DNA of 20,555 nucleotides. Origin: a virus. The translations under genes were made by a program, and so were the position numbers. Of this stretch, positions 1 through 20,555 are shown piece after piece. How positions within the stretch are numbered: the first letter of the stretch is position 1; every line of letters begins with the position of its first letter. The stretch lies in the IMG/VR virus record IMGVR_UViG_3300022758_000417; one strand, given 5' to 3'. The notes beneath the pieces were generated by a model. That model ran no database searches. It saw only the letters and a list, made by a program, of their open reading frames with translations, and was not told where the DNA came from.

Positions 1-50
1 GTATAATGGGATTCGTCAAAGCAAGCCGACCGATCAAAGGAGATTACATT

Positions 51-314
51 ATGGCTGCTATCACCCGCACTTTCAAGAGTTTCGAGCTGACCGCGTACGA
101 ACTGGATGATTCAATCCCGCCCAGCGTGCGCGCTGTCGCCCAGTACGTCGTGCTGGACACCAACATGAACGCCCGCAAAGCCCGTATCGCCTTCCGCGAT
201 GCCGGCGTGGCGCTGCCCAAGGGCTGCACGATCAAGTGGGTCGAAGGCGAGGAGAAGACCTATTCCATGCCCGTGGAAACGTTCCTTGAGAACGCGACCG
301 TCATCGACGCTTAA
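51..314 (+). CDS. Early protein, first gene next to the terminus. Possibly a histone-like dsDNA-binding protein analogous to phi29 p6.
   Basis: RBS AAAGGAG at 36-42, ATG at 51. The ATG at 6 leaves no room for an RBS. The C-terminus ...YSMPVETFLENATV resembles my recollection of phi29 p6 (...YELPVEKFLEVATV). Position matches the p6-p5-p4-TP-DNAP order. Confidence 0.5.
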   Translation: MAAITRTFKSFELTAYELDDSIPPSVRAVAQYVVLDTNMNARKARIAFRDAGVALPKGCTIKWVEGEEKTYSMPVETFLENATVIDA

Positions 315-339
315 ACCATCTGACTAGAAGGAGAAAACC

Positions 340-801
340 ATGACTGAGAACAAAGACATCGCCATCGCCGAGGAAATGCCCGTCAACGACCTCGCACCTG
401 CCCGCACGTACGCCATCGCCGAGCTTGCCAAGCCCGAGGACAACACGTTCTGCTCGGTGAACCCGGAACTTGGAGCGGATGCCAAGAAGCTGATCTACAA
501 CGCGTCCAACAACCCGACGCACAAGATCGACGACTTCATCAACAAGCAGATCGCGCTGAAAGACCTGTTCGTCGAGATCATCGAAATCGCAGACGAGGAC
601 GGCACCGTGGAGCAAGCCCCGCGCATCGTCCTCATCGACGACAAGGGCGAGAGCTACCAGTGCGTGTCGAACGGCGTGTGGGGTTCGCTCAAGAAGATGT
701 TCGCCGTCTACGGCGCGCCAACCTACGAGGAGCCTATCAACGTGGTCGTCAAGCAGGTGAAGGTCAAGCGCGGCACGATGCTCACCCTCGAAGTCGCTTA
801 A
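340..801 (+). CDS. Single-stranded DNA-binding protein, phi29 p5-like.
   Basis: RBS AAGGAG then ATG at 340. The C-terminal half (GESYQCVSNGVWGSL...VVVKQVKVKRGTMLTLEV) resembles phi29 p5 (GSLYSAISKTV...FKVKVVQGTSSKGNVFFSLQL). A strong terminator follows immediately. Confidence 0.55.
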   Translation: MTENKDIAIAEEMPVNDLAPARTYAIAELAKPEDNTFCSVNPELGADAKKLIYNASNNPTHKIDDFINKQIALKDLFVEIIEIADEDGTVEQAPRIVLIDDKGESYQCVSNGVWGSLKKMFAVYGAPTYEEPINVVVKQVKVKRGTMLTLEVA

Positions 802-815
802 AGTTCGCAATCGCA

Positions 816-841
816 GGCCGCACTCAGCGTGCGGCCTTTTT
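816..841 (+). terminator. Rho-independent terminator after the SSB gene.
   Basis: 8-bp GC stem ggccgcac / gtgcggcc with loop tcagc, followed by TTTTT, then the RBS of the next gene. Confidence 0.75.
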
Positions 842-853
842 CAGGAGGAAGCC

Positions 854-1162
854 ATGTTGTCGCTTGCAGACAAGGATTTGATGGAGCAGTTCGTAGCGGA
901 CTCGTCGAACAGGGTGTTGAAGAAAGAGCTATGGGCGCATGCCGTCGTCCCGCAAGGCGTGGCCGTTTTCAAGCGCCATCGTAACGGGCGCATCGAATAC
1001 ATGTTCACCAAGGACGACAAGTTCGATATGAAGCGGGACGACATAAACGACCTGCGAGAGCTTGTGCGCCGCCACGTCATAGACGATTATATCGGACTCG
1101 TCTTCGTTATGCATTCGCAAGCGTTGAAAACGGTTTCCAAGCATATCAAATACCGTTATTGA
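854..1162 (+). CDS. Hypothetical early protein of 102 aa. It has lower GC than its neighbours.
   Basis: RBS AGGAGG, spacer of 5, ATG at 854. Clean ORF between the terminator and the p4-like gene. No homolog recognised. Confidence 0.6.
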   Translation: MLSLADKDLMEQFVADSSNRVLKKELWAHAVVPQGVAVFKRHRNGRIEYMFTKDDKFDMKRDDINDLRELVRRHVIDDYIGLVFVMHSQALKTVSKHIKYRY

Positions 1163-1175
1163 AAGGAGGTGCGCC

Positions 1176-1580
1176 ATGCCTTCGAAAAACGGCGTTTTCT
1201 ACGAGCTGAAGGAATCGCCTTACTCTTTTATGTACGGCGATTGTACGTTCTTCTTCTCGTCTAGGAAGCATCTTTCCAGTTTCATGGACAAGATCTGCGT
1301 TCGAACGCAATGGTTGGACGACAGCATGGAAAAGCGTTTCCACTTCTACGTCAACATGCAGCTGGTCGCCGCGTTCCAACTGTACTTCACGGTGGAGACC
1401 AGGGGGTGCTACGTCAGATTGGAAAACGGTGAGGAGCTGACATGCAGAGAGAACCTAAGATTAAATGGACTGAAAGCCAGCGTTCGCGCCTCAACTCCGC
1501 AGTCCGAAAGTACAACAACGCCATTCGACGGGCTATGCGGGCGAATCCCGCCAACGCCCAGTTCATGCCCGAGCCGGTAA
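1176..1580 (+). CDS. Transcriptional regulator, phi29 p4-like (early/late switch protein).
   Basis: RBS AAAGGAGG then ATG at 1176. N-terminus MPSKNGVFYELKESPYSFMYGDCTFFFSS...FMDK matches phi29 p4 (MPKTQRGIYHNLKESEYVASNTDVTFFFSS...FLDG). ...YFTVETRGCYVRLENGEELTCRE matches ...FYSEVEKRGFHAWLKGDNATWRE. The last 139 nt overlap the terminal-protein gene in another frame. Confidence 0.7.
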   Translation: MPSKNGVFYELKESPYSFMYGDCTFFFSSRKHLSSFMDKICVRTQWLDDSMEKRFHFYVNMQLVAAFQLYFTVETRGCYVRLENGEELTCRENLRLNGLKASVRASTPQSESTTTPFDGLCGRIPPTPSSCPSR

Positions 1581-2182
1581 GCTACAAGGAAGTCAAAGCC
1601 GAGATCAAGAGCGCGCGCGTGCTTAACAACACGGTCGCGCGCTTGCTGCGCGCTACGCGCAAAGGAGCCTTGGACTTGACGAACGTCGGAGAGGGAGGGA
1701 TCGCCACGCGCTACGAAGTGCGGGAGTTCCAGATCGCGAAAGCCGTCAACGAGCGGCGCAAGTCGCTCAGGCGCAAGAAGCTGGGGATCGACTACGGCCA
1801 GACCCTGGGGCGCATGGGAACGTTGCAGCAGAACAACCTGCTTCCCGACAAGCGCACCGCGCGAGACTTCTCTCCCATCGCCCTCAAGCGTTTCATCAAA
1901 CGTTACGAGGAGCTGAGCGCCACGAGTTCCTACGAAAGGCTGAACCGGTACTACGAGAACTATATCAAAGGCCTCGACACGGTGTTCGGCGGCTACTCCG
2001 AGTTCGATGCGGCTATAGCTCAGATCGCGAGGAAGATCGAATCCATGATGAAGTCCAATGCGGGCAAGCTCATGGAGTTCTTCGAGTCCGGAGACGAGCT
2101 TCTGAACATCGAGTACATCTATGCGCCGGAAGACCGCGCCGACAAGATGGGCTACATCCTCGACAGATGGGCTGAGCTATGA
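1442..2182 (+). CDS. Terminal protein, the primer for protein-primed DNA replication.
   Basis: RBS GGTGAGGAG, spacer of 5, ATG at 1442. It lies directly upstream of the DNA polymerase gene, with its stop overlapping the polymerase start. Resemblance to phi29 p3: ARDFSPIALKRFIKRYEEL...YYENYIKGLDTVFGGYSEFDAAIAQIARKI versus HDFDFSKVRSY...LEE...YYEKKMIQLQLNFIKSVEGSFNSFDAADELIEELKKI. The priming Ser is possibly the one in EFFESGDE. Confidence 0.75.
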   Translation: MQREPKIKWTESQRSRLNSAVRKYNNAIRRAMRANPANAQFMPEPVSYKEVKAEIKSARVLNNTVARLLRATRKGALDLTNVGEGGIATRYEVREFQIAKAVNERRKSLRRKKLGIDYGQTLGRMGTLQQNNLLPDKRTARDFSPIALKRFIKRYEELSATSSYERLNRYYENYIKGLDTVFGGYSEFDAAIAQIARKIESMMKSNAGKLMEFFESGDELLNIEYIYAPEDRADKMGYILDRWAEL

Positions 2183-2183
2183 T

Positions 2184-3872
2184 ATGCAGTGCTTCACGGC
2201 TGATTTCGAAACGACGGCAGACGACCTGACCCGAACGCGAGTTTGGGCGTGGGCTGCTTGCACCTTGAAAACCTACGATATAACGACCGGAACCTCCATC
2301 GAAGGGTTCGTGGAATGGTGCGAGCGCGCCCTGGACGCTCGCGTGTACTTCCACAACCTGAAATTCGACGGGAAGTTCATCATATCGCATCTGCTCGACG
2401 CGGGATGGGAATGGATTCCCAGCCACGGAGAGCAAGCGCCCTACCGGTTCACGACGCTGATCAGCGACATGAACCAGTTCTACACCATCAAGCTCTATTT
2501 CAGCAGAGGGCATTATATCGAATTCTGCGATTCGCTGAAGATCATCAGCTTGCCGGTCGCGAAGATTCCGCGCGCGTTCGGCTTCGAGGAAGAGGACGCG
2601 AAGCTCGAGATAGACTACACGGAGCATCGCGATCCCGATCACGTTCTCACGCAGCAGGAGATAGACTACATATCGGCAGATGTCAGGATCGTGGCGCGCG
2701 CCTTGGGCGAGCTGATCGACCAGGGCGCGACCAGGATCACGGCGGGATCGAACGCCATCGCCGAGTACAAGAAGACGATAGGAGGCGAGAAGGGGTTCAG
2801 ACGGACGTTTCCAGTGTGCGACTACGACGCTGAGATACGCCCGTGCTACAAGGGCGGCTTCACCTACGTCAACCCCGATTTCAAAGGGCGCGACATCGGG
2901 GAGGGTATCGTCCTGGACGTTAACAGCCTCTACCCTTCCGTCATGGCCGGAGTCGAAGGCGAGATACTGCCGTACGGCGATCCGATGCTCTTCGAAGGGG
3001 AGTACGTCCCGGATCCTCGATACCCGCTCTACATACAGACCGTGACCGTCGACTTCAAGCTCAAGCCCGGTTTCATCCCTTGCTTGCAGCTCAAAGGCAA
3101 TTTGAGCTTCATGCCGACCGAATACGTAGTCGATTCCAAAGGAGAGCAGACGCTGGTATTGACGAGCGTCGACTTGGCGCTTTTGAAAGACCACTACAAC
3201 ATCTATTCCATCCGCTACGGCAAGGGCTGGAAGTTCAAGGCATCGAACAAGCTATTCTACGATTTCATAATGGCGGCCAACGAGGATAAGGTGCATGCGG
3301 CCGAGGAGGGCAACGCGGGCAAGCGGTACATGGCGAAGCTCAAGATGAACTCCTCGTACGGCAAGATGGCGACGCATCCGGTCAAACGGAGCCGCCGGCC
3401 GGTCATGTGCGAGGACGGCATAGTGCGCTACCCGCTGCTCGACCCGGAGCAGACAGAAGGAATGTACCTTCCCGCCGGGGCTTTCATCACGGCATGGGCG
3501 AGGAACAAGACGATACGCTCAGCCCAGAAGGTGAAGGATCGTTTCCTCTACGCCGACACCGATTCGCTCCACTTGACCGGAACCGAGATCCCGGAAGAGC
3601 TTGACGTGGACGATTACAGATTGGGCGCGTGGAAGCTCGAAAGCACGTTTCAGCGCGCCAGGTTCCTGCGCCCGAAGACCTATATCGAGGACGAGGGCGG
3701 CAAGCTCACCGTGCATTGCGCGGGGCTGCCAGAATCGTGCCATCCTCACGTCACGTGGGACAATTTCCATGTCGGCGCGAAATTTCCGGGAAAACTCTAT
3801 TCCAAGACCGTAAAAGGCGGTATTATACTATACGAAGGTGATTTTGTCATCAGAAAGGAGACAGGCTTATGA
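2184..3872 (+). CDS. Protein-primed family-B DNA polymerase (phi29 p2-like).
   Basis: Exonuclease motifs: Exo I FTADFETT, Exo II YFHNLKFDGKFI, Exo III YISADVRIV. Polymerase motifs: A DVNSLYPSVM, B KLKMNSSYGKMA, C YADTDS, KxY RPKTYIED. Insertions of TPR1 and TPR2 length sit between motifs A-B and B-C. Collinear with phi29 p2 over the whole length. The start was chosen as ATG 2184 (MQCFTADFETT), not the ORF-track start at 2121, which lies inside the terminal-protein gene. Confidence 0.95.
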   Translation: MQCFTADFETTADDLTRTRVWAWAACTLKTYDITTGTSIEGFVEWCERALDARVYFHNLKFDGKFIISHLLDAGWEWIPSHGEQAPYRFTTLISDMNQFYTIKLYFSRGHYIEFCDSLKIISLPVAKIPRAFGFEEEDAKLEIDYTEHRDPDHVLTQQEIDYISADVRIVARALGELIDQGATRITAGSNAIAEYKKTIGGEKGFRRTFPVCDYDAEIRPCYKGGFTYVNPDFKGRDIGEGIVLDVNSLYPSVMAGVEGEILPYGDPMLFEGEYVPDPRYPLYIQTVTVDFKLKPGFIPCLQLKGNLSFMPTEYVVDSKGEQTLVLTSVDLALLKDHYNIYSIRYGKGWKFKASNKLFYDFIMAANEDKVHAAEEGNAGKRYMAKLKMNSSYGKMATHPVKRSRRPVMCEDGIVRYPLLDPEQTEGMYLPAGAFITAWARNKTIRSAQKVKDRFLYADTDSLHLTGTEIPEELDVDDYRLGAWKLESTFQRARFLRPKTYIEDEGGKLTVHCAGLPESCHPHVTWDNFHVGAKFPGKLYSKTVKGGIILYEGDFVIRKETGL

Positions 3873-4225
3873 GCAGGTACCAACCGAGCTTGCGCGAGCT
3901 GGCCATGGAGCCGGACGAGGACAAGCGGCTCGAGATGGCCGCGCGAATCGACGAGGACGCGGCGGAACTCGACGACCGCTGGGACGAGCGCGAGGGCTGG
4001 CGAAACGAGCGCGAGGAGTGGGACGCGGAGCGCGACCGCCTGAACGCGGAGCGAGACGAGGCGATCGCCGAGCGCGACCGCTACCGCGAGGAGCGCGACG
4101 AGTCGCGCCGCAAGTACGCCGACCGGTTCTTCGCCGTCGAAGGCCAGACGCTGCTCCATGCGAACGAGGTAGGCGAGGAAGTTCGGCGCGAGCCGATCCG
4201 CTCAGCCGACGAGATCTGGGATTAA
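3869..4225 (+). CDS. Head scaffolding protein (gp7-like).
   Basis: RBS AAAGGAG then ATG at 3869. ATGA overlap with the polymerase stop. 118 aa, extremely Glu/Arg/Asp-rich with coiled-coil character. Lies immediately upstream of the capsid gene. Confidence 0.7.
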   Translation: MSRYQPSLRELAMEPDEDKRLEMAARIDEDAAELDDRWDEREGWRNEREEWDAERDRLNAERDEAIAERDRYREERDESRRKYADRFFAVEGQTLLHANEVGEEVRREPIRSADEIWD

Positions 4226-4234
4226 GGAGATATT

Positions 4235-5716
4235 ATGGCAGTGAAGCAACCTAATATGAAAGCCGCCGATTCGCCGATCGTCATGAAGGCCGGCGATACG
4301 GCAGCGCGCGAGACGGCCGCGCAGAAGGCGGTCGAAGCGACCATCAACGAGACCCCGGAGGTAGCGGCCGCGCTCGCGGCTCGCGGGATCCCGGCGACTT
4401 ACGACTCGAACAACCGCGCCTACGTGGAGCTTGCCGGAACCACCGACGAGATCCATGCCATCGGGGAGTACCTGACCAGCTACCAGCCCGCGCGAAACGC
4501 GTTCCTCAACGCGCTGGTGAACCGCATCGGCCTCACCATCGTGACATCGAAGCTGTACCGCAACCCCTGGGCGGTGTTCAAGCGCGGGTACCTCGAGTTC
4601 GGGGACACGATCGAGGAAATCTTCGTCAACCTCGCCGACGTTCACGGCTTCTACCCCGAGGGCGCGGAGGACACGTTCGCCAAGCGCGAGCTTCCCGACG
4701 TGCGCACCGCGTTCCACCGTATGAACTTCCAGAAGTTCTACAAGACGACCGTCTCCTCCCAGCAGCTGCGCCAGGCGTTCCTGTCCTGGACGGGCGTTAG
4801 CGACCTGATCGCGCGCATCATCGAGTCTCTCTACACCAGCGCCAACACGGACGAGTACTACGTCATGCGCTACTTCCTGGCCAAGTGCCTCCTCAACGGC
4901 TACATCGGCTCGGTGGAGATTCCCGCAATCGGCAAGGACAACGCCGTCGACATCGCCACGCAGTTCCAGTACATGTCCGACCTGTTCCAGTACCAGTCCA
5001 CGAAGTACAACATGGCGGGCGTGACCACCCACACCGATTTCGAAGACCAGTACTTCATCGTCACGGCCAAGTTCAAGGCCACGATGAACATGAACGTGCT
5101 GGCCACCGCATTCAACTTGGAGTACCGCGAGTTCCAGGCGCGCATGATCACGGTCGACACGTTCACCGACTTCGACTGGGTTCGCATGGACGCGCTGTTC
5201 ACCGACCCGGCCACCGGCCAGCTCGACCCGAACTACCACCGCTTCACGCAAGAGGAGATCGCGCTGCTCGAGACCGTGCCGGCGGTGCTGGTGTCCCGCG
5301 ATTGGTGGATGGTGCTGGACAACTACGTGGAGTCCGCGCAGTGGTTCAACGGCGAAGGCCTGTACTGGAACCATTGGCACCATGTGTGGAAGACCATCAG
5401 CTGCTCGCCGTTCGGCCAGGCGGCCGCCTTCACCCCGACCGCCCCGACCATCACGAGCGTGACGGTCACGCCGGCGACCGCCACCCTTTCCAAGGGAGCC
5501 GACCTGCAGCTGTCTGCCGCGGTCGTCGGAACCGGCATCGTGAACCATGGCGTGCAGTGGACGGTGACCGGAGGCGCGGCATCCGGCACGACCGTCACCA
5601 ACGGCGGGTACCTGCATGTGGCGGCCAACGAGACGGCGACGACGCTCACCGTCAAGGCAACCTCCGTCCAGGACGGAACGAAGACGGGCGAATCCACCGT
5701 CACCGTCACCGCATAG
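4235..5716 (+). CDS. Major capsid protein with a C-terminal BIG2 (bacterial Ig-like group 2) domain, as in phi29 gp8.
   Basis: RBS AAGGAG then ATG at 4235. 493 aa. The C-terminal ~90 aa (ITSVTVTPATATLSKGADLQLSAAVVGTG...VKATSVQDGTKTGESTVTVTA) is a typical BIG2 repeat. Sits between the scaffold and tail-knob genes. Confidence 0.8.
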   Translation: MAVKQPNMKAADSPIVMKAGDTAARETAAQKAVEATINETPEVAAALAARGIPATYDSNNRAYVELAGTTDEIHAIGEYLTSYQPARNAFLNALVNRIGLTIVTSKLYRNPWAVFKRGYLEFGDTIEEIFVNLADVHGFYPEGAEDTFAKRELPDVRTAFHRMNFQKFYKTTVSSQQLRQAFLSWTGVSDLIARIIESLYTSANTDEYYVMRYFLAKCLLNGYIGSVEIPAIGKDNAVDIATQFQYMSDLFQYQSTKYNMAGVTTHTDFEDQYFIVTAKFKATMNMNVLATAFNLEYREFQARMITVDTFTDFDWVRMDALFTDPATGQLDPNYHRFTQEEIALLETVPAVLVSRDWWMVLDNYVESAQWFNGEGLYWNHWHHVWKTISCSPFGQAAAFTPTAPTITSVTVTPATATLSKGADLQLSAAVVGTGIVNHGVQWTVTGGAASGTTVTNGGYLHVAANETATTLTVKATSVQDGTKTGESTVTVTA

Positions 5717-5729
5717 CCTATGTTCTGCC

Positions 5730-5760
5730 GAGGGCGGGATTCGTTTCCCGCCCTCCTTTC
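5730..5760 (+). terminator. Hairpin, likely a terminator or attenuator, after the capsid gene.
   Basis: 10-bp stem gagggcggga / tcccgccctc with loop ttcgtt, followed by CTTTCC (a weak U-tract), then the RBS GAAGGAGG of the next gene. Confidence 0.5.
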
Positions 5761-5775
5761 CGAAGGAGGTGAGAA

Positions 5776-7401
5776 ATGTACCAGCCCAGCACGGAGATCC
5801 GGATAGGGACGGTTCCGTGGAACCCGAACTACAAGCACGTTCGCTGGTATCCGAACCTGAACGCCCAGATGTCGGGCGTAGCTTCGTTCATGGACGCTCG
5901 GCGAACGATTTCAACCTACACGTACCAGCGCCTGGAATCTGCCATCGACGTGGACGGCAACCCCGAGCAGTACTACAATTACAACTACGTGATGTTCCAG
6001 AACGAGAACTTCGGGACTAAGTGGTTCTACGCGTTCATCACCCGCGCAGAGTACAAGACGGCGAACACGACGCGCTTGCACTTGGAGCTCGATTACGTGC
6101 AGACCTACATGTTCGACTACGATATCAAACCGTGCTTCGTGGAGCGCGAGCATGTGAACGACGATGCGATAGGCGCTCACGTCAAGGACGAGGGGATCGA
6201 TCCGGGCGAGCTCAAATGCACGTACTCGGCGATCGACAACGAGGACATGGATTGCTACATGGTCGTTGCCAGCGCCGTGGAGCCGTTGAAGGACGGAACG
6301 TACGTCAACAACGGCGGGGACAAGTACATGGGCGTTACCAGCGGCACGAGCTTGTCGGTCTTCCTGACCGTCGACGACTTCAAGGGCTTCATGAAGGCTC
6401 TGTCCGACAACGGCCAGCAGGACGCGGTGAGCCAGGTCTACATGGTTCCTCGATCGGCGATCCCGACTATCGTCAAGAAGTCCGACGGCTGGGGCTACTG
6501 GGTGGACTCCAACGCGGCGACCCCTCAGACGACTAAGGACTATGCGCTCGGCTTCACTAATCTCGACGGCTACGTTCCGAAGAACAACAAGATGTTCTGC
6601 TACCCGTTCCAGTACGCGGAAGTCACGAACTTCACCGGAGCCGACCAGCAGTTCCGGCTCGAATTCTGCGGAACGCCCGGAACGCTGAGCTTGCAGAAGA
6701 CGGGCGGATGCGACGCGAACTCGCGCCTGGCCTACATCCCGCTGAACTACAACGGGGTGAACCGCTTCGTGGAGGGTGCGATCTATTTGGAGAAGTACCC
6801 CACATGCAACTGGGTGTACCAGGCGTTCGCGAACATGCTCGGCGCGTCCCAGGCGGACACGTCGTTCGGATTGTCGTTCAACTCGATGAGCCAATTGCCG
6901 TACATCAATTCGTTCATCGATTCGACGCAGAACATCATCGGAGGAGCCATGCAGGGCTTGGCATCCGGCAACGTCGCCGGGGCTGCCGCGAGCATGATCA
7001 ACTCGACGATCAACGGAGCGCAAGACCTGACGAACACCTTCGCGAACTTCTCGAAGGCATCGAAGACTCCCAACACGCAGCGCGGAGGCACTAACTCGAC
7101 TACCGCGCTCGTGAACTTCGGAACCTATACGATAGGCGTTCGCAAGTACACGTGCCGAGCCGAGATAGCGCGCCAGATCGACGACTTTTTTAGCGTGTAC
7201 GGCTACAACGTTTCCGTCGTGAAAACGCCGAACATCACGGGGCGCGCTTCATGGAACTACGTGAAGACCGTCGCCGCGAACATGAGCGGATCGGTTCCGG
7301 CCGGCTACCTTGCGATGTTCAACAGGCTGCTCGATTCCGGAGTCACGTTCTGGCACACGGACGACGTGGGCAACTACAGTTTGAGCAACGCTATAATATA
7401 A
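5776..7401 (+). CDS. Tail knob / distal tail tube protein (phi29 gp9-like).
   Basis: RBS GAAGGAGG. YNYVMFQNENFGTKWFYAFITRAEYKT matches phi29 gp9 (SASYIMFQNADYGNKWFYAFVTELEFKN). The C-terminus VYGYNVSVVKTPNITGRASWNYVKT...VTFWHTDDVGNYSLSNAII matches [25 protein letters not shown]...ITLWHTDNIGNYSVENELR. Confidence 0.85.
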   Translation: MYQPSTEIRIGTVPWNPNYKHVRWYPNLNAQMSGVASFMDARRTISTYTYQRLESAIDVDGNPEQYYNYNYVMFQNENFGTKWFYAFITRAEYKTANTTRLHLELDYVQTYMFDYDIKPCFVEREHVNDDAIGAHVKDEGIDPGELKCTYSAIDNEDMDCYMVVASAVEPLKDGTYVNNGGDKYMGVTSGTSLSVFLTVDDFKGFMKALSDNGQQDAVSQVYMVPRSAIPTIVKKSDGWGYWVDSNAATPQTTKDYALGFTNLDGYVPKNNKMFCYPFQYAEVTNFTGADQQFRLEFCGTPGTLSLQKTGGCDANSRLAYIPLNYNGVNRFVEGAIYLEKYPTCNWVYQAFANMLGASQADTSFGLSFNSMSQLPYINSFIDSTQNIIGGAMQGLASGNVAGAAASMINSTINGAQDLTNTFANFSKASKTPNTQRGGTNSTTALVNFGTYTIGVRKYTCRAEIARQIDDFFSVYGYNVSVVKTPNITGRASWNYVKTVAANMSGSVPAGYLAMFNRLLDSGVTFWHTDDVGNYSLSNAII

Positions 7402-7415
7402 GAAAGGAGGCATGC

Positions 7416-8408
7416 ATGAACCCTATCCAATCCACTACCACCCCGTACGGGCTTCCCTGGGGCAACATGCCCAAGAACGCGCACAAATCCGCTCGCGAGC
7501 TGGACAACGCGGCCATGAACTCGCAAACGATGTTCCTCTGGCAGATGCGCCTTTACGAGCTGGCGATGAGCGTCTTCGAATGGGAGAACCTGCCGCAGGG
7601 CATCAACGAGCGCCAAATCGAATGGTGGCTCCTTCGCGACGGTTTCTGCGTGTTCCTGCATGACGAGGATATCGCGCTCGACCCTGTTCAGCGCAGCCCG
7701 GAGGGCTACGCGATCATGCAGTGCATGTTGGAGGGCAACTTCGACATCTACTCGCAGCCGGTGAACCGCATAGCCTACTCGGTGATGGGGGTCAACATCC
7801 CGCTCACCATCGAGAACTCCGTCATAATCTGGAATTCGAACTTGCGCGTGCCTACCTGGTTCGCGCTCAACATGTACGCCAAGAAGCTGTGGGCGATAGA
7901 CCGGGCGATCGATGTGAACGTGTACCAGCAGAAGACCCCGCGCGTGGTGAAATGCTCGCAGAAGCAGCGCCTGAGCTTCGAGAACATGATGGCGCAGGTG
8001 GACGAGTACAAGCCCCTTATCATGACGGACAAGGACTTCGACCTCGAATCCATCGACATCCTCGACAACTCGTCTCCGTACGTCGCCGAACAGCTCTACG
8101 AGCTGAAGGACAAGTACTGGAAGGAAGCGCTCGGATTCTTAGGGATAGCCAGCTCCGAGTCCAAATCGGAGCGCGTCATCGTGGACGAGATGCTGGCAAG
8201 CCTCGGCGGCACCGAGGCGCAGCGGCTCTGCCGCCTCGAATCCCGGCAGTTCGCGTGCAAGCAGATAAACAAGATCTTCGGACTCGACGTGGACGTGCAT
8301 TTCCGAGTGTCGGAGAAGCGCCAAGAAGAGCAGTGGGCTATCGCCGACGGCGAGTTCAATGAAAGCGAGTACGCCGAGGAGAACGGGATCGAGGTGAACG
8401 GAGAATGA
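7416..8408 (+). CDS. Head-tail connector / portal (phi29 gp10-like).
   Basis: RBS AAAGGAGG at 7403-7410, ATG at 7416 (MNPIQS). LAMSVFEWENLPQGINERQ matches phi29 gp10 (LAYQLFEWENLPPTINPSF). NMYAKKLWAIDRAIDVN matches NMYAQKMARAMDVSI. The ORF-track extension back to 7251 overlaps the tail-knob gene and was rejected. Confidence 0.8.
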   Translation: MNPIQSTTTPYGLPWGNMPKNAHKSARELDNAAMNSQTMFLWQMRLYELAMSVFEWENLPQGINERQIEWWLLRDGFCVFLHDEDIALDPVQRSPEGYAIMQCMLEGNFDIYSQPVNRIAYSVMGVNIPLTIENSVIIWNSNLRVPTWFALNMYAKKLWAIDRAIDVNVYQQKTPRVVKCSQKQRLSFENMMAQVDEYKPLIMTDKDFDLESIDILDNSSPYVAEQLYELKDKYWKEALGFLGIASSESKSERVIVDEMLASLGGTEAQRLCRLESRQFACKQINKIFGLDVDVHFRVSEKRQEEQWAIADGEFNESEYAEENGIEVNGE

Positions 8409-9079
8409 GCAAGTACAGCTTGCAGCTTCGCTGGCTGGTCGAACAGACGCTTGCAAACGGCGGCTGGGACTTGCACGAGGACAACTGGAACAACGCCTAC
8501 GAGAAGCTGGGCTTGGCCGACTACCCGATCTTCGACGAAGCGTACCGAGAGACGCTGAACAACAAGATAATACGCCATTACTGGATGTACGAGATAGGTT
8601 CCGAAACCGCAGGTCTTTTCCGCTGGAACCTGCGCGACGCTATGTTCATGGTCATGCCGTACTACAACCAGATGTACCTGTCGGAGATCACGGCGAAGGG
8701 GATCCAGCCCCTCATCGACCACACGCGGACGATCACGGAGGACGCGACCGGCACCGCCTCCAACAACGCGAACACCAGCGCGACTTCGACCAGCAACGCG
8801 CAGGACATTTTCAGCGACACGCCTATGAGCGCGCTCAACTTCGACAACATCAAGGCGGGCAACTACGCGTCCACGGCGGACTTCACCGACGCTTCCACGA
8901 CGGATTCCGGCAAGTCGGATTCGAGCGGCAGCTACGACAACAAGCTGTCGCGCACGGAGACCGGGCACGACAAGGCGGAAGCCGAACTGCTCTTGATTTG
9001 GCGAGACACGTTCGTTAATATAGACCGTGACGTAGTGGAAGACAAAGCGCTGCGCGAATGCTTCATGACGATATGGTAA
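8405..9079 (+). CDS. Lower collar / tail tube protein candidate (by position, gp11-like).
   Basis: ATGA overlap with the connector stop. 224 aa with a Ser/Thr/Asn-rich linker. Assigned by synteny (connector, lower collar, appendage). I cannot verify sequence similarity from memory. Confidence 0.45.
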   Translation: MSKYSLQLRWLVEQTLANGGWDLHEDNWNNAYEKLGLADYPIFDEAYRETLNNKIIRHYWMYEIGSETAGLFRWNLRDAMFMVMPYYNQMYLSEITAKGIQPLIDHTRTITEDATGTASNNANTSATSTSNAQDIFSDTPMSALNFDNIKAGNYASTADFTDASTTDSGKSDSSGSYDNKLSRTETGHDKAEAELLLIWRDTFVNIDRDVVEDKALRECFMTIW

Positions 9080-9089
9080 GGAGGAGCGC

Positions 9090-9548
9090 ATGAACCAGCC
9101 GACACCGGATGTAGCGCCGTTTCGCTACTACGTGCAAATGGTTCTGCCGGCCGTCTACGGTGACGAGCTGAGCTATTACGAGGTGCTTGCCAAGGTGACC
9201 GAGAAGCTGAACGAGGTCATCGAGAATTTGAACAAACAGGGTCAGAACGTGAACGACCTGATGGTGTTCTACAACCAGCTGAAAGCGCAGGTGGACGCGC
9301 TTGAAAACGAGGTCGATGCTATCAAGAACGGCGAGTACGTGCATCTGTACCTGGATTCGATCATAAACTGGATCGACGCGAACCTGCAGTGCCTTGTGGC
9401 TAGGATCGTCAAGTTCGTGTGCTTCGGGCTTGGCGACGACGGCCATTTCAAGGCGTACATCCCCGCAACCTGGCAGTTCCTGCAGTTCGATACCGGAATG
9501 AACCCGGACGACTCGACCACGTACGGCCACCTCATCATCAAATGGTAA
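9090..9548 (+). CDS. Hypothetical structural protein of 152 aa. Possibly a neck or tail-fibre associated coiled-coil protein.
   Basis: RBS AAGGAGG then ATG at 9090. The central region looks like a heptad coiled coil (KLNEVIENLNKQGQNVNDLMVFYNQLKAQVDALENEVDAIKN). Lies between the collar and the tail fibre. Confidence 0.55.
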   Translation: MNQPTPDVAPFRYYVQMVLPAVYGDELSYYEVLAKVTEKLNEVIENLNKQGQNVNDLMVFYNQLKAQVDALENEVDAIKNGEYVHLYLDSIINWIDANLQCLVARIVKFVCFGLGDDGHFKAYIPATWQFLQFDTGMNPDDSTTYGHLIIKW

Positions 9549-9559
9549 AGGAGAAGAAC

Positions 9560-11038
9560 ATGGCAGAATCCACGAAGAACATGACGGTGGGCGCGGGAAG
9601 CGCGAGCGCGAGCGTCACCGCCACCGTGACCGACCAGATGCCGGGCGTTCCCTGCCCGACGACTCCGGGTTACACCTACACCGGCATGCGCTACGTGCCG
9701 GTGTTCGCAGACCCTCCGGAGTGGTCTAGCGCGAACAGCTACGAGCCGCTGGAGATCGTGATCCACGAGGGAAATTCCTACACGTCCAAGACGTTCGTTC
9801 CCGTCGGCATCGACATCTCGAATTCCACTTATTGGGCGCTGACCGGCAATTACAACGCCCAGGTCGAACAGTACCGCCAGCAGGTGCAGCAGTTCGACGG
9901 CCGGATCACGAAGAACACGGAGGACATAGCGGTCAATACCGCCGATATAGCGAATCTTTCCGAGAAAACGTCTATGTTGGCGCATTCGAAGGACTTCAAA
10001 GGCTCCAATATCCTGTATGTGACCGATTCATGGGGCGTTAACACGACAGGAGTCACCAAGCCGTATGTGAACAGCCTCGGAGACATTCTAGGGGCTAACC
10101 TGACGAGCCTCTCGGTGGGAAGCACCGGATATATATCCGGCGGCACGAACAACTTCGTCAACCGGTTGAAAGCATGGGCGGATGCCAATCCCGGCAAAAC
10201 CGGGGATATCGATTATGTGATGGTTTGCGGGTCGTCGAACGACTATCCTCACACTACCAGCGAGATCGCCGCCGCAGTCAACCAATTCGTTTCATACGCT
10301 CTTTCCGCCTTCCCCAACGCTCAAGTGGTGGTTATCCCCCAGTTCGCGTCCAATAAGCCGGCATACGCATCGGTGGATACCGCGGACGACAACCTATGGC
10401 GGAAAGTCAATGCGGCTGCGACGGTGGCGTACTACAATAATCTTTGGCATAGGACTCGCTTCATCCCTAATACCTTTTACGCGTTGGCGTTCACGCCCGC
10501 GTCGTTCATGTCCTCCGATAACATCCATCTCACGCAATCAGGGCATAATTACCTGGCCAAATGGCTTTCGGAGGCGTTGTTGGGGGTGAGCAATTCATCT
10601 AACATCACCTACACCCTTCCCCAAGAGACCACGTTCACGACGCATGATAACTCCGGTGCGGTCGTGGAAACGATAACGACTACCACGTCGGTTTCCGTCA
10701 CCCTTTCGATCGTGAACGGCGTATTGTGCGGTTCGGTGTCTTTCGGGTTCCAACCGACTAAACCCGCGGTTTCCATCAGGATGAACACACCGGCGTTCGT
10801 GCTGCTCAACACCCAGGTTGGTTCTTCATGGGGGACGGTGGTGTCGGTGGGGGTCGACAATGCGTTCAATCGATCTAGCATTCGCTTCGGAGATATGAAG
10901 GGGAAGACGTTGCCCGCTAGCGGCGCGAACGCATGGATCGAGTTCGGAGCTTTGACCCCTTACATGAAAAGCGGCAACACGTTGATAGTATCGGCCAACA
11001 TTTCCATTCCCGTTTCCTACTTCGTGATGGGCAACTGA
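9560..11038 (+). CDS. Tail fibre / appendage (receptor-binding) protein with an SGNH (GDSL) hydrolase domain.
   Basis: RBS AAGGAGAAG then ATG at 9560. The ORF-track start at 9419 lies inside the upstream gene. The N-terminal anchor motif TGMRYVPVFADPPEWSSANSYEPLEIVIHEGNSYTSKTFVPVGIDISNSTYWALTGNYNAQVEQY is the widespread phage tail-fibre N-terminal motif. A coiled-coil neck follows. SGNH blocks are present: I ILYVTDSWG, III VMVCGSSNDY, V DNIHLTQSGHNYLA. Confidence 0.75.
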   Translation: MAESTKNMTVGAGSASASVTATVTDQMPGVPCPTTPGYTYTGMRYVPVFADPPEWSSANSYEPLEIVIHEGNSYTSKTFVPVGIDISNSTYWALTGNYNAQVEQYRQQVQQFDGRITKNTEDIAVNTADIANLSEKTSMLAHSKDFKGSNILYVTDSWGVNTTGVTKPYVNSLGDILGANLTSLSVGSTGYISGGTNNFVNRLKAWADANPGKTGDIDYVMVCGSSNDYPHTTSEIAAAVNQFVSYALSAFPNAQVVVIPQFASNKPAYASVDTADDNLWRKVNAAATVAYYNNLWHRTRFIPNTFYALAFTPASFMSSDNIHLTQSGHNYLAKWLSEALLGVSNSSNITYTLPQETTFTTHDNSGAVVETITTTTSVSVTLSIVNGVLCGSVSFGFQPTKPAVSIRMNTPAFVLLNTQVGSSWGTVVSVGVDNAFNRSSIRFGDMKGKTLPASGANAWIEFGALTPYMKSGNTLIVSANISIPVSYFVMGN

Positions 11039-11403
11039 TGGCGACCGAACCGACAGGCGGGGGGAACCCCAACTTCTTCAAGACCTTCAAGGGGGCGTAC
11101 GTCCACGCCCCCTCCCCCGAAGCTATGTTCACCAGCGAGCGGGTCATGCTTTCCTGCGTGAACGACGTGCAGTTCCAAGGCGATTGCATGATCATGAACT
11201 ACACGCCGGGCGCGACGCTCACGACGCTGCCTCCGGAATGCCGCCCCTCTACCGAAGTGCGGATTCCCGTGATCGTCGATACTAACGTGGACGTGCTTTC
11301 GATTCAGACGAACGGGGCGGTTTCCCTGCATGCGTCCACCGACGGCATGGTTTATCTCGCGGGGGCTTCGTTCAACATAAGCGCCAATTGGTATTCTAAC
11401 TAG
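11038..11403 (+). CDS. Hypothetical protein of 121 aa. Could be a tail-fibre tip or assembly partner.
   Basis: ATGA overlap with the fibre-gene stop (tga at 11036-38, atg at 11038-40). Gly/Thr/Asn-rich and looks beta-rich. No homolog recognised. Confidence 0.5.
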   Translation: MATEPTGGGNPNFFKTFKGAYVHAPSPEAMFTSERVMLSCVNDVQFQGDCMIMNYTPGATLTTLPPECRPSTEVRIPVIVDTNVDVLSIQTNGAVSLHASTDGMVYLAGASFNISANWYSN

Positions 11404-11415
11404 GAGGAATCAAAC

Positions 11416-11595
11416 ATGGATGTTAACGATGTTGTCACTCTTATCGGTAGTCTGGGCTTCCCTATTGTAGCTTGCGTGGGCATGTTTTACCTGTACAATC
11501 GTACTCTTAAGGACTTTACTAGCACACTTAACGACATTGCGAGCGAGATTAAGGAGATACGGGAAGAACTTAAAGAGCTGATCAAGAATGCTTAG
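11416..11595 (+). CDS. Holin-like small membrane protein (59 aa, one transmembrane segment).
   Basis: Too short for the ORF track. RBS AGGAGGAA, spacer of 6, ATG at 11416. Translation MDVNDVVTLIGSLGFPIVACVGMFYLYNRTLKDFTSTLNDIASEIKEIREELKELIKNA has a hydrophobic core and a charged C-tail. Overlaps the endolysin start by 8 nt. Clearly AT-richer than its neighbours. Confidence 0.55.
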   Translation: MDVNDVVTLIGSLGFPIVACVGMFYLYNRTLKDFTSTLNDIASEIKEIREELKELIKNA

Positions 11596-12262
11596 GGGCA
11601 TCGACATATCCAACTGGCAAGCCGGGTTGGATGCGGATAGCGTGTTCCCGAACGTCGACTTCGTCATCTGCAAGGCGACGGAAGGGGTCGGGTTCGTCGA
11701 CGGCTATTGCGACAGCTGGGTGCAATGGTGCCGCGCTCACGGAAAGCCCTGGGGATTCTACCACTTCGCGAACTCCAACGATCCCGTGAAAGAGGCTGTC
11801 CATTTCATAGACAACACCTCTAACTACTTCGGCGAAGGTATTCCGGTGCTTGACTGGGAGGGCGACCAATCGGTTGACTGGGTCAACGAGTTCGTGAAGA
11901 TCGTCCACGACCAGACCGGCATCTGGCCATGGATCTACGCCAACCCCTGGCGCTTCAACCAGGGAGGCGTGGAGCCTGACTGCATGCGATGGATCGCGAG
12001 CTACCCGGACGTGCTGCGCCCGGGACTCGACTACGACCCCGGCGAGCCTCCGGAGACGGACGGGCTTGTGGGGTGCTGGCAGTACGCGTCGGACGGCCAG
12101 GTGCCCGGATACGCGGGCAACCTGGACGTGAATCACTTCTTCGGAAGCGTCGGCGCGTGGATGGCTTACGCGGGTGTCCCGTCTTCGGGACAACCTGACC
12201 CGTCGCCTTCGCAGTCTGTTTTGGAGAACGATAGATTCCGCGTGACAATTCAAGAGAAGTAA
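11588..12262 (+). CDS. Endolysin, GH25 muramidase (lysozyme).
   Basis: N-terminus MLRGIDISNWQAGLD...VDFVICKATEGVGFVDGY...WGFYHFAN is the classic GH25 (Cpl-1-type) signature. Stop TAA at 12260-12262. Confidence 0.85.
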   Translation: MLRGIDISNWQAGLDADSVFPNVDFVICKATEGVGFVDGYCDSWVQWCRAHGKPWGFYHFANSNDPVKEAVHFIDNTSNYFGEGIPVLDWEGDQSVDWVNEFVKIVHDQTGIWPWIYANPWRFNQGGVEPDCMRWIASYPDVLRPGLDYDPGEPPETDGLVGCWQYASDGQVPGYAGNLDVNHFFGSVGAWMAYAGVPSSGQPDPSPSQSVLENDRFRVTIQEK

Positions 12263-12452
12263 TGTATGATGGTCATGCGCCGGAAAGCAAGCTATCTTCT
12301 GCGTCTGTGGGGCACCCGGTGAAACGGGCACGGGCGCATACGGAGACAAGCCCCCTCTGTGATAGTCTTTTCGGTTAGCGCCCTTTGACTTAGCCCCTGT
12401 CGCTTGGACATCCATGATGGCAGGGGCTTCCAAGTTCAAGGGATGATAAGTC
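12263..12452 (+). ncRNA. Candidate structured RNA (possible packaging pRNA) in the 202-nt non-coding gap upstream of the packaging ATPase.
   Basis: This is the longest non-coding gap in an otherwise tightly packed module. Complementary segments: atgcgcc 12275-81 with ggcgcat 12333-39, enclosing hairpin cccg-gtgaaa-cggg 12316-29. agcccctg 12392-99 pairs with caggggct 12421-28. tgactta 12386-92 pairs with taagtca 12446-52. All phi29-like phages need a pRNA. The call is speculative. Confidence 0.25.
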
Positions 12453-12463
12453 AAAGGAGGAAC

Positions 12464-13168
12464 GTGGCTAAATACTGGGACATATCGAAAACTCTTTCTT
12501 ATAATTGCCTCTTCAATTTCATCTACGGAATCCGAGGCGCGGGCAAGACCTACACGGGACTCCAGCACTACGTCAAGCGCTACCTGCGCACGGGGCGGCG
12601 CTTCATGTACCTGCGGCGCACGGAGGAGGAGCTGAAGAACCTCACCACGCGCAAAGACGGTCGTCTGTTCAACCATGTGCAAGTCGAGTTCCCAGGTCAC
12701 GCCCTGTGGGCAGAATCGAACATCCTGCATATCGACAAGGAGATATGCGGCTACGCGCAAGCGCTGTCAACGGCGCGCAAGCTCAAGTCCGATGCGCTGG
12801 ACAACGTGGACACTATCCTGTTCGACGAGTTCGTCATCGACAAGGGTTTCCAAACGTACCTTCCCGACGAGGTGACGGCGTTCTTGGAGCTTTACGAAAC
12901 CATCGCGCGCCCAGGCTCTAGAGACTACGACGTGACGTGCATGTTCTGGGGAAACGCTGTATCTAGCGCGAACCCATACATGGATTACTTCGGCCTCGAG
13001 CTTCCTTACAAAACCGACGTTTGGAGGCGCGGCGAGTTTTTTGACGCAGATGGTGGCACCTCCCGAACTGGTCGAGGCGAAGAAGGGAACGCGTTTCTAC
13101 AAGGCCATCGAGGGCAGCTCGTATGCTGCGTACGCCGCCGAGAACAAGTGGCTTCGCGACAACCCTAA
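12464..13168 (+). CDS. DNA packaging ATPase (phi29 gp16-like), N-terminal part. The reading frame breaks at a T6 run at 13037-13042.
   Basis: RBS AAAGGAGG at 12453-60, GTG at 12464. The alternative ATG at 12443 lacks an RBS. LSYNCLFNFIYGIRGAGKTYTG (Walker A) matches gp16 (LSYDRILNFVIGARGIGKSYAM). RFMYLRRTEEEL matches QFIYVRRYKPEL. LDNVDTILFDEFVIDKGFQTYLPDEVTAFLELYETIARP (Walker B) matches YPNVSTIVFDEFIREKDNSNYIPNEVSALLNLMDTVFRN. Similarity continues in another frame after about 13040. Confidence 0.8.
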   Translation: MAKYWDISKTLSYNCLFNFIYGIRGAGKTYTGLQHYVKRYLRTGRRFMYLRRTEEELKNLTTRKDGRLFNHVQVEFPGHALWAESNILHIDKEICGYAQALSTARKLKSDALDNVDTILFDEFVIDKGFQTYLPDEVTAFLELYETIARPGSRDYDVTCMFWGNAVSSANPYMDYFGLELPYKTDVWRRGEFFDADGGTSRTGRGEEGNAFLQGHRGQLVCCVRRREQVASRQP

Positions 13169-13475
13169 GTTCATCGCGAGGAAGGGCAAGAATGCCGAAT
13201 ACCAGTTCACGCTCCTTTACTACGACGATGCTATCGGCATATGGCGCGACAACCGAAACGGTTGCTATTACGTATCGGAAGACGTTGACCGCCAATGCCG
13301 CCACGTGTTCGCCGCCACGACGGAAGACCATGAGCCGAACACTCTGCTGCTCAAAGGTTTCAAATCCTCGCCCCATCTGGCTAACTTGAAGAAGGCTTAC
13401 GACATGGGGTGCGTGCGGTACGAGTCCATGAAGCTCAACAACTGGTTTCGGGATATAGTTAGGATGGGATTATGA
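13041..13475 (+). CDS. DNA packaging ATPase, C-terminal part, in the +1 frame relative to the N-terminal part.
   Basis: PPELVEAKKGTRFYKAIEGSSY...KNAEYQFTLLYYDDAIGIWRDNRNGCYYVSED...NTLLLKGFKSSPHLANLKKAYDMGCVRYESMKLNNWFRDIV aligns with the gp16 C-terminus (SLDFSSERRKTRFGRLIDGTEYG...KFVFSIVYNGFTLGVWVDVNQGLMYIDT...NMMLITNYKNNYHLRKLASAFMNGYLRFDNQVIRNIAYELF). This frame is open from 12936. The first in-frame ATG is at 13050. Confidence 0.7.
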   Translation: MTQMVAPPELVEAKKGTRFYKAIEGSSYAAYAAENKWLRDNPKFIARKGKNAEYQFTLLYYDDAIGIWRDNRNGCYYVSEDVDRQCRHVFAATTEDHEPNTLLLKGFKSSPHLANLKKAYDMGCVRYESMKLNNWFRDIVRMGL

Positions 13476-13476
13476 T
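13455..13476 (+). repeat. Direct repeat DR1, AT[A/C]GTTAGGATGGGATT[A/G]TGAT, at the 3' end of the ATPase gene.
   Basis: 22 nt matching 13786-13807 with 2 mismatches. The core GTTAGGATGGGATT is identical in both. Each copy encodes ...VRMGL*, followed by an overlapping ATG. Confidence 0.8.
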
Positions 13477-13720
13477 CATCACGACTAAGAATGGCGACAT
13501 GGTAGATACAGTGCAGATTATCGAAGAAAACGTATATACCATAGATGATGTTAAATACGCGGTGGAAACTGACATGTATATTGCTGCAACGGTTCAGATA
13601 CGAATTTGCGATACTGGAAAGAAACAGCTGGAAGTTTCCGACCCGGAAATTGGCAAAGAAGCGCAGTACCATCTACGACAGTTCATCAAGTGCATGAAGA
13701 AGTTGGGAAGGTATTACTGA
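13472..13720 (+). CDS. Hypothetical 82-aa acidic protein in an AT-rich insert (a moron; possible anti-defence or host-takeover gene).
   Basis: ATGA overlap with the ATPase stop. GC is about 40% by hand count over the first 60 nt, against about 60% in the flanks. Bracketed by direct repeats at 13455-76 and 13786-807. Confidence 0.55.
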   Translation: MIITTKNGDMVDTVQIIEENVYTIDDVKYAVETDMYIAATVQIRICDTGKKQLEVSDPEIGKEAQYHLRQFIKCMKKLGRYY

Positions 13721-13806
13721 TGGCTGAACCTGTTATCATCAACGCGACCAAGCAAGGCGGCGTTGAGAACGCTTACGTAGGAACCATCGTTAGGATGGGA
13801 TTGTGA
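13720..13806 (+). CDS. 28-aa ORF (MAEPVIINATKQGGVENAYVGTIVRMGL). It duplicates an internal segment of the downstream hydrolase and is probably a recombination remnant rather than a gene.
   Basis: ATGA overlaps at both ends. 66 nt resemble 14282-14347 of the next gene, which encodes VIIISATKKGGVENAYIGTI. It ends in the DR2 copy of ...IVRMGL*. Confidence 0.3.
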   Translation: MAEPVIINATKQGGVENAYVGTIVRMGL

Positions 13807-13807
13807 T
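13786..13807 (+). repeat. Direct repeat DR2, partner of 13455-13476.
   Basis: See DR1. The spacing between the cores is 331 nt. Confidence 0.8.
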
Positions 13808-14978
13808 GGCGCGGGAGATAGTGCCGCAGCTGGGCGGTAGAAATTGCGTTTACACCTATATGGGCTGGTCGCTGATAACCGCGCCCGATTCGCTACAGTA
13901 CAAGCTTCGGGCGGATGCGGGTGAGAACTATGATGCAGAGGGATTCGCCATCATAGAAGGAAGATACGTGATAGCGTGCACCGAGGCGTTCGGGGGTGTC
14001 GGAGACTACGTGGATTTCCAGCTGGACACGGGGTTGATATTGAATTGCATCATCGGAGACGTTAAATCGTCGGGAGACCCTAATTACAGCGAATGGGGGC
14101 ATCTTTACCCGCCGAATTCGATTAGCGTGATAGAATCGGTTGTGGAGTACTCGAAATGGTATCCTAGTCATGCTAACCCCGGAACGCCGGGATGCAAGCC
14201 GGAATGGGCTGGAAACGTCGTTCTCGCGTTGAACTACGGAAACTACTGGGAAATAGATCCGCCGGGAGGAATCGATATGGCGAGCGTGATCATAATCAGC
14301 GCCACTAAGAAAGGCGGCGTTGAGAACGCCTACATTGGGACTATAGGCAACGACGGCTACATCTACTTCAACGATATAGACTTCTACAGATTCAAGAATG
14401 TCGGCACGTGGGAAGACAACGTATACGTTCTGAACCGCACTCGTCGCTCTTGGACGAAGACGACGATGTTCACGAAGATCAGCGCGCAGAATCTGAACTC
14501 AGGCTCCGGCAGCGTGGCACCCGGAGGATCGGGCGTGGAGGGCGCGTGCCTGTGGGCAGTGGGAATCGCCGACGACAACAGCCATGGCTACGACCAGCCG
14601 ACGCGGGACGGCGGCGTGGACTTCGACTGCTCCAGCCTGGTGTCATGGGCTTTCCGCGAGAACGGATGGGACGTTCCGTTCCCGTCGCCTTCGACCTACA
14701 ACATGTCAAGCGTGTTCACGGGGTTAGGGTTCAAACGGTACAACGGAAACCCCGCCGCGTCGGACTTGGTGCGCGGTGATATCGTTCTGTTCGAGGGCGA
14801 CATATCGGCGGGAACCGGGCACGTGGAGCTGTACCTCGGAAACGGGATGCTCGTGGGCGCTCATATCAACGAGTTCGGGGGCGTGGCCGGAGGACAGCCC
14901 GGCGACCAGACCGGTAACGAGATATCGACCGGCGGGTATTATAGGAGCTGGAACTGCTGGCTCAGATGGGAGGGTTAG
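13806..14978 (+). CDS. Tail-associated peptidoglycan hydrolase (a gp13 functional analogue). It has a C-terminal NlpC/P60-type cysteine peptidase domain and an N-terminal second putative lytic domain.
   Basis: ATG at 13806 (GTG at 13803 is also in frame). The C-terminus has GVDFDCSSLVSWAF (catalytic Cys), DLVRGDIVLFE and GHVELYLGNGMLVGAHINE (catalytic His), which is the typical NlpC/P60 layout. The N-terminal YVIACTEAFGGVGDYVDFQLDTG...CIIGDVK segment is of unknown type. Confidence 0.7.
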   Translation: MAREIVPQLGGRNCVYTYMGWSLITAPDSLQYKLRADAGENYDAEGFAIIEGRYVIACTEAFGGVGDYVDFQLDTGLILNCIIGDVKSSGDPNYSEWGHLYPPNSISVIESVVEYSKWYPSHANPGTPGCKPEWAGNVVLALNYGNYWEIDPPGGIDMASVIIISATKKGGVENAYIGTIGNDGYIYFNDIDFYRFKNVGTWEDNVYVLNRTRRSWTKTTMFTKISAQNLNSGSGSVAPGGSGVEGACLWAVGIADDNSHGYDQPTRDGGVDFDCSSLVSWAFRENGWDVPFPSPSTYNMSSVFTGLGFKRYNGNPAASDLVRGDIVLFEGDISAGTGHVELYLGNGMLVGAHINEFGGVAGGQPGDQTGNEISTGGYYRSWNCWLRWEG

Positions 14979-14979
14979 G

Positions 14980-15060
14980 ATGCTGTCGCATTATATTGCA
15001 CTTGTAGTGGGCACTATGTTAGGTATCGCTATTATGTGTCTGGTGAGCGGTAATAAATGA
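14980..15060 (+). CDS. Tiny hydrophobic peptide (26 aa, MLSHYIALVVGTMLGIAIMCLVSGNK).
   Basis: SD-like GGGAGGG overlaps the upstream stop, then ATG at 14980. A single predicted transmembrane helix. Its stop TGA is the first half of the TGAAC-N3-GTTCA palindrome. Confidence 0.35.
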   Translation: MLSHYIALVVGTMLGIAIMCLVSGNK

Positions 15061-15076
15061 ACGTTGTTCATTAATT
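15058..15076 (+). promoter_or_regulatory. Palindromic operator-like site TGAACgttGTTCA followed by TTAATT (copy 1).
   Basis: Perfect 5+5 inverted repeat with a 3-nt spacer. Repeated at 15398-15416 with an 18/19-nt match. Confidence 0.5.
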
Positions 15077-15158
15077 CGAATTATCGCAAAAATTATCACT
15101 TGCTTGTTCTATAATACAGTTGTAGGGATAAGTCGAAGGGTGAATGGAGGAATTGACA

Positions 15159-15307
15159 TGTTTCTAGGGCTTCCGGGATTTGCGTGGTTCGTGATCGGCG
15201 TTATAGTTGTGGCAGTGCTGGTTACCGTGGCGAATTGGTATATCATGTACTGCGTGTTCGACTGGGCAGTGCATCATGTGAAGCATGTTTGGTTGGATGA
15301 AGACTGA
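15159..15307 (+). CDS. Small membrane protein (49 aa, MFLGLPGFAWFVIGVIVVAVLVTVANWYIMYCVFDWAVHHVKHVWLDED).
   Basis: SD GGAGG, spacer of 7, ATG at 15159. The ORF-track start at 15104 lacks an RBS. One transmembrane helix and an acidic C-terminus. TATAAT lies at 15110-15115 upstream. Confidence 0.5.
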
Positions 15308-15397
15308 ATGAAGATGCATGAGGAACAAGTAACAGCGTGTCTGATTATGGCGGTCATCTTGGCCGCCTTACTCATTGTCAAACTGAGCGTGCATTGA
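15308..15397 (+). CDS. Tiny hydrophobic peptide (29 aa, MKMHEEQVTACLIMAVILAALLIVKLSVH). Low confidence.
   Basis: ATG directly after the upstream stop. No clear SD. The stop is followed immediately by the second TGAAC-N3-GTTCA-TTAATT site. Same peptide-plus-palindrome arrangement as 14980-15076. Confidence 0.25.
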   Translation: MKMHEEQVTACLIMAVILAALLIVKLSVH

Positions 15398-15416
15398 TGA
15401 ACGATGTTCATTAATT
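15398..15416 (+). promoter_or_regulatory. Palindromic operator-like site TGAACgatGTTCA followed by TTAATT (copy 2).
   Basis: See copy 1. Lies 31 nt upstream of the -35 of the consensus promoter. Confidence 0.5.
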
Positions 15417-15446
15417 GCATGATTGAGATGACAATTGGAAAATGAT

Positions 15447-15475
15447 TTGACATGAGGTGATGAAGCGTGTATAAT
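15447..15475 (+). promoter_or_regulatory. Perfect sigma70 consensus promoter, TTGACA-N17-TATAAT, reading rightwards.
   Basis: TTGACA at 15447-52, a 17-nt spacer, TATAAT at 15470-75, with TG immediately upstream of the -10. It is followed by GGG, so 15469-15478 (GTATAATGGG) equals the contig's terminal 10-mer. The promoter fires towards the inverted-repeat junction at 15519. Confidence 0.7.
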
Positions 15476-15518
15476 GGGGCTACAAAATCCACACGACAGA
15501 TGAATATGGGGGGAAAGA

Positions 15519-16321
15519 GGGTGTGGGTGGTCACGCCCGCCATGTTGTACTTCGTGGACTGGTACTGGAACAGGTCGGACATGTACTGGAACTGCGTGGC
15601 GATGTCGACGGCGTTGTCCTTGCCGATTGCGGGAATCTCCACCGAGCCGATGTAGCCGTTGAGGAGGCACTTGGCCAGGAAGTAGCGCATGACGTAGTAC
15701 TCGTCCGTGTTGGCGCTGGTGTAGAGAGACTCGATGATGCGCGCGATCAGGTCGCTAACGCCCGTCCAGGACAGGAACGCCTGGCGCAGCTGCTGGGAGG
15801 AGACGGTCGTCTTGTAGAACTTCTGGAAGTTCATACGGTGGAACGCGGTGCGCACGTCGGGAAGCTCGCGCTTGGCGAACGTGTCCTCCGCGCCCTCGGG
15901 GTAGAAGCCGTGAACGTCGGCGAGGTTGACGAAGATTTCCTCGATCGTGTCCCCGAACTCGAGGTACCCGCGCTTGAACACCGCCCAGGGGTTGCGGTAC
16001 AGCTTCGATGTCACGATGGTGAGGCCGATGCGGTTCACCAGCGCGTTGAGGAACGCGTTTCGCGCGGGCTGGTAGCTGGTCAGGTACTCCCCCGATGGCA
16101 TGGATCTCGTCGGTGGTTCCGGCAAGCTCCACGTAGGCGCGGTTGTTCGAGTCGTAAGTCGCCGGGATCCCGCGAGCCGCGAGCGCGGCCGCTACCTCCG
16201 GGGTCTCGTTGATGGTCGCTTCGACCGCCTTCTGCGCGGCCGTCTCGCGCGCTGCCGTATCGCCGGCCTTCATGACGATCGGCGAATCGGCGGCTTTCAT
16301 ATTAGGTTGCTTCACTGCCAT
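15519..16321 (-). pseudogene. Truncated, frameshifted copy of the capsid gene in the right repeat arm.
   Basis: Minus-strand translation is identical to capsid residues 1-77. A C5 run at 16089-16093 (G4 at 4463-4466 in the left copy) then shifts the frame. The copy ends at the junction, corresponding to capsid codon ~268. Confidence 0.85.
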
Positions 16322-16330
16322 AATATCTCC

Positions 16331-16687
16331 TTAATCCCAGATCTCGTCGGCTGAGCGGATCGGCTCGCGCCGAACTTCCTCGCCTACCTCGTTCGCATGG
16401 AGCAGCGTCTGGCCTTCGACGGCGAAGAACCGGTCGGCGTACTTGCGGCGCGACTCGTCGCGCTCCTCGCGGTAGCGGTCGCGCTCGGCGATCGCCTCGT
16501 CTCGCTCCGCGTTCAGGCGGTCGCGCTCCGCGTCCCACTCCTCGCGCTCGTTTCGCCAGCCCTCGCGCTCGTCCCAGCGGTCGTCGAGTTCCGCCGCGTC
16601 CTCGTCGATTCGCGCGGCCATCTCGAGCCGCTTGTCCTCGTCCGGCTCCATGGCCAGCTCGCGCAAGCTCGGTTGGTACCTGCTCAT
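16331..16687 (-). CDS. Scaffolding protein, second copy in the repeat.
   Basis: Identical translation to 3869..4225. Confidence 0.7.
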   Translation of the reverse strand: MSRYQPSLRELAMEPDEDKRLEMAARIDEDAAELDDRWDEREGWRNEREEWDAERDRLNAERDEAIAERDRYREERDESRRKYADRFFAVEGQTLLHANEVGEEVRREPIRSADEIWD

Positions 16688-18372
16688 AAGCCTGTCTCCT
16701 TTCTGATGACAAAATCACCTTCGTATAGTATAATACCGCCTTTTACGGTCTTGGAATAGAGTTTTCCCGGAAATTTCGCGCCGACATGGAAATTGTCCCA
16801 CGTGACGTGAGGATGGCACGATTCTGGCAGCCCCGCGCAATGCACGGTGAGCTTGCCGCCCTCGTCCTCGATATAGGTCTTCGGGCGCAGGAACCTGGCG
16901 CGCTGAAACGTGCTTTCGAGCTTCCACGCGCCCAATCTGTAATCGTCCACGTCAAGCTCTTCCGGGATCTCGGTTCCGGTCAAGTGGAGCGAATCGGTGT
17001 CGGCGTAGAGGAAACGATCCTTCACCTTCTGGGCTGAGCGTATCGTCTTGTTCCTCGCCCATGCCGTGATGAAAGCCCCGGCGGGAAGGTACATTCCTTC
17101 TGTCTGCTCCGGGTCGAGCAGCGGGTAGCGCACTATGCCGTCCTCGCACATGACCGGCCGGCGGCTCCGTTTGACCGGATGCGTCGCCATCTTGCCGTAC
17201 GAGGAGTTCATCTTGAGCTTCGCCATGTACCGCTTGCCCGCGTTGCCCTCCTCGGCCGCATGCACCTTATCCTCGTTGGCCGCCATTATGAAATCGTAGA
17301 ATAGCTTGTTCGATGCCTTGAACTTCCAGCCCTTGCCGTAGCGGATGGAATAGATGTTGTAGTGGTCTTTCAAAAGCGCCAAGTCGACGCTCGTCAATAC
17401 CAGCGTCTGCTCTCCTTTGGAATCGACTACGTATTCGGTCGGCATGAAGCTCAAATTGCCTTTGAGCTGCAAGCAAGGGATGAAACCGGGCTTGAGCTTG
17501 AAGTCGACGGTCACGGTCTGTATGTAGAGCGGGTATCGAGGATCCGGGACGTACTCCCCTTCGAAGAGCATCGGATCGCCGTACGGCAGTATCTCGCCTT
17601 CGACTCCGGCCATGACGGAAGGGTAGAGGCTGTTAACGTCCAGGACGATACCCTCCCCGATGTCGCGCCCTTTGAAATCGGGGTTGACGTAGGTGAAGCC
17701 GCCCTTGTAGCACGGGCGTATCTCAGCGTCGTAGTCGCACACTGGAAACGTCCGTCTGAACCCCTTCTCGCCTCCTATCGTCTTCTTGTACTCGGCGATG
17801 GCGTTCGATCCCGCCGTGATCCTGGTCGCGCCCTGGTCGATCAGCTCGCCCAAGGCGCGCGCCACGATCCTGACATCTGCCGATATGTAGTCTATCTCCT
17901 GCTGCGTGAGAACGTGATCGGGATCGCGATGCTCCGTGTAGTCTATCTCGAGCTTCGCGTCCTCTTCCTCGAAGCCGAACGCGCGCGGAATCTTCGCGAC
18001 CGGCAAGCTGATGATCTTCAGCGAATCGCAGAATTCGATATAATGCCCTCTGCTGAAATAGAGCTTGATGGTGTAGAACTGGTTCATGTCGCTGATCAGC
18101 GTCGTGAACCGGTAGGGCGCTTGCTCTCCGTGGCTGGGAATCCATTCCCATCCCGCGTCGAGCAGATGCGATATGATGAACTTCCCGTCGAATTTCAGGT
18201 TGTGGAAGTACACGCGAGCGTCCAGGGCGCGCTCGCACCATTCCACGAACCCTTCGATGGAGGTTCCGGTCGTTATATCGTAGGTTTTCAAGGTGCAAGC
18301 AGCCCACGCCCAAACTCGCGTTCGGGTCAGGTCGTCTGCCGTCGTTTCGAAATCAGCCGTGAAGCACTGCAT
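16684..18372 (-). CDS. Protein-primed family-B DNA polymerase, second copy.
   Basis: Identical translation to 2184..3872. Confidence 0.9.
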   Translation of the reverse strand: MQCFTADFETTADDLTRTRVWAWAACTLKTYDITTGTSIEGFVEWCERALDARVYFHNLKFDGKFIISHLLDAGWEWIPSHGEQAPYRFTTLISDMNQFYTIKLYFSRGHYIEFCDSLKIISLPVAKIPRAFGFEEEDAKLEIDYTEHRDPDHVLTQQEIDYISADVRIVARALGELIDQGATRITAGSNAIAEYKKTIGGEKGFRRTFPVCDYDAEIRPCYKGGFTYVNPDFKGRDIGEGIVLDVNSLYPSVMAGVEGEILPYGDPMLFEGEYVPDPRYPLYIQTVTVDFKLKPGFIPCLQLKGNLSFMPTEYVVDSKGEQTLVLTSVDLALLKDHYNIYSIRYGKGWKFKASNKLFYDFIMAANEDKVHAAEEGNAGKRYMAKLKMNSSYGKMATHPVKRSRRPVMCEDGIVRYPLLDPEQTEGMYLPAGAFITAWARNKTIRSAQKVKDRFLYADTDSLHLTGTEIPEELDVDDYRLGAWKLESTFQRARFLRPKTYIEDEGGKLTVHCAGLPESCHPHVTWDNFHVGAKFPGKLYSKTVKGGIILYEGDFVIRKETGL

Positions 18373-18373
18373 A

Positions 18374-19114
18374 TCATAGCTCAGCCCATCTGTCGAGGAT
18401 GTAGCCCATCTTGTCGGCGCGGTCTTCCGGCGCATAGATGTACTCGATGTTCAGAAGCTCGTCTCCGGACTCGAAGAACTCCATGAGCTTGCCCGCATTG
18501 GACTTCATCATGGATTCGATCTTCCTCGCGATCTGAGCTATAGCCGCATCGAACTCGGAGTAGCCGCCGAACACCGTGTCGAGGCCTTTGATATAGTTCT
18601 CGTAGTACCGGTTCAGCCTTTCGTAGGAACTCGTGGCGCTCAGCTCCTCGTAACGTTTGATGAAACGCTTGAGGGCGATGGGAGAGAAGTCTCGCGCGGT
18701 GCGCTTGTCGGGAAGCAGGTTGTTCTGCTGCAACGTTCCCATGCGCCCCAGGGTCTGGCCGTAGTCGATCCCCAGCTTCTTGCGCCTGAGCGACTTGCGC
18801 CGCTCGTTGACGGCTTTCGCGATCTGGAACTCCCGCACTTCGTAGCGCGTGGCGATCCCTCCCTCTCCGACGTTCGTCAAGTCCAAGGCTCCTTTGCGCG
18901 TAGCGCGCAGCAAGCGCGCGACCGTGTTGTTAAGCACGCGCGCGCTCTTGATCTCGGCTTTGACTTCCTTGTAGCTTACCGGCTCGGGCATGAACTGGGC
19001 GTTGGCGGGATTCGCCCGCATAGCCCGTCGAATGGCGTTGTTGTACTTTCGGACTGCGGAGTTGAGGCGCGAACGCTGGCTTTCAGTCCATTTAATCTTA
19101 GGTTCTCTCTGCAT
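18374..19114 (-). CDS. Terminal protein, second copy.
   Basis: Identical translation to 1442..2182. Confidence 0.75.
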   Translation of the reverse strand: MQREPKIKWTESQRSRLNSAVRKYNNAIRRAMRANPANAQFMPEPVSYKEVKAEIKSARVLNNTVARLLRATRKGALDLTNVGEGGIATRYEVREFQIAKAVNERRKSLRRKKLGIDYGQTLGRMGTLQQNNLLPDKRTARDFSPIALKRFIKRYEELSATSSYERLNRYYENYIKGLDTVFGGYSEFDAAIAQIARKIESMMKSNAGKLMEFFESGDELLNIEYIYAPEDRADKMGYILDRWAEL

Positions 19115-19380
19115 GTCAGCTCCTCACCGTTTTCCAATCTGACGTAGCACCCCCTGGTCTCCACCGTGAAGTACAGTTGGAACGCGGCGACCAGCTGCAT
19201 GTTGACGTAGAAGTGGAAACGCTTTTCCATGCTGTCGTCCAACCATTGCGTTCGAACGCAGATCTTGTCCATGAAACTGGAAAGATGCTTCCTAGACGAG
19301 AAGAAGAACGTACAATCGCCGTACATAAAAGAGTAAGGCGATTCCTTCAGCTCGTAGAAAACGCCGTTTTTCGAAGGCAT
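18976..19380 (-). CDS. p4-like transcriptional regulator, second copy.
   Basis: Identical translation to 1176..1580. Confidence 0.7.
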   Translation of the reverse strand: MPSKNGVFYELKESPYSFMYGDCTFFFSSRKHLSSFMDKICVRTQWLDDSMEKRFHFYVNMQLVAAFQLYFTVETRGCYVRLENGEELTCRENLRLNGLKASVRASTPQSESTTTPFDGLCGRIPPTPSSCPSR

Positions 19381-19393
19381 GGCGCACCTCCTT

Positions 19394-19702
19394 TCAATAA
19401 CGGTATTTGATATGCTTGGAAACCGTTTTCAACGCTTGCGAATGCATAACGAAGACGAGTCCGATATAATCGTCTATGACGTGGCGGCGCACAAGCTCTC
19501 GCAGGTCGTTTATGTCGTCCCGCTTCATATCGAACTTGTCGTCCTTGGTGAACATGTATTCGATGCGCCCGTTACGATGGCGCTTGAAAACGGCCACGCC
19601 TTGCGGGACGACGGCATGCGCCCATAGCTCTTTCTTCAACACCCTGTTCGACGAGTCCGCTACGAACTGCTCCATCAAATCCTTGTCTGCAAGCGACAAC
19701 AT
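19394..19702 (-). CDS. Hypothetical early protein, second copy.
   Basis: Identical translation to 854..1162. Confidence 0.6.
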   Translation of the reverse strand: MLSLADKDLMEQFVADSSNRVLKKELWAHAVVPQGVAVFKRHRNGRIEYMFTKDDKFDMKRDDINDLRELVRRHVIDDYIGLVFVMHSQALKTVSKHIKYRY

Positions 19703-19714
19703 GGCTTCCTCCTG

Positions 19715-19740
19715 AAAAAGGCCGCACGCTGAGTGCGGCC
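19715..19740 (-). terminator. Rho-independent terminator, second copy.
   Basis: Mirror image of 816..841. Confidence 0.7.
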
Positions 19741-19754
19741 TGCGATTGCGAACT

Positions 19755-20216
19755 TTAAGCGACTTCGAGGGTGAGCATCGTGCCGCGCTTGACCTTCACC
19801 TGCTTGACGACCACGTTGATAGGCTCCTCGTAGGTTGGCGCGCCGTAGACGGCGAACATCTTCTTGAGCGAACCCCACACGCCGTTCGACACGCACTGGT
19901 AGCTCTCGCCCTTGTCGTCGATGAGGACGATGCGCGGGGCTTGCTCCACGGTGCCGTCCTCGTCTGCGATTTCGATGATCTCGACGAACAGGTCTTTCAG
20001 CGCGATCTGCTTGTTGATGAAGTCGTCGATCTTGTGCGTCGGGTTGTTGGACGCGTTGTAGATCAGCTTCTTGGCATCCGCTCCAAGTTCCGGGTTCACC
20101 GAGCAGAACGTGTTGTCCTCGGGCTTGGCAAGCTCGGCGATGGCGTACGTGCGGGCAGGTGCGAGGTCGTTGACGGGCATTTCCTCGGCGATGGCGATGT
20201 CTTTGTTCTCAGTCAT
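19755..20216 (-). CDS. p5-like SSB, second copy.
   Basis: Identical translation to 340..801. Confidence 0.55.
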   Translation of the reverse strand: MTENKDIAIAEEMPVNDLAPARTYAIAELAKPEDNTFCSVNPELGADAKKLIYNASNNPTHKIDDFINKQIALKDLFVEIIEIADEDGTVEQAPRIVLIDDKGESYQCVSNGVWGSLKKMFAVYGAPTYEEPINVVVKQVKVKRGTMLTLEVA

Positions 20217-20241
20217 GGTTTTCTCCTTCTAGTCAGATGGT

Positions 20242-20505
20242 TTAAGCGTCGATGACGGTCGCGTTCTCAAGGAACGTTTCCACGGGCATGGAATAGGTCT
20301 TCTCCTCGCCTTCGACCCACTTGATCGTGCAGCCCTTGGGCAGCGCCACGCCGGCATCGCGGAAGGCGATACGGGCTTTGCGGGCGTTCATGTTGGTGTC
20401 CAGCACGACGTACTGGGCGACAGCGCGCACGCTGGGCGGGATTGAATCATCCAGTTCGTACGCGGTCAGCTCGAAACTCTTGAAAGTGCGGGTGATAGCA
20501 GCCAT
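20242..20505 (-). CDS. First early gene (p6-like?), second copy.
   Basis: Identical translation to 51..314. Confidence 0.5.
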   Translation of the reverse strand: MAAITRTFKSFELTAYELDDSIPPSVRAVAQYVVLDTNMNARKARIAFRDAGVALPKGCTIKWVEGEEKTYSMPVETFLENATVIDA

Positions 20506-20555
20506 AATGTAATCTCCTTTGATCGGTCGGCTTGCTTTGACGAATCCCATTATAC

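Follow-up and report, generated by a model that had tools for sequence, protein, structure and literature searches.

A 5-kb inverted repeat in a contig of the phi29-like LE1-1 phage group is most likely a sequencing or amplification chimera and not a real phage feature

Does a viral contig that begins and ends with the same 5 kb in opposite orientation represent a phage genome with very long terminal repeats, or a molecule that was joined by accident? The question is raised by IMG/VR virus record IMGVR_UViG_3300022758_000417, the whole 20,555 nucleotides of which are called the window here. Taken at face value, it would be catalogued as a complete 20.5-kb genome with record-length inverted terminal repeats (ITRs) for a protein-primed phage, and such cataloguing would distort the genome-size, completeness and ITR statistics of phi29-like gut phages. 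A preliminary description had favoured a rearranged genome able to replicate, and had offered a chimeric artefact as the alternative; it is the alternative that fits better, the favoured option being undercut by ends without origins, an oversize molecule and a broken packaging ATPase. We consider it probable that the window is a microhomology-primed snap-back or template-switch chimera, either made in vitro (of the type seen in phi29-polymerase amplification, MDA) or present as a chimeric read that the assembler kept.

Self-comparison of the window reproduced the inverted duplication already described. Positions 1-5035 are the exact reverse complement of 15520-20555 (the right arm being 5036 nt long), barring one homopolymer base, G4 in the left arm and C5 (equal to G5) in its mirror, which is the sole difference from arm to arm. 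A perfect inverted repeat of 5 kb cannot be a chance product. Its left breakpoint falls after base 5035, in codon 267 of the capsid ORF (4235-5716), and the right-arm copy of the capsid gene is truncated and also frameshifted by the extra G base. With its boundary inside the capsid gene, the repeat was rightly seen as a duplication breakpoint and not a designed terminal repeat; the limits first assigned to it (1-5036, 15519-20555 and codon ~268) were sound in substance and each off by one, which is immaterial.

Table 1. Features of the window and their coordinates.
Feature	Position	Strand	Remark
Left arm	1-5035	+	Native early/replication module and first 801 nt of capsid gene
Contig end GTATAATGGG	1-10	+	-10 box of early promoter
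Small ORF	51-314	+	Left arm
SSB	340-801	+	Family match
p4-like activator	1176-1580	+	Family match
Presumed terminal protein, 215-aa ORF	1535-2182	+	By position only, directly upstream of polymerase
DNA polymerase, protein-primed family B	2184-3872	+	PF03175, E = 6e-53; phrog_1907, E = 2.7e-136
ORF	3869-4225	+	Left arm
G4 run	4463-4466	+	In intact capsid gene; mirror at 16089-16093 has 5 nt
Single-copy part	5036-15519	+	Capsid remainder through inner right ITR
Single-copy genes	5036-15519		Capsid remainder, tail knob, connector, lower collar, variable tail/GDSL hydrolase region, lysozyme, gp16 packaging ATPase, tail lysin, small ORFs
T6 run	13037-13042	+	Frameshifts gp16-type packaging ATPase
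Inner ~163 nt of native right ITR	15362-15524	+	Outer at least 22 nt (CAGATTTACTTTTATACTACCC-3') missing
Consensus sigma-70 promoter, TTGACA-17-TATAAT, 12/12	15447-15475	+	Within ITR, facing outward
Junction microhomology GGTGT	15520-15524		Native right end against reverse-complemented capsid
Right arm	15520-20555	-	Inverted copy of 1-5035

The native genome can be read from relatives. Nucleotide identity between the window and Eggerthella phage LE1-1 (MW679025.1, Guelinviridae) is about 94% over window positions 1-15300, and the left arm is collinear with LE1-1 371-5405. The comparison set comprised 72 related sequences, namely LE1-1 and 71 metagenome contigs (35 from IMG/VR and 36 from ENA/JGI at 75-96% identity, plus one distant locus in each set, L036 and L068). 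The longest relative measures 16,964 nt. Terminal inverted repeats are present in about 15 of the sequences; typically ~180 bp long, they range from roughly 120 to 230 bp, and adapter sequence contributes to the longest of them. A long inverted duplication occurs in none of the 72. ITR-complete relatives span 15.7-16.7 kb, and the window molecule is thus 26-33% oversize; that its 20.5 kb equals the size of phi29 had been counted in favour of a real genome, and is irrelevant against that range. Judged from these alignments, the wild-type genome would be a linear, phi29-like molecule of ~16.3 kb in the Eggerthella LE1-1 group, with ITRs of ~185 bp. The GenBank reference for the group is deposited as circular.

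LE1-1 and its human-gut metagenome relatives resemble the window in gene order and in having all genes on one strand (SSB, p4-like activator, presumed terminal protein, protein-primed PolB, phi29-type capsid, tail knob, connector, gp16 ATPase, lysins). They differ in that their ITRs measure ~180-185 bp and a small gene cassette separates the left ITR from the equivalent of position 1, whereas in the window the left end and the last at least 22 nt of the right end are replaced by the inverted 5-kb copy. A further Eggerthella phage, described in a preprint (PMC13131767), was considered as a relevant system and set aside as an unrelated 44-kb phage.

Gene content bears on whether such a molecule could function. 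Family matches support the labels SSB, p4-like, polymerase and capsid as first given, and extend to the lower collar and lysins; the phi29-type capsid, connector, tail knob and gp16 packaging ATPase are matched by PF25622, PF05352, PF20934 and PF05894. The labels "p6-like", "terminal protein" and "scaffold" found no family match and are positional; for the presumed terminal protein ORF, both Pfam and PHROG were searched. An Rfam scan (E <= 1) found no prohead RNA or other RNA in the window or in the complete relative L015, though a divergent pRNA would escape it. The packaging ATPase is split by the T6 run into ORFs 12404-13168 and 13041-13475; relatives have 5 nt at this site (TTCCT or TTCTT) and a single intact 336-aa gene. 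The view that every essential gene is present once does not hold, given this frameshift and the loss of a conserved small left-end gene. There are accordingly two homopolymer indels across 20.5 kb, one of them disrupting an essential gene, which points to homopolymer-prone data or to coverage low enough for one chimeric molecule to dominate. The G4/G5 difference had been taken as a sign that the arms were sequenced independently, an argument weakened by the second indel, which lies in the unique region and suggests data prone to homopolymer error.

The right end of the single-copy region holds a feature that the preliminary description overlooked. Aligned in inverted orientation, the left ends of relatives with ITRs correspond to window 15519-15362; the final ~160 nt of what had been taken as "unique" sequence belong to the native right ITR. 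In relatives the native right end reads ...GGGTGTCAGATTTACTTTTATACTACCC; the window departs from this path at least 22 nt short of the true right terminus and switches to the capsid gene. The true right end, beyond 15518, had been thought to be missing; in substance this is wrong, since the window reaches to within ~22 nt of it. Many related complete genomes have right ends that run on collinearly past 15518, an observation named in advance as one that would speak against a rearranged genome. At the switch the shared sequence is GGTGT, which occurs in the native right end as GAG-GGTGT-CAG and in the reverse-complemented capsid gene (5031-5035) as ATC-GGTGT-GGG; a junction microhomology of at least 5 nt has a chance probability of P = 0.0046. 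An overlap of this length is consistent with primer annealing, whereas a k-mer misjoin would need a far longer one. The junction 23-mer has no match in IMG/VR or the metagenome collection, and exact-protein look-ups in the contig index gave no entry for the capsid, tail knob or polymerase of the window. The ITR promoter, also present in the left ITR of L015 (97->69, minus strand), is directed here antisense into the duplicated arm.

At the other side of the problem, both window ends lie ~530 nt inside the native left end. Position 1 falls 488-1030 nt (typically ~525) from the contig starts of relatives, and the native sequence to its left is ...TTTCAACCCGC, then the left cassette and ITR. The arms are without the ~185-bp ITR and without the terminal sequence 5'-GGGTAGTATAAAAG... 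that related contigs bear at both ends, and the only ITR sequence in the window is the internal right-ITR part. Because the ITR and terminal sequence are absent, neither window end, as sequenced, carries a replication origin, and the 5-kb repeat does not reach physical termini with an origin as a genuine long ITR would. A rearranged genome with the same origin at both ends, as had been proposed, is unsupported, the arms stopping short of the native left terminus.

That the window does not end at genome termini had also gone unnoticed. One conceivable reason for a contig stop there, a boundary between conserved and variable sequence at which assembly breaks, was rejected, since the 60-110 nt upstream of position 1 are conserved across all relatives; the only other contig starting nearby is L004, at window position 23. 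The terminal decamer GTATAATGGG recurs in direct orientation at 15469-15478, within the ITR promoter. This 10-nt repeat does not support a second junction: five 10-mers are shared with the ITR region, against ~4 expected by chance.

The window follows the native path from ~nt 530 of the genome to ~22 nt from the right terminus, and then the reverse complement of the capsid gene and early module back to the exact start of the contig. A displaced or run-off plus strand may have been trimmed by ~22 nt at its 3' end by a proofreading, strand-displacing polymerase acting on the unpaired tail. The trimmed end would then anneal to ACACC at 5031-5035, on the same strand (snap-back) or a sister strand, and be extended to the 5' end of the template. 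Snap-back on the same strand would give an A-U-rc(A) molecule with exactly symmetric ends. The product proposed in this way is the standard inverted chimera of MDA, and we infer that the chimera originated in vitro. Along the assembler route, the junction could become fixed from very few chimeric reads, as one ~22 nt from a linear end would compete only with a short dead-end tip of the kind that assemblers clip, and path extension over the same arm edge in both directions would again yield symmetric ends. Whichever route applies, the phage genome itself does not have the 5-kb repeat.

Comparison with characterized chimeras favours this account. More than 85% of MDA chimeras are inverted with an intervening segment and are mostly intramolecular, and more than 70% of junctions show 2-21 nt of complementarity (Lasken & Stockwell 2007, PMC1855051); phi29 polymerase in vitro switches to displaced strands unless SSB is added (PMC4176320). 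In the window, the native path stops 22 nt before the right end and is joined to rc(5035..1), an inverted join with 10.5 kb intervening, and the junction shows 5 nt of complementarity, GGTGT. It is thus like the inverted chimeras of MDA (PMC1855051) in inversion and intervening segment, and its geometry is consistent with an intramolecular event; it differs in the length of the segment, 10.5 kb, and in a donor 3' end that adjoins the genome terminus.

Several observations count against a chimera of this kind. A junction no more than ~25 nt from the genome end is unlikely for a random MDA chimera (~0.3%), so that the account needs either run-off 3' ends with exonuclease trimming or selection through tip clipping, both of which are plausible. 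With normal reads covering the genome, an assembler should extend the arms past position 1; the stop exactly at GTATAATGGG is explained only by a single-molecule snap-back or by an unseen branch in the graph. The G4/G5 difference is not expected if the assembler merely reused one graph edge. Finally, the phage's own polymerase belongs to the same enzyme family as the amplification enzyme and could yield an identical product in the cell.

The last of these points leads to the strongest rival, a by-product of protein-primed replication in vivo, which we regard as unlikely although it deserves to be weighed. It would arise by a switch or snap-back near the right end, priming at ACACC in the capsid gene, and would give a defective and probably unpackaged replicon of ~21.6 kb with the left end at both ends, analogous to subgenomic template-switch molecules of phi29 and to long-ITR derivatives of adenovirus and linear plasmids. 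In its favour, only ~22 nt separate the microhomology junction from the 3' end of the displaced plus strand, exactly the place at which a free 3' end occurs in vivo; genes for an SSB and a phi29-family polymerase are both present in the window; and the G4/G5 difference is compatible with two physically separate copies. Template switching in vivo is documented for phi29 itself, where it gives rise to accumulating subgenomic molecules of 1-8 kb according to PMC4974454, which cites Murthy et al. 1998; that article and PMC4176320 cite alongside it the in vitro evolved phi29 TP-genomes of Esteban et al. 1997. These products resemble the window in carrying one genome end in inverted duplicate and in stemming from a protein-primed, strand-displacing polymerase. 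They are reportedly short (1-8 kb), near-perfect palindromes of one end, formed by fork switching and bounded by genuine TP-bearing termini, whereas the window exceeds the genome in size, encloses 10.5 kb of unique sequence and ends in sequence that is not terminal.

In adenovirus panhandle repair and symmetric recombinants, and in hairpin plasmids derived from pGKL1, an inverted copy of one end takes the place of the other, and such derivatives are in principle replicable from two identical origins. They retain a true terminal origin at both ends, physically demonstrated; the window has no such origin at its ends and is known here from its nucleotide sequence. Had the window molecule arisen in the cell, its arms should extend as far as the TP-linked native left terminus and take in the ITR and the ~345-nt left cassette, yet each arm stops ~530 nt before that point, where the adjoining native sequence is conserved in all relatives. 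The molecule would be ~132% of native length for a phage with unit-length packaging, its outward promoter would transcribe the arm antisense, its packaging ATPase is frameshifted, and its junction is found in none of the 72 relatives and its 23-mer in neither of the two collections. The specific version in which infected Eggerthella cells produced it (a ~22-nt trim, a 5-nt snap-back, and copying of the left 5.5 kb by the phage's own polymerase, with the contig ending short of the termini) is, if anything, a little more doubtful still. Were it true, the replicon would exceed the genome in size and have the left origin at each end, and no natural long-ITR derivative of a phi29-like phage would have been seen in a gut sample before it; an origin in vivo would extend phi29 template-switch behaviour to a natural gut phage, and would still be a variant of a known phenomenon.

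Very improbable is a purely computational misjoin, in which the assembler path folded back through a shared repeat without any physical chimeric molecule. Seed-and-extend assemblers do emit symmetric A-U-rc(A) contigs when the same edge adjoins a unique edge on both sides in opposite orientations, and the ~180-bp ITRs of many relatives were emitted in exactly that way, but the two sides of the junction share only 5 nt, well under any assembly k-mer or overlap, and therefore at least one read must carry the junction; nor, since the arms differ by one base, was a single edge reused verbatim. Less credible again is a viable lineage with a heritable, packaged genome and natural ITRs of at least 5 kb: every structural and replication gene is present at least once and, by analogy with adenovirus and linear plasmids, identical left ends could in principle supply two working origins, yet neither end as sequenced has a terminal origin, the repeat boundary cuts the capsid gene, the ATPase is broken, the length exceeds that of ITR-complete relatives by 26-33%, no such structure is found among the 72 relatives and the arms lack any divergence indicating age. 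A nanopore template-complement fold-back or a PacBio missing-adapter read was rejected, as the palindromes that these produce are centred on a fragment end and do not enclose 10.5 kb of unique sequence.

For the chimera that we prefer, the position of the junction, ~22 nt from the true end of a 16.3-kb genome, has a practical consequence. An apparent long "ITR" should be treated as a chimera when its inner boundary falls within a gene and the terminal sequence of the family is missing from its outer ends. The analysis also yields, as a useful by-product, firmly described native ends for the LE1-1 group: the ITR is ~185 bp long, the terminus reads 5'-GGGTAGTATAAAAG..., and a consensus promoter within the ITR faces outward.

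Window 15520-20555 is the reverse complement of 1-5035, as found both with a repeat finder and in a direct base-by-base walk. A perfect 5-kb inverted repeat is not attributable to chance, and the observation therefore stands. The preliminary description had reported this duplication correctly, with coordinates off by one immaterial base. The sole mismatch between the arms is in a homopolymer (G4 in the left arm, five bases in the right), and the left breakpoint cuts the capsid ORF in codon 267. We rate the duplication as not a real feature of the genome. Its orientation, intervening segment and microhomology are those that define a strand-displacement inverted chimera; the features that define a genuine long inverted terminal repeat (ITR), namely reaching the termini and recurrence in relatives, are lacking.

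Among deposited phages, megablast finds a single relative, Eggerthella phage LE1-1 (MW679025.1; 15,977 bp; Guelinviridae), which aligns collinearly to window 1-15300 at 94% identity, its position 371 corresponding to window position 1. A connector-protein search gathered 35 IMG/VR loci and 37 ENA/JGI gut-metagenome loci, with one distant locus in each set. The longest of these related contigs is 16,964 nt, and inverted repeats longer than ~230 bp are absent from all of them. Some 15 contigs, each 15.7-16.7 kb long, end in inverted repeats that span ~120-230 bp, typically ~180; related contig ends begin 5'-(GGG)TAGTATAAAAGTAAATCTGACACCCTCTTTCCCCCCATATTC..., and the right ends reaching furthest close ...GGGTGTCAGATTTACTTTTATACTACCC-3'. 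On the evidence of these contigs and their end sequences, the wild type is linear, with a length of ~16.3 kb and ITRs of ~185 bp; the window phage is unremarkable within the LE1-1 group. Nextera adapter or mosaic-end sequence (..AGATGTGTATAAGAGACAG) is joined to phage termini in several IMG/VR and ENA contigs, and its retention inflates apparent terminal inverted repeats to 192-228 bp. The LE1-1 record is deposited as circular and ends inside the ITR: of its terminal stretches, 1-28 and 15935-15977, the first is the reverse complement of 15935-15962, and each ITR is short of its outer ~140 nt, which metagenome relatives have. Almost certainly, LE1-1 has a linear genome whose record is an ITR-collapsed assembly.

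Window 15519-15362 is matched, inverted, by the ITRs at the left ends of relatives and therefore represents the inner portion of the right ITR of the native genome. As far as ...GGGGGGAAAGAGGGTGT the window keeps to the native right end; from there, relatives run CAGATTTACTTTTATACTACCC to the terminus and the window runs GGGTGGTCACGCC..., which is capsid-gene sequence in reverse complement. The pentamer GGTGT is common to both junction partners, and a random join would show at least 5 nt of microhomology with a probability of 0.0046. The junction thus lies ~22 nt from the true right terminus and bears the mark of primer annealing. The preliminary description was wrong in substance to call the wild-type right end missing.

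The ITR also holds a perfect consensus sigma-70 promoter (12/12, TTGACA-17-TATAAT) facing the terminus, found likewise in L015, a related metagenome contig, at 97-69 (-); it points outward toward each terminus, with only ~60 nt of template before it. It could drive a short RNA at the terminus, bind protein, or serve as an origin element. Rfam gives no match at E<=1 in the window or in L015, and a pRNA was not found anywhere in the genome. In the window, this promoter would transcribe the duplicated arm antisense. The window has two copies of an operator-like palindrome, TGATGAACG(N)TGTTCATTAATT, which may be a regulator binding site; it is kept in relatives, and the LE1-1 record stops inside it.

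The geometry is that of a native plus strand that jumps near its 3' end to a same-strand site 10.5 kb upstream and is copied back to the exact start, which is what snap-back of a displaced or run-off strand produces. We infer that the proofreading exonuclease of the polymerase trims the unpaired 3' tail, that the trimmed end anneals to an ACACC at the inner edge of the left arm, and that extension continues to the strand's own 5' end, which would explain the exactly symmetric outer ends. Among MDA chimeras, >85% are inverted with an intervening segment, mostly intramolecular, and >70% of junctions have 2-21 nt of complementarity (Lasken & Stockwell, PMC1855051). In vitro, phi29 polymerase switches onto displaced strands unless SSB is present (Ducani et al., PMC4176320).

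In every relative, window position 1 maps 488-1030 nt (typically ~525) from the contig start. Upstream of it come the ITR, a small gene cassette that varies (LE11_1 in LE1-1) and a hairpin resembling a terminator, which is conserved. The ITR and terminal sequence are therefore missing from both window ends, and, as sequenced, so is the replication origin. The contig opens exactly with GTATAATGGG, repeated directly in the ITR promoter. Five 10-mers of such kind are seen against ~4 expected by chance, and both copies are -10 boxes; the repeat may be a coincidence between two promoters. Its placement precisely at the contig end is odd; a second microhomology event is one possible cause, a graph branch another. 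The phage group has two hypervariable regions. One is the left-end cassette (340-850 nt), which in relatives lies between the left ITR and the equivalent of window position 1 and is lacking in the window; the second is the C-terminal portion of the GDSL-hydrolase tail protein, which aligns with the window in only two related contigs (L037 and L035).

Snap-back of the displaced parental plus strand could instead have occurred in the cell during phage replication, an origin we consider improbable. The phage encodes a phi29-family polymerase of its own, and the free 3' end of the displaced strand is located precisely at the right terminus, where the junction would naturally fall. Template switching by phi29 in vivo yields accumulating subgenomic molecules of 1-8 kb according to Murthy et al. 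1998, as cited in PMC4974454; Esteban et al. 1997 is cited together with that study for related "replication anomalies." However, the 5' end of the plus strand is the TP-linked native left terminus, predicting arms with the left cassette and ITR, both of which are absent; with normal reads, moreover, an assembler would be expected to extend the single-path region to the ITR boundary, not to halt at position 1. These two discrepancies keep the probability low. Even if true, this origin would make the molecule a variant of known phi29 template-switch behavior.

Assembly offers another route, for which a few chimeric reads would suffice. De Bruijn assemblers clip short dead-end tips. A junction within ~22 nt of a linear end would compete only with such a tip, and selection by clipping would account for the surviving junction adjoining the terminus; path extension from the long unique edge would then follow one and the same arm edge outward in both directions. 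Simple double use of one graph edge would not predict the G4/G5 difference. A purely computational misjoin is unlikely because no k-mer or overlap used in assembly is nearly as short as five shared bases. We consider it very improbable that the contig represents a heritable, packaged long-ITR lineage. Arms extended to the native terminus would give a ~21.6-kb molecule, ~132% of native length in a phage family that packages unit-length TP-DNA, a packaging mode established for phi29.

The gp16-type packaging ATPase is broken into two ORFs by a frameshift at a T6 run; relatives have five bases at this point, and the gene, of 336 aa, is intact in all that were examined. Counting the G4/G5 difference, the 20.5 kb contain two homopolymer indels, an indication of data that are homopolymer-prone or low in coverage, or of a defective molecule. 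The preliminary description took the G4/G5 difference as a sign of independently sequenced arms; the difference itself holds, and its value as proof of two independently real copies is weakened by the second indel.

Features of the window and adapter-bearing ends of related contigs (L-numbers; positions in the contig)
Feature	Position	Remark
SSB, phi29-type		Pfam/PHROG match
Late activator, p4-like		Pfam/PHROG match
Family-B DNA polymerase, protein-primed		Pfam/PHROG match
Tandem 42-nt repeats	4007-4105	mirrored 16451-16576
Major capsid protein, phi29-type	4235-5716	Pfam/PHROG match
Arm mismatch	4463-4466; 16089-16093	G4; five bases
ACACC	5031-5035	proposed annealing site
Tail knob		Pfam/PHROG match
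Connector		Pfam/PHROG match
Lower collar		Pfam/PHROG match
GDSL hydrolase tail protein		Pfam/PHROG match
GDSL-hydrolase variable part	9900-11035
GH25 lysozyme		Pfam/PHROG match
gp16-type packaging ATPase		Pfam/PHROG match
T6 run	13037-13042	in ATPase
NlpC/P60 tail lysin		Pfam/PHROG match
Palindrome	15044-15076	end of last late gene
Palindrome	15384-15416	inside ITR
ITR promoter	15447-15475 (+)
GTATAATGGG	1-10; 15469-15478	direct repeat
Untrimmed Nextera, L014	1-50
Untrimmed Nextera, L018	1-47 and both ends
Untrimmed Nextera, L026	both ends
Untrimmed Nextera, L035	1-19
Untrimmed Nextera, L056	end	probable

Pfam and PHROG scans of the window uphold the SSB, p4-like, polymerase and capsid labels first assigned from sequence; the "p6-like," "terminal protein" and "scaffold" ORFs have no family match in these scans, and those labels were positional guesses. 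The presumed scaffold, a 118-aa ORF upstream of the capsid gene, contains three tandem 42-nt repeats (family D1) coding for a Glu/Arg/Asp-rich sequence. An independent contig, L004 (IMGVR_UViG_3300029408_000068), starts at window position 23 with 95.5% identity; its length of 10,278 nt equals the position of the window's symmetry center, which, in a different strain, looks like coincidence.

Follow-up and report, generated by a model that had tools for sequence, protein, structure and literature searches.

The window analyzed here, IMG/VR record IMGVR_UViG_3300022758_000417 at its full length of 20,555 nt, raises the question of whether its phi29-type early operon, which a sequence-only reading had described at 51 to 3872 and regarded as unusual for its host and layout, represents a new kind of phage, and of how much of the record is phage genome. 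The operon is real and ordinary for its lineage. This lineage is already known: Eggerthella phage LE1-1 has been isolated, and the same one-strand gene order occurs in hundreds of public assemblies. Nothing new was found in this respect. What the earlier reading had not noticed is that positions 1 to 5035 are repeated, inverted, at 15520 to 20555; the early operon is thus present twice, with the second, inverted copy of 51-3872 at 16684 to 20505. We are fairly confident that the operon is the replication and early module of an LE1-1-like Eggerthella lenta podophage, and that the second copy of 1-5035 is an in vitro or assembly chimera.

By homology, the window is identified as a phi29-type protein-primed podophage and a near relative of LE1-1 (MW679025.1; Guelinviridae; 15,977 bp). 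Nucleotide identity is 94% over window positions 1 to 15300, and protein identity reaches 96.9% for the polymerase, 98.2% for the capsid (major head) protein, 99.2% for the terminal protein (TP), and 100% for p4. LE1-1 has the same gene order, with 23 of 23 genes on one strand, but it is without the 5-kb arm and, unlike the window, has an intact gp16 gene. Its record is labeled circular, misses the outer part of both ITRs, and annotates the TP and p6-like genes as "hypothetical." Against the ICTV same-species cutoff of 95% identity over the genome, similarity is 94% in the aligned parts and about 86% when unaligned regions are counted; hence, the two are different species-level lineages, and the comparison would be consistent with a shared genus. 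The regions that do not align to LE1-1 are the tail fiber and accessory ones. Among other relatives, more than 30 of 15 to 17 kb were found in IMG/VR, and the exact 118-aa scaffold sequence is present in 405 collection blocks.

The phi29-type affiliation, proposed earlier from the letters alone, is borne out by family matches for the polymerase and for a phi29-like structural and packaging set (capsid, PF25622; connector, PF05352; tail knob, PF20934/PF16838; gp16 ATPase, PF05894), and by structure for the TP. The proposed high-GC actinobacterial host also agrees with the evidence, as the 94%-identical LE1-1 grows on E. lenta DSM 2243, its isolation strain; the GC content itself was measured at 57%, not about 60%. 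The statement that such hosts have yielded few phi29-like phages does not hold, since a 2024 review of 2,115 genomes, with GC contents up to 65.9%, includes isolates from seven actinobacterial genera, namely, Actinomyces, Arthrobacter, Bifidobacterium, Curtobacterium, Eggerthella, Glutamicibacter, and Microbacterium (PMC11476376). An Rfam search of the window for pRNA gave no match at E <= 1. According to the same review, the pRNA has so far been confined to the Bacillus group (PMC11476376), and therefore it is not a defining trait of the wider phi29-like group.

Open reading frames were found throughout the proposed operon, all on the plus strand (Table 1). The p5, TP, and polymerase assignments were upheld in database and structure searches (PF17427, 2ex3_B, and PF03175, respectively). 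A p4 homologue is present as claimed, but it is the fourth ORF (34% identical to phi29 p4 over 93 aa; E = 3e-13) and not the third, for which no Pfam or PHROG match and no similarity to phi29 gp5.5 was found. The polymerase is 41% identical to those of Nf and M2, with the Exo I-III, DxxSLYP, KxxxNSxYG, and YxDTDS motifs readable, and the stop-start overlap between its gene and the scaffold gene was confirmed as ATGA at 3869 to 3872. The scaffold candidate itself had no family match.

Table 1. Features located in the window
Feature	Position	Strand	Evidence or remark
Left arm: early/replication operon, scaffold gene, 5' 800 nt of capsid gene	1..5035	+	Natural phage sequence
TATAAT -10 box upstream of p6-like gene	2..7	+	Upstream promoter part off contig; putative function
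p6-like small protein (tentative), 87 aa	51..314	+	phrog_6370 E 0.0096; first operon gene as in phi29
SSB, p5 homologue	340..801	+	PF17427 E 1.2e-6, 29.1 bits vs cutoff 25; phrog_6243 E 8.7e-19
Intrinsic terminator or attenuator after SSB gene	815..842	+	9-bp GC stem, 5-nt loop, U5 tail
Conserved 102-aa ORF	854..1162	+	102-aa gene in most relatives
p4 homologue (phi29 late-gene activator/early repressor family)	1176..1580	+	PF05464 E 5.7e-13; phrog_10365 E 2.1e-13
Terminal (priming) protein, 246 aa	1442..2182	+	Overlaps 3' end of p4 gene
Protein-primed family-B DNA polymerase, 562 aa	2184..3872	+	ORF open from 2121; PF03175 E 6e-53; phrog_1907 E 2e-136
Putative scaffold protein, 118 aa, highly charged	3869..4225	+	Position and composition only
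phi29-type major capsid protein, C-terminal Ig-like domain	4235..5716	+	PF25622 E 3e-90
GC-rich hairpin after capsid gene	5730..5755	+	10-bp stem, z -2.88
gp16 DNA-encapsidation ATPase, split	12464..13475	+	Extra T in run 13037-13042; PF05894 matches two ORFs
Right copy of true ITR, outermost 19-24 nt missing	15362..15519	+	First 160-182 nt of relatives align to 15524->15362, minus strand
Conserved palindrome inside right ITR	15397-15411
Outward-facing consensus promoter inside right ITR	15447-15475
Chimeric junction, GGTGT microhomology	15520..15524	.	Common to true right-terminal sequence and reverse complement of 5031-5035
Right arm, inverted second copy of 1-5035	15520..20555	-	Identical except G5 run

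The TP gave no sequence-family match. Its alignment to phi29 gp3 with hhalign (E = 7.5e-4) is collinear over 149 columns, and a Foldseek search of the PDB with its AF2 model (pLDDT 85.6) returned the phi29 TP, 2ex3_B, as the top and only high-probability match (probability 0.98). Homologues at 40 to 48% identity are 240 to 246 aa long and align from residue 1, and the gene lies directly upstream of the polymerase gene, overlapping the p4 gene by 139 nt, compared with 112 nt for genes 4 and 3 of phi29. The predicted structure thus supports the identification of 1442-2182 as the terminal protein. The product of 51-314 is tentatively p6-like, possibly a double-stranded DNA-binding cofactor at origins or in transcription: blastp aligned it to phi29 p6 with 12/21 identical residues at collinear positions (64 to 84 versus 63 to 83; E = 8e-5), and hhalign gave a probability of 56%; what matches is one 21-residue C-terminal motif only.

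To place the duplication, the true ends of the genome have to be considered. Six complete relatives measure 15.7 to 16.5 kb and have perfect ITRs of 178 to 182 bp, and the termini of some complete relatives abut Nextera adapter. To the left of what is position 1 in the window, complete relatives carry the 178- to 182-bp ITR followed by 340 to 1030 nt of variable sequence. Since homology to every relative starts exactly at position 1, just right of this variable region, the window ends are not termini; they coincide with the edge of a strain-variable region, some 520 nt inward of the conserved termini. Position 1 corresponds to LE1-1 position 371, immediately downstream of a terminator hairpin. 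That the early genes seemed to start at a terminus and read inward was therefore an effect of contig truncation. The nonredundant part, 1 to 15519, is taken as natural sequence that misses about 520 nt on the left and 19 to 24 nt on the right.

The two arms are 100% complementary in two segments (1-4466 versus 16090-20555 and 4463-5035 versus 15520-16092). A relative, L033, is about 100% identical across position 5035, and hence the transition from left arm to core is natural. On the other side, the right arm is attached 19 to 24 nt before the true right terminus is reached, inside the right ITR, at a microhomology whose chance of occurring at a random junction (at least 5 nt) is about 0.005. 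The junction 34-mer was absent from IMG/VR and JGI metagenome contigs, and none of the 405 collection blocks carrying the scaffold sequence of this phage held a contig above 20 kb; contigs of the TP family reach at most 17.6 kb, and the window is longer than every relative by more than 3 kb. As for a long-ITR replicon, the repeat does not lie at the physical termini, and the architecture was not reproduced in the independent samples of these collections.

Furthermore, two homopolymer indels are peculiar to the window. In gp16, all relatives have T5 where the window has T6, and their gene is intact (336 aa); in the window, PF05894 matches the two pieces at profile positions 6 to 172 and 195 to 321. 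In the right arm, G5 (the C run at 16089 to 16093 on the plus strand) replaces the G4 of the left arm and frameshifts the truncated capsid copy. Neither T6 nor G5 was found in IMG/VR, whereas G4 with the same flanks is present in relatives. These two indels, one of which breaks the essential gp16 gene, suggest error-prone data. On the side against a chimera, this single base separates the arms, which speaks against a simple collapse of both from shared reads.

We favor a chimeric origin because the junction lies 19 to 24 nt from the right end with microhomology, is absent from the IMG/VR and JGI contigs, and has the geometry of chimeras made by phi29 polymerase during amplification, of which the dominant class is inverted and intramolecular with 2 to 21 nt of microhomology (PMC1855051). 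The MDA inverted chimeras described by Lasken and Stockwell (2007; PMC1855051) combine an intramolecular inverted join, an intervening deletion, and a short microhomology, as at the window junction, but here the same product could arise in vivo. The inverted copy would have been attached by a join of the polymerase template-switch type at the 5-nt microhomology, for example, during strand-displacement amplification or through a chimeric read that extended a coverage-poor genome end. Most likely, then, the genome that the phage inherits and packages lacks this copy.

Against an artifact, it should be noted that the phage's own strand-displacing polymerase would also make an inverted join at 5-nt microhomology in vivo. 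The duplication might accordingly be a real, nonheritable by-product of infection that was caught by bulk sequencing, an origin that we consider unlikely. During protein-primed replication, a polymerase about 20 nt from the template end would have switched to the displaced strand at 5035 and copied back to the left end, giving, in infected cells, a defective replicon of about 21.6 kb with two left ends, two replication modules, and functional origins at both ends. Junction geometry and the 5-nt microhomology fit such a template switch. Another protein-primed system offers a precedent in the defective adenovirus genomes that bear long inverted terminal duplications. The encoded polymerase is also of the phi29 type, a class of enzymes that generates inverted chimeras of this kind in vitro (PMC1855051). 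However, the contig misses the true termini at both ends, so the predicted molecule was not actually observed; its length, about 130% of a unit, would probably prevent packaging; and the lack of contigs above 20 kb in the 405 blocks, the absence of the junction from other collections, and the homopolymer errors, which point to data quality, also count against it.

That the 5-kb repeat is a genuine, heritable ITR, in a variant phage or linear plasmid-like element with the module at both ends and ITR homogenization, appears highly improbable: although concerted ITR evolution in protein-primed replicons would make the arms identical, their sole difference is a frameshift tolerable in a nonfunctional truncated capsid copy, and a broken gp16 could suit a nonpackaged, plasmid-like lifestyle, the contig stops short of the termini conserved in the family, the right arm starts within the true right ITR and truncates it, no comparable contig occurs in hundreds of assemblies and no relative of this phage in 185,579 bacterial genome assemblies, and only the window has the excess size and the G5 and T6 variants.

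If the inverted copy is set aside as a chimera, the remaining genome would be that of a virulent, LE1-1-like phage (Guelinviridae). The TP and family-B polymerase would prime and copy a linear genome from its 178- to 182-bp ITR ends, the displaced strand would be coated by the p5-type SSB, and the small p6-like protein would probably help at the origins. Transcription would run rightward under regulation by the p4 homologue, and the terminator after the SSB gene probably passes only part of the transcripts, which would yield much p6-like protein and SSB but little p4, TP, and polymerase. Translation of the scaffold and capsid genes is probably coupled to that of the polymerase gene.

Both hairpins predicted earlier (816-841 and 5730-5755) are real and conserved in 47 to 49 relatives. 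At the first, 47 relatives share one invariant stem, with differences in the loop, in the flanks, and in the length of the U tract (5 to 7 nt). This terminator is no departure from phi29-like organization, because the TA1 terminator of Nf, just after gene 5 and inside gene 4, sits at the same relative position. The stem of the second is invariant in 48 loci, and a divergent relative has a different perfect GC hairpin there; we regard it as a putative weak terminator or mRNA stabilizer.

The collinear arrangement of early and late genes is present as described but is not unusual, being common to LE1-1, Actinomyces phage Av-1, MT835861, and Clostridium phages CI55P1 and CI461P1. With phi29 and Nf (Salasmaviridae), the window shares the gene order 6-5-4-3-2, the p4/TP gene overlap, a terminator right after gene 5, and homologues of the SSB, p4, TP fold, polymerase, capsid, tail knob, connector, and gp16. 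In contrast, the phi29/Nf early operon diverges from the late one at A2c/A2b-A3, whereas in the window the two are collinear and the polymerase and scaffold genes overlap; ITRs are 178 to 182 bp in this lineage compared with 6 to 8 bp, no pRNA was detected in the window, and its GC content is 57%. Av-1 (Dybvigvirus) is an actinobacterial phi29-like phage in which a single strand carries the genes for SSB, TP, polymerase, head, and tail, but its polymerase is only about 41% identical, no p4 homologue is detectable in it, and its annotation places a pRNA near the right end. The nearest non-Eggerthella relatives are Hungatella phage CH17P1 and the uncultured gut phage MT835861 (polymerase 51 to 54% and capsid 46 to 54% identical). 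Among the other deposited non-Bacillus phages, these two alone carry a p4 homologue; the former has the phi29-like divergent layout and the latter is collinear like the window.

These comparisons bear on p4. As the earlier reading held, p4 cannot act here at back-to-back promoters of the phi29 style, since the genes are all on one strand; with the polymerase/scaffold overlap there is no intergenic region, and the divergent A2c/A2b and A3 promoters that flank p4 sites are absent. A p4 homologue without such promoters is mildly interesting because CH17P1, the nearest cultured p4-bearing relative, still keeps the divergent layout.

The striking symmetry of the contig is most probably an artefact. 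The window is mirror-symmetric, with positions 1-4466 being 100% complementary to 16090-20555 and, after a one-base register shift, positions 4463-5035 being 100% complementary to 15520-16092. The sole difference between the arms is a run of four G at 4463-4466 that counts five in the right arm, and this extra G leaves the truncated capsid copy frameshifted. The region 51-3872, described in the sequence-only reading as a phi29-type early operon, is present twice, with one copy per end and both reading inward (polymerase ORFs at 2121-3872 on the plus strand and 16684-18435 on the minus strand), a duplication that this reading missed. The unique core of the window is 5036-15519.

The true genome ends were recognized in the relatives of the window. 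About 12 of them start with (T)AGTATAAAAGTAAATCTGACACCCTCTTTCCCCCC…, some directly behind Nextera adapter remnants, and six contigs of 15.7-16.5 kb have this start sequence at either end, the two copies inverted relative to each other, within perfect inverted terminal repeats (ITRs) of 178-182 bp. Since window positions 15362-15519 are the reverse complement of this ITR, the unique core stops only 19-24 nt before the true right terminus, and the wild-type right end was reconstructed as …GGGGGGAAAGAGGGTGTCAGATTTACTTTTATACT. On the left side, homology with every relative begins exactly at window position 1, which lies inside a -10 box just past a terminator. Left of the equivalent position, the relatives (L002-L032) have a variable region of 340-1030 nt and then the ITR outermost; this variable region is wholly missing from the window. 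Neither window end is a molecule end, and both lie at a strain-variable branch point, as expected of an assembly break. Comparison with positions 1-70 of the Eggerthella phage LE1-1 (MW679025.1) had first suggested that the segment 15404-15519 is the promoter and ribosome-binding site of a gene that is missing, but the relatives show it to be outer ITR. The LE1-1 GenBank record itself is labelled circular and misses roughly 150 bp on the outer side of each ITR, the 28-bp inverted repeat that it does contain (1-28 / 15935-15962) being the inner remnant of the ITR of the complete metagenomic relatives. Adding the full-length ITRs missing from that record gives a better description of the lineage.

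At the junction 15519/15520, the right ITR runs directly into the reverse complement of 5035→1, and both partners have the microhomology GGTGT in common. Because a microhomology of at least 5 nt has a chance of ~0.005 at a random junction, it favours a polymerase template switch over random ligation and over an error of the assembly graph alone. In amplification with phi29 polymerase, the dominant chimera class consists of inverted, intramolecular, microhomology-mediated joins (PMC1855051), and we consider it likely that the duplication is a chimera formed in vitro or during assembly. The junction 34-mer was not found in IMG/VR or in JGI metagenome contigs, no contig above 20 kb occurred among the 405 blocks with the exact scaffold protein, and the longest contig of the terminal protein (TP) family measured 17.6 kb. 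Looking up the exact sequences of the capsid protein, its frameshifted fragment and the polymerase likewise gave no match. A template switch by the phage's own strand-displacing polymerase, leaving a real but non-heritable by-product of replication in vivo, would produce this kind of join too, and we hold it to be rather unlikely. A genuine, heritable genome with long ITRs is very improbable. Extension to the true termini would give a molecule of ~21.6 kb, some 130% of unit length and probably too much DNA for a phi29-type capsid, and no prophage or plasmid copy or relative was found in 185,579 bacterial genomes (GTDB). There is similarly slight probability that a template switch by its own polymerase gave a phi29-like replicon a second, inward-reading replication module, and that the duplication of 5 kb persisted at this oversized length. 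In this improbable reading, the second module would be complete, with p6-like protein, single-stranded DNA-binding protein (SSB), p4, TP and polymerase, beside a broken packaging ATPase. Such a molecule would possibly be unpackaged and plasmid-like and, if real, would bridge virulent protein-primed phages and linear plasmids as a natural intermediate. A strain chimera at the arm boundary is ruled out and the left arm-to-core boundary is natural, since the relative L033 is ~100% identical across 5035. An assembly-graph artefact mediated by the ITR was rejected on logic, as the true ITR offers no link between the right end and 5035; the join must have been made at the level of reads or of molecules. 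Since the window, a "complete genome with ITR", is in all likelihood a chimeric contig, it should not be cited to support long ITRs or duplicated genes among phi29-like phages.

Two homopolymer indels are found in the window only. One is the fifth G in one arm; the other is a run of six T at 13037-13042, with five in all relatives, and its extra T breaks the essential gp16 gene up into two ORFs, 12404-13168 and 13041-13475. This six-T form was not found in IMG/VR and is probably a homopolymer sequencing error.

The operon assignments made from the sequence alone were largely borne out by database comparisons (see the table). The SSB and the family-B polymerase are homologous to their phi29 counterparts as proposed, and the ATGA overlap between polymerase and scaffold genes at 3869-3872 is confirmed. 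A p4 homologue also exists, but its gene is not ORF 854-1162, to which it had been assigned; this ORF was without a match in Pfam and PHROGs and has no similarity to phi29 gp5.5. For the proposed p6 (51-314), the match to phi29 p6 is limited to a C-terminal motif of 21 residues, which lies at the same position in both; we tentatively call the product p6-like on this sequence motif. The GC content is 57% rather than the ~60% estimated.

Features of the window outside the terminal protein, with the matches that support them
Feature	Position	Evidence
phi29 SSB (p5)	340-801	PF17427 E 1.2e-6, above cutoff; phrog_6243 E 9e-19
p4 late activator	1176-1580	PF05464 E 5.7e-13; 34% identity/93 aa to phi29 p4, E 3e-13
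Family-B polymerase	2184-3872	PF03175 E 6e-53
Major capsid protein	4235-5716	PF25622 E 3e-90
Tail knob (gp9)	5776-7401	
Connector	7251-8408	
GDSL/SGNH hydrolase	9419-11038	
GH25 lysozyme	11588-12262	
gp16 packaging ATPase	12464-13475	PF05894
NlpC/P60 tail lysin	13803-14978	

The terminal protein (1442-2182) is without a sequence-family match: when searched by sequence, neither Pfam nor the PDB yielded a meaningful result, and only profile-profile and structure comparisons sustained its assignment. Its homologues (40-48% identity) are 240-246 aa long and align from residue 1, and their profile aligns collinearly with phi29 gp3 (E 7.5e-4). The AlphaFold model (pLDDT 85.6) has the phi29 TP, 2ex3_B, as its sole high-probability PDB match (probability 0.98), so the TP gene of this lineage is now identified by structure. 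Tyr227 (2120-2122) is invariant, lies within a conserved IEYIYxP motif, aligns to the phi29 priming residue Ser232 and is placed by the predicted structure in a loop of the C-terminal helical bundle, which makes it a candidate DNA-linking residue. The p4 and TP genes overlap by 139 nt (1442-1580), compared with 112 nt for phi29 genes 4 and 3. One public contig encodes a p4-TP fusion ORF of 334 aa (P0004), presumably through a frameshift.

The two hairpins noticed from the sequence, the terminator at 815-842 and the hairpin at 5730-5755, both fold well and are real. A simple terminator scan missed them, and they were revealed by direct folding and conservation analysis, which found the same stems throughout 47-49 relatives but differing loops and flanks. 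The terminator that follows the SSB gene had been presented as a departure from phi29; it is instead a common feature, as Bacillus phage Nf has its annotated TA1 in the same place, directly after gene 5 and just inside gene 4. A TA1-position terminator common to the Eggerthella lineage and the Bacillus phages is an addition to the lineage description. TP and polymerase would prime replication at the ITRs, SSB would coat the displaced strand, and the p6-like protein may assist at the genome ends. The TA1-position terminator could attenuate transcription, leaving the p6-like protein and SSB in excess over p4, TP and polymerase, and the late genes would be transcribed via read-through or further promoters under the influence of p4. 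A near-consensus antisense promoter (ATGACA-17-TATAAT, 11/12) is found at 3850-3822 on the minus strand, within the 3'-terminal part of the polymerase gene; relatives have it too, but its position within coding sequence makes this conservation uninformative.

The lineage is a known one. Positions 1-15300 are ~94% identical to LE1-1 (15,977 bp, Guelinviridae), which was isolated on E. lenta DSM 2243, so the actinobacterial host had been correctly predicted. More than 30 relatives of 15-17 kb are in IMG/VR, and the exact scaffold protein was found in 405 blocks of a large assembly collection. The view that few phi29-like phages come from such hosts does not hold, as a 2024 review lists isolates on seven actinobacterial genera, Eggerthella among them (PMC11476376); this review also mentions pBE54_1, a "plasmid" of 34.6 kb. 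Nor is the collinear early/late layout special: all 23 LE1-1 genes lie on one strand in the order of the window, and Actinomyces phage Av-1, the uncultured phage MT835861 and Clostridium phages CI55P1 and CI461P1 are likewise collinear. Lineage, host, one-strand layout and most of the annotation are already public, with little that is biologically new, and the operon, though correctly annotated, is an ordinary one in an already known phage lineage. A modest point about p4 stands. In deposited phages, homologues of p4 are confined to the Bacillus Salasmaviridae and a small gut clade (LE1-1, Hungatella phage CH17P1, MT835861 and MT836189); CH17P1 keeps the phi29-like divergent layout, whereas the Eggerthella lineage is collinear and keeps p4 where the canonical back-to-back promoter switch cannot exist. 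This point is open to testing because LE1-1 is cultured.

Several further elements were observed. An Rfam search of the window gave no packaging RNA and no other RNA family. The relatives' left variable region, between the ITR and the p6-like gene, contains a terminator and a 52-aa ORF, to which further small ORFs are added in some cases. The ITR (window 15362-15519; relatives' left ITRs, e.g., positions 1-182 of the relative L035) carries a perfect outward sigma-70 promoter, TTGACA-17-TATAAT (15447-15475), with a predicted transcription start ~60 nt from the physical end and -35/-10 boxes invariant even in a relative of 75% genome identity. On the inner side of this promoter, a 28-nt element, GCAATTAATGAACATCGTTCATCAATGC, is invariant as well; promoter and element possibly act as an operator or in activating the origin. 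Two copies of the palindrome ATGAAC-N3-GTTCAT are present in the window (15057-15071, upstream of the holin-like gene 15158-15307, and 15397-15411, within the ITR) against 0.06 expected by chance; this palindrome is a candidate for the operator of a phage regulator.

The tail-fibre or receptor-binding gene (9419-11038; equivalents in the relatives L053-L062) is hypervariable in genomes otherwise 93-97% identical, with products of 418-854 aa that include GDSL/SGNH hydrolase and pectate-lyase/beta-helix forms, which suggests cassette exchange for host range. Finally, a direct repeat of 81% identity (13735-13787 and 14292-14344) shows that the stretch just upstream of the tail-lysin start duplicates an internal lysin segment (…ATK(Q/K)GGVENAY…); given the 233-aa and 390-aa forms of this lysin in relatives, the repeat may be a remnant of module swapping.

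What the first reader, a model, noticed from the sequence alone, without database searches (positions are those of the whole stretch)
12263..12463. A 202-nt non-coding gap with several stable helices directly upstream of the packaging ATPase: a candidate pRNA
In the phi29 family, DNA packaging requires a pRNA of about 120-174 nt that binds the connector and the gp16 ATPase. This genome has the gp10/gp16-like pair, so a pRNA is expected. This is the only sizeable non-coding stretch in the collinear gene block. phi29 itself encodes the pRNA at the left end, so this location would be new.

The complementary segments seen by eye are listed in the ncRNA feature. In brief, a 7-bp helix (12275-81 / 12333-39) encloses a small tetraloop-like hairpin. 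A second domain is an extended interrupted helix (12386-12399 paired with 12421-12452) with a 21-nt apical loop. Alternatively the structure could be a translational control element covering the ATPase RBS.
Basis: inference. Interest (0 to 1): 0.55.

Follow-up and report, generated by a model that had tools for sequence, protein, structure and literature searches.

The report
pRNA-like small RNA gene before packaging ATPase
The gap upstream of the DNA-packaging ATPase gene of this small gut phage (a relative of Eggerthella phage LE1-1) holds a conserved small RNA gene that folds helix for helix like the phi29 "prohead RNA", an RNA so far reported only in Bacillus-type phages.

Summary
The 201-nt gap (12263-12463) is real and holds a small RNA gene on the + strand. 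It has three parts:
- a sigma-70-type promoter: -35 at 12242-47, -10 at 12265-70
- a 103-nt three-way-junction domain, 12277-12379
- a GC-rich 3' hairpin domain, 12382-12457, that ends on the ATPase ribosome-binding site

Evidence for a conserved RNA:
- The single sequence folds far better than shuffles (z about -4.5) on the + strand only.
- The element occurs in over 120 related phage contigs, giving 51 distinct domain-I sequences. Their ATPases are 49-98% identical to the window's.
- 34 of 39 base pairs show compensatory changes.

The architecture matches the Rfam phi29 pRNA consensus element for element. A 5-6-nt bulge is Watson-Crick complementary to the D-hairpin loop.

It is not a sequence-level member of RF00044: the Rfam model and my models do not cross-detect. 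The gene lies between the lysis genes and the ATPase gene, not at the genome's left end.

Best reading, about 0.7: a divergent packaging RNA in phages of gut Actinobacteria. Function is inferred, not shown.

The parts
12242..12247 (+). -35 box GTGACA of the RNA's own promoter, inside the 3' end of the endolysin gene
   Evidence: Consensus scan gives GTGACA-17-TATGAT, 10 of 12 matches. A TTGACA-like box sits at the same distance in all 19 lineages inspected.
12265..12270 (+). -10 box TATGAT. It ends about 7 nt before the conserved 5' end of the RNA.
   Evidence: The box reads TATGAT, TACAAT, TATACT, TATAAT, TAGAAT or TAAAAT in relatives. The 5-7 nt after it vary freely, and conservation resumes at (U)GCGCC.
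12277..12379 (+). Domain I: a three-way-junction RNA, analogue of pRNA domain I
   Evidence: Covariance models R1 and R2 hit only 12276-12383 in the window (119 and 108 bits). On 34 distinct sequences, 87.6% of cells are paired against 39-43% when partners are slid, and 34 of 39 pairs show double changes.
12279..12287 (+). Helix A, lower part, 5' strand. It pairs with 12367-12375. A 2-bp GC/GC clamp lies outside it (12277-78 / 12378-79).
   Evidence: MFE. 8 of 9 pairs show compensatory changes (helix 1).
12288..12290 (+). 3-nt bulge CAA on the 5' strand of helix A. It is the positional analogue of the phi29 C18C19A20 bulge.
   Evidence: Present in all 34 aligned sequences: mostly YAA, 4 nt in L184. 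It occupies the same place as '---' in the RF00044 consensus.
12291..12296 (+). Helix A, upper part, 5' strand. It pairs with 12361-12366.
   Evidence: 6 of 6 pairs show compensatory changes, with 74% of cells paired (helix 2).
12297..12300 (+). Junction strand UUCU between helices A and C (pyrimidine-rich)
   Evidence: Invariant UUCU in the close groups. It is unpaired in the consensus.
12301..12309 (+). Helix C, 5' strand. It pairs with 12329-12337.
   Evidence: 8 of 9 pairs show compensatory changes (helix 3). The arm folds the same way in isolation in nearly all of the 51 sequences.
12310..12314 (+). Bulge loop GGGCA on the 5' side between helices C and E (the 'right-hand' loop). GGGGC at 12309-13 is complementary to GCCCC at 12350-54.
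   Evidence: There are 15 distinct cognate duplexes across lineages; 10 have at least 5 Watson-Crick pairs, against 3 of 210 non-cognate combinations. All 5 pseudoknot column pairs show double changes (helix 4).
12315..12328 (+). E hairpin: 4-bp stem CCCG/CGGG and 6-nt loop GUGAAA
   Evidence: 4 of 4 pairs are compensatory, with 95.6% of cells paired (helix 5). The loop motif (G)UGAAA is conserved.
12340..12360 (+). D hairpin: 6-bp stem ACGGAG/CUCUGU and 9-nt loop 12346-54 (the 'left-hand' loop, carrying GCCCC)
   Evidence: 95% of cells are paired (helix 6). The loop covaries with the bulge loop.
12380..12392 (+). Pyrimidine-rich linker (CGCCCUUUGACUUA region). In this lineage it pairs with 12447-57, across the ribosome-binding site.
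   Evidence: MFE. The outer stem CCUUUGACUU/AAGUCAAAGG is replaced by CCUUAUGC/GCAUAAGG in the L032/L247 group. A C/U-rich linker pairs with the ribosome-binding site in most of the 19 folds, read by eye.
12393..12427 (+). Domain II hairpin: 10-bp GC-rich stem with a large loop holding the semi-conserved CUUG...AUGAU motif. It looks like a terminator but has no canonical U-run here.
   Evidence: Compensatory replacement GCCCCUGUC/GGCAGGGGC to GCCGCCCUCC/GGAGGGCGGC in LE1-1. A strong hairpin sits at this place in all 19 lineages, followed by a U-run in some (L186, L190). The strict terminator scan is negative.
12454..12466 (+). Ribosome-binding site AAGGAGG (12454-60) and GTG start (12464-66) of the gp16-type packaging ATPase
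   Evidence: ORF and PHROG matches. The same codon is ATG in L017.

Best explanation
The gap holds a small non-coding RNA gene transcribed rightwards by host RNA polymerase from its own sigma-70-type promoter. The RNA would start near 12277 and run about 150-180 nt if it ends at or after the 3' hairpin. I read it as this phage lineage's counterpart of phi29 prohead/packaging RNA (pRNA).

Proposed mechanism, by analogy with phi29:
- Domain I folds into a three-way junction.
- The bulge loop of one molecule pairs with the D-hairpin loop of the next (GGGGC with GCCCC here), closing a ring on the connector of the empty prohead.
- The distal helix A, with its 3-nt bulge, docks the gp16-type ATPase so that DNA can be packaged.
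- The 3' hairpin domain ends or stabilises the transcript. In this lineage it also pairs with the ribosome-binding site of the next gene.

Shown here: the promoter consensus and its conservation, the secondary structure, the covarying loop-loop complementarity, the restriction to phage contigs, and the position near the ATPase gene.

Inferred, not shown: that a discrete RNA accumulates, that the loop pairing is between molecules, that the RNA binds proheads and ATPase, and that packaging needs it.
For: 1. Stable, strand-specific fold: z = -4.35 and -4.66 on the + strand, -1.2 on the - strand. Invariant or common G-U pairs would be A-C mismatches on the other strand.

2. Conservation:
- Present in LE1-1 and MT835861.
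- Present in all 42 IMG/VR relatives whose ATPase is at least 63% identical.
- Present in 74 of 77 metagenome loci.
- Present in every Logan/ENA locus searched except L192.
- These give 51 distinct domain-I sequences.

3. Covariation: 34 of 39 pairs have changes on both sides. Cells paired are 87.6%, against 64% when shuffled and 39-43% when slid. The covariation score is 0.607 against 0.185, reached by 0 of 500 shuffles.

4. Same architecture as the RF00044 consensus (one search compared):
- a helix A closed by the 5' and 3' ends, with a 3-nt bulge on its 5' strand
- a 9-bp helix C
- a bulge on the 5' side only
- a 4-bp E stem with a 6-nt loop
- a 6-bp D hairpin
- no spacer between D and A

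5. Bulge-loop / D-loop complementarity is kept under complete sequence turnover. Examples: GGGGC/GCCCC, GGGUU/AACCC, GGGUA/UACCC, UAGGC/GCCUA, CGAUA/UAUCG, GCAAC/GUUGC, UUGCU/AGCAA, AUGCC/GGCAU, AAAGCA/UGCUUU, GUUGCC/GGCAAC, GGAC/GUCC. A shuffled-loop null gives P(5 or more pairs) = 2.6% per case.

6. A promoter at a fixed distance from the RNA's 5' end in all 19 lineages, and a linker plus hairpin domain II.

7. The genome encodes the connector and the gp16-type ATPase.

8. These are the criteria used to accept new pRNAs in PMC12670572: a 3WJ fold, paired and covarying hand loops, and gp10 plus gp16 in the genome.

9. No copy in 185,579 bacterial and archaeal species genomes.
Against: - RF00044 gives no match, even at E up to 10, in the window gap or in 12 divergent relatives. 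It scores 145 bits on phi29.
- My model R2 does not find the phi29 pRNA. Homology to known pRNAs is therefore not demonstrated, and the resemblance could be convergent.
- The gene is not at the left end in an early operon as in phi29. It lies in the late-gene direction between the lysis genes and the ATPase gene.
- The layout of promoter, structured RNA, hairpin, ribosome-binding site also fits a cis-acting leader.
- An intramolecular pseudoknot would give the same covariation.
- There is no canonical U-tailed terminator in the window.
- There are no expression or biochemical data.
- I did not examine whether the connector N-terminus has the basic RNA-binding segment of phi29 gp10.
Confidence: 0.7

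Rival explanations
1. A cis-acting leader of the ATPase operon. In this reading the structured RNA made from the internal promoter controls read-through of the following hairpin (attenuation or antitermination), or controls access to the ribosome-binding site of the next gene. It would not act in packaging.
For: - The order is promoter, structured RNA, GC hairpin, ribosome-binding site, gene in every lineage.
- In the window the outer stem 12382-92 / 12447-57 covers part of the ribosome-binding site.
- That outer stem is replaced by a compensating stem in the L032/L247 group.
- A C/U-rich linker pairs with the ribosome-binding site in most of the 19 folds, read by eye.
Against: - The downstream gene is not constant. 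It is the ATPase in the window, a 67-aa ORF in LE1-1-type genomes, and a 144-148-aa ORF followed by a cell-wall hydrolase in L182, L183 and L265-272. Domain I is unchanged throughout.
- The best conserved parts are the three-way junction, the 3-nt bulge and the covarying loop pair, none of which touches the ribosome-binding site or the hairpin.
- Sequestration of the ribosome-binding site takes different forms in different lineages and is expected to some degree from a pyrimidine-rich linker.
- No known leader or riboswitch family matches.
- This role could coexist with a packaging role.
Confidence: 0.15
2. A trans-acting phage small RNA with a function other than packaging, for example a decoy or regulator acting on host or phage factors. 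The loop-loop pairing would then be an intramolecular pseudoknot that stabilises a compact fold.
For: - The RNA has its own consensus-type promoter and a conserved compact fold.
- Covariation cannot distinguish pairing within one molecule from pairing between molecules.
- There is no sequence-level link to RF00044.
Against: - The helix-by-helix agreement with pRNA would then be coincidence. It includes the 3-nt bulge, equal C, E and D stem lengths and the one-sided bulge loop.
- The element is found only in phi29-type phages with gp10 and gp16 homologues, always within about 1.1 kb upstream of the ATPase gene.
The comparison with pRNA codes rests on the literature (PMC12670572).
Confidence: 0.12
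3. An ordinary intergenic spacer (terminator plus promoter) whose predicted structure has no function.
For: - High-GC sequence folds readily.
- The window is an error-containing assembly: a fold-back duplication and homopolymer indels.
Against: - The fold has z about -4.5 on one strand only.
- Domain I is more conserved than the flanking coding DNA.
- There are 34 covarying pairs and a covarying pseudoknot across 34 distinct sequences.
Confidence: 0.02

Closest known systems
phi29 prohead/packaging RNA (pRNA; Rfam RF00044 'Phage_pRNA', 3WJ core), known from phi29, PZA, M2/Nf, B103, SF5, GA-1, DLc1 and other Bacillus-type phages
   Same: - Encoded by a small phi29-type podovirus that has a gp10-type connector and a gp16-type ATPase.
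- Has its own sigma-70-type promoter.
- Domain I of about 100-117 nt, with the same order of elements: A, 3-nt 5' bulge, A, junction, 9-bp C, one-sided bulge loop, 4-bp E with 6-nt loop, C', junction, 6-bp D hairpin, A'.
- 3-6 Watson-Crick pairs between the bulge loop and the D loop, covarying between phages.
- A single-stranded linker followed by a 3' hairpin domain.
   Different: - No detectable sequence or covariance-model similarity in either direction.
- Helix A is shorter: 9+6 bp against 14+8 bp.
- The bulge loop is 5-6 nt rather than 9. The D loop is 7-13 nt rather than 5.
- The junction pyrimidines lie between A and C rather than between C and D.
- The bulge is YAA, not CCA.
- The gene lies between the lysis genes and the ATPase gene in the late-gene direction, not at the left end behind early promoter A1.
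- The hosts are high-GC gut Actinobacteria (Eggerthella lenta for LE1-1).
- The 3' domain overlaps the next gene's ribosome-binding site.
Predicted, unverified pRNAs of non-Bacillus phi29-like phages: Actinomyces phage Av-1 (misc_RNA 16295-16402 in NC_009643) and Streptococcus phage Cp-1
   Same: All are proposals of a pRNA in phi29-type phages outside Bacillus. Av-1 also infects an actinobacterium.
   Different: - Those predictions rest on single-sequence folds.
- The Av-1 feature overlaps ORFs on the other strand near the right end.
- My model finds nothing in Av-1 or Cp-1.
- A Nf/GA-1 model could not reliably find the Cp-1 pRNA (PMC6266182).
- The present element is supported by covariation in dozens of sequences.
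Cis-acting phage leader RNAs such as the HK022 put antitermination elements (recalled from general knowledge, not tested)
   Same: A structured RNA directly downstream of a promoter and upstream of a terminator-like hairpin and genes.
   Different: - As I recall them, put elements are two adjacent stem-loops with no three-way junction and no loop-loop pairing.
- There is no Rfam match here.
- The gene downstream of the present element varies.

Membership tests
pRNA (phi29 prohead RNA) | Encoded in a phage genome that also encodes a gp10-type connector and a gp16-type packaging ATPase (criterion used in PMC12670572) | tested here: met
   phrog_2038 upper collar connector at E = 3e-56. phrog_2150 / PF05894 ATPase at E = 2e-46 and 1e-21. 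The ATPase is 38% identical to phi29 gp16.
pRNA (phi29 prohead RNA) | Match to the Rfam covariance model RF00044 at its gathering score | tested here: not met
   No hit in the window at gathering score. No hit at E up to 10 in 12150-12560 or in 12 divergent relatives. Positive control: phi29 scores 145 bits.
pRNA (phi29 prohead RNA) | Domain I fold: helix A formed by the 5' and 3' ends, and a three-way junction with the C-E arm first and the D hairpin second | tested here: met
   RNAalifold consensus and the named structure. 34 of 39 pairs are compensatory on 34 sequences. The structure line has the same order of elements as the RF00044 consensus line.
pRNA (phi29 prohead RNA) | Three-base bulge on the 5' strand of helix A (C18C19A20 in phi29, which binds the ATPase; PMC5066667) | tested here: met
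   A 3-nt bulge at 12288-90 (CAA) is present in all 34 aligned sequences, 4 nt in one. The sequence is YAA rather than CCA. ATPase binding is not testable.
pRNA (phi29 prohead RNA) | Watson-Crick complementarity between the CE (right-hand) bulge loop and the D (left-hand) loop, covarying between phages | tested here: met
   There are 15 distinct cognate duplexes of 3-6 pairs. At least 5 pairs occur in 10 of 15 cognate cases against 3 of 210 non-cognate cases. All 5 pseudoknot column pairs show double changes.
pRNA (phi29 prohead RNA) | The loop-loop pairing is between molecules and closes an RNA ring on the prohead | not testable with these tools
   Covariation cannot separate pairing within a molecule from pairing between molecules. 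The only argument is the similar helix geometry (C 9 bp, D 6 bp).
pRNA (phi29 prohead RNA) | Domain II: a 3' hairpin after a single-stranded linker (PMC5066667) | tested here: met
   A linker of about 8-17 nt and an 8-11-bp GC hairpin are present in all 19 lineages. Compensatory changes occur between the window and LE1-1.
pRNA (phi29 prohead RNA) | Own promoter and a discrete transcript of about 120-174 nt | tested here: inconclusive
   A promoter consensus at a fixed distance is present in all lineages. No transcript data are available, and there is no canonical terminator in the window.
pRNA (phi29 prohead RNA) | Gene at the left genome end, in the early region (all known cases; PMC6266182) | tested here: not met
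   The gene lies between the endolysin and ATPase genes, in the same direction as the late genes. In phi29 those two genes abut and the pRNA gene is at 147-320.
pRNA (phi29 prohead RNA) | Binds the connector/prohead and is required for DNA packaging, but is absent from virions | not testable with these tools
   This needs biochemistry on LE1-1 and Eggerthella lenta DSM 2243.
Intrinsic (rho-independent) terminator | GC-rich stem, short loop (3-8 nt), then a U-run | tested here: not met
   The scan finds none in 11500-13600. The domain II loop is 10-14 nt, and a U-run follows in only some relatives (L186, L190).
Any other described RNA family (Rfam 15: riboswitches, leaders, sRNAs, tRNA-like elements) | Covariance-model match | tested here: not met
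   There are no gathering-score hits in the window. The sub-threshold hits are chance snoRNA and miRNA matches on the wrong strand or elsewhere.

The most novel reading that the evidence does not exclude
Packaging RNAs are not a peculiarity of Bacillus phages. They may be a widespread, fast-evolving part of phi29-type packaging motors. On this reading the window shows a deeply divergent family in phages of gut Actinobacteria. Its gene has moved next to the ATPase gene, and its 3' domain doubles as an attenuator and mask of the ribosome-binding site, coupling RNA and ATPase production. The analogous promoter-RNA-terminator cassettes upstream of the ATPase gene in AT-rich relatives (L055, L056, L287) would be further families of the same kind.
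Probability: 0.4. Interest if true: 0.8.

Novelty: new variant of a known kind. Interest (0 to 1): 0.7.

Why it matters
pRNA has been treated for almost 40 years as unique to phi29 and related Bacillus phages (PMC11476376, PMC5066667). A 2025 survey still found it only there (PMC12670572).

What a second family would give:
- It comes from phages of a different bacterial phylum, is not detectable by the existing model, and has the same helix plan and a covarying ring-closing code.
- That would show the RNA component of this motor is older or more widespread than thought.
- It would separate what is essential (helix lengths, the 3-nt bulge, the loop code) from what is free (sequence, gene position).
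- It would supply more than ten natural orthogonal kissing-loop codes and new three-way junctions for RNA nanotechnology.

It is directly testable. A cultured member exists (Eggerthella phage LE1-1 on E. lenta DSM 2243), and its record leaves this stretch unannotated.

Tried and rejected
- Rfam at gathering score and at E-value level on the window gap and on 12 relatives: no pRNA or other family.
- Loose DNA pattern GTGGGGCA-N20-30-ACGGAGA on IMG/VR: mostly chance hits, not useful.
- Model R1 (close relatives only) and R2 (20 lineages), some searches with filters off, on phi29, Av-1, Cp-1, phiCP7R, two Bifidobacterium phages, a Curtobacterium phage, MT835873, MT835826, L045-L056 and L192. Only simple-hairpin noise was found, so the family boundary lies at about 49% ATPase identity and no bridge to phi29 pRNA exists.
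- The first MFE hairpin, 12264-12278: rejected as RNA structure, because it is the -10 box and discriminator.
- Other non-coding stretches as an alternative pRNA site: 15300-15520 folds modestly (z = -2.5 on +, -1.1 on -) and looks like a promoter/operator region with no three-way junction.
- Bacterial genomes: 0 matches to a degenerate pattern for the RNA's 3' half.
- Canonical terminator: not found.
- RNAalifold on the three AT-rich relatives: too few sequences to decide.
Full report
**Context**

The window is a phi29-type podovirus genome with a collinear rightward gene block:
- SSB
- protein-primed DNA polymerase (2121-3872)
- major head protein
- tail protein
- upper collar/connector (7413-8408)
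- lower collar
- GH25 endolysin (11588-12262)
- gp16-type packaging ATPase (from GTG 12464)
- tail lysin

The closest deposited genome is Eggerthella phage LE1-1 (MW679025, 15,977 bp; host Eggerthella lenta, filed under Guelinviridae). Its ATPase is 96% identical to the window's. phi29 gp16 is 38% identical.

**The observation**

- The gap 12263-12463 is real, 201 nt long, and is the only sizeable gap inside the gene block.
- As RNA, the + strand folds at -86.9 kcal/mol, z = -4.35, with 0 of 200 shuffles as good. The - strand gives z = -1.2.
- Trimmed to 12277-12460, the fold is -83.6 kcal/mol, z = -4.66.
- Rfam finds no family in the window at gathering score. Nothing relevant appears at E up to 10 in the gap.

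**Relatives**

- LE1-1 has the same element directly after its lysozyme gene, in a stretch that carries no annotation. A 67-aa ORF then follows before the ATPase gene.
- Between the window and LE1-1, the first about 118 nt are identical except for 2 nt in a loop. The flanking end of the lysozyme gene differs more.
- The 3' hairpin has changed on both strands: GCCCCUGUC/GGCAGGGGC becomes GCCGCCCUCC/GGAGGGCGGC.

I collected relatives through the ATPase protein from three sources:
- 54 IMG/VR loci
- 80 metagenome loci
- 13 Logan/ENA loci, chosen at 72-47% ATPase identity from a protein search

The element is present in:
- all 42 IMG/VR loci whose ATPase is at least 63% identical
- 74 of the 77 metagenome loci searched
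- every Logan/ENA locus searched, down to 50% ATPase identity, except L192 at 47%

Of the three metagenome loci without a hit, two have less than 270 nt upstream of the ATPase gene. The third, L264, has only a partial ATPase match. Altogether there are 51 distinct domain-I sequences. A degenerate pattern for the RNA's 3' half finds nothing in 185,579 bacterial and archaeal species genomes.

**Structure**

On the 15 close sequences, RNAalifold and a structure I named both give a three-way junction. I built covariance model R1 from these. R1 found the divergent copies. R2, built from 20 lineages, realigned 35 sequences as alignment A7.

Results on A7, 34 distinct rows:

| Measure | Observed | Control |
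|---|---|---|
| Cells forming standard pairs | 87.6% | 64% shuffled; 39-43% with partners slid 1-3 columns |
| Pairs with at least one change on both sides | 34 of 39 | mean 26.2 in shuffles, reached by 0 of 500 |
| Covariation score | 0.607 | 0.185, reached by 0 of 500 shuffles |

Folding the C-E arm and the D arm in isolation gives the same shapes in nearly all 51 sequences, with no alignment involved. Frequent G-U pairs fix the strand as +.

Parts in window coordinates:

| Part | Coordinates |
|---|---|
| GC clamp | 12277-78 / 12378-79 |
| Helix A, lower | 12279-87 / 12367-75 |
| 3-nt bulge CAA | 12288-90 |
| Helix A, upper | 12291-96 / 12361-66 |
| Junction UUCU | 12297-12300 |
| Helix C | 12301-09 / 12329-37 |
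| One-sided bulge GGGCA | 12310-14 |
| E hairpin (loop GUGAAA) | 12315-28 |
| D hairpin | 12340-60 |
| D loop | 12346-54 |

**The loop-loop pairing**

In the window, GGGGC (12309-13) is complementary to GCCCC (12350-54) in the D loop. In the closest groups this pairing is invariant as GGGC/GCCC. In the divergent lineages both loops are entirely different and still complementary:
- GGGUU/AACCC
- GGGUA/UACCC
- GGAC/GUCC
- UAGGC/GCCUA
- CGAUA/UAUCG
- GCAAC/GUUGC
- UUGCU/AGCAA
- AUGCC/GGCAU
- AAAGCA/UGCUUU
- GUUGCC/GGCAAC

Two weaker cases exist: GUC/GAC and GCU/AGC.

An alignment-free test gave these results:
- Ten of the 15 distinct cognate duplexes have at least 5 consecutive Watson-Crick pairs.
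- Only 3 of 210 non-cognate combinations do.
- Only 2.6% of trials with the loop letters shuffled do.

In A7, the five pseudoknot column pairs all show changes on both sides.

**Comparison with phi29 pRNA**

As a control, RF00044 finds the phi29 pRNA at 145 bits. Its consensus structure line and that of my model list the same elements in the same order:

| Element | phi29 pRNA | This family |
|---|---|---|
| Helix A, lower | 14 bp | 9 bp |
| Bulge on the 5' strand of A | 3 nt (CCA) | 3 nt (CAA) |
| Helix A, upper | 8 bp | 6 bp |
| Junction A/C | 1 nt | 4 nt |
| Helix C | 9 bp | 9 bp |
| Bulge loop, 5' side only | 9 nt | 5-6 nt |
| E stem / loop | 4 bp / 6 nt | 4 bp / 6 nt |
| Helix C 3' strand | follows E directly | follows E directly |
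| Junction C/D | 3 nt | 2 nt |
| D stem | 6 bp | 6 bp |
| D loop | 5 nt | 7-13 nt |
| Helix A 3' strand | follows D with no spacer | follows D with no spacer |

The literature gives these as the hallmarks of pRNA (PMC5066667; PMC12670572):
- a conserved secondary structure despite about 12% sequence identity
- the essential three-base bulge in helix A, which binds the ATPase
- the CE bulge loop and D loop, which pair between molecules and covary
- a domain II hairpin after a linker

The 2025 survey accepted new pRNAs on exactly three grounds: the fold, paired covarying hand loops, and gp10 plus gp16 in the same genome. All of its 50 pRNAs are from Bacillus-type phages. A 2024 review calls pRNA unique to phi29 and related Bacillus phages (PMC11476376). 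The present element meets those structural criteria.

It is not detectable with RF00044. My R2 does not detect the pRNA of phi29 and finds nothing in Av-1, Cp-1, phiCP7R or the other phages tried. Homology is therefore unproven, and the family is distinct at the sequence level.

**Gene organisation**

- In all 19 lineages inspected, a TTGACA-like box, a 16-18-nt spacer and a TATAAT-like box precede the RNA. The -10 box ends about 7 nt before the conserved 5' end.
- In the window this promoter is GTGACA (12242-47), 17 nt, TATGAT (12265-70). It is one of the three best + strand promoter matches in the genome.
- Between lineages the -10 box stays a -10 box while the next 5-7 nt vary freely.
- The stretch 12263-12276, which the single-sequence fold drew as a hairpin, is therefore promoter DNA.
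- After domain I come a pyrimidine-rich linker and an 8-11-bp GC hairpin with a large loop (motif CUUG...AUGAU). A U-run follows in some lineages only. A strict terminator scan is negative in the window.
- In the window group the linker pairs with the ribosome-binding-site region (12382-92 / 12447-57). The L032/L247 group has a compensating version, CCUUAUGC/GCAUAAGG.
- The gene downstream is the ATPase in most lineages. In others it is a small extra ORF, or an ORF plus a cell-wall hydrolase, and the ATPase gene follows within about 1.1 kb.
- In phi29 the endolysin and ATPase genes abut, and the pRNA gene lies at the left end behind early promoter A1.

**Interpretation**

The best-supported explanation is a packaging RNA analogous to phi29 pRNA. 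On this view rings form through the bulge-loop / D-loop code on the connector, and helix A with its bulge holds the ATPase.

- Shown: the promoter consensus, the fold, the covarying tertiary or quaternary pairing, restriction to phi29-type phage contigs, and linkage to the ATPase gene.
- Inferred: a discrete transcript, pairing between molecules, prohead and ATPase binding, and a requirement for packaging.

Rivals:
- A cis-acting leader that controls read-through or translation of the next gene. It is weakened by the variable downstream gene and by the fact that the most constrained features do not touch the hairpin or the ribosome-binding site. It may be a second role of the 3' domain.
- A trans-acting RNA of unrelated function with an intramolecular pseudoknot.

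I put the pRNA reading at about 0.7.

The gap, its stability, the small hairpin and the second domain are confirmed. The 7-bp helix 12275-81 / 12333-39 is not the conserved pairing. The interpretation as a pRNA at a new location is supported as far as sequence analysis can go.

**Novelty**

This is a new variant of a known kind. The novelty rests on four points:
- no cross-detection with RF00044 in either direction
- a different host phylum
- a different gene position
- a cultured member (LE1-1) on which the prediction can be tested

Noticed in passing
window 1-5035 and 15520-20555: The left 5,035 nt are repeated as a perfect inverted copy at the right end, apart from a 1-nt indel in a G-run (about 4463-66 against 16090-92). 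The junction cuts the major head protein gene. This is probably an assembly fold-back or chimera, or a snap-back defective genome. The real genome would be about 15.5-16 kb, like LE1-1.
   Followed up: partly
window about 13032-13037: The ATPase ORF is split (12464-13168 and 13041-13475) by one extra T in a T-run relative to LE1-1. This is most likely a sequencing error, not a programmed frameshift.
   Followed up: partly
window 15308-15520: A perfect TTGACA-17-TATAAT promoter lies at 15447-15475 (+). It is preceded by a GC hairpin and an AT-rich palindrome (z = -2.5 on the + strand). This is probably the early promoter/operator region at a genome end. The LE1-1 record is deposited as circular, which is unexpected for a protein-primed phage.
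   Followed up: partly
L001 (LE1-1) 12733-12936; also L011, L016, L019-L026, L029-L031, L034: About half of the close relatives carry one extra small ORF (67 aa in LE1-1) between the RNA and the ATPase gene. It starts at the ribosome-binding site that serves the ATPase in the window. Its function is unknown.
   Followed up: no
L055 2805-3005, L056 2745-3005, L287 about 1014-1200: AT-rich distant relatives (ATPase 37-39% identical to the window's for L055/L056) also have a consensus promoter, a structured RNA of about 115 nt starting GAUAGAGGUU, and, in L055/L056, a U-tailed terminator, directly upstream of the ATPase gene. An E-like hairpin covaries: CCAU-GAUGA-AUGG, CCUU-GAUGA-AAGG, UGG-GUGAAA-CCA. 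In L287 a 3-nt 5' bulge and an ACCA/UGGU loop pair are visible. R2 does not hit L055 or L056 (L287 was not searched), and three sequences are too few to decide.
   Followed up: partly
L221 2023-2130: One metagenome contig has a hybrid domain I. Its 5' half is identical to the window's, but its 3' half is different and does not pair in helix C. This is probably a chimeric or recombinant contig.
   Followed up: no
L179 (Actinomyces phage Av-1) 16295-16402: The RefSeq record annotates a 'packaging RNA' that overlaps ORFs on the opposite strand near the right end. My family model finds nothing there or elsewhere in Av-1.
   Followed up: partly
window 12477-12505: A second promoter-like match, GGGACA-17-TATAAT (10 of 12), lies just inside the ATPase coding region. 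Conservation was not examined, and it may be chance.
   Followed up: no

Follow-up and report, generated by a model that had tools for sequence, protein, structure and literature searches.

We find that the gene for the DNA-packaging ATPase of the gp16 type is divided between two reading frames in the window (the whole stretch of 20,555 nt analyzed here, IMG/VR virus record IMGVR_UViG_3300022758_000417), and that a single extra thymine in a homopolymer is the sole cause of the division. This extra T is probably an artefactual insertion of one base in a run that is naturally T5, and we infer a technical rather than a mutational origin for it. The split is not conserved in any related phage that we compared and, as far as the sequences tell, it is not a biological feature of this phage, which reads as a phi29-like (Guelinviridae) podophage of Eggerthella. 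The same contig, of JGI/IMG metagenome origin, carries a second homopolymer discrepancy in an essential gene, and a long inverted copy of its own left end.

The packaging ATPase gene

The features on which the analysis turns are collected in Table 1. The ATPase gene of the window starts at the same site as in the Eggerthella phage LE1-1 and other relatives. Its upstream part contains both the Walker A motif GIRGAGKT (residues 22-29, nt 12527-12550) and the Walker B motif ILFDEF (residues 118-123, nt 12815-12832), which agree with the motifs of ASCE ATPases (GxxxxGK[T/S] for Walker A and hhhhDE for Walker B). Against the Pfam profile PF05894 (Podovirus_Gp16), the upstream ORF (in frame 2) aligns to profile positions 6-172 (E 5e-37), and the ORF at 13041-13475 aligns to positions 195-321 (E 3e-23). 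A preliminary description of this DNA, made from its letters, had named a gp16-like packaging ATPase with the Walker motifs upstream, and had asked whether both fragments would align to gp16-family profiles and whether the downstream frame resembles gp16 at all; the matches to PF05894 and to the phi29 gp16 structure 7JQQ support that identification, and the similarity extends to the downstream frame.

Table 1. Coordinates of the packaging ATPase gene, the homopolymers and the fold-back junction in the window.
Feature	Coordinates	Strand	Remarks
G4 run in the intact major-capsid-protein gene, left arm	4463..4466	+	In frame (HAIGEYL); gapless alignment to all relatives
SD-like AAAGGAGG (12453-12460) and GTG start codon of the ATPase gene	12453..12466	+	Read from the sequence
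gp16-type DNA-packaging (encapsidation) ATPase gene, whole	12464..13475	+	Single ORF of 336 aa once one T is removed; PF05894, phi29 gp16 7JQQ
Upstream ATPase ORF as it stands, N-terminal ATPase domain	12464..13168	+	193 gp16-matching residues, then a 41-codon out-of-frame tail; TAA 13166-13168
T6 homopolymer	13037..13042	+	Relatives have T5 (GAG TTT TTG ACG) or TTCCTG / TTCTTG
Downstream +1-frame ORF, gp16 linker and C-terminal domain	13041..13475	+	Begins LTQMVAPPELVEAKKG...; natural stop TGA 13473-13475; PF05894, 6V1W, 7CNB
Fold-back junction	15520..15524		GGTGT, present both at the true right end and in capsid-gene 5031-5035 read as reverse complement
G5 run (C5 on the + strand) in the right-arm copy of the capsid gene	16089..16093	-	Only difference between the arms; frameshifts the copy

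When one T is removed, the repaired protein of 336 aa scores 215.3 bits against PF05894 (cut-off 25) and covers profile positions 6-321 of 331. It aligns over residues 4-331 to the full-length structure of phi29 gp16 (7JQQ, E 3.5e-54); the structure of the N-terminal domain (5HD9) aligns to residues 4-178, and those of the C-terminal domain (6V1W and 7CNB) to residues 230-332. The repaired protein is homologous to phi29 gp16 over its full length, including the Walker A and B motifs and both domains; unlike phi29 gp16, the gene as written in the window breaks after the ATPase domain, ahead of the linker and C-terminal domain. One uninterrupted ORF is the only family characteristic that it lacks, owing to the extra T at 13037-13042, and by every other criterion it is a member of the gp16 family. 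In phages of the phi29 type gp16 is essential for packaging, as is established for the phi29 motor (structures 7JQQ and 5HD9).

The T6 run and the frame switch

Direct reading confirms the run of six thymines where the preliminary description had placed it. The junction codons in the window (13031-13048) are GGC GAG TTT TTT GAC GCA, and the run lies in the context GGCGAG TTTTTT GACGCAG; the window has one other T6 run and no homopolymer longer than six. In the alignment with the relatives the single-base gap falls within the T run and the flanks are identical, in agreement with the earlier claim that the frame switches to +1 exactly there. Deleting one T yields GAG TTT TTG ACG, and with it the peptide E-F-L-T found in LE1-1; the last phenylalanine of the gp16-matching part of the upstream ORF corresponds to leucine in the intact protein, and the junction peptide is GEFLTQMVAPPELVEAK in the repaired frame vs. 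DADGGTSR in the out-of-frame tail. The prediction that one T fewer would fuse the two halves holds, since a single ORF matching gp16 from end to end results; only the predicted length of about 335 aa needs correcting, to 336.

Comparison with related phages

The nearest cultured relative of the window is the Eggerthella phage LE1-1 (MW679025.1; Guelinviridae; 15,977 bp; host Eggerthella lenta), whose structural and replication proteins are all collinear on the window; apart from the ATPase, every LE1-1 protein maps onto the window in one frame. Its DNA encapsidation protein (QXG83151.1) likewise has 336 aa and is encoded between lysozyme and tail lysin, as in the window, and its junction peptide WRRGEFLTQMVAPPEL is the same as that of the repaired window protein. 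At the DNA level, the 1.3 kb that we queried (12300-13600 of the window) share 89.9% identity with LE1-1. The junction of LE1-1 reads GAG TTC CTG ACG, without a T run and within an intact ORF, whereas the window reads GAG TTT TTT G, one base more. Pfam searches of two collinear relatives (L004 and L053) returned DNA_pol_B_2, Phage_connector, Phi29_MCP, phi29_gp9_C, Phi-29_GP4, and Phi29_Phage_SSB; the group to which the window belongs shares with phi29 a neighborhood of protein-primed PolB, connector, phi29-type major capsid protein, and gp9-like tail protein. A search of the literature on Eggerthella phages found no paper naming LE1-1; a preprint on phiKL11 was set aside, as it concerns an unrelated phage of 44 kb.

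The related set comprises about 50 contigs, including LE1-1. The whole gene was translated in 45 of these; three (L008-L010) were examined at the junction only, and one (L054) does not contain the gene. All 45 fully translated relatives have the ATPase as an intact single ORF of 336 or 338 aa, and the remainder are in frame at the junction. In particular, one ORF of either length was found in each of the 42 IMG/VR loci recovered by a protein-guided scan, as well as in L004-L006, L053, and LE1-1. The codons for the Phe-Leu pair vary among the IMG/VR loci (TTC CTG in 21, TTC TTG in 4, TTT TTG in 2, and TTC CTC in 2), and a more distant group has other residues there. A T5 run in frame, GAGTTTTTGACG, occurs in eight closer contigs, of which IMG/VR supplied two, Logan three, and ENA or other metagenome records the remaining three. 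DNA patterns permitting either T5 or T6 matched two IMG/VR contigs and three metagenome contigs, all of them T5. Looking for the run in related phages, as the preliminary description had suggested, yielded T5 or no run at all in the roughly 50 contigs, and never T6. The peptide WRRGEFLTQMVAPP is conserved across the junction in the relatives, and the T run itself is a synonymous accident of one sub-lineage.

The exact repaired protein of 336 aa is already on record in three independent public assemblies (ERR12405966, DRR684289, and SRR12143811). By comparison, six possible forms of the split products were looked up exactly in public protein records and none was present, and a search with the out-of-frame tail of 41 residues found no relative in 5.8 billion public protein clusters. 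Comparison with L003-L006 revealed 8-20 synonymous and no nonsynonymous codon differences in the C-terminal part of the gene, and 30-36 synonymous and 0-3 nonsynonymous differences in the N-terminal part; in L005 and in L006 the lone nonsynonymous difference of the N-terminal part is probably the start codon. These counts indicate that selection acts on both halves of the ATPase, and the region downstream of the break is undecayed.

Relatives nearer than about 96% DNA identity were sought with exact proteins of the window. This search led to L053, a collinear relative of 16,042 bp that shares 96.5% identity with the window over 15.3 kb and whose ATPase is unsplit; an exact look-up of a 492-aa protein unique to the window found no record. 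Within the coding regions of the 15.3 kb shared with L053, just one uncompensated indel is not a multiple of three, namely the extra T. A search for further frameshifts found none in the unique part of the window, and the only other one is the G5 run in the duplicated copy of the capsid gene.

Reliability of the contig

Positions 15520-20555 of the window are an inverted copy of positions 1-5035, and the two arms of 5,035 nt are identical but for one homopolymer. The duplication spans the early genes, the DNA polymerase, and the 5′ part of the capsid gene. In L003 and L053, which show the true genome, GGGGGGAAAGAGGGTGT is followed by CAGATTTAC... and some 50 nt in all; the window departs from this at the 5-nt microhomology GGTGT, where it enters the capsid gene at 5035 as reverse complement and reads back to position 1. 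The related contigs (about 50) are all of 17 kb or less and without such a fold-back, and the window exceeds a typical one by about 4.5 kb. Compared with L053, the window would correspond to a genome of about 16 kb, short of some 380 nt at its left end and about 50 nt at its right end, followed by a fold-back copy of 5 kb. This copy looks like the product of a template switch (of the MDA type) or an assembly chimera, not a natural 5-kb inverted terminal repeat. Among the chimeras that strand-displacing polymerases form by template switching during MDA, more than 85% have inverted sequences, and more than 70% of the junctions were primed at complementary sequences of 2-21 nt (Lasken and Stockwell; PMC1855051). 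The window shares with inverted chimeras of this type an inverted duplication at a 5-nt microhomology, an assignment made by pattern only.

The one difference between the arms is a second homopolymer discrepancy: the capsid gene has G4 in the left arm and G5 in the right-arm copy. The contig contains two frame-breaking events, each an extension of a homopolymer by one base in an essential gene. In this respect it resembles homopolymer-length assembly errors, which likewise take the form of 1-nt extensions that break essential genes; here, one of the two is contradicted by the contig's own second copy. As a rough consistency check, one discrepancy in 2 × 5,035 nt predicts about 1.0 event in the unique part of 10,484 nt, and one (the T6 run) was observed. 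To judge from the two arms, homopolymer lengths in this contig are demonstrably unreliable, although the G4/G5 difference could be real heterogeneity in the population.

Genome ends and other loci

A near-consensus sigma-70 promoter (TTGACA, 17 nt, TATAAT) lies at 15447-15476 on the plus strand and is directed at the right genome end; downstream of it, L053 has only about 100 nt of non-coding DNA. Positions 15362-15524 of the window recur in inverted orientation near the left end of the IMG/VR contig L002, a sign that sub-terminal inverted repeats of 160 bp or more may occur naturally. In phi29, the packaging RNA (pRNA) is transcribed towards a genome end, and the region of the sigma-70 promoter could be the site of a packaging RNA gene. 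Rfam detected no pRNA of the phi29 type in the window at the gathering threshold, or in L053 at E values up to 1, and Rfam and tRNA scans found nothing; the absence of an Rfam pRNA contrasts with the phi29-like packaging ATPase, connector, and capsid.

Two further loci vary between the window and some of its relatives. A non-coding gap of 200 nt (12263-12463) lies 5′ of the ATPase gene, where LE1-1 and L005 have about 200 extra bases and an annotated ORF of 67 aa (LE11_18) that overlaps the ATPase start; this ORF is missing from the window, L004, L006, and L053, and the gap is a variable hot spot of insertion and deletion. The most divergent gene (9560-11038) encodes the 492-aa protein mentioned above, an SGNH/GDSL-hydrolase tail protein, which in its first 263 residues is only about 54% identical to its LE1-1 counterpart and is alone in its 90% cluster of the protein collection; these properties would fit a receptor-binding or depolymerase module that evolves rapidly.

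Recoding signals at the T6 run

We checked whether the site resembles known recoding sites, and none of the recoding features that we tested was found there. Neither T6 nor the two-frame arrangement occurs in any of the related contigs (0 of about 50), and the codons at the shift site vary synonymously. The 0-frame codon after the run, GAC, is ordinary, neither a stop nor rare. The sole SD-like sequence, GGAGG at 13023-13027, lies 9 nt upstream of the run and encodes Trp-Arg-Arg; L037 and L038 have TGGCGACGC in its place, which leaves the protein unchanged. In prfB the corresponding SD spacing is 3 nt. The 100 nt following the run showed no stimulatory structure (-33.4 kcal/mol vs. a shuffle mean of -33.2, z = -0.06).

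A +1 shift at a run of identical bases would restore the full-length product here, as it does in +1 frameshifting of the prfB/RF2 type and in slippage on A/T runs (IS elements, dnaX). Unlike those sites, the run in the window is unconserved and only 6 nt long; its 0 frame offers neither a slow nor a stop codon, and it lacks a correctly spaced SD and a downstream structure. Because the recoding signals are missing and the site is not conserved, a programmed device is ruled out in any useful sense. The programmed +1 frameshift that the preliminary description had listed was rejected for these reasons: in about 50 related contigs the run is absent or is an in-frame T5, no slow codon follows it, no SD is correctly spaced, and no stimulatory element lies downstream. 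Transcriptional slippage was rejected as well, a run of 6 nt being too short for efficient slippage of RNA polymerase (about 9 nt); in many bacterial genomes, coding sequences show selection against slippage-prone A/T runs from about 9 nt upwards (PMC1088944). Overall, a programmed or compensatory frameshift at the T6 run is very unlikely.

Interpretation of the extra T

Of the three origins that the preliminary description had left side by side (a sequencing indel, a recent inactivating mutation, and a programmed +1 frameshift), the indel is favored and the programmed frameshift is unsupported. An artefact is favored because the same contig has a second homopolymer inconsistency and a chimeric fold-back; what we observed is a single-base change in a homopolymer that is absent from the relatives, with an undecayed sequence downstream, alongside separate signs of a like error and of misassembly. 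On the other side, consensus errors at homopolymers of 5-6 nt are uncommon in Illumina data, which counts against an artefact if that was the platform. A genuine, very recent private mutation, by replication slippage in the T5 run of a phage genome or sub-population, is rather unlikely but is the main rival; it would leave a packaging-defective genome, either transient or complemented by a co-infecting wild type. Homopolymers are natural hot spots of 1-nt indels, the closest lineage truly has T5 at this site, deeply sequenced virome assemblies can capture minor variants, and the right-arm G5 variant of the capsid gene could be another defective allele. Since the downstream frame is undecayed, any real mutation must be very young, and since gp16 is essential for packaging, a population with T6 in the majority would be non-viable. 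The T6 allele is in none of the approximately 50 related contigs, its tail is without a relative in the protein clusters, and the contig bears independent signs of artefact, all of which speak against a private mutation. Such a mutation would be as non-functional as an artefact, and a genuine minor or defective variant traversed by the assembler would have the same appearance as one.

Readings in which the T6 run is real and the ATPase is nevertheless made fare much worse. Expression through +1 frameshifting, whether programmed or compensatory, by slippage of tRNA-Phe on UUU UUU or of RNA polymerase, is highly improbable. The tRNA-Phe could re-pair perfectly from UUU at 13037-39 to UUU at 13038-40, after which UUG ACG would read the correct protein, and low-level compensatory frameshifting on homopolymer indels is documented for the G run of the herpesvirus thymidine kinase gene (PMC5009743). 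Moreover, gp16 is catalytic and present in five copies per motor (the 7JQQ pentamer), and little protein may suffice. It is just as doubtful that T6 is both real and dominant in its population, the phage being kept viable by low-level +1 slippage on UUU UUU, ribosomal or transcriptional, that provides the pentameric motor with enough gp16. T6 is absent from all the relatives, most of which read TTC CTG and have no run to slip on; GAC is an ordinary next codon, GGAGG is 9 nt off and is lost in L037 and L038, the 100 nt downstream fold like shuffled sequences, and the run has 6 nt where about 9 would be expected for slippage. Still more improbable is a functional division into two polypeptides, in which the ATPase domain with its foreign tail of 41 aa would assemble non-covalently with a C-terminal domain started from TTG 13041, ATG 13050, or GTG 13053. 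The position of the break would suit it, near the end of the crystallized N-terminal ATPase domain and so in the inter-domain linker region (5HD9 4-178; 6V1W and 7CNB 230-332), and in-frame start codons do lie just past the run. But none of the relatives is split, and there is no dedicated RBS, since GGAGG, at distances of 13 nt from the TTG and 22 nt from the ATG that follow it, is ordinary coding sequence common to the unsplit relatives; nor is there any sign of adaptation, the protein sequence being otherwise identical to that of intact homologues.

Phe and Leu at residues 192-193 are encoded by TTT TTG in this lineage, which gives a T5 run. The one T added in the contig shifts the frame where the N-terminal ATPase domain ends, so that the gene appears as two ORFs. 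The T was probably added by a homopolymer-length error, or by an erroneous path through a minor variant, during amplification, sequencing, or assembly, and the process that made the 5-kb fold-back and the G4/G5 discrepancy probably also gave the extra T.

A T6 run that was real and expressed would be a small, instructive instance of an essential phage gene that relies on compensatory frameshifting, although nothing here suggests so. We recommend flagging the contig as chimeric, a genome of about 16 kb with a fold-back, and not taking it for a 20.5-kb genome with inverted terminal repeats of 5 kb. Its two ORFs should be annotated as one packaging ATPase of the gp16 type with a probable frameshift error, rather than entered as separate genes or labelled a pseudogene or recoding site.

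Follow-up and report, generated by a model that had tools for sequence, protein, structure and literature searches.

What does a perfect consensus promoter transcribe when it stands beside the junction of a large inverted repeat and shares its -10 region with the first letters of the contig? The window, meaning the whole 20,555-nt stretch of IMG/VR record IMGVR_UViG_3300022758_000417 that was analysed, raises this question at 15447–15475 (+), where TTGACA and TATAAT are separated by 17 nt. Our overall reading, which we consider likely, is that this element is a conserved, outward-facing promoter of the inverted terminal repeat (ITR), that the contig is chimeric, that its position 1 is an internal point, and that the shared 10-mer is coincidental, with a role in run-off transcription that we infer.

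The window phage is, by homology, a small φ29-like, protein-primed gut podovirus of Eggerthella that belongs to the LE1-1 group. Its unique part, in which every gene is on the plus strand, shares 94% identity with Eggerthella phage LE1-1 (MW679025), a 15,977-bp member of the Guelinviridae whose record is flagged circular. Pfam searches recovered a protein-primed family-B polymerase (PF03175) together with PF05464, PF05894, and PF17427. Pfam and PHROGs identified a φ29 GP4-like late activator, a φ29-type SSB, and a Gp16 encapsidation ATPase, and PHROGs added the major head protein (capsid), the upper and lower collar proteins of the connector, and a tail protein. A 246-aa ORF (1442–2182) is located directly upstream of the polymerase gene, as in φ29, and has no Pfam or PHROG match. 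Position 1 of the window aligns to LE1-1 position 371, and the homology stops at window position ~15403, which is the last base of the LE1-1 record; LE1-1 therefore cannot account for the 116 nt that hold the promoter. The relatives compared here are 35 IMG/VR contigs retrieved by a collar-protein search, many of them 15.4–17 kb long with the gene at a constant offset, and eight further metagenome stretches from independent samples that were found in a metagenome scan.

The -35 hexamer (15447–15452, +) and the -10 hexamer (15470–15475, +) make up the sole 12/12 site among the 14 promoter-like matches that a promoter scan returned for the window. The exact consensus pattern occurs once in this DNA, which has a GC content of 57%, and in none of 100 dinucleotide-preserving shuffles, while the number of 12/12 matches expected analytically from base composition is ~0.0007–0.002. 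The first-pass annotation had called a chance match very unlikely, and these figures bear it out. Of 31 ITR copies, 28 retain TTGACA and 29 retain TATAAT; a spacer length of 17 nt is kept in 30 of them, with 11 distinct spacer sequences. Among 20 distinct ITR variants, the mean frequency of the most common base is 0.98 in the -35 box and 0.99 in the -10 box, compared with 0.69 in the spacer and 0.72 upstream. Hexamers that stay constant at a fixed spacing while the spacer drifts are the signature of selection on a promoter. We regard the 29-nt element as very probably a genuine sigma-70/sigma-A-type promoter and a fixed part of the ITR, and the near-invariance of its hexamers in relatives speaks for the earlier description of a strong promoter firing rightwards. 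That description also included a TG-extended -10 box, which has to be withdrawn: the sequence reads gcGTG-TATAAT, with TG abutting the hexamer, the scan flags no TG, and the TGn extension is absent from this -10 box in the window and in every relative. In the complete relative L006, the scan finds 12/12 sites at 95→67 (minus) and at 16438–16466 (plus), both directed outward.

What such a promoter can express depends on where the intact genome ends. In the relatives, the promoter segment is found at both contig ends in opposite orientation, and in ten of these contigs a symmetric pair of inverted repeats, 180–235 bp long, begins right at the first and last base. In the alignment, the repeat starts with GCCGCCTTACTC… (window position 15362), continues through the outward-facing promoter, and ends with …GGGGGGAAAGAGGGTGTCAGATTTACTTTTATAC. 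The window contains only the right copy, as the inner 163 nt of the ITR (15362–15524, +), a segment that is inverted at both ends of the ten complete relatives; the full ITR measures ~185 bp, and its final ~22 nt (CAGATTTACTTTTATACTACCC) are absent from the window. All eight metagenome stretches end 5–22 nt past GGTGT, the longest tail being CAGATTTACTTTTATACTACCC, and contigs from many samples terminate within a few nucleotides of …ACTTTTATAC(TACCC). The longest tail, …TACCC-3', is present in the single contig L037; L017 has a divergent tail, …TATCCC, and the others stop 3–5 nt earlier. The window aligns to L006 up to 17 nt short of the L006 end, and its promoter spacer is identical to that of L040, which represents a right end and does not supply the left end that the window lacks. 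Logan contigs (k=31) of relatives stop 30 nt beyond the inner ITR edge, where a collapsed inverted repeat would be expected to interrupt them. No ITR is present at the contig ends of L036, a distant relative, which is uninformative on this point. In L022 and L028, extra sequence past the terminus matches nothing in the phage; we considered these ends as products of the same event as the window junction and, given that they have no phage match, set them aside as unrelated chimeras.

On these alignments, the intact genome is linear, carries ~185-bp ITRs, and ends ~22 nt beyond window position 15524, probably in …TACCC-3'; the promoter is located inside the ITR, faces outward, and has a mirror copy at the left end of intact genomes. 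The first-pass annotation had suspected that the contig ends might not be true ends, rightly so. It had also supposed that the promoter drives right-end genes now missing from the molecule. Because intact relatives end so soon after 15524, no right-end genes are missing, and with transcription predicted to start near 15482 and the DNA end ~65 nt away, the element would be a promoter without a gene to express. The LE1-1 record is short of ~155 nt at each end, promoter included, and keeps no more than ~30 nt of inner sequence per ITR. We also considered its circular flag as a sign of circular permutation, which we reject since the ends of relatives are fixed and carry ITRs.

The inner edge of the ITR carries signals of its own. 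A TTGACA at 15376–15381 (−) corresponds to the -35 box of an inward first-gene promoter at the left end of intact genomes, and alignment of left and right ends places the matching -10 box (TATATT) just outside the ITR. In L006, this inward promoter (161–189, +) matches the consensus at 11 of 12 positions, includes a TGn motif, and drives a 52-aa first gene; LE1-1 has the same layout at 9–37. Between the two divergent -35 boxes is the palindrome ATGAAC-GAT-GTTCAT (15397–15411), the centre of a larger imperfect palindrome at 15374–15435. Read from the sequence as a repeat family with a second copy at 15057–15071, and conserved in relatives, this palindrome is a candidate operator.

The window itself is built from a segment A (1–5035), a segment B (5036–15519), and the reverse complement of A (15520–20555, −). 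The inverted arm repeats the first gene, the SSB gene, the GP4-like activator gene, a putative terminal-protein gene, the DNA polymerase gene, a 118-aa ORF, and the 5' part of the capsid gene; the 118-aa ORF, earlier called scaffold, has no PHROG match. The repeat boundary falls at 15519/15520, 41 nt past the 10-mer, in keeping with the ~40 nt between promoter and junction given by the first-pass annotation. Identity to the wild type extends to 15524, and the inverted arm begins at 15520, the partners being AAAGAGGGTGT|CAG… and the reverse complement of …ACACC (5031–5035). The chimeric junction thus contains a microhomology, GGTGT (15520–15524), that is common to the wild-type end (AAAGAGGGTGTCAG) and the inverted arm. 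The two arms are not strictly identical, with G4 at 4463–4466 in the left arm and G5, one extra G, in the right. This is one of two +1 homopolymer indels; the other, T6 versus T5, splits the Gp16 ATPase gene, and together they suggest noisy data or a degenerate molecule. By alignment, the window is a chimeric contig in which the right ITR, 22 nt short of its terminus, is joined to an inverted copy of 1–5035. It is correct that the promoter, within this contig, would read across the junction and antisense to the duplicated arm, as had been pointed out. Strand-displacing polymerases that switch templates typically leave joints of this type, inverted, close to the end of a template, and with a short microhomology (5 nt here), and similar inverted chimeras are commonly reported from amplification with φ29 polymerase. 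Self-primed fold-back copying up to the molecule's own 5' end would produce the perfectly symmetric contig ends.

The left end of the contig presents a different problem. The 10-mer GTATAATGGG is found at 1–10 and at 15469–15478 (+), with its reverse complement at 20546–20555, and the identity of the first two copies noted earlier is confirmed. The ITR copy consists of the -10 box with one G on its 5' side and three G's on its 3' side. At the contig start (1–10, +), a -10-like box (TATAAT at 2–7) precedes the replication operon, whose first gene has its ATG at 51. This 10-mer had been taken as the genome terminus, which is contradicted by 28 relatives in which the homolog of position 1 is located 323–1030 nt inside the left contig end. 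All 28 have, upstream of this point, a conserved hairpin, AAAAGACCGGATTCCGGTCTTTT, with a U-rich tail, followed by CAACCCGC or CACGGGC. The terminator scan missed the hairpin, and direct folding detected it (-16.6 kcal/mol, z = -5.3); a compensatory change distinguishes its two alleles. No TTGACA or other -35 box is present within 75 nt upstream of position 1 in any of the 28 relatives. Promoters without a -35 box are common in actinobacteria. Position 1 is, on this comparison, an internal point right after a terminator, at the -35-less -10 box of the replication operon. A strain polymorphism at position -1 (A in L007, T in L017, C in the others) is a candidate, and only a candidate, for the cause of the contig break at position 1, through a branch at that base.

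The resemblance between the two 10-mers varies among relatives. At the ITR site, most of them read TTATAATAGG, TTATAATGGG, or GTATAATGAG; the exact 10-mer is missing there in 17 of the 19 relatives scored at both sites, which goes against a shared terminal sequence as first proposed. ITR and internal 10-mers are identical in two of the 20 genomes scored at both sites (the window and L023), and the most frequent outcome is a match of 8/10, made up of the TATAAT core and one or two G's. Treated as a random 10-mer, the match has an expectation of ~0.02–0.04. The unique part contains 10 TATAAT boxes, and the chance of finding the same four G's around a further box is roughly 9 × 0.29^4, or ~0.06. 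Identity in so few genomes points to two -10 boxes with G-rich flanks, and the best reading of the shared 10-mer is that the flanks of these boxes became identical by coincidence in this lineage, which was among the readings originally listed.

These results allow us to weigh other accounts of the contig. The proposal that its ends are trimmed, and that the true terminus carries a full promoter copy, including TTGACA, upstream of gene 1, accommodates a contig that starts on a bare -10 box and relatives that hold more upstream sequence. This upstream sequence is, in 28 of 28 relatives, a terminator hairpin without TTGACA; the left end lies hundreds of nucleotides further out, and the promoter copy in the left ITR faces away from gene 1, leaving the proposal with hardly any credibility. 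Recombination or a template switch between the ITR -10 and the internal -10, mediated by their 10-nt identity and ending the contig at position 1 (for example, through a circle-like joint of 15468, the 10-mer, and 11), is distinctly improbable. Its attraction is that the other junction of the contig is microhomology-mediated, so that such a process exists here, that this junction is within ~50 nt of the 10-mer, and that a graph edge would stop at position 1 if the branch fell precisely on the first base in common. The match, however, starts at base 1 necessarily, given how it was found; the identity is confined to two genomes; and the break is accounted for just as well by the polymorphism that co-occurring strains show at position -1. 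The first-pass annotation had also let the 10-mer take part in the switch that created the duplication, but the junction used GGTGT at 15520–15524, and IMG/VR contains no joint mediated by the 10-mer. More weight, within what is still an unlikely reading, goes to a real defective genome formed by template switching in vivo, in which the promoter would read antisense into the arm inside the cell. The 5-nt microhomology at the joint is compatible with such an origin, the single-base difference between the arms would suit two copies made independently, and φ29 polymerase is reported to switch templates in vivo and to yield subgenomic molecules (Murthy 1998, as cited in PMC4974454). Against it, the contig ends lack ITRs and the molecule, as assembled, would have no origins; its length of at least 20.5 kb amounts to ~125% of the genome; and the junction is absent from the 35 IMG/VR and eight metagenome relatives. 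Searches of IMG/VR with the exact patterns of the promoter and of the junction recovered neither, and exact-protein look-ups yielded relatives no longer than 20 kb. The homopolymer indels, one of which breaks an essential ATPase gene, fit error-prone data, and the same type of chimera is a common product of the amplification described above. We retain the chimeric contig as our reading, in which the duplication may have arisen during amplification or in assembly.

We then come to the RNA. The predicted run-off transcript covers origin-proximal DNA from 15482 to 15524 (+) in the window, with a start placed from the position of the -10 box, and would extend over ~65 nt to the physical terminus in intact genomes. 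This downstream stretch is conserved at 0.93 across the 20 ITR variants, which is expected of a replication origin and is also compatible with a function of the RNA. Folding of the outward region as a single sequence gave nothing better than shuffles (z = +1.3), and the consensus fold amounts to -0.15 kcal/mol and four pairs, without covariation. Rfam searches returned no match at the gathering threshold for the window, no pRNA match at E <= 1 for L006, and neither pRNA nor any other credible family for the ends of Cp-1, asccφ28, Av-1, and 44AHJD; the fold of the Cp-1 outward transcript has a z of -0.9. In a search for antisense targets, the longest complement was 9 nt, which is the chance level, and in the ~65 nt downstream of the promoter in intact genomes no ORF reaches a stop codon. 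These results do not support a structured or pRNA-like RNA from the outward promoter.

The function of outward transcription can be read in several ways. A functional small RNA, either a miniature analogue of the φ29 pRNA or a regulatory RNA, is suggested by the φ29-type Gp16 ATPase and connector of this phage, by the conservation of the transcribed stretch, by the outward ITR units of ~143 and ~300 nt in Cp-1 and asccφ28, and by the φ29 pRNA gene itself, which is located at 147–320 from the left end and is transcribed outward (PMC11476376). The available ~65 nt fall short of the 120-nt minimal pRNA, the searches described above gave no structure, covariation, antisense target, or Rfam match in the window, L006, Cp-1, or asccφ28, and asccφ28 has been reported without any pRNA evidence (PMC7823558); we consider this reading doubtful. 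We give still less credence to the view that the hexamers are conserved as protein-binding sites of the origin or terminal region, or as an AT-rich unwinding element, and only look like a promoter. The whole outer ITR is indeed conserved, and TGACA(A/T) occurs three times in the ITR, symmetrically around the palindrome. Exact hexamers at a fixed 17-nt spacing with a free spacer are, however, the classic promoter signature, and unrelated phages carry the same feature in the same place.

The role that we find most likely for the outward promoter, held tentatively and well below even confidence, is the opening of the terminal base pairs. Host RNA polymerase would fire toward the DNA end and run off it, using the 5'-protein-linked strand as template. 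Its transcription bubble would transiently unpair the 3' end of the opposite strand, the one that templates terminal-protein priming, and so stimulate the firing of the origin. The longest tail reads …CCC-3' on the template strand, a candidate for the reiterated terminal nucleotides that permit sliding-back. In φ29-type origins, a CCC 3' template end and ~6 unpaired terminal nucleotides raise origin strength 30-fold (PMC4150772), which makes end melting by transcription plausible. A literature search found no published case of transcriptional origin melting in a protein-primed phage. A short RNA product, or regulatory interplay in which the outward promoter and its divergent inward neighbour act on each other across the ATGAAC-N3-GTTCAT palindrome, appears less likely than end opening. 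A broader and more speculative view, to which we assign a low probability, is that outward consensus ITR promoters are a shared module of protein-primed podoviruses (Cp-1, asccφ28, and the Eggerthella group) that couples host transcription to a function of the genome end. Run-off transcription might then open the last base pairs and permit priming by the terminal protein, in place of origin opening of the φ29 p6 type; alternatively, it might supply a minimal end-derived RNA needed for packaging.

For the window, these results mainly remove a false lead: no operon is missing from the right end, and the genome does not terminate in the 10-mer. They also concern LE1-1, the sole isolate record of an abundant human-gut phage group, whose circular flag the relatives do not support. 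What is left is an invariant perfect promoter 65 nt from the DNA end, mirrored at the other end and paralleled in two unrelated phages with long ITRs, which poses the question of what outward ITR transcription is for in protein-primed replication or packaging. This question can be addressed in a culturable host, E. lenta DSM 2243.

Among known systems, the closest in layout is Streptococcus phage Cp-1 (Z47794; Martín, López and García 1996), likewise a φ29-like podovirus that replicates by protein priming, whose long ITR measures 236 bp. Cp-1 has an annotated outward ITR promoter at both ends, with the -35 box at 172–177 and the -10 box at 150–155 (minus) and a mirror copy at 19166–19193, and its inward promoter likewise straddles the ITR edge, with the -35 box (222–227) inside and the -10 box (245–250) outside. 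Cp-1 differs in having no sequence homology to the window and a Firmicute host in place of an actinobacterium; its promoter reads TTGACA-N16-TGaTATAAT, with a 16-nt spacer and a TGn motif, and the start is ~143 nt from the end, compared with ~65 nt here. The 1996 study reportedly describes a pRNA-like small RNA in Cp-1, and Rfam finds none there. Lactococcus phage asccφ28 (EU438902) has a putative outward promoter, P1, in the 577-bp ITR of a terminal-protein phage and an inward promoter nearer the ITR edge; ~300 nt are transcribed there, and an annotated terminator, T1, precedes the end, whereas the Eggerthella unit has no terminator and would run off. Promoter A1 and the pRNA of φ29 (RF00044) also form an outward unit near a genome end, in a phage with a Gp16 ATPase, connector, GP4 activator, and protein-primed polymerase. 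The φ29 unit is present at the left end only, outside a 6-bp ITR, and its pRNA is a highly structured molecule of 174 nt, in contrast to the ~65-nt unit described here. The junction resembles φ29-type template-switch products (Murthy et al. 1998; multiple displacement amplification) in its inverted joint, its short microhomology, and its position near the end of a linear template, and it differs from them in that the window contig has no true termini. The outward ITR promoter of the Eggerthella phages is of a kind already annotated in Cp-1 and asccφ28, here with the shortest run to the DNA end and with no terminator before it.

The palindrome ATGAAC-N3-GTTCAT, present within 15374-15435 of the right inverted terminal repeat (ITR), is a candidate operator for a φ29 GP4-like activator, the gene for which is located at 1176-1580. 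The ITR copy is flanked by ATTGTCA and TGACAAT, with divergent -35 boxes around it. A second copy (15057-15071) lies ~58 nt upstream of the start of a TATAAT (15110-15115) that lacks a -35 box and precedes the last gene. A 29-residue hydrophobic ORF (MKMHEEQVTACLIMAVILAALLIVKLSVH; 15309-15398) ends inside the right ITR, and in the left-end copy of the ITR the same bases, read from the other strand, serve as the -35 of the first promoter.

The GenBank record of the isolate LE1-1 (L001, MW679025) is flagged as circular, but it has the look of a linear genome with ITRs that, at the two ends of the record (1-28 and 15934-15977), were cut down to their inner ~30 nt. It breaks off midway through the ITR palindrome and is missing the outward promoter entirely.

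Ahead of the conserved terminator, in the stretch from the left ITR to the homolog of window position 1, the relatives carry a hypervariable small-gene cassette of about 150-850 nt that occurs in several unrelated versions (for instance, 181-460 in L006, 365-850 in L008, and 125-655 in L020, all related sequences); this cassette is wholly absent from the window. A tail or receptor-binding region (9825-11036) is unmatched at the nucleotide level in most relatives and has the appearance of the usual variable module for host range; the SGNH/GDSL-like protein encoded at 9560-11038 has no exact protein on record.

The window also contains two single-base differences. A +1 frameshift within a run of T residues (about 13031-13036) splits the Gp16 encapsidation ATPase gene (12404-13475): the window has T6, and its closest relatives, L032 and L023, have T5. 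The cause is a sequencing error or else a defective genome. A single G distinguishes the two arms of the 5-kb inverted duplication: the intact capsid gene has G4 (4463-4466), as do six relatives, versus G5 in the inverted copy (16090-16094). It follows that neither arm is a plain copy of the other drawn from a single graph edge.

At the contig ends, a Nextera transposase adapter (CTGTCTCTTATACACATCT…) is found at the termini of four IMG/VR contigs (L018, L026, L014, and L035), and unrelated sequence extends beyond the phage terminus in three other sequences (L022, L028, and L017). The genome end of the relatives reads 5'-GGGTAGTATAAAAGTAAATCTGACACCCTCTTTCCCCCC (tail of L037; L006, 1-45), with AAAGTAA and a C-rich tract within it. 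This arrangement is reminiscent of the end of Cp-1, AAAGCATGTACTCCCCCACCCC (L045, 1-45). The terminus of φ29 is AAAGTAAGCCCCCACCC, and the resemblance may represent a common origin motif.
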